Of a stretch of DNA of 64,000 nucleotides, positions 1-64,000 are shown piece after piece. The notes below the pieces were generated by a model that had not been told where the DNA came from, did not search any database, and saw nothing but the letters and a program-made list of their open reading frames with translations. The first letter of the stretch is position 1, and each line of letters opens with the position of its first letter. The stretch comes from Candidatus Woesearchaeota archaeon. Its GTDB lineage: Archaea; Nanobdellota; Nanobdellia; Woesearchaeales; ARS49. A program made the position numbers and the translations under genes. Location of the stretch: positions 574 to 64,573 of the forward strand of contig JACQMY010000035.1 in NCBI GenBank assembly GCA_016203305.1, given 5' to 3'.

Positions 1-960
1 TTTTCCAGCTTTGAACCAAGCTCGTGTGCCTTTTTGACAACCTTTTCCTTTGTATCGTCAAACATGATCGGAACAACAACAACGTGCAAAGGCGCCACCC
101 TTGGAGGAATAACCACGCCCTTATCATCACCATGATACAAAATCATCGCGCCGATACTCCTAGTAGAAAAACCCCAACTGTTCTGGAACGGCAAAGACTT
201 ATCGCCCTTCTCGTCAAGGAAAGAAATGCCAAAACTCTTCGCAAAACGCTGACCAAGATGATGACTGGTAGCAGCCTGAACGGCCTTGCCGCTAGGCGTC
301 AAAGTCTCAACAGAAGTCGAATAATCAGCGCCGGCAAACTTCTCATTCTCACTCTTCCTGCCCTTTATGACAGGCAAAGCAAGCATTTCCTCAAACACGC
401 GCTTGTAAAGCTCTAGAATATTCAGCACTTCAGTCTCTGCATCTGCCTTCTTCGCAAAAACAGTATGACCTTCCTGCCACAAAAACTCCCTGCTACGCAA
501 GAAAGGAACAGGATGCTTAAACTCCCAACGCACAACATTAACCCACTGATTAATTTTCAACGGCAAGTCACGATAACTCTGAATCCATTTAGCAAAAGCG
601 TCATACATGATTGTTTCGCTCGTAGGACGAACCGCCAACCTTTCTGACAACGGAGTATGACCGCCCTGAGTAACCCATGCAACCTCAGGAGCAAAGCCCT
701 CGACGTGCTCAGACTCCTTCTTCAACAACGCCTCAGGAATAAACAAAGGAAAATACGCATTCTTAACGCCAAGCTTCTTTATCTCAGCATCAAAAAAAGC
801 AGTAAGTTTTTCCCAAATGGCAAAAACTCTCGGACGGAAAATCATGCAGCCAGAAACGCCAGTGTACTCTGCCAACTCGGCTTTCTGAATAACCTGAGTA
901 TACCACTCAGAAATATCCTGAGACTTTTTAACAGTAAGACCTTGTTCTTCTTTTACCATG
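1..960 (-). CDS. proS: Prolyl-tRNA synthetase, archaeal/eukaryotic type, N-terminal part. The 3' end is truncated by the window start and the gene is not in the supplied ORF track.
   Basis: Manual translation of the minus strand from the ATG at 960 gives MVKEEQGLTVKKSQDISEWYTQVIQKAELAEYTGVSGCMIFRP...HHLGQRF..., the canonical archaeal ProRS N-terminus and class II motifs. The frame stays open to position 1. Confidence 0.85.
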
Positions 961-1030
961 GGCTGAAGGCAGAAGGGCGAAGGATGAAGACCGCCTTCTG
1001 CCTCACTCCTTCTTCCTTCATCCTCCTTTA
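961..1030. repeat. Heptamer (NNNNAGG) array plus inverted complement, forming a hairpin, in the divergent proS / lipoprotein promoter region
   Basis: ggctgaaggcagaagggcgaaggatgaag...ccttctgcctcactccttcttccttcatcctcc. Confidence 0.6.
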
Positions 1031-1106
1031 TAAAGGTTTGCGGGTGCCGATGAGTTGGCGAGCGACCTGAGCAAAGTTTATAAAATCCGCAAAAGGTGGC
1101 CACTCG

Positions 1107-2510
1107 ATGAGAAAAACCTTGGCAGGATTGATTCTGGCTCTCGCAGGCTGTGCACAAGTGGAAGTTGCCCCAGCACTGAAACGTGAGAAAGATTTGCAGG
1201 AAGCAGTTGCAAAAGAAATGCGCAAGCACGGCCAGTGGGTTGAGAAGGTTGTGCGACAAGACTACAATATCGCGCCAGTGGGTTCTATCGTGAGCATTGC
1301 ACTGGAACCTTCAAAAGAAGAGAGCTGTGGTTTTCTCGGCCATATTGCCGCGTTCAATGACCCGCGCAGCGTACTGCTGATACCAGAAAACGTTGACACC
1401 TGGGTTTTTGATGCGATCGACCACGAACTCGGCCACGTTGTGCAGTTTCGCGTTATCGGACAGCAGGGATACGCAGGCCCGTCATGGAATGATATTGCAA
1501 CGCACTGCACAAAGAAAGTGCAAAATAAAGGGATGGAAGAGTGGAGGACGATTCTCGAGAAAGAAAAAATGATTCTTGGTTTGAGCGAGGCACTCCAAGA
1601 AGGAATAAACGAGTTTAACAGTATAGAGGATACTTTGCGAAAGAAGGTACGCAGGAACAAACAGGAGCGCGAGCAGTTAAGCGAGCACGCCAAATACGTT
1701 GATGAATCCGACCGCAAAATGCTGGAAGCCGCTCGGGCAGATGTAAATGAGAAAATCAAAGCAGTATATGACTGGCGCGACAAGATGGGCGCCTGGGCAA
1801 AGTCCCATACCACTGATCAGAGTTTGGATGCCCTCTCAACGGCAGACATCGCAGCCGTGACGTCAAGCGTAGGAAAAAGCATCAGCGAGCTGGACAGCTT
1901 GGGAAAAAAGGCAATCGAGCTGACTGAAAAGTATGGAAAGGTTATTGACCAGTTAGCAGATAAAACATACAGTGCAGCTGAAAAGGATCTTCAGGAAAAA
2001 GCCAAAACCGCAAAGAATGAAATCGAAGCAATAAGTTACCGTTCGAAGCTTGAACGACTGCAGATTTCAAGTGAAGAAGCCAAAAAAAGGCGCGCTCGAC
2101 ACGAAAGTCTCGATGAACTCGACAGAAGCAATTTGCAAGGACTATTAAGGAAATTTGTCAAAGCAATTAATTCAGGAAGGGTGAACAAGATTGGTGAACC
2201 ATCAGAGTTTTTTGCACGAATGGTCGATAGCTTGTACAGTTTGCGCTTGCAAAAAGTCGGCCGCGACCAGTTCCCATTGACAGAAGAAGATCTCAAGTTG
2301 TTTGAACAATGCACGTTCGAAGGCAAACCTATCTTTGGAACAGCCGTCCAGAAATACCGATTGGGAATGCAAATGACGGCCGATGGCATTCCTGCAGAAC
2401 ATGTGAAAAATACATTGGAATACGCGACAAGTTTTGCATATAAGGGAAAAACGTATTGCTGGTCTCCTGCGCGCGTGGCATTCAGAGGCAGTTTTCCACG
2501 AGAACGATAA
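1107..2510 (+). CDS. Putative lipoprotein with an HExxH zinc-metalloprotease motif and a long coiled-coil region
   Basis: N-terminal MRKTLAGLILALAGCAQ is a lipobox-like signal. An AIDHELGHVV motif is present, and the central third is K/E-rich and predicted coiled coil. There is a GGTGG SD-like site upstream. Confidence 0.5.
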   Translation: MRKTLAGLILALAGCAQVEVAPALKREKDLQEAVAKEMRKHGQWVEKVVRQDYNIAPVGSIVSIALEPSKEESCGFLGHIAAFNDPRSVLLIPENVDTWVFDAIDHELGHVVQFRVIGQQGYAGPSWNDIATHCTKKVQNKGMEEWRTILEKEKMILGLSEALQEGINEFNSIEDTLRKKVRRNKQEREQLSEHAKYVDESDRKMLEAARADVNEKIKAVYDWRDKMGAWAKSHTTDQSLDALSTADIAAVTSSVGKSISELDSLGKKAIELTEKYGKVIDQLADKTYSAAEKDLQEKAKTAKNEIEAISYRSKLERLQISSEEAKKRRARHESLDELDRSNLQGLLRKFVKAINSGRVNKIGEPSEFFARMVDSLYSLRLQKVGRDQFPLTEEDLKLFEQCTFEGKPIFGTAVQKYRLGMQMTADGIPAEHVKNTLEYATSFAYKGKTYCWSPARVAFRGSFPRER

Positions 2511-2511
2511 A

Positions 2512-3162
2512 TTAGACGCTTGGCTGGTTTGAGAAGAACTCCAACAACTTCTTCCTGCCAGGAACATGATGATGCTGGCTGCATCTGGCTTCATAACTCT
2601 CAGTCGAACCAACAAGAATCAAAGGACTGTCGTAAGGAGCAGGCTTGCTGTTAATCAAGCGCTGAGTGTAGTCAGCAGACCTGCCACAAATCTCGCCAGA
2701 ACGGCTCTTATACGTGCAAATCGCTCTTAAAACAGTGATTGCAGAAGCGTGCGGCATCAACTCACCAATATGACGATGACTGTTCAGAAACTTGAAAGGC
2801 TCGCCACGAAAATCGCGACTCAAACAAGAAGCCAAAATCTTAACCTTCTTACTCTTATCCTGCACGGTTTGCACACAAAAAGGAATAATCTTGTCAGAAA
2901 AAAACTGAATTTCATCAATAACGACAACATCAACAGGACAATGCTGCAACCGTTCCAACATCTCCTCAGTAGACTGAACAACATGAGCGCTAATCATCGA
3001 ACGATTATGCGAAGCAACATGCGTAGGACTGTAACGCGTATCAATAGAAGGCTTGAACACGGCAACATTCCTGCCAGCAATGTATTCCTTCCTAGCACGA
3101 CGCATCAACTCCTCAGTCTTACCCGCGTACATGCAGCCAACGATAAGTTGAAGTTCGCCCAT
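2512..3162 (-). CDS. tdk: Thymidine kinase (TK1/bacterial type)
   Basis: The P-loop GCMYAGKTEEL follows the start MGELQLIVG, and the C-terminal zinc-ribbon cysteines are present. The likely start is the internal ATG at 3162, because the upstream 36 nt are heptamer-repeat sequence. Confidence 0.8.
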   Translation of the reverse strand: MGELQLIVGCMYAGKTEELMRRARKEYIAGRNVAVFKPSIDTRYSPTHVASHNRSMISAHVVQSTEEMLERLQHCPVDVVVIDEIQFFSDKIIPFCVQTVQDKSKKVKILASCLSRDFRGEPFKFLNSHRHIGELMPHASAITVLRAICTYKSRSGEICGRSADYTQRLINSKPAPYDSPLILVGSTESYEARCSQHHHVPGRKKLLEFFSNQPSV

Positions 3163-3165
3163 TTT

Positions 3166-3230
3166 TAGGTTGAAGGCGGAAGGACGAAGATCTTCCACCC
3201 TCGCCCTTCAACCTTCAGCCTACCTATAAG
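3166..3230. repeat. Heptamer (NNNNAGG) array followed by its inverted complement, giving a hairpin
   Basis: ggttgaaggcggaaggacgaag...cttccaccctcgcccttcaaccttcagcc. Confidence 0.6.
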
Positions 3231-3292
3231 CTTTCGTTATCACAAGACAGTAAGACAGCAATCTTATAAATAACGGAAAGCAACAGCACAAC

Positions 3293-3763
3293 ATGCGCAT
3301 AGTCCACCACGCAAGCCACCACATACTAATACACCTGGGACTATTTTCCGGATTTGCTCTCCTGATACCAGTAATCACAAAAGCATTCGAGCAAAACGCA
3401 AAGCCCTGGATACTCGAACCAAGCATATTCTTCGGAGGAGTAATGCTTGTCATCATATCGGCGTTCCTGCTGTACCGCGTCAAGGAAAACATGCCAGACG
3501 TGCTACAGAGCCTAGGAGCCATGATTTTTCTTCCAGGAGCAATCAACGTCATATCAGGAGTAATAAACATACACGACTTTCTCACGACAAAGACAAGCCT
3601 CTCAGGAATGGCAGTAGTAAAACCAATAGCACAATTCTACGTCGAACACAGCGTTCCAAGCGTGCTAAGCGTCGCAGCAGTGTATCTGTTCATCGGAGGC
3701 ATGCTATACTGGATCGGGTATAAGATGCAACGAGTAAAGGATAAGTTTTCATTTAACAACTGA
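3293..3763 (+). CDS. Hypothetical polytopic membrane protein
   Basis: A 156-aa ORF with four or more hydrophobic segments and no recognisable motif. Confidence 0.35.
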   Translation: MRIVHHASHHILIHLGLFSGFALLIPVITKAFEQNAKPWILEPSIFFGGVMLVIISAFLLYRVKENMPDVLQSLGAMIFLPGAINVISGVINIHDFLTTKTSLSGMAVVKPIAQFYVEHSVPSVLSVAAVYLFIGGMLYWIGYKMQRVKDKFSFNN

Positions 3764-4609
3764 AGAAAACAACTCCTCAACGCGCATTCTGCCATTCAAC
3801 ACGCGACGCAAGTTATGCAACAATGGAAGCTTGCCGTGCATGAATTCATGAATAGTCTCCAACGCGTGCAATCCCTCAACAGTTCCATCTGGCTTTGGAA
3901 TGCTCTTGCCCTCGCGCAACGCCTTGCCAACAAGATGGCCATAAGTATGGTTCCTGCTATCCTCACTAGCACACGTGGCAAACAAGTCACCCAAAAAGCT
4001 CAACTGCGGCAGAGAACCCTTCTTCTTATGCTTATAAAGCTGTTCGACTTCACGCACTGCCAATGCGGCAAAACTACCCATGGAATTACACGACTGATAA
4101 TAACCATCCATCAAGCCAACACCCAAAGCCACTATATTCTTCGCTGCAGCGCCAAACTCAGCACCAACAGCATCATTCTCAACAACAGGGAAAAAATTCT
4201 CAGATTTCAACAATGACGCCCATTCCTCTGCCCTGTCTCCAGCAATCGTGGTCAAAGTCGGCTTCCCAGCCATGATCTCAACACTCAAGTTCGGACCGTT
4301 CAATGTAGCGACAGGATTTTTCAAAACTTTGCGAATAATCTCTGTCGAAGTCTTCAAACCAGAAAACAATCCCTTAGTACAACTTAAAATCGGAATACCT
4401 CTTTTGACCAACGGCTTAACCATCTGCAAACAACCCTCCAAGAACGCAGACGGAACACACAACGCCAAACGATCGGCGTCTCCAATGCACTTTTTTGTCT
4501 TCTCGCTATAACTCCCGTCCTTCTCAACATCAACAAGAACATGCTGGTTTTCACCTAACAGCTTACTAATACACTGACCAAACTTGCCAGCACCGATAAT
4601 GGTGATCAT
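3749..4609 (-). CDS. gpsA: NAD(P)H-dependent glycerol-3-phosphate dehydrogenase (GpsA family)
   Basis: N-terminal Rossmann motif MITIIGAGKFG, and conserved GpsA blocks (NGPNLSVEI, GAAAKNIVALGVG). Confidence 0.75.
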   Translation of the reverse strand: MITIIGAGKFGQCISKLLGENQHVLVDVEKDGSYSEKTKKCIGDADRLALCVPSAFLEGCLQMVKPLVKRGIPILSCTKGLFSGLKTSTEIIRKVLKNPVATLNGPNLSVEIMAGKPTLTTIAGDRAEEWASLLKSENFFPVVENDAVGAEFGAAAKNIVALGVGLMDGYYQSCNSMGSFAALAVREVEQLYKHKKKGSLPQLSFLGDLFATCASEDSRNHTYGHLVGKALREGKSIPKPDGTVEGLHALETIHEFMHGKLPLLHNLRRVLNGRMRVEELFSSVVK

Positions 4610-5061
4610 GCCTCATCAACCACGTTTATGTTTTTAATTTTTTTGAATTGCTTGTCGAACGTTGCCATGGCAGAAATCCCGAGTTCCTGGCAGACAATAA
4701 CGTTCGTGCAATCGGTGAAACTCAAGCCTTTCGCACGTTTGAAAAGCGACCATGATACATCAAAAATCGTTTCAGTAATCTTTGCAACATGATATGATTT
4801 CAACAAAGCCTGCCCGAGCGCGCATGCATCCTCACGAGAAGCGTAACGCGCAGCCACGTTGAGCGCTTCATCAAAGACATAATCCGTGATGAATGCAGGC
4901 CCGTAAACATCTTGCCTGATGCGAACAAGGATTCTGAGCGCCTGCTCGTGACATGAATCATCAGGGTTCCATGCAGCAATTAGTAAGTTTGTATCGAGCA
5001 ATATCACGAGTATAACACCTTGTCGATGTTTTTGCTCACATCTCTCGTCGCCTTGCCCCAA
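4606..5061 (-). CDS. vapC: PIN-domain ribonuclease, VapC-like toxin
   Basis: ILLDTNLLIAAW acidic-quartet N-terminus, ~150 aa, overlaps the upstream RHH gene. Confidence 0.75.
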   Translation of the reverse strand: MGQGDERCEQKHRQGVILVILLDTNLLIAAWNPDDSCHEQALRILVRIRQDVYGPAFITDYVFDEALNVAARYASREDACALGQALLKSYHVAKITETIFDVSWSLFKRAKGLSFTDCTNVIVCQELGISAMATFDKQFKKIKNINVVDEA

Positions 5062-5226
5062 CCCTTCTTTGGAATAAAGTCCAGAAAATTCTGTTTGTCC
5101 TCTTGCTCGCTGAGCCAGCGCTGCATTGCAAGCGTGAGCGCTTGTCCGACATGAATGTTCTGCTTAACAGCCCGTGCTTTAAATGCGCGAAACACTTCCT
5201 CGCTAACATCCCTGACACTCAATTGC
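5004..5226 (-). CDS. vapB: Ribbon-helix-helix antitoxin (VapB/CopG-like)
   Basis: MQLSVRDVSEEVFRAFKARAVKQNIHVGQALTLAMQRWL is an RHH pattern, and the gene is 57 nt upstream-overlapping with vapC. The start was chosen at the internal ATG at 5226. Confidence 0.55.
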
Positions 5227-5265
5227 ATAAAGTATGACATGTATGACAAGTATTTAAACCTTTGC

Positions 5266-8200
5266 TCACAACAACTCCTTCCATTTCTGTTGCAAGAACT
5301 TCGCGATGTCATCATCCCAGTATTTGGGCACGCTCTTGGAGAATAAGTCCTTGAGCCACGCCAAGGTCTCCTTCCTAAACCCTTCTTTCTCCCCGTCGAT
5401 CATGTGATAAACATCATACCTCATTTGTGGGTCAAGCTTTGCTTTTTTCGCTGCTTTGTTAAACTGTTCGATAAGTTTGAACTTCAACTCGTCCTTGTCC
5501 TGCTCTTTCTTCTCATCCTGCTCGCGCCATAAATCCTCATAAGAGAACTCGCCAGTTTTCAGCTCTGCAAGAACTGTGAACAAGAACTTTTTCAACTCAT
5601 CAGGCCAATTTTCTTCAATTTCCTTGCGATACTGTTCAACACCCTTGAGAAAAGAAGGCTCTATGTTGGAACGCTCGCCATCAATAATACGAACAAGCTC
5701 CATCTTGGCGTAACGCGGAACGCGCGCCAAATTCCACGCCTCCTTCTTAAGCTGCTCCTTGAACTCGTTCTTCACAGAATGCGCGCGCTCGACAAACGCT
5801 GCACCGCTAACCGCCTTTGCTTCCTTTCCGCCGATCTTTGCCAAAATCTGCTCGTGCATACGCTTCAAGAATTCATACTTATCCTCAATGCGCAACACGT
5901 CCATATAACCCATCAATGCAAGGTTCAACGCGAATGGACTCGGCACTGTTGATTCAAGCTCCACAACTTTTATCGTACCATCAGCAACACCTTCCAACAC
6001 TTTGCGCGTGTTATCAATATCCATCAAGTCCTCCAAACACTCGCGCCTCGCCTCCTTCAAAATGCTGAAATCATTATCAATACGCTTCAACGCGCTCAAC
6101 AAAATCATAGAGCTAACTTGCTGACGGCCAACACGCTTCTGACGACCCATATAGTTCCGCAAAATCATAAAAGAACGAGTCGCACAATGCCTGAAACGCC
6201 TCTTGAACACCTCACTCTTCTCAATAGCGATGTCCATAACCATGTCAATCTTGTCAGGCTTCAACAATTTCAAAGCGTTGACGGGCTTGAGAGACTTTCC
6301 ACCATTAATGTAAAAGCCCCCATCATTCATGCCAAGCTCAACATCCTTATGAGTCGTCTTGCTCAAAGCAAAAGCAACCGCGCGGCTCAAACAATCATTC
6401 ACCCGACGACCAAACAAAGTATGAAAGACAATCTTTTCATCACGGCCATCGCTGCAATACTCGACCAAAATCATGCGATCATTCGGGATCCTCTTACAAT
6501 AATCAAACTGCTCCTTGAAATACTCATAAATCGCGCTAGCAGCATGATCATCAACATACAAATGCTTGTTGATGAACTCCAAAACATCCTTCTTACTTTC
6601 CTGCGAGACAAAACGCTCAAGCATCAAACGACGAAAACGGCCAATCTCGCTCGCAAGATCAAAGCTAAGAGGCAACATCTCACTCACCCAATGAGGAACG
6701 GTCGGCGGCCTGTTAACAGAAGTTGAAACTTGAGCAACCATGCCACGCGTGAACTTAAACAAATAAGTCTCACCACCCAAAACAAACACATCACCAGGCT
6801 TCAACCGCTCAACAAAACCCTCATCCAACATGCCAACAGTTTCAGTTCCAACCTTCACCGTTATGAATGATTCATCAGGAATAGTGCCAAGATTAGTCAT
6901 GTAAATAACACGACCCATCTTGCCCCTCTTGCCGAGCTTGCCGCCATCACGCCAAATCTTAGCGTAAATATTCCGATCCTCCAAAGAAGCAAACTCACCG
7001 GCAAGATAACTCAAAATATTGTTGAAATCACCAAGCTTCAAATCCTTGTAACAATAACTCTTACGAACGGCATTAAACAACTCGCGCTCCTCCCAAACCT
7101 GCTCGAGAGCCATGCCAATGATCTGCTGAGCAAGCACGTCCAAACAATTCGTAGGAATGTGTACCAAGTCAATCTTCTTCTCGACAGCGCTTTTTAACAG
7201 AACAGCACACTCTACAAGATCATCACGATCCATAACTATGATCCTTGCTTTGACAGTCTCGTGCAGCTTGTGCCCGGAACGACCGGCACGCTGCAAAAAT
7301 CTCGCAACACTCTTTGGCGAGCCAAGGCAAATAACCAAGTCGATATAACCAATGTCAATGCCAAGCTCCAAGCTAGTTGAGCAAACAACAGCCTTGAGCT
7401 CACCATTACGCAATTTGCCCTCAATATCATGACGCATCTGCTTGCTCATGCTACCATGATGCGCGCCGATGTTTCCAACGTACTTCTTCGGGAACCTCGT
7501 CTTGAGATGATCAACAACCCGCTCAGTCGCGCTTCTGGTATTAGTGAAGACTAATGTGGTACGATGCTGCTGGATAAGATCATCAATAAGTTCATACATC
7601 TTCTGATGCATCTCTCCATGAGAGGTTTCCACCAAGTTTTCAACAGGCGAAATAACCTTGAAATCAAGATTTTTCAAAAACTGAATATCAATTATTTTGC
7701 AGGGCCTGCACACACCAACAAGATAGTACGCAATCTCGTCCAACGGCGAGACAGTAGCGCTCAACCCAACACGACACATGCCCGGCGAAAGAATATGCAA
7801 CCGCTCCAAAGATAGAGACAGATGAACTCCACGCTTGTTCTCGGCCAATGCATGAATCTCGTCGACAATACACCATTCAACCTCGCGCAGGTGCTCGCGG
7901 AATTTGACCGAGGCGAGCAAAATCGCGAGGCTTTCTGGCGTTGTGATGAGAATGTGCGGCGGTTTCGCCAACATCTTCGCCTTCTCTCCTTGAGTCGTAT
8001 CACCCGTTCTGACACCAACGCGGATGCCTAATGGCGTTCCAGCGATACGTTCAATTTGTTCCAGAGGCTCCTTCAGGTTTTTCATAATGTCGTTCGAGAG
8101 CGCTTTAAGAGGGCTTATGTAAACACAGTAGACCTTGTCCTGCAGTTTTCCCTTTTCAGCGCTGTCAACAAGCTCGTTAAGAACTGACAGAAAACCGGTC

Positions 8201-8469
8201 AGAGTCTTTGTTGCGCCGGTTGGAGCGGAAACCAGCACGTTATTCCTGCAGTGAATCTCGTAAACGCCAAACAATTGCGGCAATGAGAAGTTTGTAAAGC
8301 GTGAGAAGAACCACTTTTTGATCGTTGGATTTAGAATGCCCTCTATCTCTTTTGCCTCATTGGGCTTCTCCTTCCTCGACAATAAGTTTTTATCCATATG
8401 GAAAATAATTAATAGTGCTTCACTAACAACAAAAACCAAAATGACACTATAAAAATCTAACGCGAACAA
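5266..8469 (-). CDS. lhr: Lhr-type large ATP-dependent helicase (DEAD/DEAH superfamily 2)
   Basis: Motif I APTGATKTL, DEIH box, SAT and HRxGRxGR-like motifs, ~1,067 aa with the Lhr C-terminal extension. Confidence 0.85.
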   Translation of the reverse strand: MFALDFYSVILVFVVSEALLIIFHMDKNLLSRKEKPNEAKEIEGILNPTIKKWFFSRFTNFSLPQLFGVYEIHCRNNVLVSAPTGATKTLTGFLSVLNELVDSAEKGKLQDKVYCVYISPLKALSNDIMKNLKEPLEQIERIAGTPLGIRVGVRTGDTTQGEKAKMLAKPPHILITTPESLAILLASVKFREHLREVEWCIVDEIHALAENKRGVHLSLSLERLHILSPGMCRVGLSATVSPLDEIAYYLVGVCRPCKIIDIQFLKNLDFKVISPVENLVETSHGEMHQKMYELIDDLIQQHRTTLVFTNTRSATERVVDHLKTRFPKKYVGNIGAHHGSMSKQMRHDIEGKLRNGELKAVVCSTSLELGIDIGYIDLVICLGSPKSVARFLQRAGRSGHKLHETVKARIIVMDRDDLVECAVLLKSAVEKKIDLVHIPTNCLDVLAQQIIGMALEQVWEERELFNAVRKSYCYKDLKLGDFNNILSYLAGEFASLEDRNIYAKIWRDGGKLGKRGKMGRVIYMTNLGTIPDESFITVKVGTETVGMLDEGFVERLKPGDVFVLGGETYLFKFTRGMVAQVSTSVNRPPTVPHWVSEMLPLSFDLASEIGRFRRLMLERFVSQESKKDVLEFINKHLYVDDHAASAIYEYFKEQFDYCKRIPNDRMILVEYCSDGRDEKIVFHTLFGRRVNDCLSRAVAFALSKTTHKDVELGMNDGGFYINGGKSLKPVNALKLLKPDKIDMVMDIAIEKSEVFKRRFRHCATRSFMILRNYMGRQKRVGRQQVSSMILLSALKRIDNDFSILKEARRECLEDLMDIDNTRKVLEGVADGTIKVVELESTVPSPFALNLALMGYMDVLRIEDKYEFLKRMHEQILAKIGGKEAKAVSGAAFVERAHSVKNEFKEQLKKEAWNLARVPRYAKMELVRIIDGERSNIEPSFLKGVEQYRKEIEENWPDELKKFLFTVLAELKTGEFSYEDLWREQDEKKEQDKDELKFKLIEQFNKAAKKAKLDPQMRYDVYHMIDGEKEGFRKETLAWLKDLFSKSVPKYWDDDIAKFLQQKWKELL

Positions 8470-8475
8470 GTCCAG

Positions 8476-8640
8476 TGGGTATTGGGTGTTAGGAAGTAGG
8501 ACGCAGGGTGAAGGACGAAGGTATTAGGATGAAGGTTGTAGGACGTAGGATGAAGGGTGAAGGCGATTGGTTGTTGGCTATTAGCCCGTAGTAAGTGGTT
8601 TGTAGTTCGTAGTTGGTAGCCTACCTACTACTTACTACAT
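8476..8640. repeat. Array of ~22 degenerate heptamers (NNNNAGG/NNNGTAG), ending in a GGCTATTAGCC motif and a short CTAC-rich inverted segment
   Basis: gggtatt gggtgtt aggaagt aggacgc agggtga aggacga aggtatt aggatga aggttgt agg... then cctacctactacttactac. Confidence 0.7.
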
Positions 8641-8692
8641 GTCGGAAATTTTCAATTTCCGATCACGCTCGGAATTGCGTTACAATTCCGAC
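8639..8692 (+). mobile_element. ~54-bp twin-hairpin MITE-like element with 9-bp TIRs (GTCGGAATT...AATTCCGAC), copy A
   Basis: It contains two adjacent perfect hairpins (tcggaaatt/aatttccga and tcggaattg/caattccga). It is 96% identical to the inverted copy at 36037-36088. A cognate flank without the insert occurs at ~11040. Confidence 0.55.
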
Positions 8693-8762
8693 GCACTACA
8701 AACTTTTAACAGGGACAAAACTTATAAGCAAGCACTCAATCGCAGCAAATAGTGAGTGAAGA

Positions 8763-9071
8763 ATGGCGTACAAAGCAACGTACTTCAATGCAACAGCCGA
8801 TCCTCGTTGGTATTCTGTCCGAGAAGAACGCGAAAACGACACTGTTACAGTCACCGTCACAGGTGATTGGAAGAGAACTCCCGAACCAAAAGCAGCAGAA
8901 ATAGGACAACTCTGCCGCGAACTCATCGACCTCAAAAGAAGAATCAAAGAAAATGGAGAAAAAGCAAAAATCTATGTTGACATTGCCAATTTTCCCAATG
9001 ATGAAACGGCCGAACCACTTTACAAAACAATTCTTACCGCGGCAAGCGCACGCCTGCCTACACAAAAGTGA
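8763..9071 (+). CDS. Hypothetical protein (102 aa)
   Basis: The ORF has an SD-like sequence and its stop overlaps the GTG start of the next ORF. Confidence 0.4.
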   Translation: MAYKATYFNATADPRWYSVREERENDTVTVTVTGDWKRTPEPKAAEIGQLCRELIDLKRRIKENGEKAKIYVDIANFPNDETAEPLYKTILTAASARLPTQK

Positions 9072-9790
9072 AACGACACCATTCTGAACCACTCAAAGGA
9101 AAGTTGCTAGTCATAACAAATGTAGAAGCACCACCAACCTACGTAAGCGATCAAGAACTAGACCCTGTCAGTAACGCCAAAAAAACCGTAACAAGAAGAG
9201 TAATTCCCGCACACGTTGAAGAACACCCTATCGTCTACGCAAGCATAAACCCATACGACCTTGTAGAATTTGAACGCGCACAACCAAACCGCACAGAACA
9301 GTGGCGGGATGCAAGCGACGAATTCGAACGTCAAGACCGCAAAAATCCAGACACCGCACCAGTATTCCTAAAACTTCTCGCAGAAAGACCAAAAGCACGA
9401 TATGACGTGACCATTATAACACCGCATACTAACAGACTCGCCTACAGAGTCATGCTCGACGAGGTCAGAAACTATTTCAAACAGCACGCACAACAACGAA
9501 CGCCTGAAAAAGTTGCTCAAGATTTTGTCGTCATCCACAGCAGGCTCACACGCTTAGAACAAGCAGGGCTGATCGCAACCCTTGAAAGATTGCTTGAAGA
9601 TCAAAAAATGCCACCTTACTTTGACGCGCTACAAAGAATAGTACAACACCCTGGCGCAACTCCTCAAGTAATAGCAAATTATGTTCAACTAATGGGCCTG
9701 GCAGCACAAGGAATTGATATTTACGAGCCAAAAAGAAACATCTCGCGACTCGTGCTCAACGGCTCAAACCAGCGATATCACGAAAACTAA
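9068..9790 (+). CDS. Hypothetical protein (240 aa), translationally coupled to the upstream ORF
   Basis: The GTGA start overlaps the upstream stop. No recognisable motif. Confidence 0.4.
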   Translation: MKRHHSEPLKGKLLVITNVEAPPTYVSDQELDPVSNAKKTVTRRVIPAHVEEHPIVYASINPYDLVEFERAQPNRTEQWRDASDEFERQDRKNPDTAPVFLKLLAERPKARYDVTIITPHTNRLAYRVMLDEVRNYFKQHAQQRTPEKVAQDFVVIHSRLTRLEQAGLIATLERLLEDQKMPPYFDALQRIVQHPGATPQVIANYVQLMGLAAQGIDIYEPKRNISRLVLNGSNQRYHEN

Positions 9791-10321
9791 TCCTGCGAGT
9801 GCAATTGAAACAACATAAACCGCCTTGTTCCACTGCCAAACAGCAGCACCATCAAAAGGAGGAAAAGGAATCAAGTTAAAAACTCCCAACAACGCGTTAA
9901 TGTAATAACCATACAATGCTACATCAGTTGGCAAGAAGCCAGCTGAAAAGAAAAACAACACTGCCAACAACACGTTCATCATCGGGCCAGCAAGAGCAAT
10001 CCAACCATGCTGACGATGAGACGCGCCACGAATGAAAACACCACCAGGAGCTGCCAGAATGAAACCTGTAAAGCTTAACAAAACACCGATAAGCAACGCC
10101 TGATCATTAGCTCTGAACTCAGCCCAGCATTGGTAACGCTGAGCGACAAACTTGTGTGCCAACTCGTGCAACAAAAACCCAACACCCGCAGTAATCAAAG
10201 CAACAACAATCGCCCACGGCAAACGCGCACCAATACCAACCTTAGCGATAGCAAACATCAAAGAAACAAGCACCCAAGCCTTAACGATCTCCTTAATTTC
10301 AAACCTTGAAAAACTTAACAT
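9764..10321 (-). CDS. Site-2 protease family (M50) intramembrane zinc metalloprotease, short form
   Basis: HELAHKFVA (HExxH) lies in a TM helix, with the downstream NLIPFPPFDGAAV (LxPxxxxDG) motif. The protein is polytopic. Confidence 0.7.
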   Translation of the reverse strand: MLSFSRFEIKEIVKAWVLVSLMFAIAKVGIGARLPWAIVVALITAGVGFLLHELAHKFVAQRYQCWAEFRANDQALLIGVLLSFTGFILAAPGGVFIRGASHRQHGWIALAGPMMNVLLAVLFFFSAGFLPTDVALYGYYINALLGVFNLIPFPPFDGAAVWQWNKAVYVVSIALAGLVFVISLV

Positions 10322-10839
10322 TGTGCCCTCACCGCCGCATCTTCCAAAAAGCTAACGAACAACGCAGTATCATTCCGCCACAAAGCAGCCCGCGCGCCAT
10401 TCAACGAGCTAACAGCATCACTACAACGGCTCCGCTCAACAGTCATCACTACAAGACGAGTATCCAAACCAGCCAGAGAATCAAACAATTTCCTGCTCTC
10501 ACCCTTAGTACGATCAGGACAAGAAGACCAGGAAACCTGATCAACAAGATTAAACAAAGAACGCTCACTCACAAAAAACAACTCAGGCAACACCAAACCA
10601 CTTGGCTCATAATAACGATCGTCAGCACCAAACCTTAACAATTGGTCAATACGACGCAACAACACTCTACACTCGGCAGAAACCCAACCAGAAAACGGAG
10701 CCCTGGCAAGCTGCAAACGCTCCAAACGCAACACGGCAACATCATTAACCACCAGCCCAGTCTGTTCTGATTTGAAATCCTGCAACAAGAACAACACTGG
10801 CAATAACAACAACAGGAATATGACTAACCCCTTTAGCAT
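10315..10839 (-). CDS. Hypothetical signal-anchored/secreted protein upstream-overlapping the S2P gene
   Basis: N-terminal MLKGLVIFLLLLLPVLFLL, with a 7-nt overlap to the S2P start. Confidence 0.4.
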   Translation of the reverse strand: MLKGLVIFLLLLLPVLFLLQDFKSEQTGLVVNDVAVLRLERLQLARAPFSGWVSAECRVLLRRIDQLLRFGADDRYYEPSGLVLPELFFVSERSLFNLVDQVSWSSCPDRTKGESRKLFDSLAGLDTRLVVMTVERSRCSDAVSSLNGARAALWRNDTALFVSFLEDAAVRAQC

Positions 10840-10867
10840 TACGGATAGAACGAGAAGGGAATATAAA

Positions 10868-11100
10868 AAGGGTGCAGGTTGTAGGGTGTAGGACGAAGGC
10901 GGAAGGATGTAGGACGTATTATGAAGAGCGAAGGCATTAGGTTGTAGGACGTAGGTTGTAGGTATTAGGACGAAGGATGTAGGTTGTAGGACGAAGGCGG
11001 AAGGGCGGAGATAGTTTGTAGTTGGTAGTGTGTGGTTTGTAGACTACTTACTACCTACTACGCACTACAAACTCGTTCTGTAAGACGAAGGCGAAGGTTA
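10868..11100. repeat. Long (~33 unit) heptamer array, with a short inverted CTAC segment that matches the flanks of the MITE copy A (candidate empty site)
   Basis: gggtgcaggttgtagggtgtaggacgaaggcggaagg... gtttgtagactacttactacctactacgcactacaaac. Confidence 0.7.
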
Positions 11101-11165
11101 GAAAGATACACCACAGACTGGATTACATACAAAGAAATATAAACAAAAAACGCTTTCTCAAATCC

Positions 11166-12014
11166 ATGATCAAAAAAGAAGAGGGAGTTGTTCTTATGGT
11201 CATCATGGTCGTCGGCTTTTTTGCATTATTCTCAGTATGGATACTCCACCAAAACAACCCAGTTGTATACGCCATCTCGCCCACACCTATCCAAACGATT
11301 TCCTCATTTTACTCAGTGCCAGAATTTCCTGTTGATCTGTCCGGCAAGGACGATTGCGATTTAGTCGGTTATGAAAACGAAATTGAGAACTACATCAAAA
11401 CAATGAGACGACACGCAGCATACCATGAACAACAAACACAAGAAATCAGACAAGAAGCGTTCGCAACAAAAGCGGCAATTAATGCAGGACTGGAAAATCC
11501 AACATACAGCGACGCGTACGGACTGTTGCTATGCACGTCAGCACCTTTAGCACCAATGAGTTCATCTTCATACTACTCGAGCAGTTTCTCAGATGACCAG
11601 TGCGCCACTGCACTTGAAAACATGCAAAAAGCATACCAATATTATCTTGATGCAAAACAAGACTCAAAAGACCAATTAGCAGAGCTCAAAGAATTATTAG
11701 AAGACGTAAGCGATGGACTCGATTATCCGGAAAATTGCTATGAAGATATGCTCGATGCATACTATACGGGCGTCCATAGCGCTGCCACAGACGCAGAGAA
11801 AGCATACGAAGACATGCAAAAATACATTGAAGAAGCAATAGAAGAATGCGAAGACTTATGCGAAGAGGAAACGAGCTCATACGGTATTCCTATTGATCGC
11901 TCACCGTTTATCCAGCCAAGACCCGGAGTATTACGTCCAATTGTTCGCCAGCCCACACGACCTCAATTACCAAGACAAGGGCCACGCCAAGGGCCGATTC
12001 GGCAAAGAAAATAG
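11166..12014 (+). CDS. Hypothetical N-terminally membrane-anchored acidic protein with a basic Pro/Gln/Arg-rich C-terminus
   Basis: A TM segment at residues ~8-28, an acidic middle (EE/DD-rich), and a ...RPQLPRQGPRQGPIRQRK tail. Confidence 0.4.
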   Translation: MIKKEEGVVLMVIMVVGFFALFSVWILHQNNPVVYAISPTPIQTISSFYSVPEFPVDLSGKDDCDLVGYENEIENYIKTMRRHAAYHEQQTQEIRQEAFATKAAINAGLENPTYSDAYGLLLCTSAPLAPMSSSSYYSSSFSDDQCATALENMQKAYQYYLDAKQDSKDQLAELKELLEDVSDGLDYPENCYEDMLDAYYTGVHSAATDAEKAYEDMQKYIEEAIEECEDLCEEETSSYGIPIDRSPFIQPRPGVLRPIVRQPTRPQLPRQGPRQGPIRQRK

Positions 12015-12108
12015 AAGGACGAAGGCGGAAGGAAGTAGGTTGTAGGAATTAGGACGAAGGATGACGGTATTAGGTTGTAGGATGAAGACTGGTGGCTATT
12101 AGCCAGTG
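12014..12108. repeat. Heptamer array ending in GGCTATTAGCC, between convergent genes
   Basis: aggacgaaggcggaaggaagtaggttgtaggaattaggacgaagg...tggctattagccagtg. Confidence 0.65.
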
Positions 12109-12177
12109 TTCTAAGATAAATATTCTTTAGCTGCTTATGACATCTGGTCGTTCAGACAGTACGGAAAGGTGAGAATT

Positions 12178-12909
12178 CTAATCCAGTGACTTCCATAGAT
12201 GCTCAAAGTATTTTCGGTAATTGTCTGCAAGCATCTTATGCTTGATTACAAATGCCATTGGTTTCTCCAGCCATAATACGTTAGCGACATTGTCGCCGTA
12301 GATGTAGATTACGTTGAGCCCGCTCAGTAATTTTGGCAGGATTTTATATTCGTAGTATTTTGATTTTGTGATGGGTTTGTTTCTTGCTTCATGCACGAGG
12401 AGCAGTTTCCATTTGCAACGTCGTTTTTCTCTTGTCTTGTTGTATTGGGGCCAAAAGTAGGGCAGTCTGTTTTCTACGTCGCCTGTTGCACCAATAAATA
12501 ATACTTCTTTGTGTTCCAGGCAGTCTTTGAGTATTGTTTTGATTCCCTCGGTTCCACGATAAATCTCAGCCTCGATTTCGGAGGTTTGCGACCTGAACAT
12601 GCTATTCAGTTCGGGCAATAATTTCTGGGTTGCGCATTTTAGCTCATCAATTTTTGCTTTCTTCTCATCCAAGTATGTTAGTACATTATCAGGGTTCTTG
12701 GCTTGAAAGAATTTTACTTTATTTTCTATAACAAACGTTACCAGTCCTTTCTCTATGAGCTTGTTTAACGCGTCGTAAAGATTCCTTCTGTAAATTCCTG
12801 TTTCTTCTATAATGCGTCTTGCTGAGGTAGCACCGACACTTAAGAGCGTCAGATATGCTTTAATCTCTGTTTCTGTCAAACCTATCTTTTTCAGTATTTG
12901 TGCATCCAT
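12178..12909 (-). CDS. TrmB-family transcriptional regulator
   Basis: N-terminal wHTH LTETEIKAYLTLLSVGATSARRIIEETGIYRRNLYDALNKLIEKGLV, typical of TrmB, with a ~240-aa two-domain layout. Confidence 0.65.
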   Translation of the reverse strand: MDAQILKKIGLTETEIKAYLTLLSVGATSARRIIEETGIYRRNLYDALNKLIEKGLVTFVIENKVKFFQAKNPDNVLTYLDEKKAKIDELKCATQKLLPELNSMFRSQTSEIEAEIYRGTEGIKTILKDCLEHKEVLFIGATGDVENRLPYFWPQYNKTREKRRCKWKLLLVHEARNKPITKSKYYEYKILPKLLSGLNVIYIYGDNVANVLWLEKPMAFVIKHKMLADNYRKYFEHLWKSLD

Positions 12910-12997
12910 AACTTTATCACTACGTTATAGTATTTAAACTTGTGGTAGTCTATGGATACTACGAAACTTAATAGTAGAGGTTGTTCTTCTGTTACAT

Positions 12998-13396
12998 ATG
13001 GAGTATATGTCAGGTTTAAGTACGGCAGTGTTTGAAGTCGAAGCTGCTTCTCCGCAATTGGAGGAGTTTATGCGTTCTAGCGGTGCTTCCTCATCGTCAG
13101 GAAGATTAGAGGAACGTATCGTGACTACGTACCGTGTGCCGATTCTTATACCCGTGGACCGTGGATATTTAGTTGGCGAAGTTGGTTCTTATCCAATCGA
13201 CCGTTTTCTGGATTGTCCGGTATGTGATAGATGGAAACTCCGAGGTCTCAGCCAGGCAGACTTACTGCAACAAATTTTTGATGGCGCAGGACCCATCAAA
13301 CCGATAAAATTGAGAGATATCGTCGCAAAAGTAGAAAATGAATCAGGGCCACATAAAATGTATGTTAGTTATATGTCTGGATCATTATTGGGCTGA
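12998..13396 (+). CDS. Hypothetical protein (132 aa)
   Basis: The ORF is divergent from the trmB-like gene, and a TATA-like tttaaa lies in the shared upstream region. Confidence 0.35.
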   Translation: MEYMSGLSTAVFEVEAASPQLEEFMRSSGASSSSGRLEERIVTTYRVPILIPVDRGYLVGEVGSYPIDRFLDCPVCDRWKLRGLSQADLLQQIFDGAGPIKPIKLRDIVAKVENESGPHKMYVSYMSGSLLG

Positions 13397-13518
13397 TCTT
13401 TCTATTCCATAATTTCGTAATTTAAAACACCTACTATTCCCAAACCGTTCGTTTACGTCTACCTTGTCAGCCTGTTAGAATAGCACATTCTTAAGCGGCC
13501 TATTTGTAGGCTTTGACA

Positions 13519-13785
13519 CTACAACCCGAACGCTTCTGTGAATTCTTTGACTTTTGCGAAGTCTTGCAAGAACTTTCTGCCTTCATCGGTGAGGGCGAAC
13601 ATCATCTTTCCTTTATGGTCTGTTTCAACGATAAGTTTGCGCTGTTTGAGCTCCTCAAGATAGATCTTCATCCGCTGGTGGGAAAGGTTTGACTTGTACA
13701 ACAAATGGGTCGGAAGAATCCTGCCGCCCTTCTCTTCAATTGCCTTCAACATGTCATAGACAATGTCGATCTTTGCACGCTTCAT
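13519..13785 (-). CDS. Small winged-helix DNA-binding protein
   Basis: An 88-aa wHTH-like sequence (IVYDMLKAIEEKGGRILPTHLLYKSNLSHQRMKIYLEELKQRKLI). Its 4-nt overlap with the upstream membrane protein gene suggests coupling. Confidence 0.5.
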   Translation of the reverse strand: MKRAKIDIVYDMLKAIEEKGGRILPTHLLYKSNLSHQRMKIYLEELKQRKLIVETDHKGKMMFALTDEGRKFLQDFAKVKEFTEAFGL

Positions 13786-14528
13786 ACTTGCCTTTTAAGA
13801 CGAACGACTTGTACACAAACAACTTTCGGATTACGCGCTGCCGCACTCTTCAAACGCAACAACGCGGCCAACAAGAACACAAAACCCAATGTTTGAGTAA
13901 CGTGAGCAGTAACGAACAAAAAGTTCCACGCCTGAGTGGACAAAATATAGAAACCCTGAACCAAAAATTGCACTTGAGCAGCAGTCAACAAGGCAAACGC
14001 CTCAAACACCAAAGCAGAAGCCTTGTTACCAACACGCTTGTAGTTCTGATAATAAGCAAGAGTTATGAACGCCAAAAACACCAAACTCAAGCCGTAAAAA
14101 GTACGGTAATAACTCCCGCTCATCAACAAGCTAGGAACCAAAGTCAAAAACAACAACGCAACAATCCGCCTGTCATGAATCTTATGAGTAATCGCTATCA
14201 AGATTATGTATCCAAGAAACGCCAACATAATATGAGTAACGTACCCTGCATAAAACACCAGCCCAGCAATACGCTCGGGCAATTTGATAAAAACCTCACG
14301 CAACAAAGCATCAGTCAAAGCCCTGGAAAGAAAAGAAACAGTCAACAAGCTAATACTGACAGTAAACCAGCCATACTTACGCTCGCCAGTCAAGCGCCAA
14401 GCCTTATAGCTGGCAAACGCCACCAACAAAGCAATAACACCAGCCAAAGCTTCCAACGCAGCATCAACACCCAAAAACCAGTGCGGGCCATGCAAGTAGA
14501 CATTAATCATAACGACGAAAAAAGACAA
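13782..14528 (-). CDS. Hypothetical polytopic membrane protein (248 aa)
   Basis: 6-7 hydrophobic helices. Confidence 0.4.
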   Translation of the reverse strand: MSFFVVMINVYLHGPHWFLGVDAALEALAGVIALLVAFASYKAWRLTGERKYGWFTVSISLLTVSFLSRALTDALLREVFIKLPERIAGLVFYAGYVTHIMLAFLGYIILIAITHKIHDRRIVALLFLTLVPSLLMSGSYYRTFYGLSLVFLAFITLAYYQNYKRVGNKASALVFEAFALLTAAQVQFLVQGFYILSTQAWNFLFVTAHVTQTLGFVFLLAALLRLKSAAARNPKVVCVQVVRLKRQV

Positions 14529-14591
14529 CTTTGCTTTTAAGCTTTATGGATGCAAAATCCAAATTAGTTCTTCACAAGGGATATTAAAACG

Positions 14592-14730
14592 AGGATAAAG
14601 GGTGAAGGGCGTAGGTATTAGAACGAAGGATGAAGGTTGAAGGTATTAGGACGAAGGTTGTAAGGCGAAGAATGCAGTCTTCATCCTTCAACCTTATACC
14701 TTCATCCTCTCTATTCTTCACCCTTATACC
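14592..14730. repeat. Heptamer array plus inverted complement, forming a ~140-bp imperfect palindrome
   Basis: gataaagggtgaagggcgtaggtattagaacgaaggatgaaggttgaaggtattagg...cttcatccttcaaccttataccttcatcctctctattcttcacccttatacc. Confidence 0.7.
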
Positions 14731-14746
14731 TAAAACGAGGTGCAAC

Positions 14747-14866
14747 ATGAAATACGAAACATGGAACGAAGACCTGCAAGCCATCAAAAGTTTGCTGGAC
14801 GCAGGAGCAATATCTGAAGAAGAGGCAACAGAAATGAGAAAATACTTGGAAGCGCTGGCTGCCTAG
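14747..14866 (+). CDS. Small SHOCT-like protein (39 aa)
   Basis: GAGGTG SD 6 nt upstream of the ATG. LQAIKSLLDAGAISEEEATEMRKYL resembles the SHOCT motif. Confidence 0.4.
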   Translation: MKYETWNEDLQAIKSLLDAGAISEEEATEMRKYLEALAA

Positions 14867-16644
14867 CCTCTCCTGCAAGAATCCATGAAAGCCCAGCGTG
14901 CAACACACATCACAACTGCAGCACCAAAGAAAATCACTATCAGGATAGCAAGAGGGCCCAGGAGGTCGGACAATGAGACGTTGTAAAATAAACTCTGCTG
15001 CAACATGGAAATTCCAGAAGTAAACGGAATGAGCGATGCAACCGTCGACATAAACGAAGCCATTCGCTCAACAGGATAAACAACGCCCCCCAGTATCAAA
15101 GTAACCATGAGGAAAAAAGCGCAGACAAGCAAAGAAGTCGTCTTCGTACGCACAACATACGCAATAGTCATGCCGATCAAAGTATGCGTGCCTATCAACA
15201 ACAAAAGAACTGCCAACAAGGTTCCCAAACTCTTCAAAATGTCCAGATAGAAAATGAAATAACCCATCAGCAAAATAACCAAAACCTGACAAGTTGTGAC
15301 AAACAACACTGTAAGAAACAACGATCCAAACGAAACCAGCCAAGAGCGAGGCATGAGCTGATTTCTCAAGAATGCAGGAGAGTGCAGTTCCTCCAACAAC
15401 AAAATGTTTGACAACATTGTAGCGACAAAACAAATAAGCAAACTAAGGACGAACGGCAAAAAAGTCTGGATCGTGCCAAAATTCAACAACCGCTGCTTTT
15501 GGTTTTCTGTCAAATCCCAACCTGCCTCAAGATCACGCAAACGCTCACTGCCAACAAACAAAGGCATAAAACCAACAGTAATAGGCTTGACAACCTCGTC
15601 AACAGAAGTTTTACCAAGATCATCCAACTTGCTGCCTTGTTGATCAATCCTCGTTTGCAAGTCCCTTAATTCAACAGAACGCTGATCAATAGTCTCGATA
15701 GCATTCGAAACACGCTGCTCGTTACGAATAATCACGTCACGAGCACGCTCCAAAGACTGCAAAGCTTCATCAATGCCATCAATAACTTTCTGAACGCGAG
15801 ACAGCTCACCATCAACCAAACTCCTTGCCTCTGACAAATCATTCCTAGAAGCCTGAACTTCAGATCTAGCTGCTGAAATAGCAGACATAGAAGCAGCATC
15901 ACCAGTTGCTGCAGCCACATTATACGCATTGTACAACGCAGCATCTGCCTCGCCAAGAGTAGCTTCTGCCTTTCCAAAACCCTGAGACTTCGCACTCTCG
16001 GCCTGCGAATGAGCGGAAGAAACCTCTGAACGAACCTCCCTCAACTCATCAATCCTCAACTCAACATCCTCTCTAGTTGACCGCAAATCTGATTTTGCCT
16101 GCACCAAATCAACACGCTGCCGTTCCAAATCCTTCAACAAAACAGCGGCAAAAGAGCCACTCGAGTCCAAAAAATCAGCAGTATTCTTCACCTCGCCAAG
16201 AAATCCAGCGGCCTTCTGCCGAACCAAAGCCTCCTTCTCAGCATTAACAGCAGCACGAACCTGATTAAGCAAAATCAACGAAATAAGCTCCCTGGTATTA
16301 TCAAAATACGCGTTAAGCGCGTCCCCTGAAGGTTGCAAGCACAAATGAAGCCTTTGTGTTTTCAAATCAGCAGTACAATCATCCAGAGAAGCATAAGGAA
16401 CAAAGTTACCAACATAAGAAAGCTTAGGCCAGAGCGAATCAAAACGCACATTTGCTGGATCAACAACGTGCCCGATCGTAATACTGTTGAAACCCAAATC
16501 TGAGAATGCAATGATCAAAACCAGCATAATGCTCAACGGCCCAATCACGGAAACAAACAACGACGTCCAATTCCTGAACAACAACTTCATATCCTTCTCA
16601 AAAGAAGCACTAAACGCGCGCATCACACACCTCACGGAAAACAA
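14863..16644 (-). CDS. ABC-2 family permease with a large extracytoplasmic coiled-coil domain (YhgE/Pip-like)
   Basis: An N-terminal TM segment, a ~300-aa coiled-coil-rich loop, then five C-terminal TM helices. The start overlaps the ATPase gene. Confidence 0.65.
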   Translation of the reverse strand: MFSVRCVMRAFSASFEKDMKLLFRNWTSLFVSVIGPLSIMLVLIIAFSDLGFNSITIGHVVDPANVRFDSLWPKLSYVGNFVPYASLDDCTADLKTQRLHLCLQPSGDALNAYFDNTRELISLILLNQVRAAVNAEKEALVRQKAAGFLGEVKNTADFLDSSGSFAAVLLKDLERQRVDLVQAKSDLRSTREDVELRIDELREVRSEVSSAHSQAESAKSQGFGKAEATLGEADAALYNAYNVAAATGDAASMSAISAARSEVQASRNDLSEARSLVDGELSRVQKVIDGIDEALQSLERARDVIIRNEQRVSNAIETIDQRSVELRDLQTRIDQQGSKLDDLGKTSVDEVVKPITVGFMPLFVGSERLRDLEAGWDLTENQKQRLLNFGTIQTFLPFVLSLLICFVATMLSNILLLEELHSPAFLRNQLMPRSWLVSFGSLFLTVLFVTTCQVLVILLMGYFIFYLDILKSLGTLLAVLLLLIGTHTLIGMTIAYVVRTKTTSLLVCAFFLMVTLILGGVVYPVERMASFMSTVASLIPFTSGISMLQQSLFYNVSLSDLLGPLAILIVIFFGAAVVMCVARWAFMDSCRRG

Positions 16645-17314
16645 CCTCCAACTGACGCGCGCCCTTCAAAGATTTCAGTTCCTGTCCACCGATCAACTTG
16701 CCATTTGAAACAATAACAAGCTCAGTGCACCACTTCTCCAGTTCCCTCAAATCATGACTCGAAATAATAACCGTCTTGCCCAACGCGTGAATACGATGGA
16801 TTAAAGACCAAACCATTTCCTGCAAGAAAACATCCAAACCAGTAGTTGGCTCGTCAAGCACAAGAATAGGAGGATCATGAATCAATGCCAAGGCAATATC
16901 CAAACGACGCTTCATGCCACCAGAAAGCTTCGATGCAATGCGATGCCTCGCTTCTTCCAACTGCATCAAAACAAGCAACTCCTTGATGCGTGAGGAAATA
17001 ACCCTTGAAGAAAGCCCGTACATCCTGCCAAAGTACCAAAGATTCTCAACAACAGAAAGTTGTGGGTAAAACGAATATTCCTGACTAGCAAAACCAACCA
17101 TCTTCTTCAAAGAGGCCCTGTTTGGCAGAAACACTTTACCAGAACTTGGCGCGATCATGCCAGTCAACACGCGCAACAAAGTAGTCTTACCAGCACCACT
17201 CCTGCCAACCAAGCCAAGAAGCGTACCCTGATTTATTGACAAGTTTACGTTTGAAAGAACATGCTTGCTGCCAAAACGCAGCGAAACATCACACAACTGC
17301 ATGATTGCTGACAT
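16610..17314 (-). CDS. ABC transporter ATP-binding protein
   Basis: Walker A GRSGAGKTTLLRVLTG, signature LSGGMKRRLDIALAL, Walker B ILVLDEPTTGLD. Confidence 0.85.
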   Translation of the reverse strand: MSAIMQLCDVSLRFGSKHVLSNVNLSINQGTLLGLVGRSGAGKTTLLRVLTGMIAPSSGKVFLPNRASLKKMVGFASQEYSFYPQLSVVENLWYFGRMYGLSSRVISSRIKELLVLMQLEEARHRIASKLSGGMKRRLDIALALIHDPPILVLDEPTTGLDVFLQEMVWSLIHRIHALGKTVIISSHDLRELEKWCTELVIVSNGKLIGGQELKSLKGARQLEVVFREVCDARV

Positions 17315-17405
17315 AGACGATGAGGGAAAGCAGCCCGTTATAAAGGTTACTATGTGTTGACTATTATATAGTGACTACATGACTAAAGTATCCGTGGGCC
17401 AGAAA

Positions 17406-17990
17406 CTATTTCTGAAGTATTTTTCGTATTTCCTCATTGAAAATCTTGGCCCTGCCGAGGCTGGTCTGAGCTTTGTTTTGCATTGCGATCTCTCCGAGCT
17501 CGTACGTGAATGTTGTTCGCTTTTCCTTCTCGTAATAGTACTCCTCGATCAGCATTTTTGCTCTTTCCTTTCCAAGAAGCTCTGCTGTCTCTGTTTTTGC
17601 TTCCGCGAAGTCTTCGATCAATTTCTTCTGGAGCTTGCCGGTCAAGTAGAAGTAGAACACAAGGGCATCAAATGTGACTGCATGAACTCCTATTTCTGTT
17701 TTGATTTTGATTCCGTTACTTTCGAGCAGTGCCCGTGCCATGTAAAACATCGAGTAATAACTTGTGTTAATGACCCAGAGGAATCCATTAAAATCAGCAT
17801 AACCAATTTGACTTTGCAGTTGTTGGCTTGTTGACATTTCGAATAACAGCTTAGCGGCACTGAGTGAATTCCTGGCGTTTGTCAAGAAGAAATCGACGAA
17901 CTTCTTTTGACTGTCAATAACTCTCTTTCCTTCCTTTACGCATTTTGGCACTCTGCCCCTGATTTCTTTGAGTTTTTTATCGTCTAGCAT
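17406..17990 (-). CDS. HEPN-domain protein (putative toxin of a HEPN–MNT pair)
   Basis: A ~190-aa helical protein, overlapping and downstream of a nucleotidyltransferase gene. The assignment rests mainly on context. Confidence 0.5.
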   Translation of the reverse strand: MLDDKKLKEIRGRVPKCVKEGKRVIDSQKKFVDFFLTNARNSLSAAKLLFEMSTSQQLQSQIGYADFNGFLWVINTSYYSMFYMARALLESNGIKIKTEIGVHAVTFDALVFYFYLTGKLQKKLIEDFAEAKTETAELLGKERAKMLIEEYYYEKEKRTTFTYELGEIAMQNKAQTSLGRAKIFNEEIRKILQK

Positions 17991-18573
17991 TTTTCAATAT
18001 CCTATAGTAGTTTTCTGCGCCAAACAGTATAATATGCTGATTCAGCGTTTCATTCGCCACATTTTGCTCGTCACGTTTCGAAAACATTTCGTGAGCACTC
18101 TCACTCGTGATTACTTTGATATCGAATGACGTTGCAAAGCTCGAGGCAATGTTATGGAGTATTTTCTCAACTTCATTGACACGCTGCGGGTTTTCAACAA
18201 CAAACAATACATCAACGTCTCTTGGCTGCGCTTTACAAATAGAAGAGCCAAAGATAAGGAAAACAAAAAAATCAAGCTTCAACCGCACTAGAACGTCATT
18301 CGCACAGAGAGCAATGGTTTTGTTCATCGCAAGAAAGTCTTTCGCCTTTAACGATTCAACATACGCAAGCACAGAGTGATTTTCTCTGTAATTAAGGCTG
18401 AGAAAGCTTTGCTTATCTTTGTCAAGAAACCTCAAGCTTAAGAGGCTCTTAACTGAGCGGTGAATAAGTGGGTAGGGTTTTTTTAATACTTCAGAAATCT
18501 TCTTAATGCTAAACTTCTCAGTAATATTTGAAGCGAAAACTTCCAACACCCGCAACTGCGTTTTTGTCAACAT
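17977..18573 (-). CDS. Minimal nucleotidyltransferase (MNT, Pol-beta superfamily) with an N-terminal wHTH
   Basis: GSS...DVDVLFVVEN nucleotidyltransferase motif, with a 14-nt overlap to the HEPN gene. Confidence 0.6.
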   Translation of the reverse strand: MLTKTQLRVLEVFASNITEKFSIKKISEVLKKPYPLIHRSVKSLLSLRFLDKDKQSFLSLNYRENHSVLAYVESLKAKDFLAMNKTIALCANDVLVRLKLDFFVFLIFGSSICKAQPRDVDVLFVVENPQRVNEVEKILHNIASSFATSFDIKVITSESAHEMFSKRDEQNVANETLNQHIILFGAENYYRILKNARR

Positions 18574-18711
18574 AACTTTAAAGGTATAGTGCTATATCTT
18601 TTTGGATATATAAACCTTTCTGTTTAAGACAGCCAAAAAACCATAGTCAGACCAATAGAAGAACTGCACAGAAGAGAACAGGCAAAGATATCCGTTCATC
18701 CAAATAATTAT

Positions 18712-19155
18712 TCAACATAGTGGCCATACATCGGACTCTTTGAGTTTAGGGAATTTTTTATCGGTTGTTTCTTGAACAGAGGTGATGTTCATCGTTCGCC
18801 CGTCGATGGTTACATAGTAAATAAATTTTGTAGTACTCAAGACAGACTTTGTTGGAACAACCACTTTAACAATATAAAAGTCCGCCAACCAGTCCAGCGC
18901 AGTATCCTCTGACAGAGTCGAGTCAACACAGTGAACACTCTTAACTGCGGTCACAGCAACAGTATCAAATTTATGGTTCTTAACCCATTCGACAGCAACA
19001 TCTTCCGCTATTAGAATGTCCTCAGATTTTGAACAACCAACAACCACTAACATTAGTAATGCAAGCAAAAACTTAACTCTTATGGACGATTGAATCGGCT
19101 GTTTCTTTATATTATTTGCTCCCATGCCTTTTCCTATATCTAGAACAATCCCCAC
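18712..19155 (-). CDS. Putative lipoprotein
   Basis: [16 protein letters not shown] lipobox. Confidence 0.45.
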
Positions 19156-20195
19156 TTTTTGCTTCCTTCTTTTTCAAACTCTTTCAACAACTCAATCTGT
19201 TTTTTAGTAACCTTCTTCGGAAGCGTGATGTTGACATTCACAACAATGTCTCCTTTGTGCTTGCTACGCAACTCTGGCAAGCCCTCACCTTCCAAACGAA
19301 TCTGAGCACCATTCTGCGTTCCAGAAGGAATGTCCACCTTCTTCTTACCATGCAACGTTTCAACTGTTATTTCGCCGCCAATGCAAGCGGTAACAAAACT
19401 AACAGGCTGAACAACAAGCAAGTCCGTTCCTTCACGCACGAAACGCTCGTCATTCTCAACATGAACAACAACGTAAAAATCGCCAGCAGAACCACCCTTA
19501 ACAGCCTCACCCTCACCAGCAAGACGCAACTTCATCCCATCCTCAATGCCAGCAGGAATCTTAACACTCAAAGGCTCACGAGAAACTAAAACACCATCAC
19601 CATCACACTCCTTGCAAACGTTTTCTGCCCGCTCGCCAGAACCCTTGCACGCATTACAGGTAGTTGTAGTAGCAAAAACGCCAAAAGGAGTCCTCCGTGC
19701 CTGACGCACAACACCTTGGCCTTGACAAGTATTACACGTTGTAAAATCCGTGCCTCCCTTGCCACGACAAGTATCACAAGCAACATGACGCGAAACGTGC
19801 AAGTCCTTCACAGCACCTTTCGCGACATCATCAAGAGAAATTGTAACCTCTGCAACCAAGTCACGGCCAGAACGACCATTCCCACGCCTGCCAAAACCAA
19901 AACCTGAAAAAAAGCTGTCAAAAATATCATCAAAATTAGAGCCGGCAGCAAAATCACGAAAATCAAACCCGGAAAACTGCTGGCCACCAGCACTGCCAAA
20001 CTGATCGTACTGCTTCCGCTTCTCAGGATCACCAAGAACAGCAGCAGCCTCATTCACCTGCTTGAACTTATCAGTAGCATCAGGACTCTTATTCAAGTCA
20101 GGATGATACTGCTTGGCAAGCTTCTTGTAAGCCCGCTTAATATCCTCTTGCGAAGCATCCTTGCTGACACCAAGAGTTTCGTAATAATCAACCAT
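19140..20195 (-). CDS. dnaJ: Chaperone DnaJ (Hsp40)
   Basis: J-domain with HPD (YHPDLN), G/F region, four CxxCxGxG zinc-finger repeats. Confidence 0.9.
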
Positions 20196-20345
20196 ACCGT
20201 CCTTTCACGCGATGCTTGTCAGAGTTGAGAACTTCCTCAAGCTCAACCTCGGCCATGCGCGACAAAGCAAACTGCGACAATGCACGCATGACAAAGTACA
20301 GCACGACAATACCCAACAGGGCACCGCCAGCCAGCCGGTAGTCAA

Positions 20346-22163
20346 TCATGCTTTTTCGCCCTCGATCGTATCATCAGCAGAAGGTGCTTTATCAGCTTTT
20401 CCACCAGCTTTCTTGTACAACTCACCAGCAAGCTTATGGAAGCCGGCATTACACTCTTCCAGCTTTTTCTTCAAGGCTGCCAGGTCGCGAGGAGAAGCTG
20501 CAAGCAAACTCTTCAGCTCGCCAATCTTCTTCTTAACATCAGCCAATTCCTTTTCAGGAACCTTGCCCTCGAACTCCTTAAACTGGGCTTCAGCAGAGTA
20601 CACCAAGCTATCCGCATGGTTAACAGTCTCAATCTCCTCACGCTTCTGCTTGTCAGCATCAGCAAACTGCTCAGCCTCCTTGCGCATACGCTCAACCTCT
20701 GCAGCATCAAGCTTATTAGGAGCAGTAATCTTCATGCTCTGCACCTTGCCAGTGCCCAAGTCCTTCGCAGTCACGCTCAAGATTCCATTTGCATCAATAT
20801 CAAAAGTCACCTCAATCTGCGGAACCCCTCTAGGAGCAGGCGGAATGCCAACCAAGTCAAACTGGCCGAGCAACTTGTTGTCATTAAACATCGGACGCTC
20901 ACCCTGCGCGATCCTTATGGTAACGGCAGGCTGGTTGTCAGCAGCAGTGCTGAAAGTCTGGCCTTTCTTCGCAGGAATAGTCGTGTTGCGCTCAATCAAT
21001 TTAGTCAACACGCCACCCAACGTCTCAATGCCCAAGCTCAAAGGAGTAACGTCAAGCAAAAGAATATCCTTAACTTCTCCTGCAAGAACACCAGCCTGGA
21101 CAGCAGCACCCATAGCGACACACTCCATTGGATCAATAGAGCGCTCAACTTTCGAGCCAAACCACTTCTCAACATAATTCTGAACGATAGGCATGCGGGT
21201 AGGACCGCCAACCAAAATAACACGAGCAAGATCCTTCTGAGCAAGCTTGGCATCAGATAAAGCCTGATCAACAGACTTCTGACAACGCTTCACAATAGGA
21301 TCAACAAGCTCCTCTAATCTTGCACGAGTAAGCTTCATCTGCAGATGCTTCGGACCCTTGCTTGTCGCACTGATGAAAGGCAAATTAATCTCAGTCTCCA
21401 TCACAGTGCTAAGCTCTATCTTTGCCTTCTCAGCAGCCTCACGAACACGCTGCATTGCAACAGCATCCTCATTCAAATCAATACCGGCATCCTGCTGGAA
21501 CTGCTTGACAACAAAGTTGATCAATGCATTGTCCATATCAGTACCACCAAGCTGGGTGTCACCAGAAGTTGAAAGAACCTCGAAAACACCGTCACCAAAC
21601 TCCATAATGGTAACGTCCAGAGTTCCACCACCCAAGTCAAAGACAAGGATTTTCTGTTCCTTGCCTCCCTTGTCCAAACCATACGCAAGAGATGCAGCGG
21701 TCGGCTCGTTGATAATACGAACAACTTCCAAGCCGGCAATCGTTCCAGCATCCTTAGTAGCCTGACGCTGGTTGTCATCAAAATAAGCAGGCACTGTAAT
21801 AACCGCCTTCTTTATCGGCTCACCAAGGAAACCTTCAGCATCCCGCTTGATCTTCTGCAAGATAAAAGCGGAAATCTGCTGAGGAGTATACTCCTTGCCA
21901 TGGATGTTATACTTGAAATTCGTGCCCATCTTACGCTTAGCAGCATAAACAGTACCCTCTGGATTGCTAACAGCCTGACGCCTTGCAGGCTCTCCAACAA
22001 GCACCTGACCGTCCTTTGTAAACGCGACAAACGACGGGAACGCCTTACCGTACAACGACGCTCCTTCAGCAGACGGCACAATCTTCGGCCTGCCAGCTTC
22101 CAAAACAGAAGCAGCACTGTTACTTGTTCCCAGATCTATCCCGATAATTTTTTCTTTAGACAT
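20346..22163 (-). CDS. dnaK: Chaperone DnaK (Hsp70)
   Basis: [23 protein letters not shown] and the full Hsp70 signature set. The start was taken at [13 protein letters not shown] (22163), which overlaps the grpE stop. Confidence 0.95.
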
Positions 22164-22686
22164 TTTGAGTACCTCCCAATACTTTCTTTCCAGCATGAAC
22201 TTTACCCTTCGACACTGCGACACGCGCGTACCGAATTACTTTCCCATTCATCTCATATCCCTTCTGAAGCTCTTCAACAACAGTATCAGCAGGAGCTTCG
22301 CTCTCAACCTGCACCATGACTTCGTGCTTGTACGGATCGAACTTCTTGCCAACAGAATCAATCGGCTCAACATGTTCCTCGTCAAGCACTTTGTGCAAAT
22401 TCTTGAATATCATCTCAATGCCCTTGCGCGTTTCCTCAGGAACACCAGCAAGCTGTTTCAAAGCACGCTCGAAATCATCAATTATTAACAATAATTTCAC
22501 AACTAAATGCTCAGATGCAAAAGCCACGAATTCCTTACGCTCCTTATCTGTCCGCTTGCAATAATTCTCAAACTCTGCCTGCAAACGCTTCAAATGATCG
22601 GTATAGTCTGCGATGACAGCATCCTTTTTTGTAATCTCGTCCTTGAGCGCTGCCAATTCTGCTTCGGCTTTTGAAAGTTTGTCCAT
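22156..22686 (-). CDS. grpE: Nucleotide exchange factor GrpE
   Basis: Coiled-coil N-terminus, GrpE core ([10 protein letters not shown]...[25 protein letters not shown]). Confidence 0.85.
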
Positions 22687-22695
22687 GCTTCTTCC

Positions 22696-22712
22696 GTTGA
22701 CTTAAAGTCAAC
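22696..22712. promoter_or_regulatory. Perfect 17-bp palindrome GTTGACTTAAAGTCAAC between the TATA-like element and the grpE start codon (candidate heat-shock operator)
   Basis: Seen directly. It lies 10-26 nt upstream of the grpE ATG, and a TATA-like ctatataaat sits ~25 nt further upstream on the transcribed side. Confidence 0.45.
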
Positions 22713-22789
22713 TGAGCAGATGTAGAACTGAACTACTATATAAATGTTTGGCTTCTGAACGGAAGATTTAAATATATGTAATGGTTGGT

Positions 22790-22872
22790 GGTTCATGGGT
22801 ATTAGGCGTTAGGTATTAGGATGAAGGAAGAAGGCGGAAGATCTTCAACCTTCGCCCTTCCGCCTTCACCCA
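22790..22872. repeat. Heptamer array plus inverted complement (hairpin)
   Basis: gggtattaggcgttaggtattaggatgaaggaagaaggcggaag atcttcaaccttcgcccttccgccttcacc. Confidence 0.7.
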
Positions 22873-22886
22873 ACCCGAGGTGCACA

Positions 22887-23237
22887 ATGACACAAGAACA
22901 AATAAACCTAAACATCCACGAAGGAGAACCATTCTTCGCACACGAAGTAACAGTAAACTTCACACCAACACAGCTCACAATGGACTTCAAATGCATCACG
23001 CCAAGAAGCGATCCCAGAAGCAAGAAGCCAAACTTCCAACTCAAGCACAACGTAGTAATGCTCGACCCATGGCATGCAAAAGCGTTAATCAGCGTGCTTT
23101 CAAACGTTGTACAGAAATACGAACAAGAATTTGGAAAAATACAAAAACCCAAATCCCTTCTAAAAGCAGAAAAAAAGCAAAAAGAACTCGCAGAACAAGG
23201 ACAAAAACCAAGCGACATCCCAACATACATGGGTTGA
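22887..23237 (+). CDS. Hypothetical protein, DUF3467-like
   Basis: GAGGTG SD. MTQEQINLNIHEGEPFFAHEVTVNFTPTQLTMDFKCITPRSDP resembles the DUF3467 family, assigned from memory. Confidence 0.4.
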   Translation: MTQEQINLNIHEGEPFFAHEVTVNFTPTQLTMDFKCITPRSDPRSKKPNFQLKHNVVMLDPWHAKALISVLSNVVQKYEQEFGKIQKPKSLLKAEKKQKELAEQGQKPSDIPTYMG

Positions 23238-23238
23238 A

Positions 23239-23640
23239 ATGATCGTCAGAAGAATAACCATCGTAACCAATCGACGACCAACAACGCCGAACCTCAACGA
23301 CGAACTCCAATGGCTCGGCAACAGTTTAGGCTTGCTCGGCGAGCGCGACAGAGACAAAAGCTGCTTCCGCATCTTCATAGAGCTGCTAAAAGCAATAAAA
23401 GCAACAGGCGGCCTAACAAGCGACCAACTCTCAGACAAACTTGCCCTAACAAGAGCAACAGTGGTACACCACCTCAACAGCCTACAAGAACGAGGCATAG
23501 TCCTCCACCAAGGCAACCAATACATAATGCGAGAACACCAACTCACCAATCTAGTAGACGACATAAAACGAGACATGGAACGAGCACTATCAGACATGAA
23601 AAAAGCAGCAGAAGAACTGGATAGAATTCTGGAACTATAG
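23239..23640 (+). CDS. Winged-helix transcriptional regulator (ArsR/MarR-like)
   Basis: ELLKAIKATGGLTSDQLSDKLALTRATVVHHLNSLQERGIV. Confidence 0.55.
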   Translation: MIVRRITIVTNRRPTTPNLNDELQWLGNSLGLLGERDRDKSCFRIFIELLKAIKATGGLTSDQLSDKLALTRATVVHHLNSLQERGIVLHQGNQYIMREHQLTNLVDDIKRDMERALSDMKKAAEELDRILEL

Positions 23641-23733
23641 GTATTAGGCGTTAGGACGAAGGTATTAGGTTGTAAGACGAAGGCGGAAGGAAGAAGGTAT
23701 TAGGCGTTAGGTTGTAGGGCGGAAGGATGAAAT
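23636..23733. repeat. Heptamer array (G-rich only)
   Basis: taggtattaggcgttaggacgaaggtattaggttgtaagacgaaggcggaaggaagaaggtattaggcgttaggttgtagggcggaaggatg. Confidence 0.7.
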
Positions 23734-23804
23734 TCTTGTTAGACATTCGAAAAACGAAACTCGAACGCCGAAACCTATTTTAACACCCTGAACAGAATAA
23801 GATT

Positions 23805-24239
23805 ATGAGCATATTAAAGCGAATAAAAAAGGCGTTCTCACGCGCCAGCAAACGCGTTATCAAAAAGAACGAGAAAGAATACCAACTACTCTGCCAAGAA
23901 TGCGGAAAAATAGCAGCAACATTTGATCTTGGACCAGGCCAACTGGGAAAACAAATAGCACTCAACTACAACGGCATCACAGGATACAGCCACTTCGACG
24001 CAACAGACGCGCCAACAATTTTCGCACGGCTTGAAAAAGATGACATAGACAAAATCCACACATTCCTAGACAAATACAGCCGGCGAGGAGTCAGGGGAAT
24101 AGACGCATACTGCCCGGAATGCAAAAAAATCTACTGCCAAGACCACTACAAACAATACGAAGAACGTGACGAGCACAACTTCTACAGCTGCACATACGGA
24201 ACCTGCCCAAAAGGACACCAAAGGATAATTGACGATTAA
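23805..24239 (+). CDS. Zinc-ribbon/zinc-finger protein
   Basis: CQECGK...CPECKKIYCQDH...C cysteine pairs. Confidence 0.45.
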   Translation: MSILKRIKKAFSRASKRVIKKNEKEYQLLCQECGKIAATFDLGPGQLGKQIALNYNGITGYSHFDATDAPTIFARLEKDDIDKIHTFLDKYSRRGVRGIDAYCPECKKIYCQDHYKQYEERDEHNFYSCTYGTCPKGHQRIIDD

Positions 24240-24813
24240 AATGACACAAGAACTACAACAAAACAACAAAAACCATCCTATCTTCAAAGCAGTAGTGTTT
24301 GCAGCACAAGCACATGCAGGCCAATACCGCAAAGGAACACGCATCCCCTACCTAATACACCCGCTAGGCGTCATGAAAACACTGCTCGAACACGGCGCAA
24401 GCGACGAAGCGGCCATTGCAGGAGTCCTGCATGATACAATCGAAGATACGGACACAACGCCAGAACAAATCGAAAAAGCATTTGGAAAGAAAGTTCTAGA
24501 ACTCGTACAAGCAGCAACCGAGCCACACCGCAACGAGCCCTGGGAAAAACGCAAAGAACACACAATAGCATTCCTAAAAACAGCAAACGAAGAAATCTGC
24601 ATGGTCAGTTGCGCAGACAAGCTAGACAACATCAAAAGCATCAAAAACGACCTGGCAACCATAGGAGAAGACGTCTGGACGAAGTTCAACAGACCAAAAG
24701 AAAAACAAGCATGGTATTACCAAGCACTAGCAGAAGCATTCAATAGAAAAGACCTAACAAACAAACTATTCAAAATATTCAGAGAAGAAGTAAAACAAGT
24801 ATTCGGAGAGTAA
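24229..24813 (+). CDS. HD-domain phosphohydrolase of the RelA/SpoT (small alarmone hydrolase-like) type
   Basis: HAGQYRKGTRIPYLIHPLGV...AGVLHDTIEDTDTT matches the ppGpp-hydrolase HD signature. Length 194 aa. Confidence 0.65.
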   Translation: MTIKMTQELQQNNKNHPIFKAVVFAAQAHAGQYRKGTRIPYLIHPLGVMKTLLEHGASDEAAIAGVLHDTIEDTDTTPEQIEKAFGKKVLELVQAATEPHRNEPWEKRKEHTIAFLKTANEEICMVSCADKLDNIKSIKNDLATIGEDVWTKFNRPKEKQAWYYQALAEAFNRKDLTNKLFKIFREEVKQVFGE

Positions 24814-24850
24814 TTAGTGTGTAGTTTGTAGAGCGAATAAAGAACGAAAA

Positions 24851-25639
24851 ATGACAACCAACATCAAGAAACTGGTCATTGAAGAATTCTCAGGAGAAAA
24901 CGCACAACAACTCTACATCAAAAAAGCAGAAGAAGGATTTTGGGCCGGCGAACAACACTTCATCACCAAATACTTCACCAAAAAAGACGGCAAAGTCCTT
25001 GACCTTGGGTGCGGAACAGGAAGAACAACAATCCCCCTGCTCAAAATGGGCTTTCACGTCATCGGCATCGACCTAGTGCCTGCCATGATCGCCAGCGCAA
25101 AACGCATCGCCAAAAACAAAAAACTCAAGATAGACTATCGCATTGCTGACGCCACCAAACTCCCCTTCAAAAACAACACCTTTGACTACGCACTCTTCTC
25201 AAACCAAGGATGGACACAAATCCCTGGCAAAGAAAACCGATTACAATCACTCAAAGAAGCACTCAGAGTTTTAAGACCAGGAGGAATATTCATCTTCACC
25301 GCACACCCAAGAGTCATGAGCCGCGAGTTCACCCTATTTTGGATCAAACAACGCATCCGCCTCCACATCCTCAAACCACTGGGCTTTCAAATCCTCGAGC
25401 AAGACTATGGAGACCGCTTCTTCGAACGAGAATCCAGCGACCCACAACGAACCTACAAAACCCAACAATACATCCACATACCATCAGTAAACGAAGTCAA
25501 AAACGAAATAGCCCGCGCAGGATTCACCCTCCTTGAAGCAAACGGAACATTCCAAATATCAGACAAAGAAAAAAGAAAATATCCTCCTGTCTTTTATGTA
25601 TGTAAAAAAAATCAACAAACCTCATTCTCGCCGGAATAG
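24851..25639 (+). CDS. Class I SAM-dependent methyltransferase
   Basis: [15 protein letters not shown] motif I, acidic residue at the motif II position (IGID). Confidence 0.75.
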
Positions 25640-25947
25640 TCAATTGCTCGATACAAATCCCGCAGCAGCGTGTACGGAAAATCCGCTCCTTCCTTTAGCC
25701 CACGAACACTATCCGCCTCGTTCGCGGTCAAAACACCACACTTGAGCCCTCCCCCGACCAGTAAATCGATCGTCGCCTCCTGCATTCTCTGTTCACCCTG
25801 AAACAGATCGACGTGTACCTCACTTGGCAGAATCACTGCGTCATTGACAGCTCTCTTCTTCACTTCGTCCGACCAGTACAACACCCGCTCCACATGGCCC
25901 CCTCCCACAAAGTCGTTCACAACCACTCGCACTTCATTTGTTCCCAT
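25612..25947 (-). CDS. Hypothetical protein (~111 aa)
   Basis: ORF downstream-overlapping the wHTH gene. The start is uncertain. Confidence 0.3.
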
Positions 25948-26269
25948 CTTTCTTACCTCCTCCCTCATTTCTGATGAACTCGGGAGAACCCGATTCAAAA
26001 TTAGAAGCCAACCAAGCCCCTGTTGACGTAAGACGCAACGGAACCCTTCTGCTCTGAAAATCAACAAAACCAAACTCTCTTAACTGTCTTAACACCAACC
26101 ACGTTGAAGACGCAGAAAAAGAAAAATTGTGGACAATGGTGTGAACAACACGAGTCGCAGGCAAACCCTCATTCTCTCGAATGAAACTAAGAACAGCTTT
26201 TTGCCTAGCTGTCAAGTGATTCTGCACAAACCCAAGAAGAACCGTAGAAAGTGCAAAGTACACCAGCAA
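25934..26269 (-). CDS. Winged-helix regulator (MarR-like)
   Basis: LTARQKAVLSFIRENEGLPATRVVHTIVHNFSFSASSTWLVLRQLREFGFV. Confidence 0.45.
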   Translation of the reverse strand: MLVYFALSTVLLGFVQNHLTARQKAVLSFIRENEGLPATRVVHTIVHNFSFSASSTWLVLRQLREFGFVDFQSRRVPLRLTSTGAWLASNFESGSPEFIRNEGGGKKDGNK

Positions 26270-26363
26270 TTCCTTGCAAGCGCTCCTGCTTCCTTGAGTT
26301 CTGCATCATAAAAACCAGAAATGACACGCACTATATTAACTTTTTGTGCGGAAAAAATTAGAG

Positions 26364-29300
26364 TTAGTCAAAACTCAAAGGCTCAAACATTGACATTATC
26401 GCATAAGCAGCGAGGCCAAGCAGAACAATAATCACAACTATCGCTATCTTAACTGCCTGGCTGTCAGGAGCGACGTCAAACTTTGCCGCAATGCTCTTCT
26501 TGGCATTTGACAAAAGCCTTCCCAACTTTGTGAACAAGCCCTCTTTAACAACTGCAGTTACTGGAACAGTAACCTCTGTCGGCTCAACAACAGGCTTTTC
26601 TGCCACTTTTTCAACCGGCTTCTCAACCGGCTTTTCAGGACGAGGCTGAATATTAAACGTAGGCAAGAACGGAACATTCGCAACAGTCTGGCCATTGGCA
26701 AGCTTGAACTCAACAGTCGCAGAGTTTCTACCAAAACTTAATACTTTCAAATCCAAATCTGCAACGCCGTCCTTGGACAAGTCAAACAAGCCACTCTCGC
26801 CCTTTGCAACAGGAATAAACTGAGCATTCAAAGCCCACTCAGTCGTCTGCCTACCAAGATCCACCTTACGCATGAAAATACTTGAAGGCAAAACAACCCC
26901 TCCAATGGTGAAAGACATAGGTTGACCAACAAACACTTCGCGAGCAACAGGAACTTCAGTCAAAGCAATACGAACACCGGCGCCTCCGCCAGAGCCACCA
27001 CCTCCACCACCGCCACCTCCGCCTCCGCCGCCAACACTTGGTGGAGGAGGAACTGCAACAGTCACGCTGCTCGAACCAACACTCGTGAAATTAAATCTAT
27101 CAGTAACAGTCAAAGTAACTGGGAAAGTTCCTGTCGTGTTATAACTCTTGTTAACACTTGAACTCGTGCTATTCGTACCGTCACCAAAGTTCCAGAAGAA
27201 CGACAAAGAATCATTCAAAGGTCCTGGAATGTTCGGATCAGTACTCGCGCTTGTGAATGTAATAACTGCATTCGGCTGCACTGCAGTAGCTGTCTGAGTA
27301 AATGACGCAACAGGTGGCAAAGGAATAACTTGCGACAAGTTTGCAGGACCAGACGCAGTAGCATTGTATGTTATGCCCCCCACCGCAATAGTACCTGAAG
27401 AGATCACGTTATTGGTAATGTTAGCGCTCGTGACAACAGCGTTGCTAAATTGGCTGTTAACAATCACGCTACCGACAATAACTGAGTTGTTGATGTTGCT
27501 GTTGACAATCGTGCTATTCGTAACATTGCTAAACGTCACATTGCTCTCAACAATAGAACTGCTGCCTTGAATGATGCTGCCAGTCAAATTGCTCGGGTCA
27601 ACAAAACTATCGGTAAACACGCAATTTGTTGCAGTAATGCCTTTAACCGTGCTGTTACGCACAACACAGTTTGTCAATAAAGAATTGGTAAATCTGCTAT
27701 CCAACCCGGAAACGTTCCGCAGCGTGCTATTCGAACCATTAACATTTATCAAAGAGCTATTTGAAGAAGTTGTTGTAGTCATATTCGCATTCAAAACAGT
27801 TGAAACGTTGATTGAGCCAGAAGTAAACACGCTATTGTTCATCGAGTTAACACCTGTAAGAGTTGACCCATCAAGGATATTCTGAGCAACATAAACCAGA
27901 TCTGAATTTGTAACATTACTTTGATTGTTGCATGCTACAAACACATTATTGCTGCCTAGAGTCAAGTTAGTGATGTTTGCAGTATGAGTCGTGCCATTGC
28001 CAGAGAAACCATTCGACATGCTGCCCTGCGCGACATCCTGAGTACTCCACCTGCACGATGTAACACCATTCGTTGTGACAGTCATTATGAATGAACTGAG
28101 GTTTAACAAAGTCCCGCTGGCTGGAACAATACTGGTCTGCGTTATCACGGGAGTAACAGTCACGAACAAAGTAGCACTCGCACCAGTCGCGTTCACATCA
28201 CCTGGGAAGACAGCAGTAACGTTGAACGTTCCTAACGATGTGAAATTAGTAACGTTCGTCAAAGGAGACGTTCCGTTTTGCGCAAGAGAGCCATTGATAA
28301 ACAAGTTCACAAAGCCGCCAAACGGATTTGTAACGTTTGCAACAATAGTCGCGGCATCATTAACTTGAACTGACGTGCTGGCTGCAACACCGTTAATAGT
28401 CAACGTAATCGCGCCAATGCCTGGGTTAATAGTATAAGTTGCATTTGCAGTCAAGTTGACATTGCCGGACGTATCATTCGCAAACCAGCGATAGGAATGA
28501 TTGCCAACAGTCAAGCCAGTCAAGTTCACTTCAAAAGTATTTGAAACACCAACACGAAGAGCTGAACGATTCAAGCCATCAAGCTCCAAAGTCATATTAG
28601 CAACTGCAAGATTATCAGTAACATCACGACGGAACGTGTAAACAGGACTAAAGTTTGCAGGAGACGCCGGGCTTAGTAATTCTGAACCAAACACCGGCGG
28701 AGTTGAATCAGGAACCACAACAAAGCGAGTCACACTCGAATTTGTGAAGTTCTGACTGCCAGCAAATACTGCAGTAATGTTAAACACGCCCTGAACGCCA
28801 AACAACTCATTCCTCGTCAAAGGAGCAGCTCCAGACGCAAGAAGCGCACCATTCTTGAAAATACTAACAGTTCCAGAAGTGTTTGTCAAGTTTGCAAATA
28901 ATGGAATAGTGCTGCCTTGCACAACAGTCACGTTGCCAGCAGTACCATTCAAAGTCAAGCTCAAATTACTAAACGCCTGACGAACACTATAGACACTTGC
29001 AGCGGTCACGTTCAAATTGCTGGAAGTATCACGAGCAAACCACTTGTACGAATAATTACCAGCTGCAAGCGTTGAAACATTAGCCTCAAACTCATTAGTC
29101 AGCCCAACACGCTGTGTTGTAACGTTCGCGCCATTAAACTCAAGGGAGACGTTTGAAACAGAAACGTCGTCAGTCACGTTACGCCTGAAAACATATTGTG
29201 CTTGAGGGAAGAAGCTGTTGTTCGCTGGAACAATAAGCTCTCCGCCAAACACAGGAGCCTGAGTGTCAATAACAGACACAAAACGCGTCAAGTTCGCAGG

Positions 29301-32300
29301 AGCAAAGTTTTGACTTCCGGCAAACTCAGTTGTAACATTAAACACGCCAGCAAAGTTAAAAGTCTGATTCGTACTCAAAGGAGCACTACCTGAAACAACA
29401 AACACTCCTGCTACTGAAATGTTAACAAGACCTGTTGTGTTAGCCAAGCTTGCAACAAGCTGAACCGTGCTGCTCTTTGATACTGTGATGTTTCCAGCAA
29501 CACCATTCAACGTCAAAGTCAAAGCGCTCTGCGCCTGCAAAATAGTATAATTGCTCGCAGTGCTGATATTTGTGTTGTTAGACGCATCAGTTGCGAACCA
29601 CCTGTAGGAATGATTACCCGCACTTGCATTTGAAATGTTAACTTCAAATGTGTCAGAAGCGCCAGCACGCAATGCAGTCAAATTAGTGCCATTAAACTCC
29701 AAGCGCACAGCAGCGACAGCATGGTCATCAGTAATATTTCTCCGGAAATTCGCCAATGAACCAAATACTGAGCTGTTCACAGGTACAACAGTCTCATTAC
29801 CGAAAGATGGCGGAAGAGTGTCAACAACAAAAACTGTAAACGAACGGTTTGCAGCAGAATAATTCTGATTGCCATCAAATGATGCGTTAATGGTGTAATT
29901 GCCTGGAATTATGAAAGTTTGATTTATACTTGCAGGATTATTCTGCGACAAGATCAAGGTTCCATTGTTGAACAACTTAACCAAACCAGAGGTATTAGTC
30001 AGATTTGCGGAAATGTTCAATATCGTCCTTGGCGAGACAGTGATGTTCGCAGCAGAGCCATTCAACAACAAGCTCAAATCACTTTGCGCGCGCAAAATCG
30101 ACAAAACAGAAACATTCGTGCTGTTCAAATTATTCGCACCATCCCTTGCAAACCAGCGAAAAGAATGGTTGCCGGCAGGAAGGTCCAAAACAGTAATGTT
30201 ATAGAAACTGCCATTCTGAGTGACATTTGTCAAGTTCTGACCATTCAGCTCGAATGTCACATTAGTGATATTTCCATTATCAGTCCAGTTAATGCCCCAC
30301 ATATAGCTCGCATTCGGTGCATAAACAGATCCATTCAACGGAGTAATTTGCCCACCAGGAGCAGGAGGAGTGATGTCAGAAATGTTCAAAGTGAAGTTGC
30401 CAGATGTGCATGCACCAACGTTATCACAAACCAGCAAAGGTATCACAAACACGCCATTGAATGCAGGCGTGAAGTTGATAACTCCGGTTAAATTGCTGAT
30501 GTTGAACAATGAGGCACTATCATTGAACGTTAAAATGTCATTCGTGGGATCACTGTCAGTCGCGTTCACATCAAAGAAAAACTCCCTGCCTGCCTCGCCA
30601 ATCTGGCTAGTGAAGTTCACAAACGCAGGAGCATCATTCAAGTTTGTAACACTAAAAGTGATGTTCTGCGAAACATTTTTTCCGGTACGATCGAACAAGA
30701 ACAAAGTCAAGTTCAAACTTCCAGTTGCATTAACTATTGGAACAAAAGCCAATCTGTCATTAGGAACGTCCAAGACCATATTAACAAGAGAAGTGTTCAA
30801 AACAGTAACCAACGTCAAGTTCGACTGGTTTGCAAGCTGGAACTTCCAAGAAAGATTGTTATTATTCGCGCCAGGACCATCCTCAGGATCATTCTCAAAT
30901 GGAGTAAGATCAATACTGTTATTCTGCTCCTCAAAGGTCGTGACGTTCGGAATAACTACTGTGAAGAATGGAACATCATCAACACCGTTCAAAACAATCG
31001 TGAACTCAGCAGTAACATTCTTACCAAACGGATCCTCTGCCGTCACGTTCACTTTTCTGACACCATTAACATTGAACTGAGGAATTATCAGCATACTGTT
31101 ATTCGAATTGTTAAACGTCAAAGTCACATTCGCCACAGACGACGCACGATATCCCAACGGATCACCATCAACATCAAAGAAAACCTGACTAAGATTTACT
31201 GTGAAAGTTGTGCTTTCATTAAATGGAGGGATTGTAGGAACACTCACGACAACAGGAGCATCGTTAACAGGAGTAACGTTAATTGTGATGTTCGCAGTAG
31301 AGGACAATCCCTGCGGGTCTGTTACAATCAATGTTGCCGTACCTATCCCGAAATCATCCGCAACAGGAACAACCGTCACGAACTGGTTCTGCTCGATCGA
31401 AACCGTGAAGCCAACAGTGCCAGAAACATTCAGAATGCCATACGTGAGCTGAGCCAGAGGAGTATCCACATCGGTCGTGAACTGGTGCAGGTTGACAACA
31501 CGAACGGCAGAACCGTCTTCAGTTATGTTAATCTGCGGCAATGCTGAAAACACCGGAGCACTTGCACTTGCAGAAACAATTATTGCGATAGTGTCAAACG
31601 CTGTCGCGTTCTGCGTGTCACGAACCGTAAAAACCACGTTGTCTGTGCCCACAAAGCCAGTGTTCGGCGTAAACTGCACGTCCTGGCCAAAGTCAACTCG
31701 AATTCCGATACTCGTGTTGCCAGAAAAGTTCAACGTCAAACTACCATCAGGATCCTGCGCGTCATCAATGAAAGGACTCACGTTAAACCGCGTCACGCTG
31801 TTTGCAAGAATCGTCAAGTTCTGCGGCAAATTAATTGTTGGAGGCGTATTTCCTGTTGAAACATTGCCGGGCTGCAAGAGAACAGAAACCGTTGCGTCAC
31901 CAAAAATGTCAACACTGTCCGTCACAGTTGTGAAATTTCCACTGCTGGTATTTGTTCCATTCACAACATACAAATAATTACCTTCAGGAACATTTGAAAA
32001 TCTAGCAGACCCATTCTCATCAGTTCTGTTCGAACCAATACCGGCCAAAGTCACGTTCGAACCGTTAATCTTCGCGCCAGTCTGAGCATTAAGAACATTA
32101 AACGTAACATTCCCACTCTGAGTTCCAATTACATTCACAAGCATACTCACTTCAGCAGTTATTTCCGGCAAAGTGGTAGGCAAAGCCGAGTTTGCACGCG
32201 CACGAACAGTAACATTATGCACGCCAGCCAGAGTTGGAACAAAAGAAAACTGTTGAAGCGTGGCATTTACAGGATCGGGGTTTTTGATCAACGTATTTCC

Positions 32301-33284
32301 TAACGAGCTGAATACTGTCGCGCTATTCCTTGCCACTATATAGTCAACATCCGTCTGCACAGGCGTCAAAGTTGAACCGTTGCCCTGCGCGTGATTTGTG
32401 ATCTTCGTGTATGAAAATCCCAACTCCAGACCAACACGCGCGCTTGTCGTCGTCTGCAGGTCAGCAAGAATGCTATAAAACTGGGAAGCAGGAGAAGTAA
32501 CAGTAAAAGGCGATTGCGTGGACTGAGTTTCCTGAGACGCACAAGTATCATCAACAACACTCGCACTCACGCGCGCAGTGAAAGTACCATTGGCTTGAGG
32601 GATGAAAGCAAACGAAACAGGAACTGTTGAATCTGCAACAATCGCGGTATTTGTAGCAGCGGTAAAGTTCTGCTGCTGGCTGTGAATGACCGTGCTGCCA
32701 TTCAAAACTTCAAACAAAACAGAAGTGTCGGCAGCCCAGAACTCCTGAACAAATTGAGGAGGAAGATACTGCACGTCCGTCCTCGTGATGCGGAACGCAC
32801 TCGATGTCTCAGCATCCAACTGAGCGCTAGTCTGGAACGCCAACGGCTTGTTCAGCTCAACGTTATTCGTAAAGCTCAACGCGCCAACACTCGCACGACA
32901 AGTATTAGGATACTTTGTAAAAGTGTTTGACTCTGAAGTTTGCGCAACACCACCAATGCCACGCGTGTTCCAAGTATGCTTACCAACCAAAGGACGATAA
33001 CCCTTTGCAAGGAAATACTCAGCATACCCGAACGCTGTTGCCAAACTATCAGGATAACGGAAAATCACATTACCATCAGTTGCCTGTGGTCCTTTGATAA
33101 TCTGACCAGAGAAAGCACCAACGCTGGCACAATTCGCGTCATTACAGTTCACAACAGTAGAGTTCAGCGAGACATTTATTCCAGGCAAGTCAGCATACGA
33201 AAAACGATACGTCACATCAACAGCAGCATACGCTACCTGAACTGCCAACAATGCTACCAATGCAAGTAACAATTTCTTCATCAT
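26364..33284 (-). CDS. Giant secreted surface protein (2,306 aa): signal peptide, ~4.5 Ig-like tandem repeats of ~230 aa, a beta-solenoid segment, a PKD domain, a poly-Gly linker and a C-terminal TM anchor. It is extremely rich in N-x-S/T sequons.
   Basis: MMKKLLLALVALLAVQVAYA signal. Repeated FRRxVTDD...GNHSYRWFA...LNG.AGN.TV modules. WNFGDGTNS PKD motif. A GGGGGGGGGGGGGSGGGAG run. PEKPVEKPVEKVAEKP then IAIVVIIVLLGLAAYAIM at the C-terminus. Confidence 0.8.
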   Translation of the reverse strand: MMKKLLLALVALLAVQVAYAAVDVTYRFSYADLPGINVSLNSTVVNCNDANCASVGAFSGQIIKGPQATDGNVIFRYPDSLATAFGYAEYFLAKGYRPLVGKHTWNTRGIGGVAQTSESNTFTKYPNTCRASVGALSFTNNVELNKPLAFQTSAQLDAETSSAFRITRTDVQYLPPQFVQEFWAADTSVLFEVLNGSTVIHSQQQNFTAATNTAIVADSTVPVSFAFIPQANGTFTARVSASVVDDTCASQETQSTQSPFTVTSPASQFYSILADLQTTTSARVGLELGFSYTKITNHAQGNGSTLTPVQTDVDYIVARNSATVFSSLGNTLIKNPDPVNATLQQFSFVPTLAGVHNVTVRARANSALPTTLPEITAEVSMLVNVIGTQSGNVTFNVLNAQTGAKINGSNVTLAGIGSNRTDENGSARFSNVPEGNYLYVVNGTNTSSGNFTTVTDSVDIFGDATVSVLLQPGNVSTGNTPPTINLPQNLTILANSVTRFNVSPFIDDAQDPDGSLTLNFSGNTSIGIRVDFGQDVQFTPNTGFVGTDNVVFTVRDTQNATAFDTIAIIVSASASAPVFSALPQINITEDGSAVRVVNLHQFTTDVDTPLAQLTYGILNVSGTVGFTVSIEQNQFVTVVPVADDFGIGTATLIVTDPQGLSSTANITINVTPVNDAPVVVSVPTIPPFNESTTFTVNLSQVFFDVDGDPLGYRASSVANVTLTFNNSNNSMLIIPQFNVNGVRKVNVTAEDPFGKNVTAEFTIVLNGVDDVPFFTVVIPNVTTFEEQNNSIDLTPFENDPEDGPGANNNNLSWKFQLANQSNLTLVTVLNTSLVNMVLDVPNDRLAFVPIVNATGSLNLTLFLFDRTGKNVSQNITFSVTNLNDAPAFVNFTSQIGEAGREFFFDVNATDSDPTNDILTFNDSASLFNISNLTGVINFTPAFNGVFVIPLLVCDNVGACTSGNFTLNISDITPPAPGGQITPLNGSVYAPNASYMWGINWTDNGNITNVTFELNGQNLTNVTQNGSFYNITVLDLPAGNHSFRWFARDGANNLNSTNVSVLSILRAQSDLSLLLNGSAANITVSPRTILNISANLTNTSGLVKLFNNGTLILSQNNPASINQTFIIPGNYTINASFDGNQNYSAANRSFTVFVVDTLPPSFGNETVVPVNSSVFGSLANFRRNITDDHAVAAVRLEFNGTNLTALRAGASDTFEVNISNASAGNHSYRWFATDASNNTNISTASNYTILQAQSALTLTLNGVAGNITVSKSSTVQLVASLANTTGLVNISVAGVFVVSGSAPLSTNQTFNFAGVFNVTTEFAGSQNFAPANLTRFVSVIDTQAPVFGGELIVPANNSFFPQAQYVFRRNVTDDVSVSNVSLEFNGANVTTQRVGLTNEFEANVSTLAAGNYSYKWFARDTSSNLNVTAASVYSVRQAFSNLSLTLNGTAGNVTVVQGSTIPLFANLTNTSGTVSIFKNGALLASGAAPLTRNELFGVQGVFNITAVFAGSQNFTNSSVTRFVVVPDSTPPVFGSELLSPASPANFSPVYTFRRDVTDNLAVANMTLELDGLNRSALRVGVSNTFEVNLTGLTVGNHSYRWFANDTSGNVNLTANATYTINPGIGAITLTINGVAASTSVQVNDAATIVANVTNPFGGFVNLFINGSLAQNGTSPLTNVTNFTSLGTFNVTAVFPGDVNATGASATLFVTVTPVITQTSIVPASGTLLNLSSFIMTVTTNGVTSCRWSTQDVAQGSMSNGFSGNGTTHTANITNLTLGSNNVFVACNNQSNVTNSDLVYVAQNILDGSTLTGVNSMNNSVFTSGSINVSTVLNANMTTTTSSNSSLINVNGSNSTLRNVSGLDSRFTNSLLTNCVVRNSTVKGITATNCVFTDSFVDPSNLTGSIIQGSSSIVESNVTFSNVTNSTIVNSNINNSVIVGSVIVNSQFSNAVVTSANITNNVISSGTIAVGGITYNATASGPANLSQVIPLPPVASFTQTATAVQPNAVITFTSASTDPNIPGPLNDSLSFFWNFGDGTNSTSSSVNKSYNTTGTFPVTLTVTDRFNFTSVGSSSVTVAVPPPPSVGGGGGGGGGGGGGSGGGAGVRIALTEVPVAREVFVGQPMSFTIGGVVLPSSIFMRKVDLGRQTTEWALNAQFIPVAKGESGLFDLSKDGVADLDLKVLSFGRNSATVEFKLANGQTVANVPFLPTFNIQPRPEKPVEKPVEKVAEKPVVEPTEVTVPVTAVVKEGLFTKLGRLLSNAKKSIAAKFDVAPDSQAVKIAIVVIIVLLGLAAYAIMSMFEPLSFD
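27600..30350 (-). repeat. In-frame tandem ~690-bp coding repeats (~4.5 copies) within the giant surface protein gene
   Basis: Recurrent protein blocks (FRRNxTDD / GNHSYRWFAxD / LNGxAGNxTV / FAGSQNF). Coordinates are approximate. Confidence 0.5.
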
Positions 33285-34933
33285 CAGTTGCCCGTACCTG
33301 GCTGAGTATCTCCACCACCGTCAATTGGAGGCGGCGTGCTTGGGCCAGGAGAGGGACTTGGAGACGGACTCGGGGACGGGCTTGGAGACGGACTCGGAGA
33401 CGGACTGGGCGACGGGCTTGGAGAAGGGTCCGGAGACGGACTGGGCGACGGATCAGGAGATGGATTTGGAGATGGGCTCGGAGACGGACTTGGAGATGGA
33501 GGAGCTGCAGAACTGTCACGATCTTTCTTGCCAGAAGTCAGCGCATAAGCAGTTGCTCCTCCTGCCGCGACTGTTTCCATCCACGACCATGCTTCCATGA
33601 CGCGTGGCCGCAGATTCTCCCCGATAAAATTTGTCCCAGAATTCTTTGCGCCACGTGTGCGACTGGCACCCTCCTGGAGTACATCGGCGAGTTGTTCAAC
33701 ATCGCTGGAGCCATCTGGTGAATAGACATTGCGCGTCCAGGAATTACGACCATGACCGCTCGCATAGTGGAAGATTAGATTTATTGCAGGCACCGCGTAA
33801 ATTGCAAGATTGGGATGCAAGAGGCTCGGATCAACACAGTGCTGATCGAATGTTTCACGGATTCTCCTAACCACATGTGCTTGAAGAGCAAGCGTATCAG
33901 GGCCGTTCAAACCACGCTTTCGTGCGATTTCAAGCGGAATGCGCAACGCATAAACAGCTCGATTCTGAAATGCAAGGTGCCTGTTTTCATACGTGTCCTC
34001 TGCAACAAGAGTTTGCACATCAAGCATCAATTCCCGCATGAAGTTTTCTAGCGTCAGCCCCCTGCCACGTGCAATACCCTGCTCGTACAGTACGCTATTA
34101 TTCTCAAACAAATCTTGCAGCGTTTCACCTTTATATTTATCCCACACCGCGTCAGGAGTAATAGTTGCCGCATTATCCTCCAATGCAAGAGTAAGCTGTA
34201 TCACTCTCCGGTAGGCATCGTCCATAGGTTGAACTCTGAATTCAAGTGCGTTCGCATGTGCTACACCAGAGAGAACAGCGCGGAGGAACTCCAGAGATGC
34301 CCTATTATACTCTGCAATGGACTTATGCTCCACATTGTTTCCTGAAATCGCGGCATCACGTGCTGCCTTATTCGCAGGATTGATTGTGCCCAAAAGTTTA
34401 GTAAGTTCAGTTTCGCACGCTGCCAACTGCTCCGCACTCAATGGTTCAATATCACCAACACTGTCAAGTGTACTGTTCGCGTCAACGTTCGTCATCAAAT
34501 ATCTCTGAACAAGATTTTGTTCGAACAGCCGTGCAAGCAGTGTGTTCTGGCTGTGAAGTTCTGCAACTAACGGAGGTAATGCGGCTGCTGATTGAGTCGC
34601 ATAAGGTCTCGCGGCGAGGAAACGCGTGCTAACAAACTCATCGATCGTTCCATTATATTCGTACCTCGTTGCCTGTGCATTAACTGCACGAACCGGAACG
34701 TCCATATCTGGCTTATATCCCACAGGCGTTGCGCAACCGCTTCCTGACAAGGAAACAAGACCTACTAGTCCGAGTATGCTGCCTCCCGCGGTAAATCTGC
34801 GATTTGCAGGCAGCTTTTCAGTTTTATCTGAAACATCACGATCGTAGAAACGACCCACTAAATACCCAAAAAGTCCTCTGCGAGAAGATTGTTCCGGTGA
34901 GTATACCATTTGCCCCCAAGACGCGAAAAACAC
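33284..34933 (-). CDS. Putative Tat-exported lipoprotein with a C-terminal (PS)n linker, translationally coupled to the giant surface protein gene
   Basis: NRRFTAGGSILGLVGLVSLSGSGCA is a twin-arginine motif with a lipobox Cys. The C-terminus is SPSPSPSPSPNPSPDPSPSPSPDPSPSP... and the stop overlaps the next start at 33284. Confidence 0.55.
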   Translation of the reverse strand: MFFASWGQMVYSPEQSSRRGLFGYLVGRFYDRDVSDKTEKLPANRRFTAGGSILGLVGLVSLSGSGCATPVGYKPDMDVPVRAVNAQATRYEYNGTIDEFVSTRFLAARPYATQSAAALPPLVAELHSQNTLLARLFEQNLVQRYLMTNVDANSTLDSVGDIEPLSAEQLAACETELTKLLGTINPANKAARDAAISGNNVEHKSIAEYNRASLEFLRAVLSGVAHANALEFRVQPMDDAYRRVIQLTLALEDNAATITPDAVWDKYKGETLQDLFENNSVLYEQGIARGRGLTLENFMRELMLDVQTLVAEDTYENRHLAFQNRAVYALRIPLEIARKRGLNGPDTLALQAHVVRRIRETFDQHCVDPSLLHPNLAIYAVPAINLIFHYASGHGRNSWTRNVYSPDGSSDVEQLADVLQEGASRTRGAKNSGTNFIGENLRPRVMEAWSWMETVAAGGATAYALTSGKKDRDSSAAPPSPSPSPSPSPNPSPDPSPSPSPDPSPSPSPSPSPSPSPSPSPSPSPSPSPGPSTPPPIDGGGDTQPGTGN

Positions 34934-34985
34934 CAGCCATTATATAAAGGTTTCACTTTTTTAGCATTTGACAATAGTAACAAAC

Positions 34986-35165
34986 TAGGATGAAGGATGT
35001 AGGGCGAAGGATGAAGGTATTAGGATGAAGGCGGAAGGAAGAAGGGATTAGGCATTGGGTATTAGGACGAAGGGCGAAGGTGGAAGGAAGAAGACGAGGA
35101 TGAAGGTGGAAGGGTGAAGGAAGAAGGTTGGAGGACGAAGGCTTTTGGCAATTAGCTATTAGAAA
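34986..35165. repeat. Longest G-rich heptamer array in the window (~25 units), ending in GGCAATTAGCTATTAG
   Basis: ggatgaaggatgtagggcgaaggatgaaggtattaggatgaaggcggaaggaagaagggattaggcattgggtattaggacgaagggcgaaggtggaaggaagaag... Confidence 0.7.
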
Positions 35166-35204
35166 TCAGGCACGAAAAATAATGGGAAAAAGAATCAGAA
35201 AAAA

Positions 35205-35393
35205 TCACTCGGCATCCGCCCAAGCATCTGCCGCCTCATCGCTGGCAGCTTCATCACTTTCCAAGTCCTCTTCATACTCCGTATCTTCATCGACAGGAAC
35301 CTTGTCATCCTCCTCAAAGGTCTCTTCCTTTTCCTCTTCAGATTCCTGCTCTACTTCTTGTGTTGTCTCCTTTTTCACCTTCTTTCCAACCAT
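35205..35393 (-). CDS. Small highly acidic protein (62 aa). It is uncertain whether this is a real gene.
   Basis: MVGKKVKKETTQEVEQESEEEKEE...DEAADAWADAE, 12 nt downstream of rpl15e. Confidence 0.3.
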   Translation of the reverse strand: MVGKKVKKETTQEVEQESEEEKEETFEEDDKVPVDEDTEYEEDLESDEAASDEAADAWADAE

Positions 35394-35405
35394 TCATTAC
35401 CACCT

Positions 35406-35972
35406 CTACAGTCTTCGTGAATGCGAACGTCGCGAAGGTCGAGCCTTCTCAGCGCCCATGCCCTTATACCGGAGTCCGCGCACCTTCCTGCCCGCGCTAG
35501 TCAACCCGCGGAAAACACGGCCAACATGCTGTGGCTCGCCTATCCAAGAAATCCGATGATCAGCAAGAACACCAGGATGAGACCTGTCAACCAAGACAAC
35601 CTCAAACCAGTAATGCTTACCATCCTCGTCAACATAATAAGAATTCAAAACTTCACAATTCTTGAAAACACGCCCAGCACGCTCCTCTGCAATCATCTGA
35701 TAGTTCTTACGCAGATTCAAACGAGCACCCATGTTGTGCGAATGCCTGCCACCACTCCAATCGTGACGCCTGTGCGATCCACGAGAAACACGCTGGCGAA
35801 CAAGCATAAAACCCTGCTTAGCACGATAGCCAACAGAACGCGCACGATCCAACCTAGTCGGGTGCTCGATACGTTGAGTAACAGGCTCGCGCCTCCAAAG
35901 AACCATACGATCCCGGTGAGCAGCACCAGCGAATTCCTTCCACGACTTTTGCAAGTATTTATAGACACCCAT
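35406..35972 (-). CDS. rpl15e: Ribosomal protein L15e
   Basis: MGVYKYLQKSWKE...YRAKQGFMLVRQRVSRG...YWFEVVLVD is the canonical L15e sequence. Confidence 0.9.
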   Translation of the reverse strand: MGVYKYLQKSWKEFAGAAHRDRMVLWRREPVTQRIEHPTRLDRARSVGYRAKQGFMLVRQRVSRGSHRRHDWSGGRHSHNMGARLNLRKNYQMIAEERAGRVFKNCEVLNSYYVDEDGKHYWFEVVLVDRSHPGVLADHRISWIGEPQHVGRVFRGLTSAGRKVRGLRYKGMGAEKARPSRRSHSRRL

Positions 35973-36036
35973 GTGAGAAGCGGGAAGAGGAGGGCTTTTT
36001 AAAGGTTGCGTTTTTGGTTTGCAGTTGGTAGTTCAT

Positions 36037-36088
36037 CGGAATTGTAATGCAATTCCGAGGTGATCGGAAATTGAAAATTTCCGACATG
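36037..36088 (-). mobile_element. Twin-hairpin MITE-like element, copy B (inverted relative to copy A)
   Basis: The reverse complement differs from 8639-8692 by one indel and one mismatch. Confidence 0.55.
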
Positions 36089-36090
36089 TG

Positions 36091-36140
36091 GTTTGTAGAC
36101 TAGGATATAGGTTGTAGGACGTAGGGTGAAGACGGAAGAA
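36091..36140. repeat. Short heptamer array adjacent to MITE copy B
   Basis: gtggtttgtagactaggatataggttgtaggacgtagggtgaagacggaag. Confidence 0.6.
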
Positions 36141-36150
36141 ATGTGACAGA

Positions 36151-38556
36151 CTAAAACCCTGACAAACTACTCTGCTTGGTCTCACTTATCAAGTCATCAA
36201 CCTTTATGTCCAACACTGCAAAAATACGCTCAACACCAGGAACAACTTGGTTCTGAATATAATACTCACCGTCATAATCATCCTGTTTTGCTTCATGTGG
36301 CAGACGAACCTTGTCACGAATCTTTCCCTTGCCCTTTATCACCACATACTTAACGATCGTGCCACTGCCAACCTCAACACCTTGTGATTCCAAACGCCGA
36401 GCAGCAGCAACATGCGGACCAATCGAAGAATACGCACCGGTGCCCTTTGACAAAGCAGTATGAATGACCACTTTGTCCAAAGGAATCTTGTTCTTCCGCA
36501 AATCATCAACAACCTGACGAACGTACGCCTTTGCCTTTTTCGCATCATGATCCTTCAAAATAATCTCCAAAACGCGCTTCTGCACATCCTTCGCGATAAA
36601 ACTCCAATTCCTCCGAACACTCTCAAAACCCTTAATCTTCATATTGCCTTTTTCGTCCAACAACGCATACTTCTTCTTCGCGCCGGCCTCGCCTGCTTTC
36701 AAAGAAACAAACACCCCTGACGGATAAAATCCCTCAAAGTCAAGCTCCATCAAACCAGGCAAACTCTTGTTAACCTGCTCAACTAACGCCAAAGCTTCAT
36801 CTTTTGATTTCTTGTCCAACAACAAAAAGACGCTATCGGTATCAGAATAAAGCACTGTGAAACCTGCTTGTTGAGCAGTTTCAATCGCCTTATGAATATA
36901 ATGCCTTGCCCAAGCAGTCGTGCTCTCCGCACACTCTATGCAATACCAACGCGCAGGCGCAAAACCCATGTAGCCGTAAAAACTATTTGCAAGCACCTTC
37001 AAAGCTTCAGAACGCGCAGCCAACAAAGGATCCTGGCTTTTTTTGATCTCTTTCTTAATCTCAGCACGACGCAAAATCAATTCCTGAATAACCTCGCTGA
37101 ACAACCCCTTACGCTTGGCACAATACCTGAACTTTCCTCTTTCAGTATCAATCGTCGGACCATCAGTACAACAATTACAATTCAAAACACCCTTGCTAAT
37201 ATTGTGAGACGCTATAATGCTAGGATACAAACTCCGATAATCAAACACTGCAATCTTCTCATAAAACCCTGGCTTGGGCTCAAACACAAACGCGCCTTTA
37301 ACCCGATCAGCCATACGCCCACCCTCCATATCACGCGAAGGCCTGTTCAGAATAATCTCATTCCTACCAGCAGCCTGATGAATCAAATACCACTCAACAA
37401 AAGTAGAAAACGGCATCCGGTTAATGTCATAAGGTGGAAGACGAATAATCCTTACAAACTCCAACAACAACGGCAAAACCTTAACTGCCAGATCGTAAGT
37501 TAACTTGCAATCCTGAAGGTTATATTTGCAGAACTCCTCCAAGTCCTGGCTGCATTCATCCCATGCCGGAGCAAGCCGGTTCATGTCAACCTTATGCTTC
37601 TGAGCCCCGAGAAGCTCCTTAGAAACAGCATCCAAAGTAAACACGTCTGTCTTGAGCGAACGACTCATAACACGACGAACAAACTTGAAAATATCCACAT
37701 GAGAAATTCCTGCAATCCTCGCCTCATTCTCAATCTTGCCAGCAATATCAATCTTACTTCCATCCAAACCAATATCCAATTGAACTTTGCACACTTTTGC
37801 ACGCTCAGCCAAGTATGGAAAATCAAAACCGTCAGAAAAATAGCCAGTTATGACATCTGGCCCGCATTCATGAACGAGCTCAACAAACCGTTTCAACATG
37901 TCTGCCTCAGAACCAACAAACTCAACATAATCCAGCTTTGACGAGAACTTCTTCCACGTCACAACTCTTGAAAAGTTTGCACCGTATAATCCGATCATTA
38001 AAATAGGATTCTTCTTCATATTCACCTTGTTATCAGGATTATAAGTCTCAATATCGACAGCCAGAACTCGTGGAGCAAGAATGTCGTCTGCTTCCTGCCA
38101 AATCTTTGACACGCGCAAGCAAGGAACACGGAAACCAAGCTGGACCTCCTCGCCTTCAACCTCGGTGCGCACCATTGGAATAATTCGTTTATCAATCAAA
38201 TACCTGCGCGCGAAAAGAACATCATACTCGTAAACTGCAACACCCGGGATGCTCTTCGCAAGATCCTTCAAAACTGGAACACCCTTCGGCAAGTTTGTAA
38301 ACACACGCAACGCGTCAACATCATGCTCGTTCAAATTCTTATTAACTTTCTCAACACGCGTTACGAAAAAATCACCATCTCGCAGAGCCTCCAACAGTAC
38401 AGGGTCTATATTGCCAACAACTGTGAAATACGGCTCGAAAGAATCATCAACAACACAAACCTGCCTGCCAGAAACATCCCTCCCATAAAGAAGAATTGCC
38501 GCGCGACCATCACGCACAACATACGTCACATCCACAGGATAAAAGCTCAGCCTCAC
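36151..38556 (-). CDS. polB: Family B DNA polymerase
   Basis: Exonuclease motifs, YxxxLYPS-like (DYRSLYPSII), KxxxNSxYG (KVLANSFYGYMG), YSDTDS (TVLYSDTDSVFL). Confidence 0.9.
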   Translation of the reverse strand: MRLSFYPVDVTYVVRDGRAAILLYGRDVSGRQVCVVDDSFEPYFTVVGNIDPVLLEALRDGDFFVTRVEKVNKNLNEHDVDALRVFTNLPKGVPVLKDLAKSIPGVAVYEYDVLFARRYLIDKRIIPMVRTEVEGEEVQLGFRVPCLRVSKIWQEADDILAPRVLAVDIETYNPDNKVNMKKNPILMIGLYGANFSRVVTWKKFSSKLDYVEFVGSEADMLKRFVELVHECGPDVITGYFSDGFDFPYLAERAKVCKVQLDIGLDGSKIDIAGKIENEARIAGISHVDIFKFVRRVMSRSLKTDVFTLDAVSKELLGAQKHKVDMNRLAPAWDECSQDLEEFCKYNLQDCKLTYDLAVKVLPLLLEFVRIIRLPPYDINRMPFSTFVEWYLIHQAAGRNEIILNRPSRDMEGGRMADRVKGAFVFEPKPGFYEKIAVFDYRSLYPSIIASHNISKGVLNCNCCTDGPTIDTERGKFRYCAKRKGLFSEVIQELILRRAEIKKEIKKSQDPLLAARSEALKVLANSFYGYMGFAPARWYCIECAESTTAWARHYIHKAIETAQQAGFTVLYSDTDSVFLLLDKKSKDEALALVEQVNKSLPGLMELDFEGFYPSGVFVSLKAGEAGAKKKYALLDEKGNMKIKGFESVRRNWSFIAKDVQKRVLEIILKDHDAKKAKAYVRQVVDDLRKNKIPLDKVVIHTALSKGTGAYSSIGPHVAAARRLESQGVEVGSGTIVKYVVIKGKGKIRDKVRLPHEAKQDDYDGEYYIQNQVVPGVERIFAVLDIKVDDLISETKQSSLSGF

Positions 38557-38561
38557 AAGAA

Positions 38562-39269
38562 TTACAAGTCCTGCGCGGGTTTTAAATGTTGTGGGACACG
38601 CCCAGCAACTAGTGCCTTAAGACCAAAAGGATTGAACGGCTTGGCCAAAAACAGCGCTTCTTTTGCGCTGACCTCATACCGCTCATCTCCGGACATAAGA
38701 ACAAAAGGCAACTGAGTTTCATCGTATATTCTACGAGCACACCGCAACAGTTCAACGCCAAGCGGAGCACCTTGCTGTTCAACATCACTTATGGCCATAT
38801 GCACTGAAGGAATTGCTGGTTTGGCAGCCAACGCGTTGTCGAACTCAACAAGATCATAGGAATCCCCGAGAACTGCTTGCACCAATCCCCTGGACGCTTC
38901 TTCATCCTCAACAAACAAAATCCTTGCACGAGGAGCAGTATATTTCCTGACTAGCGATTCAAGAACTTCAACACTTGGACCAGTCCAGAGCTCATTAACA
39001 CCAAACTTCTTGTACTCCCTTTGGTCACCCTCACCATTGTGACGCACAAGCACAACACCCTGATAAACAGGCCTCTTGCGCTGCGCGTAACCAAGACCGC
39101 TTGGGCCAAGGAAAACCAAAGAAGCACGACCAAGAAGCGCGTCTGACTCCACATCATTCGCACGGCATTCAACAACCGCATTACAATGCTCTGCAGCATC
39201 TCTATACGTGTAATTATAAGACCCGTGTTCGCCGAGAACCACAACCAATGGTTTCTGCAACTGCCCCAT
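38562..39269 (-). CDS. Protein with a C-terminal CheY-like receiver domain, 6 nt upstream of polB
   Basis: ILFVEDEE...MAISDVEQ...VLMSG...LAKPF matches the receiver acid pocket, phospho-Asp, S/T and K positions. The N-terminal ~110 aa are unassigned. Confidence 0.5.
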   Translation of the reverse strand: MGQLQKPLVVVLGEHGSYNYTYRDAAEHCNAVVECRANDVESDALLGRASLVFLGPSGLGYAQRKRPVYQGVVLVRHNGEGDQREYKKFGVNELWTGPSVEVLESLVRKYTAPRARILFVEDEEASRGLVQAVLGDSYDLVEFDNALAAKPAIPSVHMAISDVEQQGAPLGVELLRCARRIYDETQLPFVLMSGDERYEVSAKEALFLAKPFNPFGLKALVAGRVPQHLKPAQDL

Positions 39270-39386
39270 AAATGGACCAGCTTATCGACGATTTATAAAT
39301 TTGACTATTTCCTGCAAGGTATATTCTGCGAAATAGCTTTTCCATCTCACGATACATTTTTAAAACGCGCGCACAAACTAATTCCA

Positions 39387-39527
39387 ATGGCGATGCCAAA
39401 AGAGGTAATACCGCCAACCAGCACACAACGCTGTCCAAAATGCCACAAAATGACCTGCTCATTTAACGTGGACACAAACAGCATTGAATGCACGGCATGC
39501 GGCTTCGAAGCAAAAATAAAGGTATAA
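39387..39527 (+). CDS. Small zinc-ribbon protein (46 aa)
   Basis: CPKCHK...CTACGF. The stop abuts the NYN gene start. Confidence 0.4.
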   Translation: MAMPKEVIPPTSTQRCPKCHKMTCSFNVDTNSIECTACGFEAKIKV

Positions 39528-40103
39528 ATGACAGAAATCCATAAAGCACAACGTGTAGGAGTATTTGTTGACGTACAAAACCTCTACTACTCAGCACGCT
39601 ATGAATACAACGCGCACGTAAACTTCAAAAGCATACTACTCGACGCGGTAAAAGGGCGAACCCTTGTACGCGCGCTCGCATACGTAATCCGCACAGAAGA
39701 AGTAAGCAAGGAAAAATTCTTCGAAGCACTAAGCCACATTGGCTTTGAAGTAAGAGCGAAAGACCTGCAAATATTCGCAGGCGGGGCAAAAAAAGGAGAC
39801 TGGGACATCGGCATAGCAATGGACGCAATCGAACTCGCCCCACGACTAGACACAATAGTTCTCGTAAGCGGAGATGGCGACTTCATACCACTCGTCGAGC
39901 ATTTGAAACGCGCCCTCGGCTGCAGAGTAGAAGTCATCGCATTCGGAAAAAGCGCCAGCGGCAAACTAAGAGAAGCAGCAGACGATTTCACAGACCTTGA
40001 CAAAAACATCAAACGCTACTGCATAAAGCCAGCACAAAAAGCCACACCAACCAGAGAACTTGACACTCACGCAATAGAAGGAGAGAAACGTGGAGCTAAG
40101 TAA
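39528..40103 (+). CDS. NYN/LabA-like (DUF88) domain protein
   Basis: GVFVDVQNLYYSAR...DIGIAMDAIELAPRLDTIVLVSGDGDFIPLVEHL. Confidence 0.7.
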   Translation: MTEIHKAQRVGVFVDVQNLYYSARYEYNAHVNFKSILLDAVKGRTLVRALAYVIRTEEVSKEKFFEALSHIGFEVRAKDLQIFAGGAKKGDWDIGIAMDAIELAPRLDTIVLVSGDGDFIPLVEHLKRALGCRVEVIAFGKSASGKLREAADDFTDLDKNIKRYCIKPAQKATPTRELDTHAIEGEKRGAK

Positions 40104-40404
40104 GGAAACATTCGAACATGAAGTAATCAAAAGCGACAAGCCGGTAATCGTAGACTATTGGGCGTCGTGGTGTGGCCCGTGCAAGATGATAGCACCGGTA
40201 TTTGAGAAACTTTCACAACAAATGCCACACGTCAAGTTCGCCAAAGTAAATGTAGACGACCACACAGAACTCGCGCACGAACAAGGGGTCATGGGAATAC
40301 CCTGCCTAATTATATACAAAAACGGGGAAGAAGTCACCAGAATACCAGGATATCAGCCAGAAGAACAATTAAAGCAAAAAATCAACAGCGCACTATCAAA
40401 TTGA
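40090..40404 (+). CDS. trxA: Thioredoxin
   Basis: WASWCGPCKMIAP active site, 104 aa. It starts at GTG. Confidence 0.85.
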   Translation: MELSKETFEHEVIKSDKPVIVDYWASWCGPCKMIAPVFEKLSQQMPHVKFAKVNVDDHTELAHEQGVMGIPCLIIYKNGEEVTRIPGYQPEEQLKQKINSALSN

Positions 40405-41051
40405 TCTGCATAATAAACTTCAAAACGTATCCAGCAGGAACTGGAAAAAAGGCACTCCAGCTAGCACGCATCTGCGAACGAGTGGCCAAACGCGAACACG
40501 CAAACATTGCAATCGCGGTACAAGCAACAGACATACGCATGATTTCTCAACATGTAGAAATACCGGTGCTTGCGCAACACGTTGATGATCTTGAACAAGG
40601 CGCACACACAGGATGGGCAATACCAGAAGCCATCAAAGAAGCAGGAGCAATTGGAAGCTTGGTAAACCATTCAGAACACCCACTTCCGCTTGCCACCATC
40701 AAAGAGACCATAAAAAGATTGCACGCGCTAGGCCTGATAAGCGTTGCATGCGCACCAACACCTTCAATGGAAGCAAAAATAGCCAAATTCAAGCCAGACC
40801 TTGTCGCGATAGAACCACCAGAGTTAATCGGCGGAAAAATTTCAGTATCGCAAGCAGAACCACAAATAATAACACAAAGCTTGAGAAGAGTAAACGGAAT
40901 ACCTCTTCTGTGCGGAGCGGGAATTCACACAAAAAGAGACGTTTCAAAAGCAACACAACTAGGAGCACAAGGAATACTCGTTGCGTCAGGTGTTGTTAAT
41001 GCTAAAAACCCAGAAAAAGTTCTAACACAACTAGTCAGAAGGCGCGTATAG
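40401..41051 (+). CDS. tpiA: Triosephosphate isomerase, short archaeal type
   Basis: IINFKTY N-terminus, ~216 aa, catalytic block AIEPPELIGG, and GAGI...G near the C-terminus. It starts at TTG, overlapping the trx stop. Confidence 0.8.
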   Translation: MICIINFKTYPAGTGKKALQLARICERVAKREHANIAIAVQATDIRMISQHVEIPVLAQHVDDLEQGAHTGWAIPEAIKEAGAIGSLVNHSEHPLPLATIKETIKRLHALGLISVACAPTPSMEAKIAKFKPDLVAIEPPELIGGKISVSQAEPQIITQSLRRVNGIPLLCGAGIHTKRDVSKATQLGAQGILVASGVVNAKNPEKVLTQLVRRRV

Positions 41052-41135
41052 CTCTCTGGATGCAATAAAGGAAGCAACGCAGTCACCACGCATAAACAGT
41101 CACGCAAGTAAGCAGTATATAAAACCGCACCCTGT

Positions 41136-41948
41136 TCAATACGTGAGCAATGCCTGGAAAACGCTTGCAGTCACGTACGTCTCTATAAATGCTGCAACTA
41201 TCAAACAACCAATCGCGCCCAGCAATAACAGGAAACAATTGCGAACAACATTCCTGAACGCATCACTGCCCCACTGCTCCTTCACAATAGCGCGAGAAAA
41301 AGTCGCACCCGCAATGGCCCCAAGAATAAAGCCTGCGCTCTCTGGCAACAAGTGAGACAATGAAACAATTGTAAGCTGTGGAGCAACAGACCAGCGCAAG
41401 AACAATTGAAGTATGAAGGCGGCAAAAAAAGACGCATTATACGCAATGAGGAATACCGAGCCAGCACCGTACGCAACTGAAATGAGCACGCCAATCAACA
41501 AGTACCAAAGATTATTGCTAAATAACGCAAGCGCTATATCAAAAGAAGGACTGTAACCCTGCAAAAACTGAGTGATCAACTCAGGCTTCAAATGACCAGT
41601 TTGCAATTGCATTGTCTGATAAGACAATGAAGATGGCTCAAAAATACCAAGCAAGAGAAAACCAGCAAGCAACCCAAAAAAACCACCCAAATAGCACTTA
41701 ACAATCGTGTGATGACGCGACCAAAAATGCCTTGAACCGCTACGTTCAATAGTTTCCTCAACAATAATCAAATGATGCAAACTAGGCAACAATAAGATTG
41801 TGACCAACAAAACACTAGCCAAGCCCTGCCCTGGAAAAAACACTTCCTGAACTCCAAACGCAATAAAAACATACAATGCACTCAAAAGAAAAAGAAAATA
41901 GAAATGCCGCAACACAATCCTTTTGTGAAAAAATTGCTCAAGCACCAT
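41136..41948 (-). CDS. Polytopic membrane protein, possibly SpoIIM/DUF95-like, coupled to the upstream surface protein gene
   Basis: 270 aa with 5-6 TM helices. The start abuts the stop of 41949..43817. Confidence 0.35.
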   Translation of the reverse strand: MVLEQFFHKRIVLRHFYFLFLLSALYVFIAFGVQEVFFPGQGLASVLLVTILLLPSLHHLIIVEETIERSGSRHFWSRHHTIVKCYLGGFFGLLAGFLLLGIFEPSSLSYQTMQLQTGHLKPELITQFLQGYSPSFDIALALFSNNLWYLLIGVLISVAYGAGSVFLIAYNASFFAAFILQLFLRWSVAPQLTIVSLSHLLPESAGFILGAIAGATFSRAIVKEQWGSDAFRNVVRNCFLLLLGAIGCLIVAAFIETYVTASVFQALLTY

Positions 41949-43817
41949 TTACTTCTCAAAATAATTATCCCAGTTAACCTGCCCATCCTTTGGTTCGCCC
42001 TTTGCCCTCCTTTGGTAAGCATAAGAACCAACACCAGCAAGCACGAGCAATCCAATGAACAATGCCAACCATTTAACAGGACCGGGCAGCGTGAACGCAC
42101 CAGTTGCCTTAGGAGTCAATGCCTGTCTAGGAACCTCAGGATCAAGAGGTTGGTATACAGCAGACCTTGACCGGCTAACATTCTTCGGTGCAGACTCTTC
42201 AGCAGACGAAACAGTTGAATCAGAAGAGGAATCAGAAGACCTCCCACCCGAGCTTCCTCCTGAGCTGGAACGTCTTCCTCCGCCACGCGCAATTCCACTA
42301 CCACCATTAAACGAAGGATCGGCATTCACAGTGCTTGCAACAGTCAAAGTGCTCTGGTTAACATAAGTAACCCCATTCTCAACAAATTCAACATATATCA
42401 AGTACGATCCAGCAGCAGGAGCGCCAAAGTTCACGCTATACGAACCATTTGACAATGGAGTTGTAAAGTTACCTGAAGGCGTACGCACAAGAACTGATGA
42501 AGCCGCAAATGCACCGTCTCCAACAACACTGCCAGAGGCAGTTATCGTGCTAGTCGGGTTTGCCGGATTTGGAGACAAAGACAAAGTAACACGATGATTT
42601 GGAACAACCTGAACTGATACATTTGAAGCAGTCGTTCTGCCCGCATTATCACGCGCCTGCACAACCAACTGCTTTGCGCCAAGAACTGCAGAATTCATAA
42701 CACCCTGGTATACAGAGCCATTCTGCGCCAACCCAACAGCAGAGCCATCAAATGATGCATTCACTGATGCAACACCAATAGTATCTGTGATCAGCGAGCT
42801 GAAAGAGGTGGAAACACCGCGCAATATTGTCGCCGGAGTGTTCACAGTTATGACAGGAGGCTGCTTGTCAAGAACAATACCTTGCTGAGAGCTGCCTGAC
42901 AAACCAACACCATCAACACAAGAGACACTCCATACCAACGAGCCTTCAGAGAAATTTGACAAGTTACTTGAAGCAACCACATTAGTATTATTCGCTGCGG
43001 AAAGAGTCTGCAATACACTACCATTCACGCTTAACGCGCAGGAAAGAGATGATGCAAGATTATCGGCAGCTTGGAAACGGAAGTCAACAGACTCGTTAAC
43101 AAAACCAGTCGGACCAAATGCAGTAACACTCGGAGGAGTAGCATCAACTCTCAACTGGCCAGAAAAATTTGCAGTCTCACCAGCATTATTGGTTGCAGTC
43201 ACAGTATAACACACCGTGCTGCCCTCAGCAAATCCTGCAAAGTTCGCCAGGCCTGTGAACAAGCTTCCCGATCGAGTCAATGACACACTGACCGGACTGC
43301 CTGAACAATCACTCCATTGATACGACGCATTCTGCACGCCAGTCTCAGAATCAACAACAAGCAAAGAAACATTCTGCGCAGCAGGAGCAACAAAACCATT
43401 AGGAGACACAACAGTAACGTTAGGCGGGGAGACGTCATTCAAAACGTTCAAGTTCAAAAACAAAGGAGCGCCGTTCATACGCGCCTCAACAATCACCTGA
43501 ACATCGCTCAATACTAGCGGAGCACGAACTTGGAATTCAAACAATGCAGAACGCACGTTAGTTTCAACAGAGCCGCCAGACCAAGTTGCACTTTGAGCAG
43601 TTGTGCTTGTAGTCCAGCCCGAATAAGTAGCTGCGCTCAACAAAGACAAAGAACTGTTAGCGATAACTTGAGTTACTATCGAGGACCCGTTCAAATTGTT
43701 AACATCAAGACTAAGCCAGGAACTAGTTGATTCATAAACTGAGGTTGGTGACAAGGTCACCGTTGCAGCCTGCGCTGCAGCTACCATCACAAGTAATAAC
43801 ACAACTGGCGTTTTCAC
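41949..43817 (-). CDS. Secreted surface protein (622 aa) with Ig-like domains, a Ser-rich linker and a C-terminal TM anchor with a basic tail
   Basis: MKTPVVLLLVMVAAAQA signal. The C-terminus is ...SSGGSSGGRSSDSSSDS...LPGPVKWLALFIGLLVLAGVGSYAYQRRAKGE. Confidence 0.65.
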   Translation of the reverse strand: MKTPVVLLLVMVAAAQAATVTLSPTSVYESTSSWLSLDVNNLNGSSIVTQVIANSSLSLLSAATYSGWTTSTTAQSATWSGGSVETNVRSALFEFQVRAPLVLSDVQVIVEARMNGAPLFLNLNVLNDVSPPNVTVVSPNGFVAPAAQNVSLLVVDSETGVQNASYQWSDCSGSPVSVSLTRSGSLFTGLANFAGFAEGSTVCYTVTATNNAGETANFSGQLRVDATPPSVTAFGPTGFVNESVDFRFQAADNLASSLSCALSVNGSVLQTLSAANNTNVVASSNLSNFSEGSLVWSVSCVDGVGLSGSSQQGIVLDKQPPVITVNTPATILRGVSTSFSSLITDTIGVASVNASFDGSAVGLAQNGSVYQGVMNSAVLGAKQLVVQARDNAGRTTASNVSVQVVPNHRVTLSLSPNPANPTSTITASGSVVGDGAFAASSVLVRTPSGNFTTPLSNGSYSVNFGAPAAGSYLIYVEFVENGVTYVNQSTLTVASTVNADPSFNGGSGIARGGGRRSSSGGSSGGRSSDSSSDSTVSSAEESAPKNVSRSRSAVYQPLDPEVPRQALTPKATGAFTLPGPVKWLALFIGLLVLAGVGSYAYQRRAKGEPKDGQVNWDNYFEK

Positions 43818-43905
43818 AATAAAGCACTAAACAGAACCAGTATATAAAAATTACTTTTTTGTATACTGGACTCCTGCGCCAGAACAAATTCACTTGACAG
43901 TAATT

Positions 43906-44400
43906 ATGAAGTTACTTAAGCACGACAGACAGCCATCATACGGGGGAATTGGTATGATGAAGGTCGTATTAACAATGCTAGTATTAGCCATAATAGCAGG
44001 GCCAACAGTTGAAACACGCCTAGCATACAGCACAGAACCATTCACGAGCACACAACAAATACCATTTGACGCCATAATCGTCTACAACGACCACTTAACA
44101 ATCAACTATCCAGGACTACGCTATGCAAAAGTAACAAGCAACAGCATGGCCCCAATCATAACAGACACATCAACAGCACTAGAACGCATACCAACATCAC
44201 CAGACGAAATACACACAGGAGACATAATTTCATTCTACGAGCCAAGCGTTGACGGAGTAGTACTACATTTAGTAACTGAAGTTCTCACTAAAGACGGCAC
44301 AACACATTACAAAACCAAAGGAGTAGCAAACCCAGAAGAAGACCCCTGGGAAGTGCCCTACGAGAACGTGAAAGGAATATTGGTTGGAGTAATTAAGTAG
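43906..44400 (+). CDS. Signal peptidase I (S26/Sec11-like)
   Basis: An N-terminal TM segment, then SNSMAP (the catalytic Ser box, SxSMxP) and a GDII box. The start was chosen at the ATG at 43906. Confidence 0.5.
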   Translation: MKLLKHDRQPSYGGIGMMKVVLTMLVLAIIAGPTVETRLAYSTEPFTSTQQIPFDAIIVYNDHLTINYPGLRYAKVTSNSMAPIITDTSTALERIPTSPDEIHTGDIISFYEPSVDGVVLHLVTEVLTKDGTTHYKTKGVANPEEDPWEVPYENVKGILVGVIK

Positions 44401-44530
44401 GACGAAGGTAGTAGGACGAAGGGTGAAGGTAGAAGAAACGCAATCTTCACCCTTCCGCCTTATACCTTCAACCTCAATTAGTTGTTGGCTGTTAGCTAAT
44501 GACTATTAGTACTAATGGCTAACAGCGGCT
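44398..44530. repeat. Heptamer hairpin plus a GGCTGTTAGC...GCTAACAGC palindrome between convergent genes
   Basis: gtaggacgaaggtagtaggacgaagggtgaaggtagaag...cttcacccttccgccttataccttcaacc then ttggctgttagctaatgactattagtactaatggctaacagcggc. Confidence 0.7.
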
Positions 44531-45203
44531 AAATTACCCTAACCGTCGCCTGATAAACTTTCTCAGTATAGAATTGCTTCCGGTTCTCAGGCTTGCACTC
44601 AGGAGGAGACTGTCCCTCATCCTTATACACGCAAACATTAAACACATAGTCGCCCTTTTGCGTTGGAATACCCTGACCAGCATTCACGTCAGCACGAATC
44701 AACAAAGGCCTAACCTCCTGCTGATTCTTCTTCAAAGTAAAAGGAGGAACACTCTTGAAGTTGCCCAACCACCTCTGCTCAACAAACTGAGCGTTCTTCT
44801 GAGAGATAACAGAGCCATCAGGAGCATAAGCCTCATCAAAACTCAAAATAGCACCGAAACGCGCCTGTGCACCAATATTACGAACACCAAGTGCAAATTT
44901 TGCCATCGCGCCACGCTTTGCGTCTACAACAGTAAAAGGAATAACAACCAACTGATTGCCAGACTTCAAAGTCTGCAAAATCTGCTCCTGAGTCTGGCGG
45001 TCAATCTCCTGCTCCAACTCCTGAGCGCTGCCAAACCATTTGAACAACAAGTTAACAGACAATATGAAAACTAGCACGCCAATAATTAGCGCGACCACCA
45101 TTCCGATGCTGAACTCAATACCCTTTTTGGAAGGTAGAAGGAAGAAGGAAGAAGGAAGAAGACCTGCTCCATTCAAATCAGTCACTATTTTTTTGCTCTT
45201 CAT
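44529..45203 (-). CDS. Putative class-III-signal (archaeal type IV pilin-like) protein. The start is uncertain.
   Basis: ...KKG|IEFSIGMVVALIIGVLVFILSV resembles an archaeal prepilin cleavage site plus a hydrophobic helix. The 5' 90 nt of the ORF are heptamer-repeat sequence, so the true start may be the internal Met. Confidence 0.35.
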   Translation of the reverse strand: MKSKKIVTDLNGAGLLPSSFFLLPSKKGIEFSIGMVVALIIGVLVFILSVNLLFKWFGSAQELEQEIDRQTQEQILQTLKSGNQLVVIPFTVVDAKRGAMAKFALGVRNIGAQARFGAILSFDEAYAPDGSVISQKNAQFVEQRWLGNFKSVPPFTLKKNQQEVRPLLIRADVNAGQGIPTQKGDYVFNVCVYKDEGQSPPECKPENRKQFYTEKVYQATVRVI

Positions 45204-45232
45204 CCTACAACCTTCGTCCTATTCCGGCCTTA
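45128..45232. repeat. Heptamer array (gaagg aagaagg x4) and a downstream inverted C-rich segment, overlapping the 5' end of the pilin-like ORF
   Basis: ggaaggtagaaggaagaaggaagaaggaagaag ... cttcatcctacaaccttcgtcctattcc. Confidence 0.6.
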
Positions 45233-46610
45233 TCAAAGTAACCTTGCCCAAAGGCTTCTGGAAGTTACCACGCTTCTCCTGATCATTCTGGACATACATA
45301 TACCAAACACCAACAATCAAATTATGGTCCTCTTCATACTCAACAATGCCAGGAATAGAAACGCTCACTGTGCTCGCTGAGGAACTCAACTCCTGATTTG
45401 GACTAGCGTCTGCAAGCTGCTGCTGGCCATCCAACACGCGAACAGTCTCTACAACAACACGAGACACAGAAGGATCAGACTTGTAAATCTTCAAATCAAT
45501 CTGCAACTCATCCTTGCCAACAGTAAACGGATTGTTAAACTTGAAATTATTATTCAACTGAACAGGACCAAAATTCCTATCATCAAACAAGCTATTCGGC
45601 TGAACGGATGTGCCTGGCTTCAAAATAGTCACGCACTGATTGCCCCTGCACGTGAAGTCCAAAAAGTTACCAGCGCTACCCTGACAAGGACCACAGTCCT
45701 GCGCACAAGAACACTTCGTTTCAGTCTGGTCACACTGATAATTGCCACAAGCATTCGGAATAGGCTCATGCCTGCAGAAGAAACCAGTCTGCGCACTACA
45801 AGTATCACGCGTTCCCAAGTTCTTATCATCACAACTTGAAGGACAAGAATAACTCGCACCCGGTTTAACGAACACAAGCTTGTCCTTCACATTCACCTTG
45901 AATGAGCCCTGCTTTGGAACACGCTTGCTTCCCTGCAACAGAACATATTCAAAATCAATACTCAAAACAAGATTTGAAAGCTCTCCTTCAAGCTCAACAG
46001 TCGGGAAGTCCAAAATAAAATCGTGCGTGACAGAACTACCGCTCGTCCACAAATACCTATTGATATCCTCTCTTAATACCGTGATGGTTCGCTTATCTTT
46101 AGTCGTGCCTATTAACTCTGCACGCACCAACCGCTCATCACGATTCTGAGGACTCTGACTCAAAGTGAAAGTCACAGTGAACAAGTCCTTCTTCATGTTG
46201 AATGGCATATTATAACTAAAATCAACCTTGAACTTATCACCAGACATGGAAGCTTCAGCAGCGGCAAACACAGGTTTCGCACCAGAAACCTCCTCAACAC
46301 ACAACTTCTGCTCAGTACATTTATACGACAAGAACTGGCTCTGTGGAACCTTGCCAGAACACTGACCGCAATCCTGCGGATGACTGCACTTGTTCTCACC
46401 AGAATCACACACACCATTACCCACAACACCAGGAATAGGCTTGTAAACACACTTTTTCTCCTCACAACTCGCAGTAAAAGTAGACTTTGGTTTGCCAACA
46501 CAATCCTCAGTCTTCTTACACTCAGCCTTCGTGCATGCAACAAGAACTACCAATAATATACATACCAACAGGAAGACCTTTGACCTCATTTTTACCACTC
46601 TTAAAAACAA
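45219..46610 (-). CDS. Secreted Cys-rich protein with a duplicated Cys module flanking a beta-rich core
   Basis: MRSKVFLLVCILLVVLVAC signal. Two copies of a C-x-KCS-x3-DCG-x-C-xn-F-x-[FY]-x-C-xn-CV pattern. The start overlaps the giant gene's stop region. Confidence 0.6.
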   Translation of the reverse strand: MFLRVVKMRSKVFLLVCILLVVLVACTKAECKKTEDCVGKPKSTFTASCEEKKCVYKPIPGVVGNGVCDSGENKCSHPQDCGQCSGKVPQSQFLSYKCTEQKLCVEEVSGAKPVFAAAEASMSGDKFKVDFSYNMPFNMKKDLFTVTFTLSQSPQNRDERLVRAELIGTTKDKRTITVLREDINRYLWTSGSSVTHDFILDFPTVELEGELSNLVLSIDFEYVLLQGSKRVPKQGSFKVNVKDKLVFVKPGASYSCPSSCDDKNLGTRDTCSAQTGFFCRHEPIPNACGNYQCDQTETKCSCAQDCGPCQGSAGNFLDFTCRGNQCVTILKPGTSVQPNSLFDDRNFGPVQLNNNFKFNNPFTVGKDELQIDLKIYKSDPSVSRVVVETVRVLDGQQQLADASPNQELSSSASTVSVSIPGIVEYEEDHNLIVGVWYMYVQNDQEKRGNFQKPLGKVTLIRPE

Positions 46611-46624
46611 AGATACTTTTAAAC

Positions 46625-49600
46625 CTACCGCTTCCGCAACTTACGCTCATACACTTTCAACAACTTGTTAACACGCCCAATATCCTTATCCAAAGCATCA
46701 AACGCGTTAACCTGGCCCCTGACGTCAGGTTTCTGCGACAACTTGTCAACCTTAACCGGCTTCTTCCACAACACATCATTACTCAAATCACGCCTATACC
46801 TTCTCAACAACCTGCCAACAAGACCAGACTCTTTCTCCAAAGGCAGTTGGCTAGTAGTTTGTAGTTTGTAGTTGATATCTCGTGGCGCTGGCTTCCTGGC
46901 AATTGCATCAACACGCTCCTTCCAAAGTCTGCCAGTCAGATCTTTTCTATACTTATGCAACAAACTATCAATCCTGCCAGCATTCAAACCAACACGAGGT
47001 ATCTCCCTTGCAACAAACCTACGCTGCTCTGCACGACGCGCCTGATACGCAGCCCACTTGCCACGCACCACGCCAGGAACACGAACCGCAACCTGGCCAG
47101 CACGGAACGTCACTACCGCCAACAAAACAACCAGCAAAACAGCCCCAAGCATGTATCCAACACTCTTCCAGTCAACTTCTCTTGCTTTCTGAGCAACAGA
47201 ACGCCCAATAACAGAAACAGAGTCTGCTGCATCTCTTGCTGTGCTAACAGCACGGTCCACCAAACCATTAGCTATTGGCGGTTGGCCAGCAGTTTGTGGT
47301 TGGTAGTTTGTAGTTTGTAGTGGGTAGTTTGTAGTTTGTGGAGACAATTTCGCCAACGCCAAAGACACCTGGTTGTTGAACAACATGACAACCTGAACAC
47401 GCAAATCAGGCAAACCATCATCTGTAACATCAACATCCTTTGACTGACCAGATGAAAGTACAAACTCCTGAGGCTCACTCTGCACGCGCAACAAAACATT
47501 ATTCACACCAACATTCAAAACAGTCAAAACATGCCGCTCGCCAGCAACATCAAACACAACACGATCAAACTTATTCAAATACGGCGTAACAAATGAAGCA
47601 GCAGGCATGTTGAATTCCCTTGGAATACTCACGTTCTGCGTTGCACGCGTAGCACCACCACCGCCACCACCCGACGGAGCAGGAGACGGAACAGGCGGAA
47701 CAACAGTAACGTTAACCGTTGTAAGCTCAGAAACAACAACAGAACCATTACCACCAGACAAGTTCTGGAATGATGCGTTAACAGTATTGTTCAACGTACC
47801 ACTTGCTCCCGCACTAACGTTCACAGTAATATTTACAGTCGTGCTATTGCCTGGAGAAAGATTGCCCAACAACCAAGTATTGTTACCAACACTCGGAACC
47901 GGCTGACTACCATTAAACACCACACTGCCAGGATACGTTTCAACCAAAGTCACATTAAACGCAGTCTCAGTACCCGTATTATTGATTGTAATATTGTAAG
48001 ATAGCGTAGAACCATTATTCACAGGATCAGAACCATCAGACTTGGATACGTTGATTGTAATGTTGCCTAGTTCTCCAGCAGCATAACTCGTAAAGCTAGA
48101 AACGTTAAACACAAGCACGCCACCTACATAACTCACTTCTATGCACTGCGGAGGATTACACTGCTCAAACACACCATCATCATTAAAATCAACACGCGGA
48201 CGAGGATCTGTGAAAGACAAACCACGCAACGTGATTTGAGCGGAAGTGTTCAAGAAAGTAAGGTTTGTGCTGTTGAGGAAGGAATTGTTGAAGCTTGTGT
48301 TGAGATTGTTGTTGTCCGGCTCATGGACTATTGATGTGCTCACCGGGATTATTGCAGTGTTGATCATAAGAATGCTTCCGTTGTTTGAATGGAAGAGAGT
48401 ACGCGTGAATGAGTTATTTTGACTTGTCGCATCGACTTCCACCCAAGTACTCCCAGTGACAAGAGTCGTGTTCACAAAGGTATTATTACTCGAAGCAGTA
48501 AACCGCATCGCATTTTGACCGCCCAGAATGCTGGTGTTGGCGAGGTTGTTGCCTTCACCGGAAATATCAATCGCGCTTCCGGTTGTATTGGTTATCGCAA
48601 TCACGAATGTGTTGTTATAAAACGTATTGTTGTTTCCTGCAAGTTCCATTCCATTGCCACTGTTGCTCAGTCCGGTGTTGTGGAACAAGATATTGTTATT
48701 GCTGCCAGAAAGCAAATCCATGCCTCTGTTGGACCCGCTCGTGCCTCTATTCCTTATCAGGGTATTGTTCACACTTGATGCTGAGAGCGAAATGCCTCTC
48801 GCATCGGCCAACCCAGTACCATTGTTCCCACTCAGTGTGTTATTGCTACTACCCTCCAAACCGATTCCTGCCAACGACCCGCTCACTCCTGTGTTTTCAA
48901 TAAGAGTATTATTCGTTGCCGAATTCAAACGTAAGCCGATAGAGGTAGAGCTATTACCCGTGTTTCCAAACAGGAAATTGGCAGAGGCAGACTGAACGTG
49001 CAGCCCATAGCCACCGCTCGTGCTCCGGCCAGTATTCCCCCGCAAGGTATTATTCGTACTACTGCCAACAACAATGCCCTCATCACTCACTCCAACCCCC
49101 GTATTATTCTCAAAAGTACTGTTTATCACGCTTACTATCAACATTCCTCGCGAACCAGCTCCATTCGTAGTCGCAGAGTTGTTAACGAACCTGCTGTTGT
49201 TTGTTGACTGCACCAAAAAGCCTGAAGATCCTACTACACTCGCGTTCGTCTTCACAACATTACAATTCCTAACCGTGACATTCGACCTCTGGAATACAAA
49301 AATCCCATTTCCTGCCGCACTATTCGCATAACTTACATTGAATCCAGCACAATCCAATTCAACATTGTTCGACTGAATCTGGATCGCAGTAGCAGGACAA
49401 GTCACGTTCTCAGCCAATGTCGTGCTTGTCGTAATGTTGAGTGGACAGGCTGCTGACTCTGAAGCAGCATAACTTGTAAAGCTAGAAACGTTGAAAACAT
49501 ACACGCCGCCAGCAAAGCTCACTTCAGTACATTGAGGAGCATTACAGTTTGTAAACGTTCCATCGTCTTCAAAGTCAACACGCGGACGAGGATCTGTGAA

Positions 49601-52600
49601 TGGAACTCCATTCAAAGTCACTTGCGCAGTTGTGTTGAACAAAGACAAGCTCGTGCTATTAACGAATGAATTATTGGTAGTAACGTTGAGCTTAAACTGT
49701 GTGACGTCCTGCGCACCAGACAATAATATAAGATCAGGGAAACGAACGCTTCCATTGCCAGTAACGAACGTTGTGTTTGTGAAATTACTAGTAACAGGAC
49801 CTGAAGAAATCACTCCCGAACTAATCCAACTCGGTGCAGAAATGATCGTATCAGTGAAGTTCGAGAAGTTTGCTCCTTGAATAGTAATACCTGCAAGACC
49901 TCCCGCACTCACATTGATAATATTACCAGTGAAATTGTTCGAGTTTGCAGTTGCCGCACCACCACCAACACCAATAGCAATTCCTATTACGCTTGCACCA
50001 CTTGCTCGTATGACGTTACGGCTCACGTTATTATCAGAAGACGCAACAGTAATGCCAGAACCAGCAGCAACTATCGAGTTATTGTCAAAAAAGTTGTTTG
50101 TCGAGGTTGTTTCAACGGACATGCCAGTCCCGCTGGTAGTAACAACAGTGTTGTTGCGCACCATGTTACCCGTACTAGAGAATTGAACCGCAATACCCCG
50201 ATCATTACTAAAGCCAGAAGCCCGCACAGTATTATTCTCAACCAGATTGTTCAGAGTGTTCAAACGAATACCCCAGTTTGAACCCCCCGCACCACTCGTT
50301 GTGATAGTGTTGCTGCCGATTGCGTTGTTATTCGCTCCACTAGCCAAGAACATACCAAAGCCAAGACCTCCAGCAGACACAGTAACTATATTGTTGTTAA
50401 CTATGGAGTGAGCAGTAGCGCCAACCATCCTCAGACCATCATTATCCGAACCCGAACCACGCGCGATGATCGAGTTATTACGCACAACATTGCCCGCTGT
50501 AGAACCCTCCAAACGCAAGCCATGATTTAACGTGCTACCATTCGTGATGATTGAATTGTTTTCAACCAAGTTGTTTGAACCGCCAATGAAACGCACTCCA
50601 ATATTCGTGTTCCCAGCAGTGCTTCCAGTATTGATCGTGTTGTTCCCAAAAGCACTGCTGCTCATAGAAGTTGCTTGTATGCCAATACCATTGGATGAGC
50701 TGCTATTGGTCAGAATAGTATTGTTCAGCACAACAATACCAGACCCACTGCTCACAACAATGCCGATTCCAGAAGAAGTCCCATTAGTCCCTATCGTATT
50801 ATTCATCAACGAAACGTTGGACGAACCGGATTGCAACAAAACACCATAATTATCATTCGTACCATTCGTCTGCAAAGAATTATTTGCAAACAAGTTGTTG
50901 TTGGAATTCGTCACATTGATTCCAATTCCAAACGCGCCTCCAGCATTACCATCAACAATCGCGCAATTTCTTACTGTGACATTATTCCTTCCACTAACCA
51001 AAACACCCTGATCCTGCCCGCCACCAGCAGTATCATAAGTCACAACATTCCCAGCACAATCCAGCATCACGTTGTCCGAATCAACCTGCACTGCAGTAGC
51101 AGGACACGTCACGTTCTCAGTTAGCATCGTGCTTGATGTTATGCTGAGCGGACAGACTGCTTCTGAAATGATTGTTACATTGTTGCTTAACACCGTAGAA
51201 CCATCAGTATTCGGCTGATTATCATTCGGAGTAACGGCGACAGACCAGTTCTGGCCAACAGAAAGTTCATTGCTAACTATTGTTTCGAGATGCCTGCTGC
51301 GGTTGCCGTCAAGGTAGAGTTGATAGACTTGTGCCGCGGAAAGCGAACGATTATAAATGCGTACTTCGTCAATCGTGCCGTTGAAAAGTTCATCAGGACC
51401 GCTTTCATCCTGTATAGTCCCAATCTTAAGATTATTAACGCTAATAGCCCCCAATGACGCTGTTGCAGGAGTGCCATTAACCCCATCAACATAAACATTC
51501 ACAGTATTGCCAGCCCTCACACCAACAACATGATGCCACACATTAGCCGTCAGTGCAGAAGATTTTGTTGCAGTAGCAACTGTCAATGCATTATCCCTCA
51601 CAAGAAATCTGACATCCGCATTAAACTGGTCCAACAATAACAAAAACGGATTAGGCTCAGTAAGAGTAGTTGAATAACCAACAACAGCGTGCAGCCCAGA
51701 CACTGTCCTTGGACGAATCCACGCCTCAACAGAATAATTAAACCCAAGCTGCGTCTTTACCACATCACCAAGACTAATCATATCATTAACACCATCAAAA
51801 ACATAACCCCCACCAACTTGCCCGGACAAATTCCACACAGGCACAGTCCCTGCAGTACCATTCCCCAACGTACCATTATTACCAAACTGCGAATAATCAC
51901 GAACAGCACCAGATGAAGTGGAACTACTGTTCGTCTCAAACGGCATATTCAAAACAGCAATACTAGTTCCATTCACGCGCCAATCAGTAATGTTCTGAAC
52001 TGCGTCATTGTCTGCATCGGTAGCGTTGATAACGAATACTGTCAGATTCTCACTTGTTGACGCATTATTTGCCGTTGCACCACTGCCATCAGTACTGTTC
52101 AAGATGACTTGAGCGATGGCAGGGTCTGAGTTCAGAATAGTCACATTGTTGCTAAGAACCGTCGCACCATCAGTATTCGGCTGATTATCATTAGGAGTAA
52201 CGGCGACAGACCAGTTCTGGCCAACAGAAAGTTCATTGCTAACTATTGTTTCGAGATGCCTGCTGCGGTTGCCGTCAAGGTAGAGTTGATAGACTTGTTC
52301 CGCGGAAAGCGAACGATTATAGATGCGTGCTTCATCAATAGTGCCATCCATGAACTCACTGCACCCAGCAGGATCACCCCCTATGCGAACCGGCTGACCA
52401 TTCACGCCAAGAGCACGAGTCTCTGATGTCTGATTCTCAAGAACACCATTAACGTAAATCCTCTTCGTACTACGATCATAAGTTCCAACCACGTGATACC
52501 ATTGACCTGTGCTTATCGACGTTGTACTCGAAAGACAGCCAAAATCGTTTGTCCCATCAGAAAGAACAAGACAAAACTTATTACCAGACGCCAACTCAAG

Positions 52601-55600
52601 CCCATACACCCTAAAAGGACTCGCACATGAACCAGTATATTTCCCGAAAATCCTATCAAAGCTGGTAAGAGAATCATAATTCACCCACGCCTCAAGAGCA
52701 ATAGCATTCTGAATATCAAGCGAATCAGAATCAGGAACCACAACATGATCGTTGACCCCATCAAACGAATACGCACCGCCAACTTTACCTGCGGAAGTCC
52801 ACGCCGGCGCATTGGCCGCAGTTCCGCCACCGAGCTGACCGCCATTTCCTGATTGCGAATAATCCCTCACCGCGCCAGATACTGTTGAACTCGTGTTCGT
52901 CTCAAACGGCATGTTTAAAACTGCAATACTTGTTCCATTAATGCGCCAGTCAGTAATATTCTGAACACCATCATCGTTCGCATCAGTTGCGTTGATGATG
53001 AAAACCGTCAAGTTCTCACTTGTCGATGCATTATTGCCAGAAGCACCAGAACCATCGGTACTGTTCAGAATGACTTGCGTGATGGAAGGAGCGACATTCG
53101 CAGACACAATCGTCACGTTATTGCTTAACACCGTAGAACCATCACTCGCATTCTGATTATCATTCGGAGTCACGGCGACAGACCAATTGTCACCAAGAGA
53201 GGTTTCCTGCTCTACAAAAGTCTCTGGATGATGAGAACGATTACCGTCAAGGAATAATTGTTGAACCTGGGCTGCAGTCAACGTACGATTGTAAATCCTC
53301 ACTTCATCTATAGTTCCGTTGAAATATAAGAGTCCCGCCGGACCGAACCACCCAATTTGGGCAACCAGGTTCGTGATACTTGGAGTATTGGCCGATGATG
53401 TAGACAGAGCCTGCAGCACGCCATCAACGTAGATGGAAGTTGTCGTGCTGATCGGCCCAGGAGTCTTGACTGCCACGATGTGATGCATCGTGTTCGCTGA
53501 AATGATTCCACCAGCAGTTCTCGCTCCATTCCCTCCTGCAAACTCAAGACTCACCCCGCCCGCGCCAACAACATTGATGCACAAACCCGCTGCTGCAAGA
53601 GCCACGGTCTCGTCGCCAGCAAGGACCGCGCACTGGGCGGCACTCGTTGTATTCGTCTTAAGCCACGTCTCTATAGAGAATGAAGGATTGCCCGATATCC
53701 CTGTGTTCTGCTGCGTGACGATGTAGTCAGTAGTCCCATCAAACACATACGCACCACCAACACGACCAGAAGAATTCCACACAGGAGCATTCGCCACACT
53801 CCCATTCCCCAGAGTTCCATTATTTCCATATGATGAATAATCACGGATCGCACCAAGAGCAGTGGAGTTCGTATTCGTCTCAAACGGCATATTCAACACA
53901 GCAATACTAGTTCCATTCACACGCCAATCAGTAATATTCTGCACCCCGTCACCATCCGCATCAGTCGCGTTGATGACGAACACGGTCAGGTTCTCTCTCA
54001 AAGAGGCATTATTTGCTGTAGCCCCACTACCATCGGTGCTGTTCAAGATGACCTGTGCAATAGCAGGATCAGCATTCAAAATAGTCACATTATTACTGAG
54101 CACAATCGAACCATCACTTGCATTCTGATTATCATTAGGAGTAACAGCAACACTCCAAACATCACCGCGACGAAGCTGTGAGGAACTGATCGTTTCCAAA
54201 TGCCTGCTGCGATTGCCATCAACATATAATTGGTATACCTGATCTGCAGACAATGAACGATTAAAAATTAAAACTTCATCTATAACCCCGTTAAAGTATC
54301 TACCATCAGAGGCAGAACCTATTAATACGGGAAGCGAATTGGAAGGCAGAGTGCCAGGTATAGTGCCCGAGAAGGATAAACTAACAGAGCTGCCATTAAT
54401 GTAAGCTTTTAAACGTCCCGCATTGCCAATCCCGGAACCATCATAAACCATTACCACCTGTGTCCATACATTATTATCCAAAAAATTTCCTGTTGTGAAA
54501 CCAATATCAAGCCCTCCAATAGCGGTAGGTGCAAAAACGAGATCATTCATGTCAAACTCAGCAGTCCCTACGAAAAAGTTTCCAGTAGCGGCGCTGTATT
54601 TGCTTATCAATGATTTTAACGCGCTAAGAGATATTGGTTTAACCCATAAGCTTATCGATAAAGAAGACAAGCCATCTAACGCGTTTATATCCCCGAAATC
54701 AACATAATCATCAACACCATCAAAAGTATACGCGCCACCAACCCTTCCAGAAGCAGTCCAAACAGGAGCGTTCGCAACAATTCCATTGCCCAAAGTACCA
54801 TTATTCCCAAACGACGAATAGTCTCTAACTACTCCTGTAACAGTTGAACTCGCATTCGTCTCAAACGGCAAATTCAACACTGCAATAGAAGTGCTATTTA
54901 TTCTCCAATCAGTTATGTTCTGAACAGAATCACCATCCGCATCAGACGCGTTAATGACAAAGACTGTGATATTCTCACTCGTAGACGCATTATTACCCAA
55001 AGCACCACTGCCATCAGTCGAGTTCAAGATGACCTGCGCGATGGAAGGATGCGCATTCACGATTGTCACATTATTGCTCAACACAGTAACACCATCAGTA
55101 TTCGGCCGATTATCATTAGGAGTAACGGCAACAGACCACACATCGCTGCGACGCAGTTCGGCTGATGCGATCGCGCTCAAATGCTTGCCTTGATTCGTGT
55201 CGTTATACAACTGCACGACTTCAGCTGTGCTCAGCGTGCGATTGAAAATCATGATTCCATCCATCGTGCCATCGAAGAATGTCCCCAGGTTATTACTGTT
55301 GAAATAACGCTCGCCAATGACGATCGGCTGGCTGTTTGTCTGCAAGTTTGCATATGCTCCACTATTATTCAACGAACCATTCTTGTATAACCGCAAGGTT
55401 GATCCATCTGCAGTAATCACATAATGCGTCCACACATTTATCTGGATTGGCACGCTCTCCGATACAACAGTGATGGTCCCAACATTGTTGCGCACAAACG
55501 CGCCCACCGCACTGAAATCAATCCACGCCCCAAAATTGTTATTGACGCTATCTAAATCACGGGTCCCCACGATGATCGTTGCAAGATTCGCCCCCGTAGC

Positions 55601-58600
55601 CGTGATCACGTCAGGCCTTAGCCAAAAGGCAATGCTGTACGTCGAAGGTTTGAGAGACGCATTATTTGCAACATGAATAAAATCATTCGCGCCATCAAAC
55701 GTGTACGCACCGCCGACCTTCCCTGAACCATTCCATTGCGGAGCAGCACCAGAAGACCCCTCACCTAATTGCGCGTTGTTACCCGCAGTCGAATAACTCC
55801 TGATCGCCCCGCTGCTCACATCGCTTGAATTCGTCTCAAACGGCAAATTCAAGACTGCAATACTCGTTCCATTGACACGCCAGTCAGTGATGTTCTGAAC
55901 TGAATTGTTGTCAGAGTCAGACGCGTTGATGACAAAGACAGTCAGATTCTCGTCTCTTGTTGCGTTATTGCCCAAGTAGCCAGACCCATCCGTGCTGTTC
56001 AATATCACTTGGCCAATGAATGGATCTGTGTTCGCGGAGACAATGGTGACGTTATTACTCAAGACTGTCGTACCGTCGCTTGCGTTCTGGTTGTCGTTTG
56101 GAGTAACTGCGACCGACCAGTTCTGGCCAATCGAGAGCTCATTGCTCACAACAGTTTCAATGTGCTTGCTGCGGTTGCCGTCAATAAAAGACTGATTAAC
56201 TTCTTGAGCGGAAAGCACACGGCCATACACCCGCACCTCATCCAGAGTTCCTGCAAATGCATCAGACGTCGTATCAGGACGCCCACCAACAGCCTTCTGC
56301 GCTGAAGCAAATCCCGGATTGGCATACGCGACACTGGAATCAAGGCTTCCGTTGAAATAAAAGCGAGCAGTTGAGGCATCATACGTTACGGCCACATGAT
56401 GCAAACTCGCAGTATCAGTGATTGTTCCAGTACTGCACGCTTCACTAATGCCGACCATTCCAATACAAAGCTTGTTCAGAGGGGAGAAATAGAACCCCCA
56501 CCCATTGGTCGCTGAAGAAACTATACCATCGCTCGTGCCAACACCATGTCGCCTCACCCACGCCTCAGCAGTCAGCGTTGTAATCTGCAGACTCGCAGGA
56601 GTACCAAGATCAATGTAATCATCCACACCATCAAAAGTATACGCCCCACCAACCTTTCCAGAAGAGTTCCACACAGGAACATTCGCAGCAGTACCCGCAC
56701 CAAGAGTGCCATTATTCCCAAACGTTGAATAATCACGAATCGCTCCCGCCGCAGTCGAACTGCTGTTAGTCTCAAACGGCAAATTAAGAACAGCTATTGA
56801 AGTTCCATTCACGCGCCAATCAGTGATGTTTTGAACGCTGTCGCCATCAGCATCAGTTGCGTTGATCACAAACACTGTCAAATTCGCACTCGAAGAAGCA
56901 TTATTACCCAAAGCACCACTGCCATCAGAACTGTTCAAGATGACCTGGGCAATCGCAGGATCGCTATTGAGAATAGTAACGTTGTTGCTGAGAACTGTTG
57001 TTCCATCCGTATTAGGCTCGTTATCATTAGGAGTCACAGCAACACTCCAAACATCGCCACGATGAAGCTCTTGCGAGACGAAAGTCGTCGGATGATTGCC
57101 ATTCAGACTGTCATTGTAAAGTCTGGCAACTTGCGCGGCCGAGAGCGAACGGTTATAGATGCGTGCTTCGTCAATCAACCCATTAAAGAACTCTGACCCT
57201 CCATCGAGCGAACCGATGTACAGATCCCCTGCATAATTCACCGAACCAAGCGATTGAGTCACGCTCGCCTGCAACGTTCCATTTACATAAAGATGAGCAG
57301 TGCTCGTTGAACGATCATAAACACCAACCAAGTGATACCAAGTATTCGCAGTAATCGGAGCGTTCGGTTGCGCAACATTTGTACCATCCCCAATCCCAAA
57401 GAATGCCGAGCTCCCAGAAGTCATCAAATAAATCCCATTGAAAACGGCCCCGCCCGAGTTTTTCCACAATATCCTATTGAATGCCGGAAGCGAAGATGCC
57501 TTAAACCACGCCTCATAACTGTATCCTTGCAAATTCGGAGTTATGCTCACACTATTGGGCACCCTGACAAAATCATTTGACCCATCAAACGAATACGCGC
57601 CGCCCACCTTTCCCGATGAAGTCCACCCTGGCGCATTCGAAGACACCCCATTGCCAAGCGTACCATTGTTAGTAAATGCTGAATAATCCCTAATCGCTCC
57701 TGTTGCAGTACTGCTAGAATTCGTCTCAAACGGCATATTCAAAACCGCAACAGAAGTTCCATTCACCCGCCAGTCGGTAATGTTTTGCACCGACGCATTA
57801 TCCGCGTCTGTCGCGTTGGTGATGAAAACAGTCAAGTTCTCATTCGTCGTAGCATTATTACCAAGATAACCGCTCCCATCCGTGCTATTCAAAACCACCT
57901 GAGCAATAGAAGGAGCGGTATTCGCTGATACAATAGTCACGTTATTACTTACCACAGTCGCGCCATCAGTATTCGGCTGATTATCATTTGGAGTAACCGC
58001 AACCGACCACGCCTGACCCGCCAAAAGCTCATTGCTCACCACAGACTCCAAATGCCTGCTGTTATTCCCATCAAGATAAAGCCGGTAGGCTTGCGCAGAA
58101 GTCAACGTACGATTAAAAATGGCAACCTCATCAAGCGTTCCTGTGAAAAAGTTCGAACCAGTCGCCCCAGAACCAACATATATCTCTTCTGTAAAGAACG
58201 TATGACTCGTCGTCAACTGCGTCGCATTCTTAAGCACACCATCAAGATAAATCCACTGGAACTTTGACGAATTCACCGCACACACAAAATGATGCCAAGC
58301 GTTATCCGCAACATTGACACCTGCCCCAGCAACCTCCCCGCCAGGATAGCCAAAACCACACGCAAACACGCTATTACTCACATATGGATGATACCCTCGT
58401 GTGTGTGCAGTGTCGCCCATTATTAACAACAAATCATCACCAGAAGAATCTGAAGTCTTAAACCACCCGCTAAAACTAAGCGCACTATTACCACTCGCAG
58501 GGAAACCAACAAGCGAACCAATCAAAATATTATCCCCCCCATCAAAAGTAAACGCGCCACCAACACGACCAGACAAATTCCACACAGGCGAAGCAGAAGA

Positions 58601-61600
58601 CACACCATTTCCAAGAGTACCATTATTCGACACACTCGCATAACTCTTCACCGCACCAGAAACCAAACTCGAAACATTCGTCTCAAAAGGCATGTTCAAA
58701 ACCGCTATTGAATTTCCATTCACACGCCAATCAGTAATGTTCTGGATTGAATCGCCATCCGCATCAGTTGCGTTGATTACGAACACCGTCAAGTTCTCAC
58801 TTGTCGATGCGTTATTTCCAGTGAAACCACTGCCATCAGTAGAATTCAAAATGACCTGTGCGATGCTCGGATCACTATTCAAAATTGTAACATTATTGCT
58901 CAACACTGTTGAACCATCCGAAGCGTTCTGGTTATCGTTAGGAGTAACAGCAACACTCCAGTTCTGGCCGTGACGCAATTCCTGAGAAACAAACGTTTCT
59001 GGATGCTTACTTCGATTACCATCTACATACAACTGCCTGACCTGCTGCGAGGACAGCGAACGATCATACATCCTGAACTCGTCCATCTTTCCATCAAACC
59101 TTGCCACTTCGCTTGGAGCGAACGTCAATGTATTGGCGAACGTGTTCTGCATATCAACCCCTGTAGCTGATGCCTGCAAAGTTCCATTCAAGTAAATACT
59201 CGCGTTTTGTGTTATCGAATCATATGTTGCAACCAAGTGATTCCATGTCCCTGCAGCAGTGGTGCCCGTATTCACATTAGCAACCTCGCCACAGCCATCA
59301 AACTCAATCGTACCCGTGCCACCTGACATAAAGATACGCCAACCATTGGTGCACGCGCAACAACTGGCAACTTTATGGAAAAGAAGTTGTATCCTCAGCT
59401 GATCGGGATTAAACCAGAACTCAACAGAAAAAGAACCAGTGTTCATCGCTGCTGTGTTTGCGACCGTCATGAGGCTGTTCGAACCGTCAAAGTCTATCGC
59501 GCCCCCCACCTTGCCAGTGCTCATCCAGGAAATACTTGTAGGCGAGCCATTGTTGCCACCAGGAGCATAATTGCGCGCGGTTGACGCAGTGTTCGTCTCA
59601 AACGGCATGTTCAGCACTGCAATCGAAGTTCCGTTGACACGCCAGTCAGTAATGTTTTGGATGGAGTCACTGTCTGCATCAGTTGCGTTGATCACGAACA
59701 CCGTCAAATTCTCATTCGTACTTGCGTTATTGCCTGTTGCGCCAGAACCATCAGTACTATTCAAAATAACCTGTGCAATGGAAGGATCCACGTTCGCACT
59801 GATCGTTACGCTATTGCTCGTCTTGGTCGTCCCATCTGTGTTCGGCTGATTATCATTCGGAGTAACCGCAACAGACCAATTCTGACCAACAGAGAGTTCC
59901 TGGCTAACGATTGTCTCAAGATGCTTACTGCTATTACCATCAAGGTAAGACTGGTTTATTTCCTGAGCGCTTAGCGTCCTGTTAAACATCAGCACTTCAT
60001 CAATAGAACCACTCCACGGCTGGTTGGTACCGTCACGAGCGCCCATCTCAAAATTCGCCGCATTGCTCAAACTTCCCGCAAATGATGAACTATCATGATC
60101 AGTGACTGCTTGCAACGCGCCATCCACATAGACACTCATCCCGCTGCGCGTCTTGCTTCCGTCATACGTAACAACCACTTGATGCCATGCACCATCGTTG
60201 AACGTGGCAGTCGTCTGCCTTCGCATGACAGTCGTCGAACCATCGACAAGGACAAACCCCACTTTGCCCGCATCACCTGCACCAGCCGTCACCACGTTCA
60301 TACCAACTTGATAACCGGCGAAAGACCCTGAGAACAATTCCTTGCTGGCAATCGTATAGACCGCCGCACCACCCGCAGTCGTCTTAAACCATGAATGAAT
60401 CGAGAAAGGCCCTGAACCAGACTGATCAAGAACATTGCCCAGATTGATATAGTCATTCGAACCATCGAAAATATAATAGCCCCCTACTTTTCCAGACGTG
60501 TTCCAAACAGGCGCGTTCGCTGCAGTGCCCGCGCCGAGCGTGCCATTATTGCCAAAAGTAGAATAATCCCTAACTGCTCCAGAAATGACCGTCGTGACAT
60601 TAGTCTCAAACGGCATATTCAAAACTGCGATAGATGTCCCATTGATACGCCAGTCCGTGATGTTCTGGACAGAATCATTATCCGCATCACTCGCATTAAT
60701 CACGAACACCGTCAAATTCTCATTCGTAGAAGCGTTATTGCCAGTTGCGCCGCTGCCATCCGTGCTGTTCAAAATTACTTGATCAATTTCAGGATGAGAA
60801 TTGATGATTGTCACGTTATTGCTCAGCACAGTCGTACCATCAGTATTCGGCTCGTTATCATTAGGAGTCACCGCGACGGACCAAACGTCGCCGCGGCGAA
60901 TCTGATTCGCATGCATCGTTTCCACGTGACGAGAACTGTTGCCATCCAGATACGTCTGATAAATCTGGCCTGATGACAATGACGTGTTAAAGATCGCGAC
61001 CTCATCAACCCGTCCATCATAAAAGTTCGCCGCGGTTGAATACTTACCCATCTGCAACGCATTCGCAGAATGTGAAACAGAACCAGTGACCGCGGTCTGA
61101 CCCGTCAGCTGACCGTCAACATACGCAAGAAGATGCGTTTGGTTGTACACTCCCACGAAATGGCGCCAAGAACCCAGCATATTTGTCGTGTTAAACGTCA
61201 CCGTTGATGGAGTCAAACCGTACGCGAAGAACGTCCACGTATTCCCTACACAATCCTCATAGAACATATACCCTTGCGTACCGATCGTTATCTTTCCAAC
61301 AGGAACGAAATTATCCCTCGTCCCATCACACGTCGAGTTGACATCCTGATTGATCCACGCTGAAACGGTAAACGCCCCGCTTGGACGCAACGATGCACTG
61401 TCCGCCACGCTGATGAAATCGTTCACCCCATCGAAATCGTATGCTCCTCCCACACGACCCGAAGTCGTCCAGACAGGAACCTGCGCCGCAGCGCCAGCAC
61501 CAAGCGTCCCATTATTGATCGAGGTCGAATAATCCCTCACCGCGCCGGTTGTGACCACAGAAAGATTCGACTCAAACGGCATATTGAGCACGGCCATACT

Positions 61601-63997
61601 TGACCCATTGACACGCCAATCAGTGATGTTTTGAACTCCCTCGTTGTCTGCATCAGTTGCGTTGATAACAAAGACTGTGAGATTGCTTGATGCGTTCGAG
61701 ATGTTCAGGTTGTAGCCTGCGCCATTCGAATTATTGAGAATAACCTGCGAGATAGAAGGCTGCGTGTTCGAAACGATAACCACTGCATTGCTCAACACCA
61801 CGGTCCCATCGCTCTCATTCTGCTGGTCGTTTGGCGTCACCGCGACAGTCCAGTTGTTTCCGACCGCAAGCTCACTGCTCACAATAGTCTCAAGATGCTT
61901 ACTGCGGTTACCGTCAGAATATAACTGATAGATCTGAGCCGCGGAAAGAGTCCTATTGAAAATCAAGACCTCATGAATCGCACCCACAAACGTATTACCT
62001 GCAGTGTCAGGTCTTCGGCCAACCGCTTTCGCAGTCGTCGTAAAGCCTGGACTCGCGTACGCGACACTTTGGTTTAACGTACCGTTCACATAAAACGACG
62101 CGGTCACGCCGTCGTACACGACCGCGACATGACTCACGCCGGTACCAAAAGTGGCAGTTGTACACGCCTCACTCGTGCCGACTTTTCCAAAACACAAGAA
62201 GTTGCCAAATTGATAATAGAACGCATAACCCCCGAAACTACTCGCAACAACCCCACCCGTGCCCGTCCTATTCGTCCAAGCAGCAATCGTAAACGAAGAT
62301 AATTGCAGACTCGAATCACTGCCCAACGCAATCGCGTCATCAACCCCATCAAACACAAAAGCACCGCCCTGATTCGTTCGCGCCCACACCGGAGAAGTGC
62401 CCGCAGTCCCGTTCCCGAGCGTCCCATTATTGACAAACGTCGAATAGTCGCTGATTGCACCTGCCGTGGTGACACTGACGTTCGTCTCAAACGGCATGTT
62501 GAGCACCGCGATGGAGGTTCCATTGATTCGCCAGTCAGTGATGTTTTGAACTCCCTCGTTGTCTGCATCAGTTGCGTTGATGATGAAGACCGTCAAGTTC
62601 TCGTCGGTCGACGCGTTATTGCCGGTTTCGCCAGAACCATCAGAACTATTCAAAATAACCTGATCAATCACTGGATGAGTATTGCTGGAAAAGCTTATGT
62701 TGATCGTTCGCGTGCTAAAGTGCGGAGTAATAGTCACATTACTTGTATCAAAAGAAAGCTGGTATTGGAAATACCGTCCTTGCAAGCTAAGCAAAGTAGA
62801 CCCGTTTGTATTTTGAGTTCCAAAACCGGCGTCTGAACAATCTGTAGCGTTACACGCCCTCGCACGCAACCTAACATCAGTTGAATTAAAGCCAACACTC
62901 AATTCAGCAGCAGGACTCGGACTTGTACCGCTAAAGCTGCTGGAAGCAATCTTTATTCCACCATTACCGCCTGCGCCACCCGGAGCTGTTGCGGAACCTC
63001 CTGCGCCGCCAGTTGCAGTAATGCTTCCCGTATTCGTTATGTTATTTGCCGCAAGAAGCACCATTCCACCTGCGCCACCTCCAGGACCACCGTCAATAAC
63101 ACCGCCAGCACCAGCGTTTCCATTCGCACTAATGCTCCCAGTAACGTTGATACGCATCGCTTTGACCAGGATAATGCCTCCTCCATTTGCACCAGCAGTA
63201 CAACAATCATTCGCTCCAGGAATGTCCCCTCCAACTCCTCCGCCACCACCCATTGTAAGTCTTGTTTCTGCAGCGCTGCCAAAAGTACCTCCTCCTGCAC
63301 CCGGACCAGTGCCGGACCCAGAGCTTCCTGACACGCGATTCCCGCCACCGCCACCACCACCATTAGGACTGCCACCAGTCCCGCCACCGCCGCCACCGTT
63401 GTTTGCAGAAGTGCTAACCGCGCCCTTACCTGTGAATCCTTCCCCTTGCTTTCCAGAACCAACTCCTGACCCCGCATCAGAACCGCGATACCCCCGTCCT
63501 GCCACGCTGATACTTCCTTGAACTGTAACGTTGTCCGCGCGGAAAACCACAATGCCTCCTGTGAAACCATTCCACGTATTTGCAACAACACTCGCACCAC
63601 CATTAACCGTGAGAACAGAATAATGCGGAACACGAACAATTTGAGTAACAGTTGCAGCAGTACTATCAAACGTACCACTATTGTAACTATTCGTAAGACT
63701 TTGATTGAGTGTGAGACTAGAAGTACCTCCTCCCGAACTAATCGTGCGGAACTCATACGTGCCAACCGTACCTCCTCCGCTCGTCTGCATCTGAATGATG
63801 AGAATCTCGTCACCATTGCTGAAACCAGCACCTGAATTCACAGCTATGACGTTATCGCCTGCTGCCTCATTGCCTGTGAGATAAGTATACGTGTTGACAA
63901 CAGTATTTGCACTACTGACTGTGAGACTCCCGCTCAGCCCAGTGCCCCACTCATTGTTGGAAATCTCGTCCCATGCCACATTCGTCCACGTTGTCAC
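46625..63997 (-). CDS. Giant surface protein of at least 5,790 aa, with its 5' end beyond the window. It has a Gly-rich N-region, 12 tandem ~320-aa repeats (Ig-like plus LamG/ConA-like lectin fold), two parallel beta-helix (PbH1/NosD-like) modules, a CARDB/DUF11-like domain, a Gly run, a TM anchor and a ~155-aa repetitive cytoplasmic tail.
   Basis: The reading frame is uninterrupted to the window edge. NITDWR[VI]NG[TS]SIAVLN[ML]PFETN occurs 12 times, followed by ...VGGAY.FDG.DD.I... LamG_3-like cores. Block 1 is CPLSITSSTMLTENVTCPATAVQVD plus NNT/NNS 22-aa turns, and block 2 is CPLNITTSTTLAENVTCPATAIQIQ. LSYNITINNTGTETAFNVTLVETYP is CARDB-like. The TM segment is VGYMLGAVLLVVLLAVVTF. Confidence 0.85.
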   Translation of the reverse strand: MTTWTNVAWDEISNNEWGTGLSGSLTVSSANTVVNTYTYLTGNEAAGDNVIAVNSGAGFSNGDEILIIQMQTSGGGTVGTYEFRTISSGGGTSSLTLNQSLTNSYNSGTFDSTAATVTQIVRVPHYSVLTVNGGASVVANTWNGFTGGIVVFRADNVTVQGSISVAGRGYRGSDAGSGVGSGKQGEGFTGKGAVSTSANNGGGGGGTGGSPNGGGGGGGNRVSGSSGSGTGPGAGGGTFGSAAETRLTMGGGGGVGGDIPGANDCCTAGANGGGIILVKAMRINVTGSISANGNAGAGGVIDGGPGGGAGGMVLLAANNITNTGSITATGGAGGSATAPGGAGGNGGIKIASSSFSGTSPSPAAELSVGFNSTDVRLRARACNATDCSDAGFGTQNTNGSTLLSLQGRYFQYQLSFDTSNVTITPHFSTRTINISFSSNTHPVIDQVILNSSDGSGETGNNASTDENLTVFIINATDADNEGVQNITDWRINGTSIAVLNMPFETNVSVTTAGAISDYSTFVNNGTLGNGTAGTSPVWARTNQGGAFVFDGVDDAIALGSDSSLQLSSFTIAAWTNRTGTGGVVASSFGGYAFYYQFGNFLCFGKVGTSEACTTATFGTGVSHVAVVYDGVTASFYVNGTLNQSVAYASPGFTTTAKAVGRRPDTAGNTFVGAIHEVLIFNRTLSAAQIYQLYSDGNRSKHLETIVSSELAVGNNWTVAVTPNDQQNESDGTVVLSNAVVIVSNTQPSISQVILNNSNGAGYNLNISNASSNLTVFVINATDADNEGVQNITDWRVNGSSMAVLNMPFESNLSVVTTGAVRDYSTSINNGTLGAGAAAQVPVWTTSGRVGGAYDFDGVNDFISVADSASLRPSGAFTVSAWINQDVNSTCDGTRDNFVPVGKITIGTQGYMFYEDCVGNTWTFFAYGLTPSTVTFNTTNMLGSWRHFVGVYNQTHLLAYVDGQLTGQTAVTGSVSHSANALQMGKYSTAANFYDGRVDEVAIFNTSLSSGQIYQTYLDGNSSRHVETMHANQIRRGDVWSVAVTPNDNEPNTDGTTVLSNNVTIINSHPEIDQVILNSTDGSGATGNNASTNENLTVFVINASDADNDSVQNITDWRINGTSIAVLNMPFETNVTTVISGAVRDYSTFGNNGTLGAGTAANAPVWNTSGKVGGYYIFDGSNDYINLGNVLDQSGSGPFSIHSWFKTTAGGAAVYTIASKELFSGSFAGYQVGMNVVTAGAGDAGKVGFVLVDGSTTVMRRQTTATFNDGAWHQVVVTYDGSKTRSGMSVYVDGALQAVTDHDSSSFAGSLSNAANFEMGARDGTNQPWSGSIDEVLMFNRTLSAQEINQSYLDGNSSKHLETIVSQELSVGQNWSVAVTPNDNQPNTDGTTKTSNSVTISANVDPSIAQVILNSTDGSGATGNNASTNENLTVFVINATDADSDSIQNITDWRVNGTSIAVLNMPFETNTASTARNYAPGGNNGSPTSISWMSTGKVGGAIDFDGSNSLMTVANTAAMNTGSFSVEFWFNPDQLRIQLLFHKVASCCACTNGWRIFMSGGTGTIEFDGCGEVANVNTGTTAAGTWNHLVATYDSITQNASIYLNGTLQASATGVDMQNTFANTLTFAPSEVARFDGKMDEFRMYDRSLSSQQVRQLYVDGNRSKHPETFVSQELRHGQNWSVAVTPNDNQNASDGSTVLSNNVTILNSDPSIAQVILNSTDGSGFTGNNASTSENLTVFVINATDADGDSIQNITDWRVNGNSIAVLNMPFETNVSSLVSGAVKSYASVSNNGTLGNGVSSASPVWNLSGRVGGAFTFDGGDNILIGSLVGFPASGNSALSFSGWFKTSDSSGDDLLLIMGDTAHTRGYHPYVSNSVFACGFGYPGGEVAGAGVNVADNAWHHFVCAVNSSKFQWIYLDGVLKNATQLTTSHTFFTEEIYVGSGATGSNFFTGTLDEVAIFNRTLTSAQAYRLYLDGNNSRHLESVVSNELLAGQAWSVAVTPNDNQPNTDGATVVSNNVTIVSANTAPSIAQVVLNSTDGSGYLGNNATTNENLTVFITNATDADNASVQNITDWRVNGTSVAVLNMPFETNSSSTATGAIRDYSAFTNNGTLGNGVSSNAPGWTSSGKVGGAYSFDGSNDFVRVPNSVSITPNLQGYSYEAWFKASSLPAFNRILWKNSGGAVFNGIYLMTSGSSAFFGIGDGTNVAQPNAPITANTWYHLVGVYDRSTSTAHLYVNGTLQASVTQSLGSVNYAGDLYIGSLDGGSEFFNGLIDEARIYNRSLSAAQVARLYNDSLNGNHPTTFVSQELHRGDVWSVAVTPNDNEPNTDGTTVLSNNVTILNSDPAIAQVILNSSDGSGALGNNASSSANLTVFVINATDADGDSVQNITDWRVNGTSIAVLNLPFETNSSSTAAGAIRDYSTFGNNGTLGAGTAANVPVWNSSGKVGGAYTFDGVDDYIDLGTPASLQITTLTAEAWVRRHGVGTSDGIVSSATNGWGFYFSPLNKLCIGMVGISEACSTGTITDTASLHHVAVTYDASTARFYFNGSLDSSVAYANPGFASAQKAVGGRPDTTSDAFAGTLDEVRVYGRVLSAQEVNQSFIDGNRSKHIETVVSNELSIGQNWSVAVTPNDNQNASDGTTVLSNNVTIVSANTDPFIGQVILNSTDGSGYLGNNATRDENLTVFVINASDSDNNSVQNITDWRVNGTSIAVLNLPFETNSSDVSSGAIRSYSTAGNNAQLGEGSSGAAPQWNGSGKVGGAYTFDGANDFIHVANNASLKPSTYSIAFWLRPDVITATGANLATIIVGTRDLDSVNNNFGAWIDFSAVGAFVRNNVGTITVVSESVPIQINVWTHYVITADGSTLRLYKNGSLNNSGAYANLQTNSQPIVIGERYFNSNNLGTFFDGTMDGIMIFNRTLSTAEVVQLYNDTNQGKHLSAIASAELRRSDVWSVAVTPNDNRPNTDGVTVLSNNVTIVNAHPSIAQVILNSTDGSGALGNNASTSENITVFVINASDADGDSVQNITDWRINSTSIAVLNLPFETNASSTVTGVVRDYSSFGNNGTLGNGIVANAPVWTASGRVGGAYTFDGVDDYVDFGDINALDGLSSLSISLWVKPISLSALKSLISKYSAATGNFFVGTAEFDMNDLVFAPTAIGGLDIGFTTGNFLDNNVWTQVVMVYDGSGIGNAGRLKAYINGSSVSLSFSGTIPGTLPSNSLPVLIGSASDGRYFNGVIDEVLIFNRSLSADQVYQLYVDGNRSRHLETISSSQLRRGDVWSVAVTPNDNQNASDGSIVLSNNVTILNADPAIAQVILNSTDGSGATANNASLRENLTVFVINATDADGDGVQNITDWRVNGTSIAVLNMPFETNTNSTALGAIRDYSSYGNNGTLGNGSVANAPVWNSSGRVGGAYVFDGTTDYIVTQQNTGISGNPSFSIETWLKTNTTSAAQCAVLAGDETVALAAAGLCINVVGAGGVSLEFAGGNGARTAGGIISANTMHHIVAVKTPGPISTTTSIYVDGVLQALSTSSANTPSITNLVAQIGWFGPAGLLYFNGTIDEVRIYNRTLTAAQVQQLFLDGNRSHHPETFVEQETSLGDNWSVAVTPNDNQNASDGSTVLSNNVTIVSANVAPSITQVILNSTDGSGASGNNASTSENLTVFIINATDANDDGVQNITDWRINGTSIAVLNMPFETNTSSTVSGAVRDYSQSGNGGQLGGGTAANAPAWTSAGKVGGAYSFDGVNDHVVVPDSDSLDIQNAIALEAWVNYDSLTSFDRIFGKYTGSCASPFRVYGLELASGNKFCLVLSDGTNDFGCLSSTTSISTGQWYHVVGTYDRSTKRIYVNGVLENQTSETRALGVNGQPVRIGGDPAGCSEFMDGTIDEARIYNRSLSAEQVYQLYLDGNRSRHLETIVSNELSVGQNWSVAVTPNDNQPNTDGATVLSNNVTILNSDPAIAQVILNSTDGSGATANNASTSENLTVFVINATDADNDAVQNITDWRVNGTSIAVLNMPFETNSSSTSSGAVRDYSQFGNNGTLGNGTAGTVPVWNLSGQVGGGYVFDGVNDMISLGDVVKTQLGFNYSVEAWIRPRTVSGLHAVVGYSTTLTEPNPFLLLLDQFNADVRFLVRDNALTVATATKSSALTANVWHHVVGVRAGNTVNVYVDGVNGTPATASLGAISVNNLKIGTIQDESGPDELFNGTIDEVRIYNRSLSAAQVYQLYLDGNRSRHLETIVSNELSVGQNWSVAVTPNDNQPNTDGSTVLSNNVTIISEAVCPLSITSSTMLTENVTCPATAVQVDSDNVMLDCAGNVVTYDTAGGGQDQGVLVSGRNNVTVRNCAIVDGNAGGAFGIGINVTNSNNNLFANNSLQTNGTNDNYGVLLQSGSSNVSLMNNTIGTNGTSSGIGIVVSSGSGIVVLNNTILTNSSSSNGIGIQATSMSSSAFGNNTINTGSTAGNTNIGVRFIGGSNNLVENNSIITNGSTLNHGLRLEGSTAGNVVRNNSIIARGSGSDNDGLRMVGATAHSIVNNNIVTVSAGGLGFGMFLASGANNNAIGSNTITTSGAGGSNWGIRLNTLNNLVENNTVRASGFSNDRGIAVQFSSTGNMVRNNTVVTTSGTGMSVETTSTNNFFDNNSIVAAGSGITVASSDNNVSRNVIRASGASVIGIAIGVGGGAATANSNNFTGNIINVSAGGLAGITIQGANFSNFTDTIISAPSWISSGVISSGPVTSNFTNTTFVTGNGSVRFPDLILLSGAQDVTQFKLNVTTNNSFVNSTSLSLFNTTAQVTLNGVPFTDPRPRVDFEDDGTFTNCNAPQCTEVSFAGGVYVFNVSSFTSYAASESAACPLNITTSTTLAENVTCPATAIQIQSNNVELDCAGFNVSYANSAAGNGIFVFQRSNVTVRNCNVVKTNASVVGSSGFLVQSTNNSRFVNNSATTNGAGSRGMLIVSVINSTFENNTGVGVSDEGIVVGSSTNNTLRGNTGRSTSGGYGLHVQSASANFLFGNTGNSSTSIGLRLNSATNNTLIENTGVSGSLAGIGLEGSSNNTLSGNNGTGLADARGISLSASSVNNTLIRNRGTSGSNRGMDLLSGSNNNILFHNTGLSNSGNGMELAGNNNTFYNNTFVIAITNTTGSAIDISGEGNNLANTSILGGQNAMRFTASSNNTFVNTTLVTGSTWVEVDATSQNNSFTRTLFHSNNGSILMINTAIIPVSTSIVHEPDNNNLNTSFNNSFLNSTNLTFLNTSAQITLRGLSFTDPRPRVDFNDDGVFEQCNPPQCIEVSYVGGVLVFNVSSFTSYAAGELGNITINVSKSDGSDPVNNGSTLSYNITINNTGTETAFNVTLVETYPGSVVFNGSQPVPSVGNNTWLLGNLSPGNSTTVNITVNVSAGASGTLNNTVNASFQNLSGGNGSVVVSELTTVNVTVVPPVPSPAPSGGGGGGATRATQNVSIPREFNMPAASFVTPYLNKFDRVVFDVAGERHVLTVLNVGVNNVLLRVQSEPQEFVLSSGQSKDVDVTDDGLPDLRVQVVMLFNNQVSLALAKLSPQTTNYPLQTTNYQPQTAGQPPIANGLVDRAVSTARDAADSVSVIGRSVAQKAREVDWKSVGYMLGAVLLVVLLAVVTFRAGQVAVRVPGVVRGKWAAYQARRAEQRRFVAREIPRVGLNAGRIDSLLHKYRKDLTGRLWKERVDAIARKPAPRDINYKLQTTSQLPLEKESGLVGRLLRRYRRDLSNDVLWKKPVKVDKLSQKPDVRGQVNAFDALDKDIGRVNKLLKVYERKLRKR
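51200..62700 (-). repeat. Array of 12 tandem ~920-1,010-bp in-frame coding repeats (LamG-type units) with stretches over 95% identical
   Basis: The ctcaaacggcat(a/g)tt(c/g)a(a/g)(a/c)ac(a/t)gc(a/c)at landmark recurs at 51941, 52901, 53881, 54862, 55842, 56764, 57723, 58682, 59598, 60610, 61564 and 62497. For example, 51236-51330 and 52196-52290 are nearly identical. Confidence 0.8.
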
Positions 63998-64000
63998 CGC

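What the first reader, a model, noticed from the sequence alone, without database searches (positions are those of the whole stretch)
26364..34933. Second giant glycoprotein-like surface protein, translationally coupled to a Tat lipoprotein with a (PS)n stalk
The 549-aa upstream gene has a twin-arginine signal plus a lipobox and ends in ~60 residues of SP/DP repeats. Its stop overlaps the start of the 2,306-aa protein at 33284. The latter has ~4.5 Ig-like tandem repeats, a PKD domain, a 19-residue Gly run and a C-terminal TM anchor preceded by (PEKPV) repeats. The N-x-S/T density suggests heavy archaeal N-glycosylation. This looks like a two-component surface layer or adhesin module, distinct from the LamG giant.
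Basis: partly seen in the sequence, partly recalled or inferred. Interest (0 to 1): 0.55.

Follow-up and report, generated by a model that had tools for sequence, protein, structure and literature searches.

The report
Conserved archaeal lipoprotein–adhesin gene pair
A small membrane-tethered helical protein and a giant sugar-coated surface fibre are encoded as a fused-together gene pair. The pair recurs in every related Woesearchaeota (DPANN archaea) genome found, so it is probably a lineage-specific two-part cell-surface attachment device made of protein parts no database has described.

Summary
Two minus-strand genes, A at 33284-34933 (likely true start ATG 34909, 541 aa) and B at 26364-33284 (2306 aa), overlap in TGATG. 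One TATA box and one T6 run bracket them.

B has a Sec signal peptide, a novel 365-aa head and Ig/cadherin/PKD modules, including 4.5 repeats of 186 aa. It also has a 19-residue Gly run, a PEKPV stalk and a C-terminal TM helix. Its 148 N-x-S/T sequons compare with 51 expected (z=15), and 140 of them lie in the stalk.

A has an RR motif, a Cys ending the h-region, a novel all-alpha body, a 66-residue linker that is mostly (PS)n, and the tail PPIDGGGDTQPGTGN.

The new result is that all 11 independent relatives found, all Woesearchaeota/Nanoarchaeia where named, keep the pair adjacent. This holds whether they were found through A or through B. The Cys and the Gly-rich C-terminal tail are the conserved parts of A. 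In one locus an Ig domain replaces the body but both ends remain. RR is present in only 3 of 12 loci, so Tat export is not a family trait.

The two-component module is supported, and adhesin fits better than S-layer. A looks like a scaffold, not an enzyme. How A and B cooperate remains inferred.

The parts
34941..34948 (-). TATA box TTTATATA, preceded by a BRE-like GAAACC. It is the presumed single promoter of the A-B unit.
   Evidence: It is the only TTTAWAWA on the minus strand of 26000-35300. The same GAAAnnTTTATA(TA) box, a ~25-nt spacer, a GGGG run and a start codon recur in L004, L007, L009, L010, L011 and L012.
34913..34917 (-). GGGGG Shine-Dalgarno-like run, 3 nt upstream of the ATG at 34909.
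   Evidence: The element is conserved in the syntenic loci.
33284..34909 (-). Gene A, 541 aa from ATG 34909 (the mechanical ORF from GTG 34933 gives 549 aa). It encodes a lipobox-type, all-alpha protein with a Pro/Ser tether and a conserved Gly-rich C-terminal peptide.
   Evidence: An exhaustive HMMER search of 1.84 billion representatives found only 5 homologues. Profile search of fetched loci found more.
34736..34909 (-). Signal region of A (aa 1-58). It is an unusually long n-region with two RR pairs (SRRGLFGY and NRRFTAGG), followed by the h-region GGSILGLVGLVSLSGSG.
   Evidence: Homologues have short signal peptides of 20-33 aa.
34733..34735 (-). Cys59, the putative lipid-attachment cysteine at the end of the h-region, followed by the conserved xxxGY[RK].
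   Evidence: A Cys sits at this position in all 10 full-length A proteins and in the L012 variant. A PS51257-type pattern matches 7 of 11 proteins, and the strict lipobox matches 4 of 11.
33530..34732 (-). All-alpha body of A (about 400 aa), a novel family.
33332..33529 (-). Flexible linker KKDRDSSAAPP(SP/DP)n...GPSTP, 66 aa. Its DNA is an imperfect 12/36-nt tandem array.
   Evidence: The expansion is specific to this window. The distance from the invariant Gly to the C-terminus is 111 aa here and 53-67 aa in 8 homologues.
33287..33331 (-). Conserved C-terminal peptide PPIDGGGDTQPGTGN-COOH. The family consensus is PP[IV]xGGGGT[IT]xPG[TV]GN.
   Evidence: Alignments. Identity by codon position is 0.81/0.77/0.32, so selection acts on the peptide. 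In 1110 six-frame ORFs of the window and loci, the motif occurs only in the genes directly upstream of B genes. L012 retains it although the body is swapped.
33282..33286 (-). TGATG junction, where the stop of A overlaps the start of B by one base.
   Evidence: Homologous junctions are TAAAATG in 6 loci, ATGA overlaps in L009, L011 and L012, and 21-28-nt gaps in L004 and L010.
26364..33284 (-). Gene B, 2306 aa, a type-I membrane-anchored and sequon-rich modular surface protein.
33225..33284 (-). Sec-type signal peptide of B, MMKKLLLALVALLAVQVAYA. The mature N-terminus AVDVTY.F is conserved.
32130..33224 (-). Conserved head of B (aa 21-385) with four invariant Cys. It is present in every B orthologue.
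   Evidence: It is 46-55% identical in 9 orthologues, and 73 columns are invariant in the first 260 aa. There is no PDB sequence hit. Only sub-threshold Ig-like hits appear, to Cep192_D1, BatD and CARDB. Sequons are not enriched here, 8 against 5.2 expected.
27930..32117 (-). Variable extender (aa 390-1785). It comprises a prealbumin-like domain, four or five ~97-aa Big_9/cadherin-like/tandem-95 domains, and 4.5 copies of a 186-aa double-Ig repeat.
   Evidence: It is absent from the short orthologues of 607-858 aa and present in the long ones. Together with the conserved base it carries 140 of the 148 sequons (aa 386-2080, z=16).
27057..28139 (-). Conserved membrane-proximal base of B. It comprises a Cys-containing domain (aa 1716-1835), an N/S/T-rich beta-helix-like segment (aa 1836-1985) and a PKD domain (aa 1990-2076).
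   Evidence: It is present in all 9 orthologues compared, at 37-62% identity. PKD_4 scores E=3.5e-13.
26976..27032 (-). Gly run GGGGGGGGGGGGGSGGGAG.
   Evidence: The longest run in orthologues is 1 to 16 Gly, so this is not a universal feature.
26385..26975 (-). Proximal domain (aa 2104-2212, found in long forms only), the PEKPV stalk and the TM helix IAIVVIIVLLGLAAYAIMSMF, followed by the 6-aa tail EPLSFD.
26352..26357 (-). T6 run 7 nt after the B stop codon, an archaeal terminator-like signal.
   Evidence: There is no other T6 run on this strand between 26358 and 35198.

Best explanation
A and B form a lineage-specific, bicistronic cell-surface module of Woesearchaeota (DPANN).

B is a fibrillar adhesin-type glycoprotein. 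It is exported by Sec and held in the membrane by a C-terminal TM helix. A conserved base (Cys domain, beta-helix-like segment, PKD) sits near the membrane. A variable, heavily N-glycosylated Ig/cadherin extender sets how far the fibre reaches. A conserved, unglycosylated, Cys-containing head at the tip is the likely ligand-binding or host-binding end.

A is a scaffold or accessory subunit, not an enzyme. It is tethered to the outer face of the membrane by its N-terminal lipobox-type Cys, or at least by that signal sequence. It carries a flexible Pro-rich tether that ends in the conserved peptide PPxGGGGTxxPGTGN.

Translational coupling (TGATG) yields the two proteins from one mRNA in a linked ratio. 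A then acts together with B. Most likely the tail peptide docks onto the invariant membrane-proximal base of B, or onto another envelope component at a fixed height, to organise, hold or regulate the fibre.

Shown: the gene structure, the domain content, the sequon bias, the conservation of the pair and the peptide-level conservation of the tail. Inferred: lipidation, co-transcription, a physical A-B contact and adhesion as the function.
For: - Pair conservation. The A homologues in the 5 distinct loci reached through A are each followed within 1-22 nt by a B orthologue. Each of the 6 new loci reached through the B head has an A-type gene directly upstream.
- Stable chromosomal position. The order PolB - L15e - small acidic ORF - A - B is shared with L007, L009, L010, L011 and L012, with L15e and the acidic ORF also upstream in L004. 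A GrpE/DnaK block lies downstream of B in the window, L004, L009 and L010.
- One transcription unit. There is one TATA box and one terminator-like T6 run around the pair, and the promoter layout is conserved.
- Essential parts of A. The Cys at the end of the h-region is invariant. The C-terminal peptide is conserved at the protein level, with codon-position identity 0.81/0.77/0.32. It is found only in these genes. In L012 a He_PIG Ig domain replaces the body, yet the RR/Cys N-terminus and the ...GGNTGGAGTGN end remain.
- B's anatomy fits an adhesin. The head and base are universal, while the extender is present or absent and B length ranges from 607 to 2306 aa. Sequons are confined to the stalk (z=16), with the head bare.
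- A's tail length is nearly constant, 53-67 aa in 8 homologues, whatever the length of B. This fits a target at a fixed height rather than the distal head.
- Lipobox proteins are reported to be prevalent in DPANN (PMC12462473).
Against: - No direct evidence shows that A touches B. No complex could be modelled, and the AF2 tail is low-confidence.
- The window's lipobox is non-canonical (G-S-G-C, Cys at residue 59). Only 4 of 11 family members fit the strict lipobox.
- The hydrophobic helix before the linker reaches TM-like hydropathy in some homologues, 1.8-1.9 in L003, L004 and L010. If it is a TM helix there, the tail would be cytoplasmic. The window's version contains two Glu and is not TM-like.
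- A shows no sequon enrichment, unlike B.
- The adhesion function rests on analogy only. No ligand-binding fold was identified in the head.
- Only 12 loci are known, so statistics on co-variation are impossible.
Confidence: 0.55

Rival explanations
1. The pair is a two-component S-layer like Sulfolobales SlaA/SlaB. B would form the outer lattice and A the membrane stalk that holds it.
For: The pair combines a large glycoprotein with a smaller elongated helical membrane-tethered protein. It appears to be a bicistronic unit. The pair is conserved and sits among housekeeping genes. B has a very high sequon density.
Against: B has its own TM anchor. Orthologue length varies nearly four-fold through gain or loss of whole extender blocks, which is hard to reconcile with a fixed lattice unit. 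Neither protein hits an S-layer family. The relative L003 encodes a separate 825-aa S_layer_C protein 5 kb upstream of its own A-B pair. The gene order, small protein first, is the reverse of slaA-slaB (own knowledge).
Confidence: 0.12
2. A is a dedicated, transient assembly or maturation factor for B, for example holding B during folding, glycosylation or membrane insertion. It would not be a stable partner in the finished structure.
Confidence: 0.15
3. A is a Tat-exported, cofactor-bearing or pre-folded enzyme that modifies B. This takes the first reader's 'Tat lipoprotein' literally.
For: RR motifs precede the h-region in the window (NRRFTAGG), in L007 (VRRFLAPV) and in L012 (TRREALAT). The window's n-region is long.
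Against: Nine of 12 A-type proteins lack RR. There is no cofactor motif or enzyme fold. Only five columns are invariant across the 11 aligned sequences, and they form no recognisable catalytic motif. Non-halophilic archaea are reported to use mainly Sec for lipoproteins.
Confidence: 0.05
4. The conserved C-terminal peptide is a processing or ligation signal. Its P-G-T-G core resembles a sortase LPxTG core. Through it A would be covalently joined to B, for example to B's conserved mature N-terminus AVDVTY, or to another envelope polymer.
For: The terminal peptide is strictly conserved at the protein level and always lies at the extreme C-terminus. It survives a body swap. The mature N-terminus of B is also highly conserved.
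Against: No hydrophobic segment or basic tail follows the motif, unlike all known sortase, archaeosortase or rhombosortase signals. Thr is replaced by Val in L002 and L006, and the motif degenerates in L004, L009, L010 and L011. No transpeptidase gene is conserved next to the pair.
Confidence: 0.08
5. The two genes are merely neighbours with unrelated functions.
For: No experimental link exists, and A and B share no domains.
Against: The genes are adjacent in all 11 independent relatives at only 15-28% A identity. The junctions are 1-nt overlaps or 1-nt gaps in most. The tail motif is found only upstream of B genes.
Confidence: 0.03

Closest known systems
Sulfolobales SlaA/SlaB two-component S-layer (own knowledge, not tested here by structure)
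   Same: Both encode two co-transcribed envelope proteins, a large heavily N-glycosylated outer protein and a smaller elongated alpha-helical membrane-tethered partner.
   Different: Here the large protein has its own TM helix and is an Ig/cadherin/PKD fibre of very variable length. The small protein comes first in the operon and is tethered by an N-terminal lipobox-type Cys rather than a C-terminal TM helix. It ends in a conserved Gly-rich peptide. There is no sequence similarity, and a relative carries a separate S_layer_C gene.
Bacterial giant repeat adhesins built from Ig-like/cadherin-like extender domains, e.g. LapA, SiiE, MpIBP and Bap-type proteins (own knowledge), plus NCBIfam 'tandem-95 repeat' proteins
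   Same: Both have a long run of Ig-like/cadherin-like modules (Big_9, Cadherin_4/5, Big_3_5, tandem-95) that project a distinct terminal region away from the cell. Repeat number varies between orthologues.
   Different: This protein is archaeal, exported by Sec and anchored by a type-I TM helix, not by T1SS or an outer-membrane plug. It is densely sequon-coated. Its head and base domains are unlike any described family. It has an obligatory upstream lipobox partner.
Archaeal lipobox lipoproteins (AliA/AliB pathway, Haloferax; PMC12462473)
   Same: A has an N-terminal signal peptide ending in small residues followed by an invariant Cys. DPANN genomes are reported to be rich in such proteins.
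   Different: The lipobox is relaxed in most family members. The window's Cys lies at residue 59 after a long n-region. No lipidation evidence or AliA gene was examined. Most described archaeal lipoproteins are solute-binding proteins or redox proteins rather than partners of an adhesin (own knowledge).
Giant surface proteins of DPANN episymbionts, e.g. the nanohaloarchaeal SPEARE proteins (own knowledge; giant surface proteins of nanohaloarchaea are mentioned in PMC10266531, listed)
   Same: Both are very large secreted multi-domain proteins in a reduced DPANN genome and are presumed to mediate contact with a host cell.
   Different: B has no protease or nuclease domains and is smaller. It is defined by a conserved head and base and by its coupled lipobox partner. 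It shares no similarity with the >5790-aa giant in the same window.

Membership tests
Lipobox lipoproteins (bacterial Lgt/Lsp-type; archaeal AliA/AliB-type) | An N-terminal signal peptide with a hydrophobic h-region ending in a Cys | tested here: met
   The h-region has hydropathy 1.0-1.8, and the Cys is invariant in 10 full-length A proteins and in the L012 variant.
Lipobox lipoproteins (bacterial Lgt/Lsp-type; archaeal AliA/AliB-type) | Canonical lipobox [LVI]-3 [ASTVI]-2 [GAS]-1 C+1 | tested here: inconclusive
   The window has G-S-G-C, so the strict pattern is not met, although a PS51257-type pattern matches. Across the family, 4 of 11 are strict and 7 of 11 fit the PS51257 type. The window's Cys is at residue 59, outside the usual 15-35 range.
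Lipobox lipoproteins (bacterial Lgt/Lsp-type; archaeal AliA/AliB-type) | Actual lipid modification of the Cys, and the biogenesis enzymes (AliA/AliB) in the genome | not testable with these tools
   Only 64 kb of the genome is available, and no AliA gene was looked for.
Tat (twin-arginine) substrates | An S/T-R-R-x-F-L-K-like motif just before the h-region | tested here: inconclusive
   The window has N-R-R-F-T-A-G, so RR is present but the flanks are weak. A second SRRGLFG lies upstream without an h-region. No TatP or SignalP tool was available.
Tat (twin-arginine) substrates | Motif conserved among orthologues | tested here: not met
   RR precedes the h-region in only 3 of 12 proteins: the window, L007 and L012.
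Tat (twin-arginine) substrates | TatA/TatC present in the genome | not tested
   No Tat component appeared among the window ORFs scanned, but the whole genome is not available.
PKD-domain proteins (Pfam PF18911 / PF00801) | A score above the Pfam gathering threshold | tested here: met
   PKD_4 scores 49.8 bits against a cut-off of 27, and PKD scores 30.7 against 23.5, at aa 1990-2076. The domain is also in the orthologues.
Ig/cadherin-repeat extender adhesins | Tandem Ig-like or cadherin-like modules above family thresholds | tested here: met
   Big_9 scores 52 bits against 23.6 over 4 stretches, Cadherin_4 scores 28.8 against 25.1, and Cadherin_5 scores 26.9 against 26.5. There are 4.5 self-repeats of 186 aa. 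The NCBIfam tandem-95 hit is below its cut-off, 53.8 against 90.
Ig/cadherin-repeat extender adhesins | Demonstrated binding to a surface or host ligand | not testable with these tools
   No ligand-binding fold was recognised in the head.
Archaeal S-layer proteins (S_layer_N / S_layer_C; SlaA/SlaB) | Sequence membership in a described S-layer family | tested here: not met
   Neither A nor B gives an S-layer hit in Pfam or NCBIfam. The S_layer_C protein of L003 has no homologue in the window.
Archaeal S-layer proteins (S_layer_N / S_layer_C; SlaA/SlaB) | Forms a 2-D lattice and is the dominant envelope protein | not testable with these tools
   This needs cryo-ET or proteomics.
C-terminal sorting signals (sortase LPxTG, archaeosortase PGF-CTERM, rhombosortase GlyGly-CTERM) | Tripartite signal of a motif, then a hydrophobic helix, then a basic tail at the C-terminus | tested here: not met
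   A's motif is the last 12-15 residues, with nothing after it. B ends in a plain TM helix plus 6 residues, with no PGF- or LPxTG-type motif in front of it.

The most novel reading that the evidence does not exclude
The peptide PPxGGGGTxxPGTGN-COOH, together with the N-terminal lipobox Cys, defines a new class of archaeal 'tethered-plug' adaptor. The adaptor's body is interchangeable, an alpha-bundle here and an Ig domain in L012. Its C-terminal peptide would insert into, or be ligated to, the invariant base or the conserved N-terminus of the fibre protein. This would give DPANN cells a two-point-anchored, possibly switchable, host-attachment fibre. It would be a previously undescribed C-terminal recognition tag and a new assembly principle for archaeal surface structures.
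Probability: 0.12. Interest if true: 0.75.

Novelty: new variant of a known kind. Interest (0 to 1): 0.5.

Why it matters
DPANN archaea such as Woesearchaeota are thought to live attached to other cells, yet almost nothing is known about the molecules that make the contact. This pair is a concrete, conserved candidate. It offers a fibre with a defined head, an expandable glycosylated shaft and an obligatory membrane-tethered partner with a short conserved terminal peptide.

Three sequence elements have no described family: A's body, B's head and the C-terminal tag. They can now be searched for and tested.

If the tail-to-fibre docking idea is right, it would add a new way of assembling archaeal surface structures. 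It would also provide a handle for finding partner pairs in other uncultured lineages. If it is wrong, the result is still a well-delimited surface operon of a poorly known group.

Tried and rejected
- The first homology search with full-length A was swamped by the (PS)n tail. All 52 hits were low-complexity Pro/Ser matches.
- Profile searches in the word-indexed protein database returned only one protein each, so they gave no distribution estimate.
The B-head alignment was used instead.
- The single-sequence AF2 model of A was poor, pLDDT 45.
- RNA or RBS conservation as the reason for the conserved 3' end of A was rejected. Third codon positions are only 32% identical against 77-81% for the first and second positions.
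- Programmed frameshift or read-through fusing A to B was rejected. The B frame relative to A differs between loci, a 1-nt overlap here and a 1-nt gap in most others. B also has its own signal peptide.
- The C-terminal hydrophobic helix of A was rejected as a TM segment for the window, because it contains two Glu and is not among the top hydropathy peaks. The question stays open for L003, L004 and L010.
- The idea that A tether length scales with B length was rejected. The tail is 53-67 aa whether B is 607 or 1926 aa, and only the window has 111 aa.
- Pairing between the Gly run in B and the GGGG in A was not supported. B orthologues have longest Gly runs from 1 to 16 residues.
- The exact window proteins are not in the 15-billion-protein collection, so the source genome could not be identified.
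- Literature searches found no description of this pair.

Full report
**What is in the sequence**

Two long ORFs lie head-to-tail on the minus strand. ORF A is 33284..34933 (549 aa from GTG), and ORF B is 26364..33284 (2306 aa from ATG). The junction reads GGC AAC TGA TG ATG AAG. The TGA stop of A (33286-33284) and the first ATG of B (33284-33282) therefore share one base.

The window is archaeal. The genes just upstream are ribosomal protein L15e (35406-35972) and a family-B DNA polymerase (36151-38556). An Hsp70/GrpE/DnaJ block lies further downstream.

On the minus strand between 26000 and 35300 there is exactly one TATA-like box, TTTATATA at 34941-34948. There are only two T6 runs. One follows the preceding small ORF, and the other (26352-26357) lies 7 nt after the stop of B. 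I infer that A and B form one transcription unit, but this is not shown.

GTG 34933 lies only 8 nt from the TATA box. A GGGGG run precedes ATG 34909 by 3 nt, and the same box-spacer-GGGG-start layout recurs in six syntenic loci. The real A protein is therefore most likely 541 aa, starting at 34909.

**Protein B**

- There is a Sec-type signal peptide, MMKKLLLALVALLAVQVAYA.
- Pfam gives Big_9 (4 stretches), Cadherin_4 and Cadherin_5, plus a PKD domain at aa 1990-2076. All of these score above their cut-offs.
- NCBIfam gives 'tandem-95 repeat' stretches, below the cut-off.
- A 186-aa unit is repeated about 4.5 times between aa 931 and 1785, at 31-50% identity with E down to 2e-60.
- The 19-residue run GGGGGGGGGGGGGSGGGAG, the PEKPVEKPVEKVAEKPV stalk and the TM helix IAIVVIIVLLGLAAYAIMSMF (hydropathy 2.79) are followed by six residues.

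B has 148 N-x-S/T sequons against 50.8 +/- 6.3 in composition-preserving shuffles (z=15.3). The excess lies entirely in aa 386-2080, with 140 observed against 47.7 expected. The N-terminal 365-aa head is not enriched (8 against 5.2), and the last 226 residues have none. Cytoplasmic proteins in the window have 0-0.7 sequons per 100 aa. B shares no detectable similarity with the >5790-aa ORF at 46625-63997.

**Protein A**

After a long n-region comes NRRFTAGG, then the hydrophobic stretch GGSILGLVGLVSLSGSG, then Cys59 in 541-aa numbering. About 400 helical residues follow. The 66-residue linker KKDRDSSAAPP(SP/DP)n...GPSTP comes next, and the last 15 residues are PPIDGGGDTQPGTGN. The linker's DNA is an imperfect 12/36-nt tandem array at 33348-33500.

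The body has no Pfam, NCBIfam or PDB sequence match. An exhaustive HMMER scan of 1.84 billion cluster representatives found only five relatives, the best at E=2.6e-18. Two of these (P0055, P0057) carry source names, both 'hypothetical protein' of Candidatus Woesearchaeota.

**The decisive evidence: the pair is conserved**

The A homologues in the five distinct loci reached through A (L001, L002, L003, L004, L006, with L005 a duplicate of L004) are each followed within 1-22 nt by a large secreted protein. These proteins are 607, 728, 731, 848 and 1877 aa long.

They are B orthologues. They share four modules with B: the head (46-55% identity), the Cys-containing domain at aa 1716-1835, the N/S/T-rich beta-helix-like segment and the PKD domain. 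They also end in a TM helix as B does.

I then searched from the other side, using an alignment of the B head. This recovered four new species-representative genomes, all labelled Woesearchaeota or Nanoarchaeia, and two metagenome contigs. Every one has an A-type gene ending at the start of B.

Together with the window, that makes 12 independent loci with no exception. This holds even though A identities are only 15-28%. Junctions are TAAAATG in six loci, ATGA-type overlaps in three, TGATG here, and 21-28-nt gaps in two.

In the clade with long B proteins the pair sits at a fixed chromosomal position. The order PolB - L15e - small acidic ORF - A - B is shared with L007 and L009-L012, with L15e and the acidic ORF also upstream in L004. 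A GrpE/DnaK block lies downstream of B in the window, L004, L009 and L010. The pair is therefore a vertically inherited core feature, not a mobile island.

**Which parts of A matter**

Only a few features survive across all A proteins.
- The Cys at the end of the signal-peptide h-region is followed by xxGY[RK].
- A handful of body residues are conserved.
- The C-terminal peptide has the consensus PP[IV]xGGGGT[IT]xPG[TV]GN-COOH.

In the last 12 codons, nucleotide identity is 0.81 and 0.77 at codon positions 1 and 2 but only 0.32 at position 3. Amino-acid identity there is 0.72. Selection therefore acts on the peptide, not on an RNA element or ribosome-binding site for B.

Among 1110 six-frame ORFs in the window and all fetched loci, this kind of C-terminus occurs only in the genes directly upstream of B genes.

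The most telling case is L012. It has the same PolB - L15e - A - B synteny as the window, but its 'A' is only 179 aa. It has an RR/Cys signal (TRREALATMVAAVSSFYLPGC), a He_PIG Ig-like domain (E=4.5e-8), a Pro-rich linker and ...PVSGGNTGGAGTGN. The body is interchangeable, whereas the two ends are not.

**Tat or Sec, and the lipobox**

RR precedes the h-region only in the window, in L007 (VRRFLAPV) and in L012. The other nine proteins have short, ordinary signal peptides.

The strict lipobox is met in 4 of 11 proteins and a PS51257-type pattern in 7 of 11. The window's G-S-G-C matches only the looser pattern, and its Cys lies unusually far from the N-terminus.

A recent survey reports that lipobox proteins are prevalent in DPANN. 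It also reports that archaea other than Halobacteria mainly use Sec for them (PMC12462473). 'Lipobox-type protein' is therefore a reasonable reading. 'Tat substrate' is at most a local peculiarity and remains unproven.

**How it most likely works**

B has the anatomy of a fibrillar adhesin. An invariant base sits next to the membrane anchor. A shaft of Ig/cadherin modules is gained or lost in blocks, giving 607-2306 aa, and it carries essentially all the glycosylation sites. A conserved, sequon-poor head with four invariant Cys sits at the far end.

A looks like a membrane-tethered adaptor, and its functional elements are its anchor and its terminal peptide. The distance from A's last invariant Gly to its C-terminus is 53-67 residues in eight homologues, whether B has 607 or 1926 residues. 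A tether of constant length fits a target at a constant height. The invariant base of B is the obvious candidate, and the head is not, because its distance from the membrane varies by more than 1500 residues.

The 1-nt overlap suggests termination-reinitiation coupling, so that the two proteins are made together. This chain of reasoning is inference. No tool here could model a complex.

The window's extra ~50 residues of (PS)n are unique to it and unexplained.

**Alternatives**

- A SlaA/SlaB-like S-layer is possible but less likely. B has its own TM helix and highly variable length, neither protein hits an S-layer family, and L003 carries a separate S_layer_C gene next to its own A-B pair.
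- A transient chaperone role for A cannot be excluded.
- An enzymatic or Tat-cofactor role has no support.
- A covalent-ligation reading of the P-G-T-G core is attractive but lacks the hydrophobic and basic segments of all known sorting signals. The motif also degenerates in four loci.
- Read-through or frameshift fusion is excluded, because the frame relationship differs between loci and B has its own signal peptide.

**Verdict**

The Tat label, the generality of the (PS)n stalk and the S-layer option are not supported.

The module consists of known kinds of parts, a lipobox protein and an Ig/PKD repeat surface protein. Its arrangement, however, has not been described, and three of its elements have no described family: A's body, B's head and the C-terminal tag. 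It is confined, as far as the searches reached, to 12 loci, and all those with taxonomic labels are Woesearchaeota or Nanoarchaeia.

I rate it a new variant of a known kind, of moderate interest.

Noticed in passing
window 35205-35393 (-): A 62-aa, extremely acidic small ORF (MVGKKVKKE...YEEDLESDE...AWADAE) with a GAGGTGGT Shine-Dalgarno lies between L15e and gene A. An equivalent ORF (MPAKKK...YEEDLE...W.DE) occupies the same place in L004, L007, L009, L010, L011 and L012. It has no Pfam or NCBIfam hit.
   Followed up: partly
window 34987-35141: A pyrimidine-rich (on the minus strand) array of about 22 degenerate 7-nt units (TCATCCT / TTCGCCC / TCCACCT) lies just upstream of the A promoter. 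It is absent from the six syntenic loci, and its function is unknown.
   Followed up: partly
window 34941-34990 and the equivalent regions of L004, L007, L009, L010, L011, L012: The promoter architecture upstream of gene A is conserved. A TGTTACTATTG-like box lies about 20 nt upstream of GAAAnnTTTATA(TA), followed by a ~25-nt spacer, a GGGG(G) run and the start codon. The upstream box could be a regulator binding site.
   Followed up: no
L012 5394-5933 (+): A variant partner gene encodes 179 aa with an RR/Cys signal, a He_PIG Ig-like domain, a Pro-rich linker and the same ...GTGN C-terminus. It replaces the ~470-aa helical A protein in front of a B orthologue.
   Followed up: yes
window 46625-63997 (-) and 45219-46610 (-): A second giant ORF of more than 5790 aa runs off the end of the window. 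It has 4.5 sequons per 100 aa, and a hydrophobic segment lies about 170 residues from its basic C-terminal end. It is unrelated to B. Fourteen nt downstream lies a 463-aa protein with 24 Cys and a weak Dicty_CTDC hit.
   Followed up: partly
window 41949-43817 (-) and 41136-41948 (-): A 622-aa protein with moderate sequon density (2.9 per 100 aa) and a weak Filamin-repeat hit abuts a SpoIIM-family membrane protein whose gene starts one base after it ends. This may be another surface-protein unit.
   Followed up: no
L003 1361-3838 (-): The Woesearchaeota relative that carries an A-B pair also encodes an 825-aa S_layer_C-family protein about 5 kb upstream. No homologue of it is present in this 64-kb window.
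   Followed up: yes
window, whole length: GC skew is negative in nearly every 2-kb bin, with the cumulative value falling to -4.75. Most long ORFs are on the minus strand.
   Followed up: no

Follow-up and report, generated by a model that had tools for sequence, protein, structure and literature searches.

The window analyzed here, a stretch of 64,000 nt from a Candidatus Woesearchaeota genome, ends within a gene on its minus strand that encodes a giant surface protein. This gene is followed on the same strand by genes for a Cys-rich predicted lipoprotein and a pilin-like protein (Table 1). A signal peptidase I-like gene converges on the cluster from the plus strand, as had been proposed from the sequence; its product scores 51.0 bits against TIGR02228, which has a curated cut-off of 51.85, and a gene of this kind occupies the equivalent place in at least 14 related loci. 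Beyond it are genes for an anchored Ig-like surface protein and a SpoIIM-like membrane protein. The original prediction held that the lineage could not be fixed from the window, a caution that is no longer needed: the Cys-rich and pilin-like proteins match HY489_05280 and HY489_05275 of Candidatus Woesearchaeota (DPANN) at 100% identity, and further ORFs in the window are archaeal (L15e, family B DNA polymerase, short TIM, DnaK/DnaJ, and Lhr helicase).

Table 1. Features of the locus, in window coordinates; adding 309 to a window residue number (window-aa) gives the residue number in the full giant protein
Feature	Window-aa	Position	Strand	Basis or remark
Giant surface-protein gene		46625..64000	(-)	Codons 310-6100 and stop inside window; full product 6,100 aa (MBI4146721.1)
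Gly-rich distal module	1-446	62663..64000	(-)	NCBIfam NF047640, E 1.5e-35, 122.9 bits vs cut-off 275
Array of 12 units, 305-336 aa each	447-4288	51137..62662	(-)	Laminin_G_3 and unit alignment
Right-handed beta-helix module 1 with ~80-aa Cys-containing cap	~4289-4849	49454..51136	(-)	Beta_helix 3.8e-17, NosD 1.2e-10
Right-handed beta-helix module 2 with cap domain	~4850-5309	48074..49453	(-)	Beta_helix 1.2e-12, NosD 5e-10
DUF11 (CLIPPER/CARDB-like Ig) domain	~5317-5410	47771..48052	(-)	PF01345 3e-11; TIGR01451 2.6e-5
Pro/Gly-rich linker (GGGGGG) and juxtamembrane segment		47171..47770	(-)	Translation; no family match
Single C-terminal TM helix, WKSVGYMLGAVLLVVLLAVVTF	5611-5632	47105..47170	(-)	Sequence inspection
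Basic tail, 159 aa, predicted cytoplasmic		46628..47104	(-)	Composition: 42 K/R vs 17 D/E
Spacer of 35 nt, giant stop to Cys-rich ATG		46590..46624	(-)	gTTTAAAAgtatcTTTGTTTTTaagagtggtaaaa
Cys-rich predicted lipoprotein, 456 aa, 24 Cys		45219..46589	(-)	Lipobox LVAC19; NCBI-annotated start
Pilin-like protein ("pilD"), 224 aa		44529..45203	(-)	65 homologues of ~200 aa; AF2 model
Signal peptidase I-like gene, convergent		43894..44400	(+)	TIGR02228 1.4e-13; SNSMAP Ser motif; start codon uncertain
C-terminally anchored Ig-like surface protein, 622 aa		41949-43817	(-)	Pfam; adjacency conserved in related loci
SpoIIM-like membrane protein		41136-41948	(-)	Pfam; adjacency conserved in related loci

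The giant gene is real and intact. Its minus-strand frame contains 5,791 sense codons and zero internal stops between the window edge at 64000 and a TAG at 46627-46625, which agrees with the claim that a single frame runs to the edge; a GCG codon precedes the listed GTG at 63997, and the frame accordingly stays open up to the last position. At the ~45% GC of this DNA, a random frame is expected to meet a stop about every 21 codons, and an ORF of this length is therefore not a product of chance. A profile search over 1.84 billion representative proteins retrieved the full-length product, MBI4146721.1 (6,100 aa), which is encoded on a 112,799-nt contig and annotated by NCBI as [quoted passage not shown] Because the window translation is identical throughout to residues 310 to 6100 of this protein, the public contig contains the entire gene. 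The gene starts 927 nt outside the window, and the 309 residues missing from the window are known from the public protein, in which the N terminus (MKKGGIDRRLVVALLAIAFALVLVLVPF) has the character of a Sec-type signal or anchor and is followed by a weak Big_9/cadherin-like domain. A metagenome scan with this N terminus returned no match.

The first module of the giant protein inside the window, a Gly-rich distal module, matched no Pfam family and no PDB sequence. Its relatives include archaeal "flagellin-like" proteins of ~500 aa that have class III signals and DUF2341 proteins. Its match to NF047640 shows clear homology, at the level of this module only, with the N-terminal domain of Myxococcus AgmC, at a score that does not reach the equivalog-domain cut-off of that family. 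Next comes the long array, in which Laminin_G_3 (PF13385) was matched in every piece (E values of 1e-24 to 1e-47; 86.7 to 161.6 bits per ~600-aa piece, against a gathering cut-off of 27.6). Self-profile matching of the giant protein gave exactly 12 units, the number of lectin-fold units originally counted.

Two right-handed beta-helix modules separate the array from the membrane-proximal region. Both Beta_helix (PF13229; 62.8 and 48.2 bits, cut-off 25.9) and NosD (PF05048; 41.7 and 39.6 bits, cut-off 23.6) rise above their gathering scores twice, so the two NosD-like modules named at the outset are well founded. The two modules are a duplication, visible at the DNA level as repeats D5 and D6, and the ~80-aa Cys-containing domain at their end is conserved. 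The domain that follows had been called CARDB. In this stretch CARDB (PF07705) stays under its Pfam cut-off (18.0 to 19.7 bits against 22.7; E values of 0.001 to 0.0035) and DUF11 (PF01345) exceeds its own (41.5 to 44.1 bits against 24.6), and DUF11 is the better name. No catalytic family, such as pectate lyase or glycoside hydrolase, scored above any Pfam threshold in the giant protein.

Inspection of the sequence after the linker located the single TM segment that had been anticipated. A 2,306-aa protein encoded at 26364-33284 has a linker and juxtamembrane design like that of the giant protein. The 159-aa tail beyond the helix, originally described as a structured cytoplasmic tail, had no match in Pfam; it contains a duplicated internal motif, LL(H/R)(K/R)YR(K/R)DL, and its last ~25 residues recur at the C termini of homologues in three other contigs (L009, L050, and L051). 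The presumptive ectodomain is acidic, with 422 D/E against 221 K/R, and this composition, together with the excess of basic residues in the tail, fits a predicted positive-inside topology. N-x-S/T sequons number 259 in the giant protein, about twice the 126 expected from composition.

Each of the 12 units consists of a LamG (ConA-like lectin) core between the two halves of a conserved framework of ~115 aa that has a DxDxD-type motif. One half is ~62 aa long and contains ATDADxD, and the other is ~55 aa long and contains WSVAVTPND. Amino acid identity between units is 81% and 68% in the framework halves and 22% in the LamG cores. The array opens with the N-half of the framework and closes with the C-half, so it is made of whole units. 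This arrangement fits units that are each one framework domain with a LamG domain inserted into it. Lectin-fold PDB matches of the unit profile are confined to profile positions ~85 to 280. With the LamG profile, an "S-layer domain-containing protein" ranks first in the PDB, ahead of an extracellular arabinanase domain; other solved matches of the cores are the receptor-binding (Hc) domains of tetanus and botulinum toxins, pentraxins, and a sialidase.

Where residues are identical between units, the codon is also identical in only ~50% of cases, and DNA identity among units is 60 to 78%, with the exception of one 209-nt stretch that is 94% identical between units 11 and 12. The diverged codons and the low DNA identity indicate that the repeats are old and have been kept by selection on the protein rather than by recent copying, and they make a collapsed or chimeric assembly unlikely. 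We considered recent gene conversion or assembly collapse as the cause of framework conservation and ruled it out because synonymous sites have diverged. One-to-one orthology of the LamG cores with those of a homologue in another genome, SURF_65, was likewise rejected; the best identities between cores of the two proteins are 23 to 30%, in a comparison with the only 3 SURF_65 units that were delimited automatically. A Pfam scan of the larger ORFs in the window found no reverse-transcriptase domain as a sign of a diversity-generating retroelement.

The giant gene and its downstream neighbors do not overlap. The stop of the giant gene had been thought to overlap the start of the Cys-rich gene, and both candidate starts proved to lie downstream of it, a TTG at 46610 after 14 nt and the homology-supported ATG at 46589 after 35 nt. 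The pilin-like gene begins 15 nt past the Cys-rich gene, so all three minus-strand genes are separated by short spacers. The first spacer contains a TATA-like element, TTTAAAAG, ~30 nt before the Cys-rich ATG, and an oligo-T run, TTTGTTTTT. In SURF_65 the corresponding spacer is 117 nt long and has TATTAAATA at a similar distance from the ATG. By sequence, these elements resemble the consensus of archaeal TATA boxes and oligo-T terminators. With a TATA-like box and a T-run in the spacer, co-transcription of the three genes cannot be assumed; it is possible, given their spacing.

The Cys-rich protein is internally duplicated, with two disulfide-rich knots and a beta-sandwich after each. It was originally described as secreted. 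The Cys-rich part of that description stands, and the conserved lipobox (LAAC in the family consensus, with C19 invariant in 24 sequences) points to a predicted lipoprotein rather than a merely secreted protein. The pilin-like protein has a basic leader, KKG-IEFS, a hydrophobic helix of 22 aa, an amphipathic helix, and an Ig-like sandwich. Its AF2 model (pLDDT of 88.5) shows a helix at residues 33 to 81 and then the sandwich, and E30 is nearly invariant in the alignment of homologues. The window copy carries a 22-aa N-terminal extension that is absent in homologues and has an atypical 28-aa leader. The leader contains (TTCTTCC)x3; we found no support for phase variation through this repeat, whose copy number is equal in the window and in two independent short-read assemblies (a third contig ends just short of it).

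Fold searches with the two small proteins returned only generic Ig-like or beta-sandwich matches that gave no functional clue, and no solved pilin was among the best matches of the pilin-like model. The pilin-like protein of the window has no Pfam family at E ≤ 5, and 0 of 44 members of its family match the pilin and class III signal models PF04021, PF07790, and PF01917 at E ≤ 1. Thus, of the claim that a class-III-signal pilin-like gene follows the Cys-rich gene, the adjacency and the leader, Glu, and helix pattern are upheld, and a match to curated models is not. Genes for a prepilin peptidase, an assembly ATPase, or TadC/FlaJ were found neither among the larger window ORFs scanned nor among the annotated genes of three related loci (L001, L003, and L004).

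The Cys-rich and pilin-like genes have a wider distribution than the giant gene. The synteny sample, which was searched with the window proteins, comprised 41 genome loci and several metagenome contigs with relatives of the Cys-rich protein; the profile for the scan of genome contigs was built from 14 closer Cys-rich sequences and run on GTDB representative genomes, a set in which the window's own genome is not included. Upstream sequence was readable at 35 loci, and 33 of these encode, in this order, a pilin-like paralogue (~215 aa), a two-TM protein of 71 to 77 aa, the Cys-rich protein, and the pilin-like protein; usually ≤260 nt separate the ~75-aa gene from the Cys-rich gene. Both pilin-like paralogues of this cassette share, in ~30 genomes, the conserved N-terminal pattern (K/R)(G/A)-x-E-(F/M/L)-S ahead of a hydrophobic stretch. 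We found the cassette in ~35 species-level Woesearchaeota genomes, and in closer relatives it is followed by the convergent signal peptidase I-like gene, a gene for an anchored Ig protein of ~620 aa, and the SpoIIM-like gene, as in the window at 41136-44400. The upstream pilin-like paralogue and the 75-aa gene are both absent from the window. Judging from gene order, the Cys-rich and pilin-like genes of the window are the 3' half of a separate, conserved Woesearchaeal envelope cassette and not dedicated partners of the giant gene, and the cassette's link to the latter is weak. As far as our searches show, the cassette matches no curated family and is undescribed in Pfam, NCBIfam, the PDB, and the literature searched.

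A homologue of the giant gene directly upstream of the Cys-rich gene was found at only 1 of the 35 loci, that of SURF_65. Joined across an 88-nt overlap of 100% identity, two contigs of this genome (L050 and L009) give an intact homologue of 5,624 aa that shares the giant's design and whose gene is followed by the same neighbors. The Cys-rich proteins of SURF_65 and the window are 57% identical, and because the adjacency is shared by two genomes whose copies have diverged this far, it may be of long standing and have a function instead of being incidental. In SURF_65, neither of the other cassette genes lies within 950 nt upstream of the giant gene, where we found genes for a membrane protein of 91 aa and an RHH-like protein of 66 aa as well as the end of a further tail-bearing protein. 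An insertion of the giant gene between the 75-aa and Cys-rich genes is therefore not supported, with the qualification that the two genes could lie further upstream. We also dismissed the idea of a variable adhesin slot in the cassette, as the few insertions between the 75-aa and Cys-rich genes encode unrelated, cytoplasmic-looking proteins. The giant homologues at two further loci (L049 and L051) have unrelated neighbors and no adjoining cassette genes.

To our knowledge, how DPANN archaea recognize and hold their hosts is largely unknown, and no member of the Woesearchaeota is in culture. We postulate, with a probability of roughly 0.7, that the giant protein acts as a multivalent adhesin of the lectin type, anchored in the membrane and heavily glycosylated, and that the Cys-rich and pilin-like genes belong to a separate envelope cassette that merely lies downstream of it in two lineages. 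Export would be driven by the N-terminal Sec-type signal, and the C-terminal TM helix and basic tail would hold the protein in the membrane as a type I membrane glycoprotein. One DUF11 Ig domain and the two rigid beta-helix modules would form a membrane-proximal stalk. This stalk would bear the chain of 12 units, each presenting a different LamG (ConA-like) lectin domain on the conserved framework, and the Gly-rich AgmC_N-like module and the cadherin/Big_9-like domain would lie at the far tip. The ectodomain, acidic and probably N-glycosylated to a high degree, would be exposed at the cell surface, where the divergence of the 12 LamG cores could make binding broad or combinatorial, with glycans or glycoproteins of a host cell, a neighboring cell, or a particle as targets.

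The original prediction joined the adhesin to the two small proteins, making the three genes one co-transcribed adhesion system. In such a system the small proteins could, for example, anchor, cap, or display the adhesin. Its adhesin part is favored by the domain stack and the predicted C-terminal-anchor topology and fits the DPANN literature (PMC10266531, PMC7414124). The three-gene part fares worse when gene order in related genomes is examined: the Cys-rich and pilin-like pair occurs with no LamG units within 10 kb at the 33 of 35 loci that have the pilin-like and 75-aa genes upstream instead, and the giants at L049 and L051 occur without the pair. The shared strand and the spacers of 35 and 15 nt speak for a joint system, to be set against the absence of a stop/start overlap and the presence of a TATA-like box and a T-run in the spacer of both genomes with the adjacency. 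That the order is repeated in SURF_65 despite the divergence of the Cys-rich proteins implies an adjacency that is not very recent, and all three products are predicted envelope proteins. Moreover, class-III-signal and DUF2341 proteins contain a homologue of the giant's distal module, and archaeal type IV pilus loci often hold large adhesins and Cys-rich anchored proteins (PMC4858521). With synteny largely failing to support a dedicated system, we regard the three-gene reading as unlikely. Distinctly unlikely, in our view, is a bolder variant in which the cassette is an undescribed Woesearchaeal surface apparatus, such as an anchor complex or short pseudopilus with the disulfide-rich lipoprotein as its cap; the adhesin would have been recruited to this apparatus and would be mounted on or deployed by it, and its 12 cores would form a rapidly diversifying host-recognition array.

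Other readings concern the giant protein itself. Beta-helix modules of the NosD/pectate-lyase-like kind can be enzymes, and the giant protein may have a degradative role. It could thus be a surface-tethered polysaccharide-degrading enzyme with catalytic beta-helices and with LamG domains as carbohydrate-binding modules, or else mainly structural, an S-layer-like sheath or spacer. The presence of two such modules and the two best PDB matches of the LamG profile, an S-layer protein and an arabinanase domain, are consistent with one or the other version, and for large S-layer-like proteins encoded in archaeal loci, anchoring by a C-terminal TM segment has been proposed (PMC4858521). For an enzyme, however, one would have to accept that no catalytic family passes its threshold and that twelve mutually divergent lectin cores exceed what substrate targeting needs; for a sheath, one copy of so large a protein (6,100 aa) is unlikely to form a lattice, and second and third anchored surface proteins are encoded nearby. 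We consider this alternative improbable. It is hardly credible that the ORF is a repeat-collapsed or chimeric assembly artefact, or a pseudogene, from which no single protein is made. In favor of this reading, short-read (Logan) assemblies from this population break near the 3' end of the giant gene, and one 209-nt repeat pair is 94% identical. Against it, the remaining DNA identity among units is too low for collapse, the array is built of whole units with the N-half first and the C-half last, no stop interrupts the 5,791 sense codons of the window or the 6,100 of the public record, and the independent 5,624-aa homologue is intact.

Under the preferred reading, that of a membrane-anchored multivalent lectin-type adhesin, the locus provides a complete, well-delimited candidate attachment protein whose modular anatomy can be tested piecewise with recombinant domains. 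It adds an example and a testable target and does not overturn current views. The cassette is the more original and possibly the more useful by-product, with confident structure models for two of its proteins.

The profile of the 12 units retrieved 24,280 representative proteins at E < 1e-30. More than 100 of the best 150 matches are 1,000 to 7,800 aa long and have multiple copies; in many of them, what is repeated is the entire unit, framework included. The statement that no characterized homologue has this exact arrangement is true, with the addition that more than 100 uncharacterized giants share the unit and that the gene was already in NCBI. With Myxococcus AgmC the giant protein has only the Gly-rich distal module in common, at 122.9 bits against the cut-off of 275, and no gliding function can be inferred from it.

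Archaeal type IV pilus loci have been described in which DUF2341 adhesins occur with minor pilins and anchored Cys-rich proteins (Makarova et al. 2016, PMC4858521). The window is similar in that its pilin-like protein has a basic leader, G/A, a conserved Glu, a hydrophobic helix, and a beta-sandwich and in that a Cys-rich envelope protein is encoded nearby, to which the window adds a large putative adhesin; relatives of the giant's distal module are also fused to DUF2341 or class III signals. It differs in the motif of the cassette proteins, (G/A)-x-E-(F/M/L)-S, as opposed to the published QxSxE motif.

Bacterial giant repeat adhesins, such as the RTX-type ice-binding protein MpIBP, LapA, and SiiE, have an anchored end, a long extender of beta-domains, and distant ligand-binding modules. 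The likeness lies in this layout and in the acidic motifs of the Ca-binding type in the repeats, represented in the window framework by DxDxD. The bacterial proteins use type I secretion and are retained at the outer membrane, whereas the window protein has a predicted Sec signal and TM anchor. The type of repeat differs as well, since the repeats of the window protein are not plain spacers and each has a distinct lectin domain.

Close counterparts are found among the DPANN archaea, in which LamG-rich or giant surface proteins have been read as presumed host-attachment factors (PMC10266531, PMC7414124). The giant gene is already annotated, and its product belongs to a kind of protein already described from these archaea. 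LamG proteins of arCOG07813 occur in Undinarchaeota, nanohaloarchaea, and ARMAN (PMC10266531, PMC7414124), and nanohaloarchaeal giants of the "SPEARE"/SVXNc_0300 type are 8,880 to 9,409 aa long, with a cytoplasmic VirB4/TraG-like ATPase domain and a neighboring secretion ATPase (PMC10266531). Common to these systems and the window is a tiny genome that spends several per cent of its length on very large, signal-bearing, C-terminally anchored proteins with Ig-like and LamG/ConA-like domains. In contrast to the SPEARE-type giants, the window protein ends in a 159-aa tail without a family match, and we detected no VirB4/TraG ATPase in this tail (Pfam) or among the larger window ORFs scanned. The 12-fold unit of framework plus LamG, the two beta-helix modules, and the AgmC_N-like tip are features of the window protein that lie outside the published description of SPEARE.

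A conserved four-gene cassette was recovered in about 35 species-level Woesearchaeota genomes, and the window carries its 3′ half. All four cassette proteins, which comprise two pilin-like paralogues, a small two-transmembrane (two-TM) protein and a Cys-rich lipobox protein, lack a match to any Pfam or NCBIfam family above its cut-off. The cassette is often followed on its 3′ side by genes for signal peptidase I and then for an anchored Ig protein of ~620 aa and a SpoIIM-like protein. Although the cassette is of Woesearchaeota type, many of the genome records that contain it bear the title “uncultured Methanosarcinales archaeon” or “Candidatus Binatia bacterium”, probably because these public MAGs were given the wrong taxonomic label or have contaminated bins.

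Features of the window and of retrieved related loci (L numbers); coordinates without an L number are window positions
Feature	Location	Strand	Details
Cassette gene 1, pilin-like			~215 aa
Cassette gene 2, two-TM protein			71-77 aa
Cassette gene 3, Cys-rich lipobox protein			~456 aa
Cassette gene 4, pilin-like paralogue			~205 aa
Cassette, example locus	L001:9107-12000		also L003, L008, L010-L042
Cassette, 3′ half	44529-46589		
TTCTTCC repeat	45135-45160	(-)	three copies plus a partial copy
Surface protein	26364-33284	(-)	2,306 aa; Big_9, PKD, cadherin-like domains; giant-type anchoring design
Surface protein	41949-43817	(-)	622 aa; giant-type anchoring design
Framework half, unit 12	51171-51379		C-terminal half
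Framework half, unit 11	52137-52345		C-terminal half
Tail motif	46628-46700; L009 ~4000-4066; L050:2-76; L051:1-999		
Archaeosortase/exosortase gene	L049:1768-2844		Exosortase_EpsH
Records with Methanosarcinales or Binatia titles	L011, L012, L016-L019, L021, L027, L029, L031, L033, L048		

The pilin-like gene of the window contains a tandem heptanucleotide repeat, TTCTTCC, located within an atypical N-terminal extension of 22 aa. Two short-read assemblies made independently from the window's population agree in copy number; a third contig stops just before the repeat.

The giant protein shares its mode of anchoring with two other surface proteins encoded in the window: a poly-Gly/Ser linker leads into a short juxtamembrane segment, and one TM helix lies at the C terminus. 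This looks like a common design for the surface proteins of this organism. The final ~25 residues of its cytoplasmic tail (...D.D...I..LL....RKR) reappear at the C termini of other giant homologues. Given that the motif also occurs in proteins encoded immediately upstream of two giant homologues, we suggest that surface proteins bearing tails with a common cytoplasmic motif are arranged as tandem arrays.

Within the giant gene, the C-terminal framework halves of LamG repeat units 11 and 12 share 94% DNA identity, compared with 60 to 78% for every other unit pair, which suggests a recent local duplication or gene conversion of this stretch.

Giant homologues were also found at other loci. In the SURF_65 MAG (JGI sample Ga0104751), the last 88 nt of contig L050 are 100% identical to the first 88 nt of contig L009, and joining the two contigs through this overlap yields an intact homologue of 5,624 aa, the gene for which is split in the public assembly. 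At L049, from the same sampling series, an archaeosortase/exosortase gene adjoins, in divergent orientation, a giant gene encoding a multi-LamG protein of 4,827 aa; no obvious PGF-CTERM-type sorting signal was seen in the window giant protein. Three Logan contigs (L005-L007; SRR12113383-85), which were assembled from short reads of the population that the window represents, stop within ~80 to 220 nt of where the giant gene ends on its 3′ side. Giant genes of this kind are therefore likely to be systematically broken up or absent in routine metagenome assemblies.

What the first reader, a model, noticed from the sequence alone, without database searches (positions are those of the whole stretch)
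46625..47340. Repetitive cytoplasmic tail on the giant surface protein, partly built from the intergenic heptamer repeat
After the TM helix (≈47105-47165) the protein continues for ~155 aa on the cytoplasmic side. This tail has three degenerate repeats: IDSLLHKYRKDLTGRLWKER..KP, VGRLLRRYRRDLSNDVLWKKP and IGRVNKLLKVYERKLRKR. It also carries an NYKLQTTSQ segment encoded by gtagtttgtagtttgtag (46851-46880). The juxtamembrane extracellular segment (47281-47340) is likewise encoded by (GTTTGTA)n, giving (LQTTNY)n. A 7-nt DNA repeat stays in frame only as a 21-nt (7-aa) period, so a non-coding repeat family appears to have been recruited into coding sequence. A long basic cytoplasmic tail on an adhesin suggests inside-out anchoring or signalling.
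Basis: seen in the sequence. Interest (0 to 1): 0.55.

Follow-up and report, generated by a model that had tools for sequence, protein, structure and literature searches.

The report
Basic tail and heptamer-coded linkers
The membrane anchor of a 6,100-residue archaeal surface protein carries an unusually long, strongly basic cytoplasmic tail built from three old copies of a helix motif, and two short linkers in it are translated 7-nucleotide microsatellites, a kind of repeat already known from bacteria.

Summary
The ORF at 46625-64000(-) is the C-terminal 5,790 codons of a 6,100-aa protein of a Candidatus Woesearchaeota archaeon. It has one TM helix (47105-47161) followed by a 159-aa tail (pI 11.2, net charge +25).

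The tail is real coding sequence. It holds three old protein-level copies of a helix motif. The last copy weakly resembles the extreme C-termini of a few distant homologues. Most homologues have short tails (median 10.5 aa), and the closest relative lacks the motif.

Two short segments (47291-47341 and 46854-46874) are (AAACTAC)n heptamer arrays read in frame. Both fall in stretches modelled without secondary structure. The same unit forms hairpins at two of its three intergenic sites in the window. However, the dominant intergenic heptamer family here is a different unit, (WAGGNNN)n.

Heptamer arrays that sit in ORFs only in their stop-free orientation have been described before (MacGregor 2015). 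I also found the same AAACTAC arrays in frame inside bacterial housekeeping-type genes in metagenome contigs; one carrier, a TsaD, has Patescibacteria as its closest named relatives.

"Recruitment of non-coding DNA" is not required, because arrays can arise in place. Tail function is untested. My best guess is a positive-inside plug plus a docking or self-association helix. Signalling is not supported.

The parts
46625..64000 (-). Giant surface-protein gene. The window holds its C-terminal 5,790 codons. The full product is 6,100 aa (P0001, NCBI MBI4146721.1, Candidatus Woesearchaeota archaeon), with LamG and beta-helix domains and an N-terminal signal-like segment.
47345..47584 (-). Membrane-proximal all-beta domain shared by more than 150 cluster representatives. 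No Pfam or NCBIfam model matches it.
47270..47341 (-). Extracellular linker SPQTTNYPLQTTNYQPQTAGQPPIAN, encoded by about 10 degenerate heptamer units (sense AAACTAC; TRF core 47291-47341).
   Evidence: Aligned with one gap to the P0002 linker. Low pLDDT (58-78) and no secondary structure.
47162..47269 (-). Juxtamembrane extracellular segment (GLVDRAV...REVDWKS), helical in a low-confidence model.
   Evidence: low confidence
47105..47161 (-). Single transmembrane helix VGYMLGAVLLVVLLAVVTF.
46973..47104 (-). Arg-rich membrane-proximal part of the cytoplasmic tail (RAGQVAVRVPGVVRGKWAAYQARRAEQRRFVAREIPRVGLNAGR).
46913..46972 (-). Tail repeat R1, IDSLLHKYRKDLTGRLWKER (helical in a low-confidence model).
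46842..46876 (-). Second heptamer-coded segment (I)NYKLQTTSQLP. (AAACTAC) x 2.9 perfect copies plus a flank; 84% identical over 32 nt, in the same frame, to 47277-47308.
   Evidence: No secondary structure in the low-confidence model; mRNA predicted unstructured.
46757..46819 (-). Tail repeat R2, VGRLLRRYRRDLSNDVLWKKP.
46628..46708 (-). C-terminal heptad-patterned helix containing repeat R3 (NAFDALDKDIGRVNKLLKVYERKLRKR).
8587..8637 (.). Intergenic TAG-core heptamer array (GTAGTTT-type) that folds on its own inverse as a hairpin.
   Evidence: (z -3.2)
11012..11073 (.). Intergenic TAG-core heptamer hairpin, the best non-self match to the coding linker (90% over 31 nt, E 6e-7).
   Evidence: (z -4.7)
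24815..24835 (.). Short intergenic TAG-core array TAGTGTGTAGTTTGTAGAGCG.

Best explanation
This is the C-terminal membrane anchor of a giant, heavily N-glycosylation-sequon-rich surface protein of a DPANN archaeon.

Order from N to C (shown):
1. A membrane-proximal beta domain.
2. A roughly 24-aa unstructured linker.
3. A juxtamembrane segment.
4. One TM segment.
5. A 159-aa cytoplasmic tail with pI 11.

The tail (shown) is genuine, selected coding sequence. It has an Arg-rich membrane-proximal stretch and three ancient protein-level copies of a motif, roughly hydrophobic-G-R-hydrophobic-x-x-L-L-x-[KR]-Y-x-[KR]-x-L. The last copy forms a heptad-patterned, basic C-terminal segment of a type that recurs at the extreme C-terminus of a minority of family members.

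The heptamer segments (shown). The extracellular linker and a spacer between tail copies 1 and 2 are in-frame heptanucleotide microsatellites (AAACTAC)n.

Why they are tolerated (inferred). Such arrays arise by slippage everywhere in this kind of genome. Inside genes they persist only in the orientation without stop codons, in net lengths that are multiples of 3 (blocks of three units = 21 nt = 7 aa), and in structurally tolerant linkers. There they act as hydrophilic flexible spacers (Q/T/N/Y/K/L).

Tail function (inferred, not shown). It acts as a positive-inside stop-transfer plug that holds a 6,100-aa ectodomain in the membrane. Its repeated helix motif serves for self-association or for docking to a cytoplasmic or membrane-face partner.
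For: Anatomy and topology.

The tail is coding sequence.
- Per-codon log-likelihood is -3.92 in frame against -4.30 and -4.33 off frame, the same as for the preceding domain.
- R1 and R2 share 15 identical residues. Eight of these use different synonymous codons, and nucleotide identity is only 51%. The repeat is therefore kept at the protein level.

Structure. The repeats are helical and the heptamer segments lack secondary structure in the single-sequence model, which is low confidence (pLDDT 45). The linker is unstructured in the confident domain model (pLDDT 58-78).

The tail motif recurs in the family.
- A profile of the three repeats puts its two best hits among 149 other proteins at the extreme C-termini of P0018 and P0009.
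- A profile of seven other C-termini gives one hit in all 6,100 aa, namely R3.
- Nine of 36 long tails have a heptad-patterned helix in the last 40 aa, against 1.27 +/- 1.05 in shuffles.

Heptamer arrays.
- Statistics and matches.
- Of 120 fetched metagenome loci carrying the same 19-mer, many hold it in frame inside long ORFs.
- 44% of 202 heptamer arrays in those contigs lie inside ORFs of at least 150 aa.

Published precedent. Heptamers sit in ORFs only in their stop-free orientation and at protein peripheries, and heptanucleotide repeats are the commonest long simple repeats in prokaryotes (PMC4679880).
Against: - No homologue of the tail as a whole exists among 1.84 billion representatives.
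- The motif matches are weak (E 0.03-1.4 in small local databases) and are persuasive only by their position.
- Amphipathicity of the helices is not above shuffled controls.
- The tail model has low confidence.
- No topology predictor was run.
- No partner protein, oligomer model or expression data exist.
- The closest relative P0002 and the other surface proteins in the window do without such a tail. It is therefore not required for anchoring as such.
Confidence: 0.55

Rival explanations
1. Phase-variation switch. Gain or loss of one or two 7-nt units shifts the frame. The cell population would then toggle between an anchored protein and a released, TM-less protein (linker array), or between a full and a truncated tail (tail array).
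For: - The unit length is not a multiple of 3.
- In silico changes of +/-1 or +/-2 units at the linker array give a stop 12-27 codons later, before the TM helix.
- The same changes at the tail array give a stop 2-27 codons later, removing R2 and R3.
- Giant adhesins are classic targets. A heptanucleotide array inside the H. influenzae hmw1A ORF with a frameshift is on record (PMC2651432).
Against: - The arrays are short and imperfect (at most 2.9 perfect units; 80% matches in the linker).
- Early out-of-frame stops are expected by chance.
- The linker aligns with a single 1-aa gap to the diverged relative P0002, which argues for stability.
- No strain variants could be found.
Confidence: 0.08
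2. The heptamer arrays are kept for a function at the DNA or RNA level, for example tandem binding sites for a single-strand-binding regulator or a recombination or replication signal. The encoded peptide would be a tolerated by-product.
For: - In Patescibacteria-type TsaD proteins, 52 of 120 homologues have a 19-aa loop segment of fixed length whose half-repeats, spaced 7 aa apart, change together. Within-sequence identity is 3.02 of 4 against 1.34 of 4 between sequences. The tandem structure is thus kept while the unit sequence drifts.
- The coding arrays are predicted unstructured and C/A-rich.
- MacGregor proposed S1, Csp or CsrA-type binders for TAACTGA arrays.
Against: - Repeated slippage and homogenisation alone can produce concerted evolution.
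- No binder is known.
- In this genome two of the three intergenic copies are hairpins, unlike the coding copies.
- The P0002 linker has decayed from the heptamer pattern without losing length.
Confidence: 0.15
3. One reading: the tail is a receptor-like module for inside-out anchoring or signalling, analogous to integrin tails.
For: The tail is long, carries a conserved-looking repeated motif and sits on a putative adhesin. A similar C-terminal helix occurs in some relatives.
Against: - No known adaptor-binding motif, domain or homologue was found.
- Most relatives have tails of 3-20 aa.
- Nothing in the neighbourhood suggests a signalling partner.
Confidence: 0.1
4. The tail is a non-functional 3' extension: a recent stop-codon loss reading into former intergenic sequence that contained a heptamer array.
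For: - The tail has no homologues.
- It contains an array of a type otherwise seen between genes.
- P0002 ends 38 aa after its TM helix.
Against: - In-frame codon usage equals that of the neighbouring domain.
- There are 159 stop-free codons.
- The internal repeats are conserved at the amino-acid level with synonymous differences.
- The C-terminal motif is shared with distant relatives.
- There is no trace of the AGG-type arrays or of a hairpin partner arm.
Confidence: 0.04

Closest known systems
TAACTGA heptamer direct repeats of marine Beggiatoaceae, cyanobacteria and Bacteroidetes (MacGregor 2015, PMC4679880)
   Same: A 7-nt unit in short tandem sets, mostly intergenic. One orientation gives stops in every frame. 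The other is stop-free and occurs inside a few ORFs as a 7-aa peptide repeat (LSVISYQ), mainly at protein peripheries.
   Different: The unit here is AAACTAC (peptide NYKLQTT). The host is an archaeon. Two of the three intergenic copies are hairpins rather than arrays placed just upstream of start codons. The arrays here sit in defined linkers of a giant anchored surface protein.
Heptanucleotide simple-repeat phase variation of H. influenzae HMW adhesins (Power et al. 2009, PMC2651432)
   Same: A 7-nt repeat associated with a very large adhesin gene, including one array inside the ORF where unit changes shift the frame.
   Different: Those arrays have 13-38 perfect units and documented strain variation. 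Here there are at most 2.9 perfect units and no variation data.
Tandem repeats of Borg elements that create intrinsically disordered protein regions (PMC9879509; abstract seen)
   Same: Archaeal-associated DNA in which tandem nucleotide repeats occur both between genes and inside ORFs, where they add disordered segments.
   Different: Per that abstract, Borg repeats are recently formed and rapidly evolving. Here the unit is 7 nt, the arrays are short and degenerate, and the linker copy predates a divergence to 66% identity.
Cyanobacterial STRR heptamer repeats (own knowledge: Mazel et al. 1990)
   Same: Families of tandem heptanucleotides scattered through intergenic DNA. My AGG-array scan recovered many cyanobacterial loci.
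   Different: As far as I recall, STRR are described as non-coding. The units differ.
Giant surface proteins of DPANN archaea, e.g. SPEARE proteins of Nanohaloarchaeum antarcticus (own knowledge)
   Same: Multi-thousand-residue extracellular proteins with lectin or adhesin-type domains in host-dependent, ultra-small archaea. LamG and beta-helix domains are present here.
   Different: No protease or nuclease domains were detected here. To my knowledge no long basic cytoplasmic tail has been described for them.
Archaeal C-terminal anchors of the PGF-CTERM/archaeosortase type (own knowledge)
   Same: A C-terminal TM segment on a glycosylated surface protein.
   Different: There is no PGF motif and no NCBIfam hit. 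The TM helix is followed by 159 aa, not a few basic residues.

Membership tests
Heptanucleotide simple repeats embedded in an ORF (as for TAACTGA/LSVISYQ) | Tandem copies of a 7-nt unit, more than chance | tested here: met
   TRF: 2.9 perfect copies and 7.0 copies at 80%. The 14-mer occurs 7 times against 0.03 expected.
Heptanucleotide simple repeats embedded in an ORF (as for TAACTGA/LSVISYQ) | The same unit also forms intergenic arrays in the same genome | tested here: met
   8587-8637, 11012-11073 and 24815-24835; 90% over 31 nt, E 6e-7.
Heptanucleotide simple repeats embedded in an ORF (as for TAACTGA/LSVISYQ) | Found in ORFs only in the stop-free orientation | tested here: met
   The sense strand AAACTAC reads AAA CTA CAA ACT ACA AAC TAC with no stop. 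The complement meets TAG in every frame within 21 nt (direct reading).
Heptanucleotide simple repeats embedded in an ORF (as for TAACTGA/LSVISYQ) | Located in a structurally peripheral or linker part of the protein | tested here: met
   Linker pLDDT 58-78 with no secondary structure, next to a domain at about 96. The tail copy lies between modelled helices in a low-confidence model.
Heptanucleotide simple repeats embedded in an ORF (as for TAACTGA/LSVISYQ) | Copy number differs between relatives in steps that keep the frame | tested here: inconclusive
   By my reading of the two sequences, P0002 carries one more 7-aa unit (IANVRQP) after the aligned part. The aligned part itself is the same length apart from a 1-aa gap. 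No strain data.
Phase-variable contingency locus | Long, perfect repeat tract | tested here: not met
   At most 2.9 perfect units; the linker array has 80% matches.
Phase-variable contingency locus | A unit change switches the ORF on or off | tested here: met
   +/-1 or 2 units give a stop within 12-27 codons (linker) or 2-27 codons (tail). This is weak evidence, since it is expected by chance.
Phase-variable contingency locus | Unit-number heterogeneity within or between populations | not testable with these tools
   No reads are available, and no related strain was found in the genome or metagenome collections.
Type I single-pass membrane protein with a cytoplasmic tail | N-terminal signal-like segment and one C-terminal TM helix | tested here: met
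   P0001 starts MKKGGIDRRLVVALLAIAFALVLVLVPF. There is only one strong hydrophobic peak, at aa 5613-5631 of the window ORF.
Type I single-pass membrane protein with a cytoplasmic tail | Positive-inside charge bias, with glycosylation sequons confined to the outside | tested here: met
   Tail K+R 26.4% against 3.9% in the ectodomain; 0 sequons against 6.95 expected. No dedicated topology predictor was run.
PGF-CTERM / archaeosortase-sorted protein | PGF-type motif, then a TM segment, then a few basic residues at the very C-terminus | tested here: not met
   No NCBIfam or Pfam match. The tail is 159 aa.
Integrin-like inside-out signalling receptor | Tail motifs that bind defined cytoplasmic adaptors | not testable with these tools
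   No family, structure or homologue matches the tail.
[not shown]
   [not shown]

The most novel reading that the evidence does not exclude
In ultra-small episymbiotic prokaryotes (DPANN archaea and Patescibacteria), heptanucleotide arrays are not just tolerated junk. They would be an actively maintained element that lives inside genes as well as between them. Position and length are held constant while the unit sequence changes in concert. This implies either a dedicated 7-nt-periodic mechanism (a binding protein or a polymerase or primase property) or selection on the nucleic acid. The two arrays bracketing the TM helix and tail repeat R1 of this giant adhesin would then be functional landmarks, for example recombination or regulation sites, rather than plain spacers.
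Probability: 0.2. Interest if true: 0.75.

Novelty: new member of a known kind. Interest (0 to 1): 0.42.

Why it matters
DPANN archaea are thought to depend on giant surface proteins to attach to host cells, yet how these proteins are held in the membrane and coupled to the cell interior is unknown. This locus gives a concrete testable object. It is a 159-aa basic tail with a triplicated motif whose last copy recurs at the C-terminus of some relatives.

The heptamer part matters more broadly. It shows that 7-nt microsatellites, usually treated as intergenic, are translated into linkers in an archaeon. The same unit also sits in frame inside bacterial housekeeping-type genes in metagenome contigs, at least one of them of Patescibacteria type. 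If that pattern proves to be maintained rather than merely tolerated, it would point to an unrecognised 7-nt-periodic process in these reduced genomes.

Tried and rejected
- Word-indexed homology search with the last 338 aa found nothing.
- Protein-guided scans of genome contigs and metagenome contigs found no relative, so there is no strain comparison. The look-up of encoding contigs for P0002 found no record.
- Pfam and NCBIfam on the tail and on the last 338 aa gave nothing meaningful. The PDB sequence search gave only spurious hits at E 0.05 or worse.
- Hydrophobic moment of the tail helices is not above shuffles (maximum 0.64 against 0.61 +/- 0.09), so I dropped 'amphipathic' as a demonstrated property.
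- I tested for a larger intragenic duplication bracketed by the two arrays. Similarity between the juxtamembrane segment and R2 disappears once the heptamer-coded part is removed (21 against 18.9 +/- 3.9). Rejected.
- I looked for the tail motif elsewhere in the window. There is none, and the other surface proteins there have tails of 9 and 21 aa.
- Rfam and tRNA scans of the window were empty.
- A genome scan with a (WAGGNNN)x7 pattern showed such arrays in many unrelated bacteria. It is therefore no lineage marker and gave no related archaeal locus.
- Literature searches for Woesearchaeota or candidate phyla radiation heptamer repeats found nothing.
- The afdb50 fold library was unavailable.
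- I considered MIM1-type (ESCRT) and dileucine sorting motifs by eye. The spacing does not fit, so I did not pursue them.
Full report
**What is at the coordinates**

The minus-strand ORF 46625-63997 runs off the window. An exhaustive HMMER search returned an identical 6,100-aa protein, P0001. It is NCBI MBI4146721.1, 'right-handed parallel beta-helix repeat-containing protein', from a Candidatus Woesearchaeota archaeon, on a 112.8-kb contig. The window ORF is its C-terminal 5,790 residues.

The protein has at least 12 LamG-type stretches plus beta-helix/NosD repeats. Its N-terminus is a signal-like hydrophobic segment. Neighbouring genes (family B DNA polymerase, Lhr helicase, Hsp70, further secreted proteins) are consistent with an archaeal chromosome.

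**Checking the observation**

- **TM helix.** One strong hydrophobic segment, VGYMLGAVLLVVLLAVVTF, lies at 47105-47161. It is followed by 159 codons to the stop.
- **Composition.** The two sides differ sharply. The ectodomain has K+R 3.9%, pI 4.46, 10.7% Asn and 259 N-x-S/T sequons in the window part. The tail has K+R 26.4%, pI 11.2 and no sequon, where about 7 would be expected (P about 1e-3). Together with the N-terminal signal-like segment this supports N-out/C-in. No dedicated topology predictor was available.
- **Repeats.** R1 against R2 scores 65 against 22 +/- 4.8 in shuffles (0 of 2000). R2 against R3 scores 43 (2 of 2000). R1 against R3 scores 34 (14 of 2000).

**Is the tail real coding sequence?**

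Yes.

- Its per-codon log-likelihood under the window's in-frame codon model is -3.92, against -4.30 and -4.33 for the off-frame models. This is the same pattern as in the preceding domain plus TM segment (-3.81).
- R1 and R2 share 15 identical residues, 8 of which use different synonymous codons. Overall nucleotide identity is 51%. The repeats are therefore old duplications kept at the amino-acid level, not a recent DNA repeat.
- A single-sequence AlphaFold model is poor (pLDDT 45). It places helices on the TM region, R1, R2 and R3, and leaves the heptamer-coded parts without secondary structure.
- Amphipathicity is not above shuffled controls, so I do not claim it.

**Homologues**

No protein other than P0001 itself matches the tail among 1.84 billion representatives. 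153 proteins (including P0001) match at E <= 0.001, through the roughly 85-aa domain just before the membrane, with or without the TM segment.

Among 132 proteins in this set with a C-terminal TM helix, the median tail is 10.5 aa (quartiles 7 and 35). This tail ranks third in length.

The closest relative, P0002, is MBI4146977.1. It is probably a paralogue from the same MAG, judging by the accession number, which is an inference. It is 66% identical over 122 aa covering the domain and linker, but ends 38 unrelated residues after its TM helix. Other surface proteins in the window have tails of 9 and 21 aa. A long tail is therefore not a family trait.

Several distant members do end in sequences like R3:

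| Protein | C-terminal sequence |
|---|---|
| P0018 | ...DMKRIEKLLKKYDRQFKK |
| P0009 | ...AEMLLRKYRKQ |
| P0005 | ...IEEMNKLLKKR |

Three tests bear on this resemblance:
- A profile of R1-R3 puts its two best hits among 149 other proteins at the extreme C-termini of P0018 and P0009 (E 0.15 and 1.4).
- The reverse profile, built from seven other C-termini, gives a single hit in the whole 6,100-aa protein, namely R3 (E 0.034).
- Nine of 36 tails of at least 30 aa have a heptad-patterned helix in the last 40 residues, against 1.27 +/- 1.05 in shuffles.

These scores are weak. The argument rests on position. I read the tail as an expanded, triplicated version of a recurrent C-terminal helix.

**The heptamer-coded segments**

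TRF finds 46854-46873 (GTAGTTT, 2.9 copies, perfect) and 47291-47341 (7 copies at 80%; as a 21-nt period, 2.4 copies at 90%). They encode INYKLQTTSQ and SPQTTNYPLQTTNYQPQTAG.

The two segments also share a flank. 46842-46873 and 47277-47308 are 84% identical over 32 nt and are read in the same frame (NYKLQTTSQLP and NYQPQTAGQPP). No larger duplication is detectable once the heptamer part is removed.

The same unit occurs at three intergenic sites. The best match is 11012-11042 (90% over 31 nt, E 6e-7). The others are 8598-8619 and 24815-24831. The 8587-8637 and 11012-11073 arrays are followed by their own inverse and fold as hairpins (z -3.2 and -4.7). The coding copies are one-armed and predicted unstructured.

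The sense unit AAACTAC has no stop in any frame, whereas its complement meets TAG in every frame within 21 nt. Only this orientation can sit in a gene.

In the confident model of the membrane-proximal domain (pLDDT about 96), the heptamer-coded linker drops to 58-78 with no secondary structure.

The bulk of the window's intergenic heptamer arrays are a different, degenerate unit, (WAGGNNN)n, with up to about 22 units. So the phrase 'the intergenic heptamer repeat' is only partly apt.

**Was non-coding DNA recruited?**

This is not required by the data.

- The linker array is at the same place in P0002, which aligns with one 1-aa gap (QTTNYPLPTTGKQPIATSQPPIAN). The array is therefore older than that divergence. 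By my reading of the sequence, P0002 then carries one more 7-aa unit (IANVRQP).
- A scan of metagenome contigs for the exact 19-mer returned more than 120 loci. In many of them the array lies in the sense orientation inside intact bacterial housekeeping-type ORFs. I identified these ORFs by eye from their sequences as TsaD, MurB, NAD-dependent DNA ligase, topoisomerase I, an aminoacyl-tRNA synthetase, LepA, GatA, DnaG, IscU and PyrD.
- The DNA there is (ACTACAA) x 4-5, perfectly in frame.
- The closest named relatives of one carrier are Patescibacteria TsaD proteins.
- In those contigs, 44% of 202 heptamer arrays lie inside ORFs of at least 150 aa, against 75% for random positions.
- In the TsaD family, 52 of 120 homologues have a 19-aa loop segment whose half-repeats, spaced 7 aa apart, co-vary (KLQT..KLQT, KFQI..KFQI, KYKI..KYKI). 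Within-sequence identity is 3.02 of 4 against 1.34 of 4 between sequences, and is close to zero (0.02-0.41 of 4) at offsets 5, 6 and 8.

Arrays thus arise and turn over in place within coding sequence.

One caveat applies. Loci fetched with an exact 19-mer are biased towards perfect arrays. The TsaD analysis does not depend on that.

**Published context**

MacGregor (2015, PMC4679880) described TAACTGA heptamer repeats. They are mostly intergenic. They are barred from ORFs in the orientation that gives stops, and present in a few ORFs in the other orientation as LSVISYQ repeats at protein peripheries. She also cites earlier work that heptanucleotide repeats are the most abundant long simple repeats in most prokaryotic genomes, with polymerase slippage proposed as the cause.

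Heptanucleotide arrays upstream of, and once inside, the H. influenzae HMW adhesin genes mediate or suggest phase variation (PMC2651432).

**Mechanism**

Shown:
- The anatomy.
- The compositional evidence for topology.
- The coding status of the tail.
- The protein-level age of the repeats.
- The DNA-level nature of the two linkers.

Inferred:
- The arrays are slippage products retained as hydrophilic flexible spacers.
- The tail acts as a positive-inside plug.
- The repeated helix, and especially the C-terminal heptad-patterned copy, mediates self-association or docking at the cytoplasmic face.

Rivals:
- **Phase-variation switch.** Changes of +/-1 or 2 units truncate the protein 12-27 codons later, before the TM helix, or remove R2 and R3. 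But the arrays are short and imperfect, and the linker aligns with a single 1-aa gap to the diverged relative.
- **Nucleic-acid-level function of the arrays.** This is suggested only by the concerted evolution seen in TsaD.
- **Receptor-like signalling.** No evidence.
- **Read-through artefact.** Contradicted by codon usage and by the synonymous differences.

**Verdict**

The giant protein's anchor is an unusual but not outlandish variant of a single-pass anchor. The heptamer-coded linkers belong to a known kind of repeat, here documented in an archaeon. The most interesting thread, in-frame heptamer arrays that evolve in concert in Patescibacteria-type TsaD genes, lies outside the finding and needs a dedicated survey.

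Noticed in passing
window 8491-8567, 10869-11008, 12016-12064, 14592-14708, 22804-22865, 23639-23722, 34987-35145, 36102-36129, 44399-44474 (also 967-1024, 3167-3221): Degenerate heptamer arrays (WAGGNNN)n of up to about 22 units fill many intergenic regions, G-rich mostly on the + strand. Several are followed by their inverse and form long hairpins (14590-14735: -58.7 kcal/mol, z -6.4). No Rfam match. A pattern scan found look-alike (AAGGNNN)n arrays with inverse partners in very diverse bacteria (e.g. L001 5720-5830), so this is a widespread repeat class of unknown function.
   Followed up: partly
window 8642-8662 + 8669-8691 and 36036-36058 + 36064-36084: Two perfect short hairpins (TCGGAAATT-3nt-AATTTCCGA and TCGGAATTG-5nt-CAATTCCGA) occur as a pair twice in the window, in opposite order and orientation. 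Each pair is flanked by GTAGTTT-type heptamers. No matches were seen in 100 shuffles. This is a small repeated element or RNA of unknown nature.
   Followed up: partly
loci L121-L240 (e.g. L161:4349-5401:-, L187:2982-3911:-, L232:1556-2557:+, L178:9317-11503:+, L202:5018-7189:-): The heptamer array (AAACTAC)n lies in frame inside intact bacterial housekeeping-type ORFs (identified by eye from the sequences as TsaD, MurB, LigA, TopA, an aminoacyl-tRNA synthetase, LepA, GatA, DnaG, IscU and PyrD). The closest named relatives of the L161 TsaD are Patescibacteria proteins. In the two MurB-like ORFs (L187, L232) it is at the same site. In 52 of 120 TsaD homologues a 19-aa loop segment keeps its length while its two half-repeats, 7 aa apart, change together. 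I found no paper describing this.
   Followed up: partly
[not shown]
   Followed up: partly
window 45130-45161, inside ORF 44529-45203 (-): An AGG-type heptamer array ((GAAGGAA) x 4.6, 96% matches) would be translated as LLPSSFFLLPS in the N-terminal leader of a 224-aa membrane protein, if the ATG at 45203 is the true start. This is a possible second case of an intergenic-type heptamer inside a gene.
   Followed up: no
proteins P0101, P0028, P0043, P0115, P0048 (tails after the C-terminal TM helix): A different tail class in the same protein family carries a short conserved module around ...[LI]xxxGWxxxx[IV]... (e.g. EQIKQALISAGWEEAIVAELL). A third class is Pro-rich and ends in Y/FY (P0033, P0049, P0052, P0064). 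The same extracellular domain plus TM helix is thus combined with several alternative cytoplasmic endings.
   Followed up: no
window 33348-33500, inside ORF 33284-34933 (-): A 12-nt/36-nt tandem repeat (12.8 copies) encodes a long (SP)n-type C-terminal low-complexity region in a 549-aa protein.
   Followed up: no
whole window: Strong and uniform strand asymmetry. GC skew on the + strand is negative in all but one 2-kb bin (most bins -0.05 to -0.27), and AT skew is positive in all but one. Most long genes are on the minus strand.
   Followed up: no
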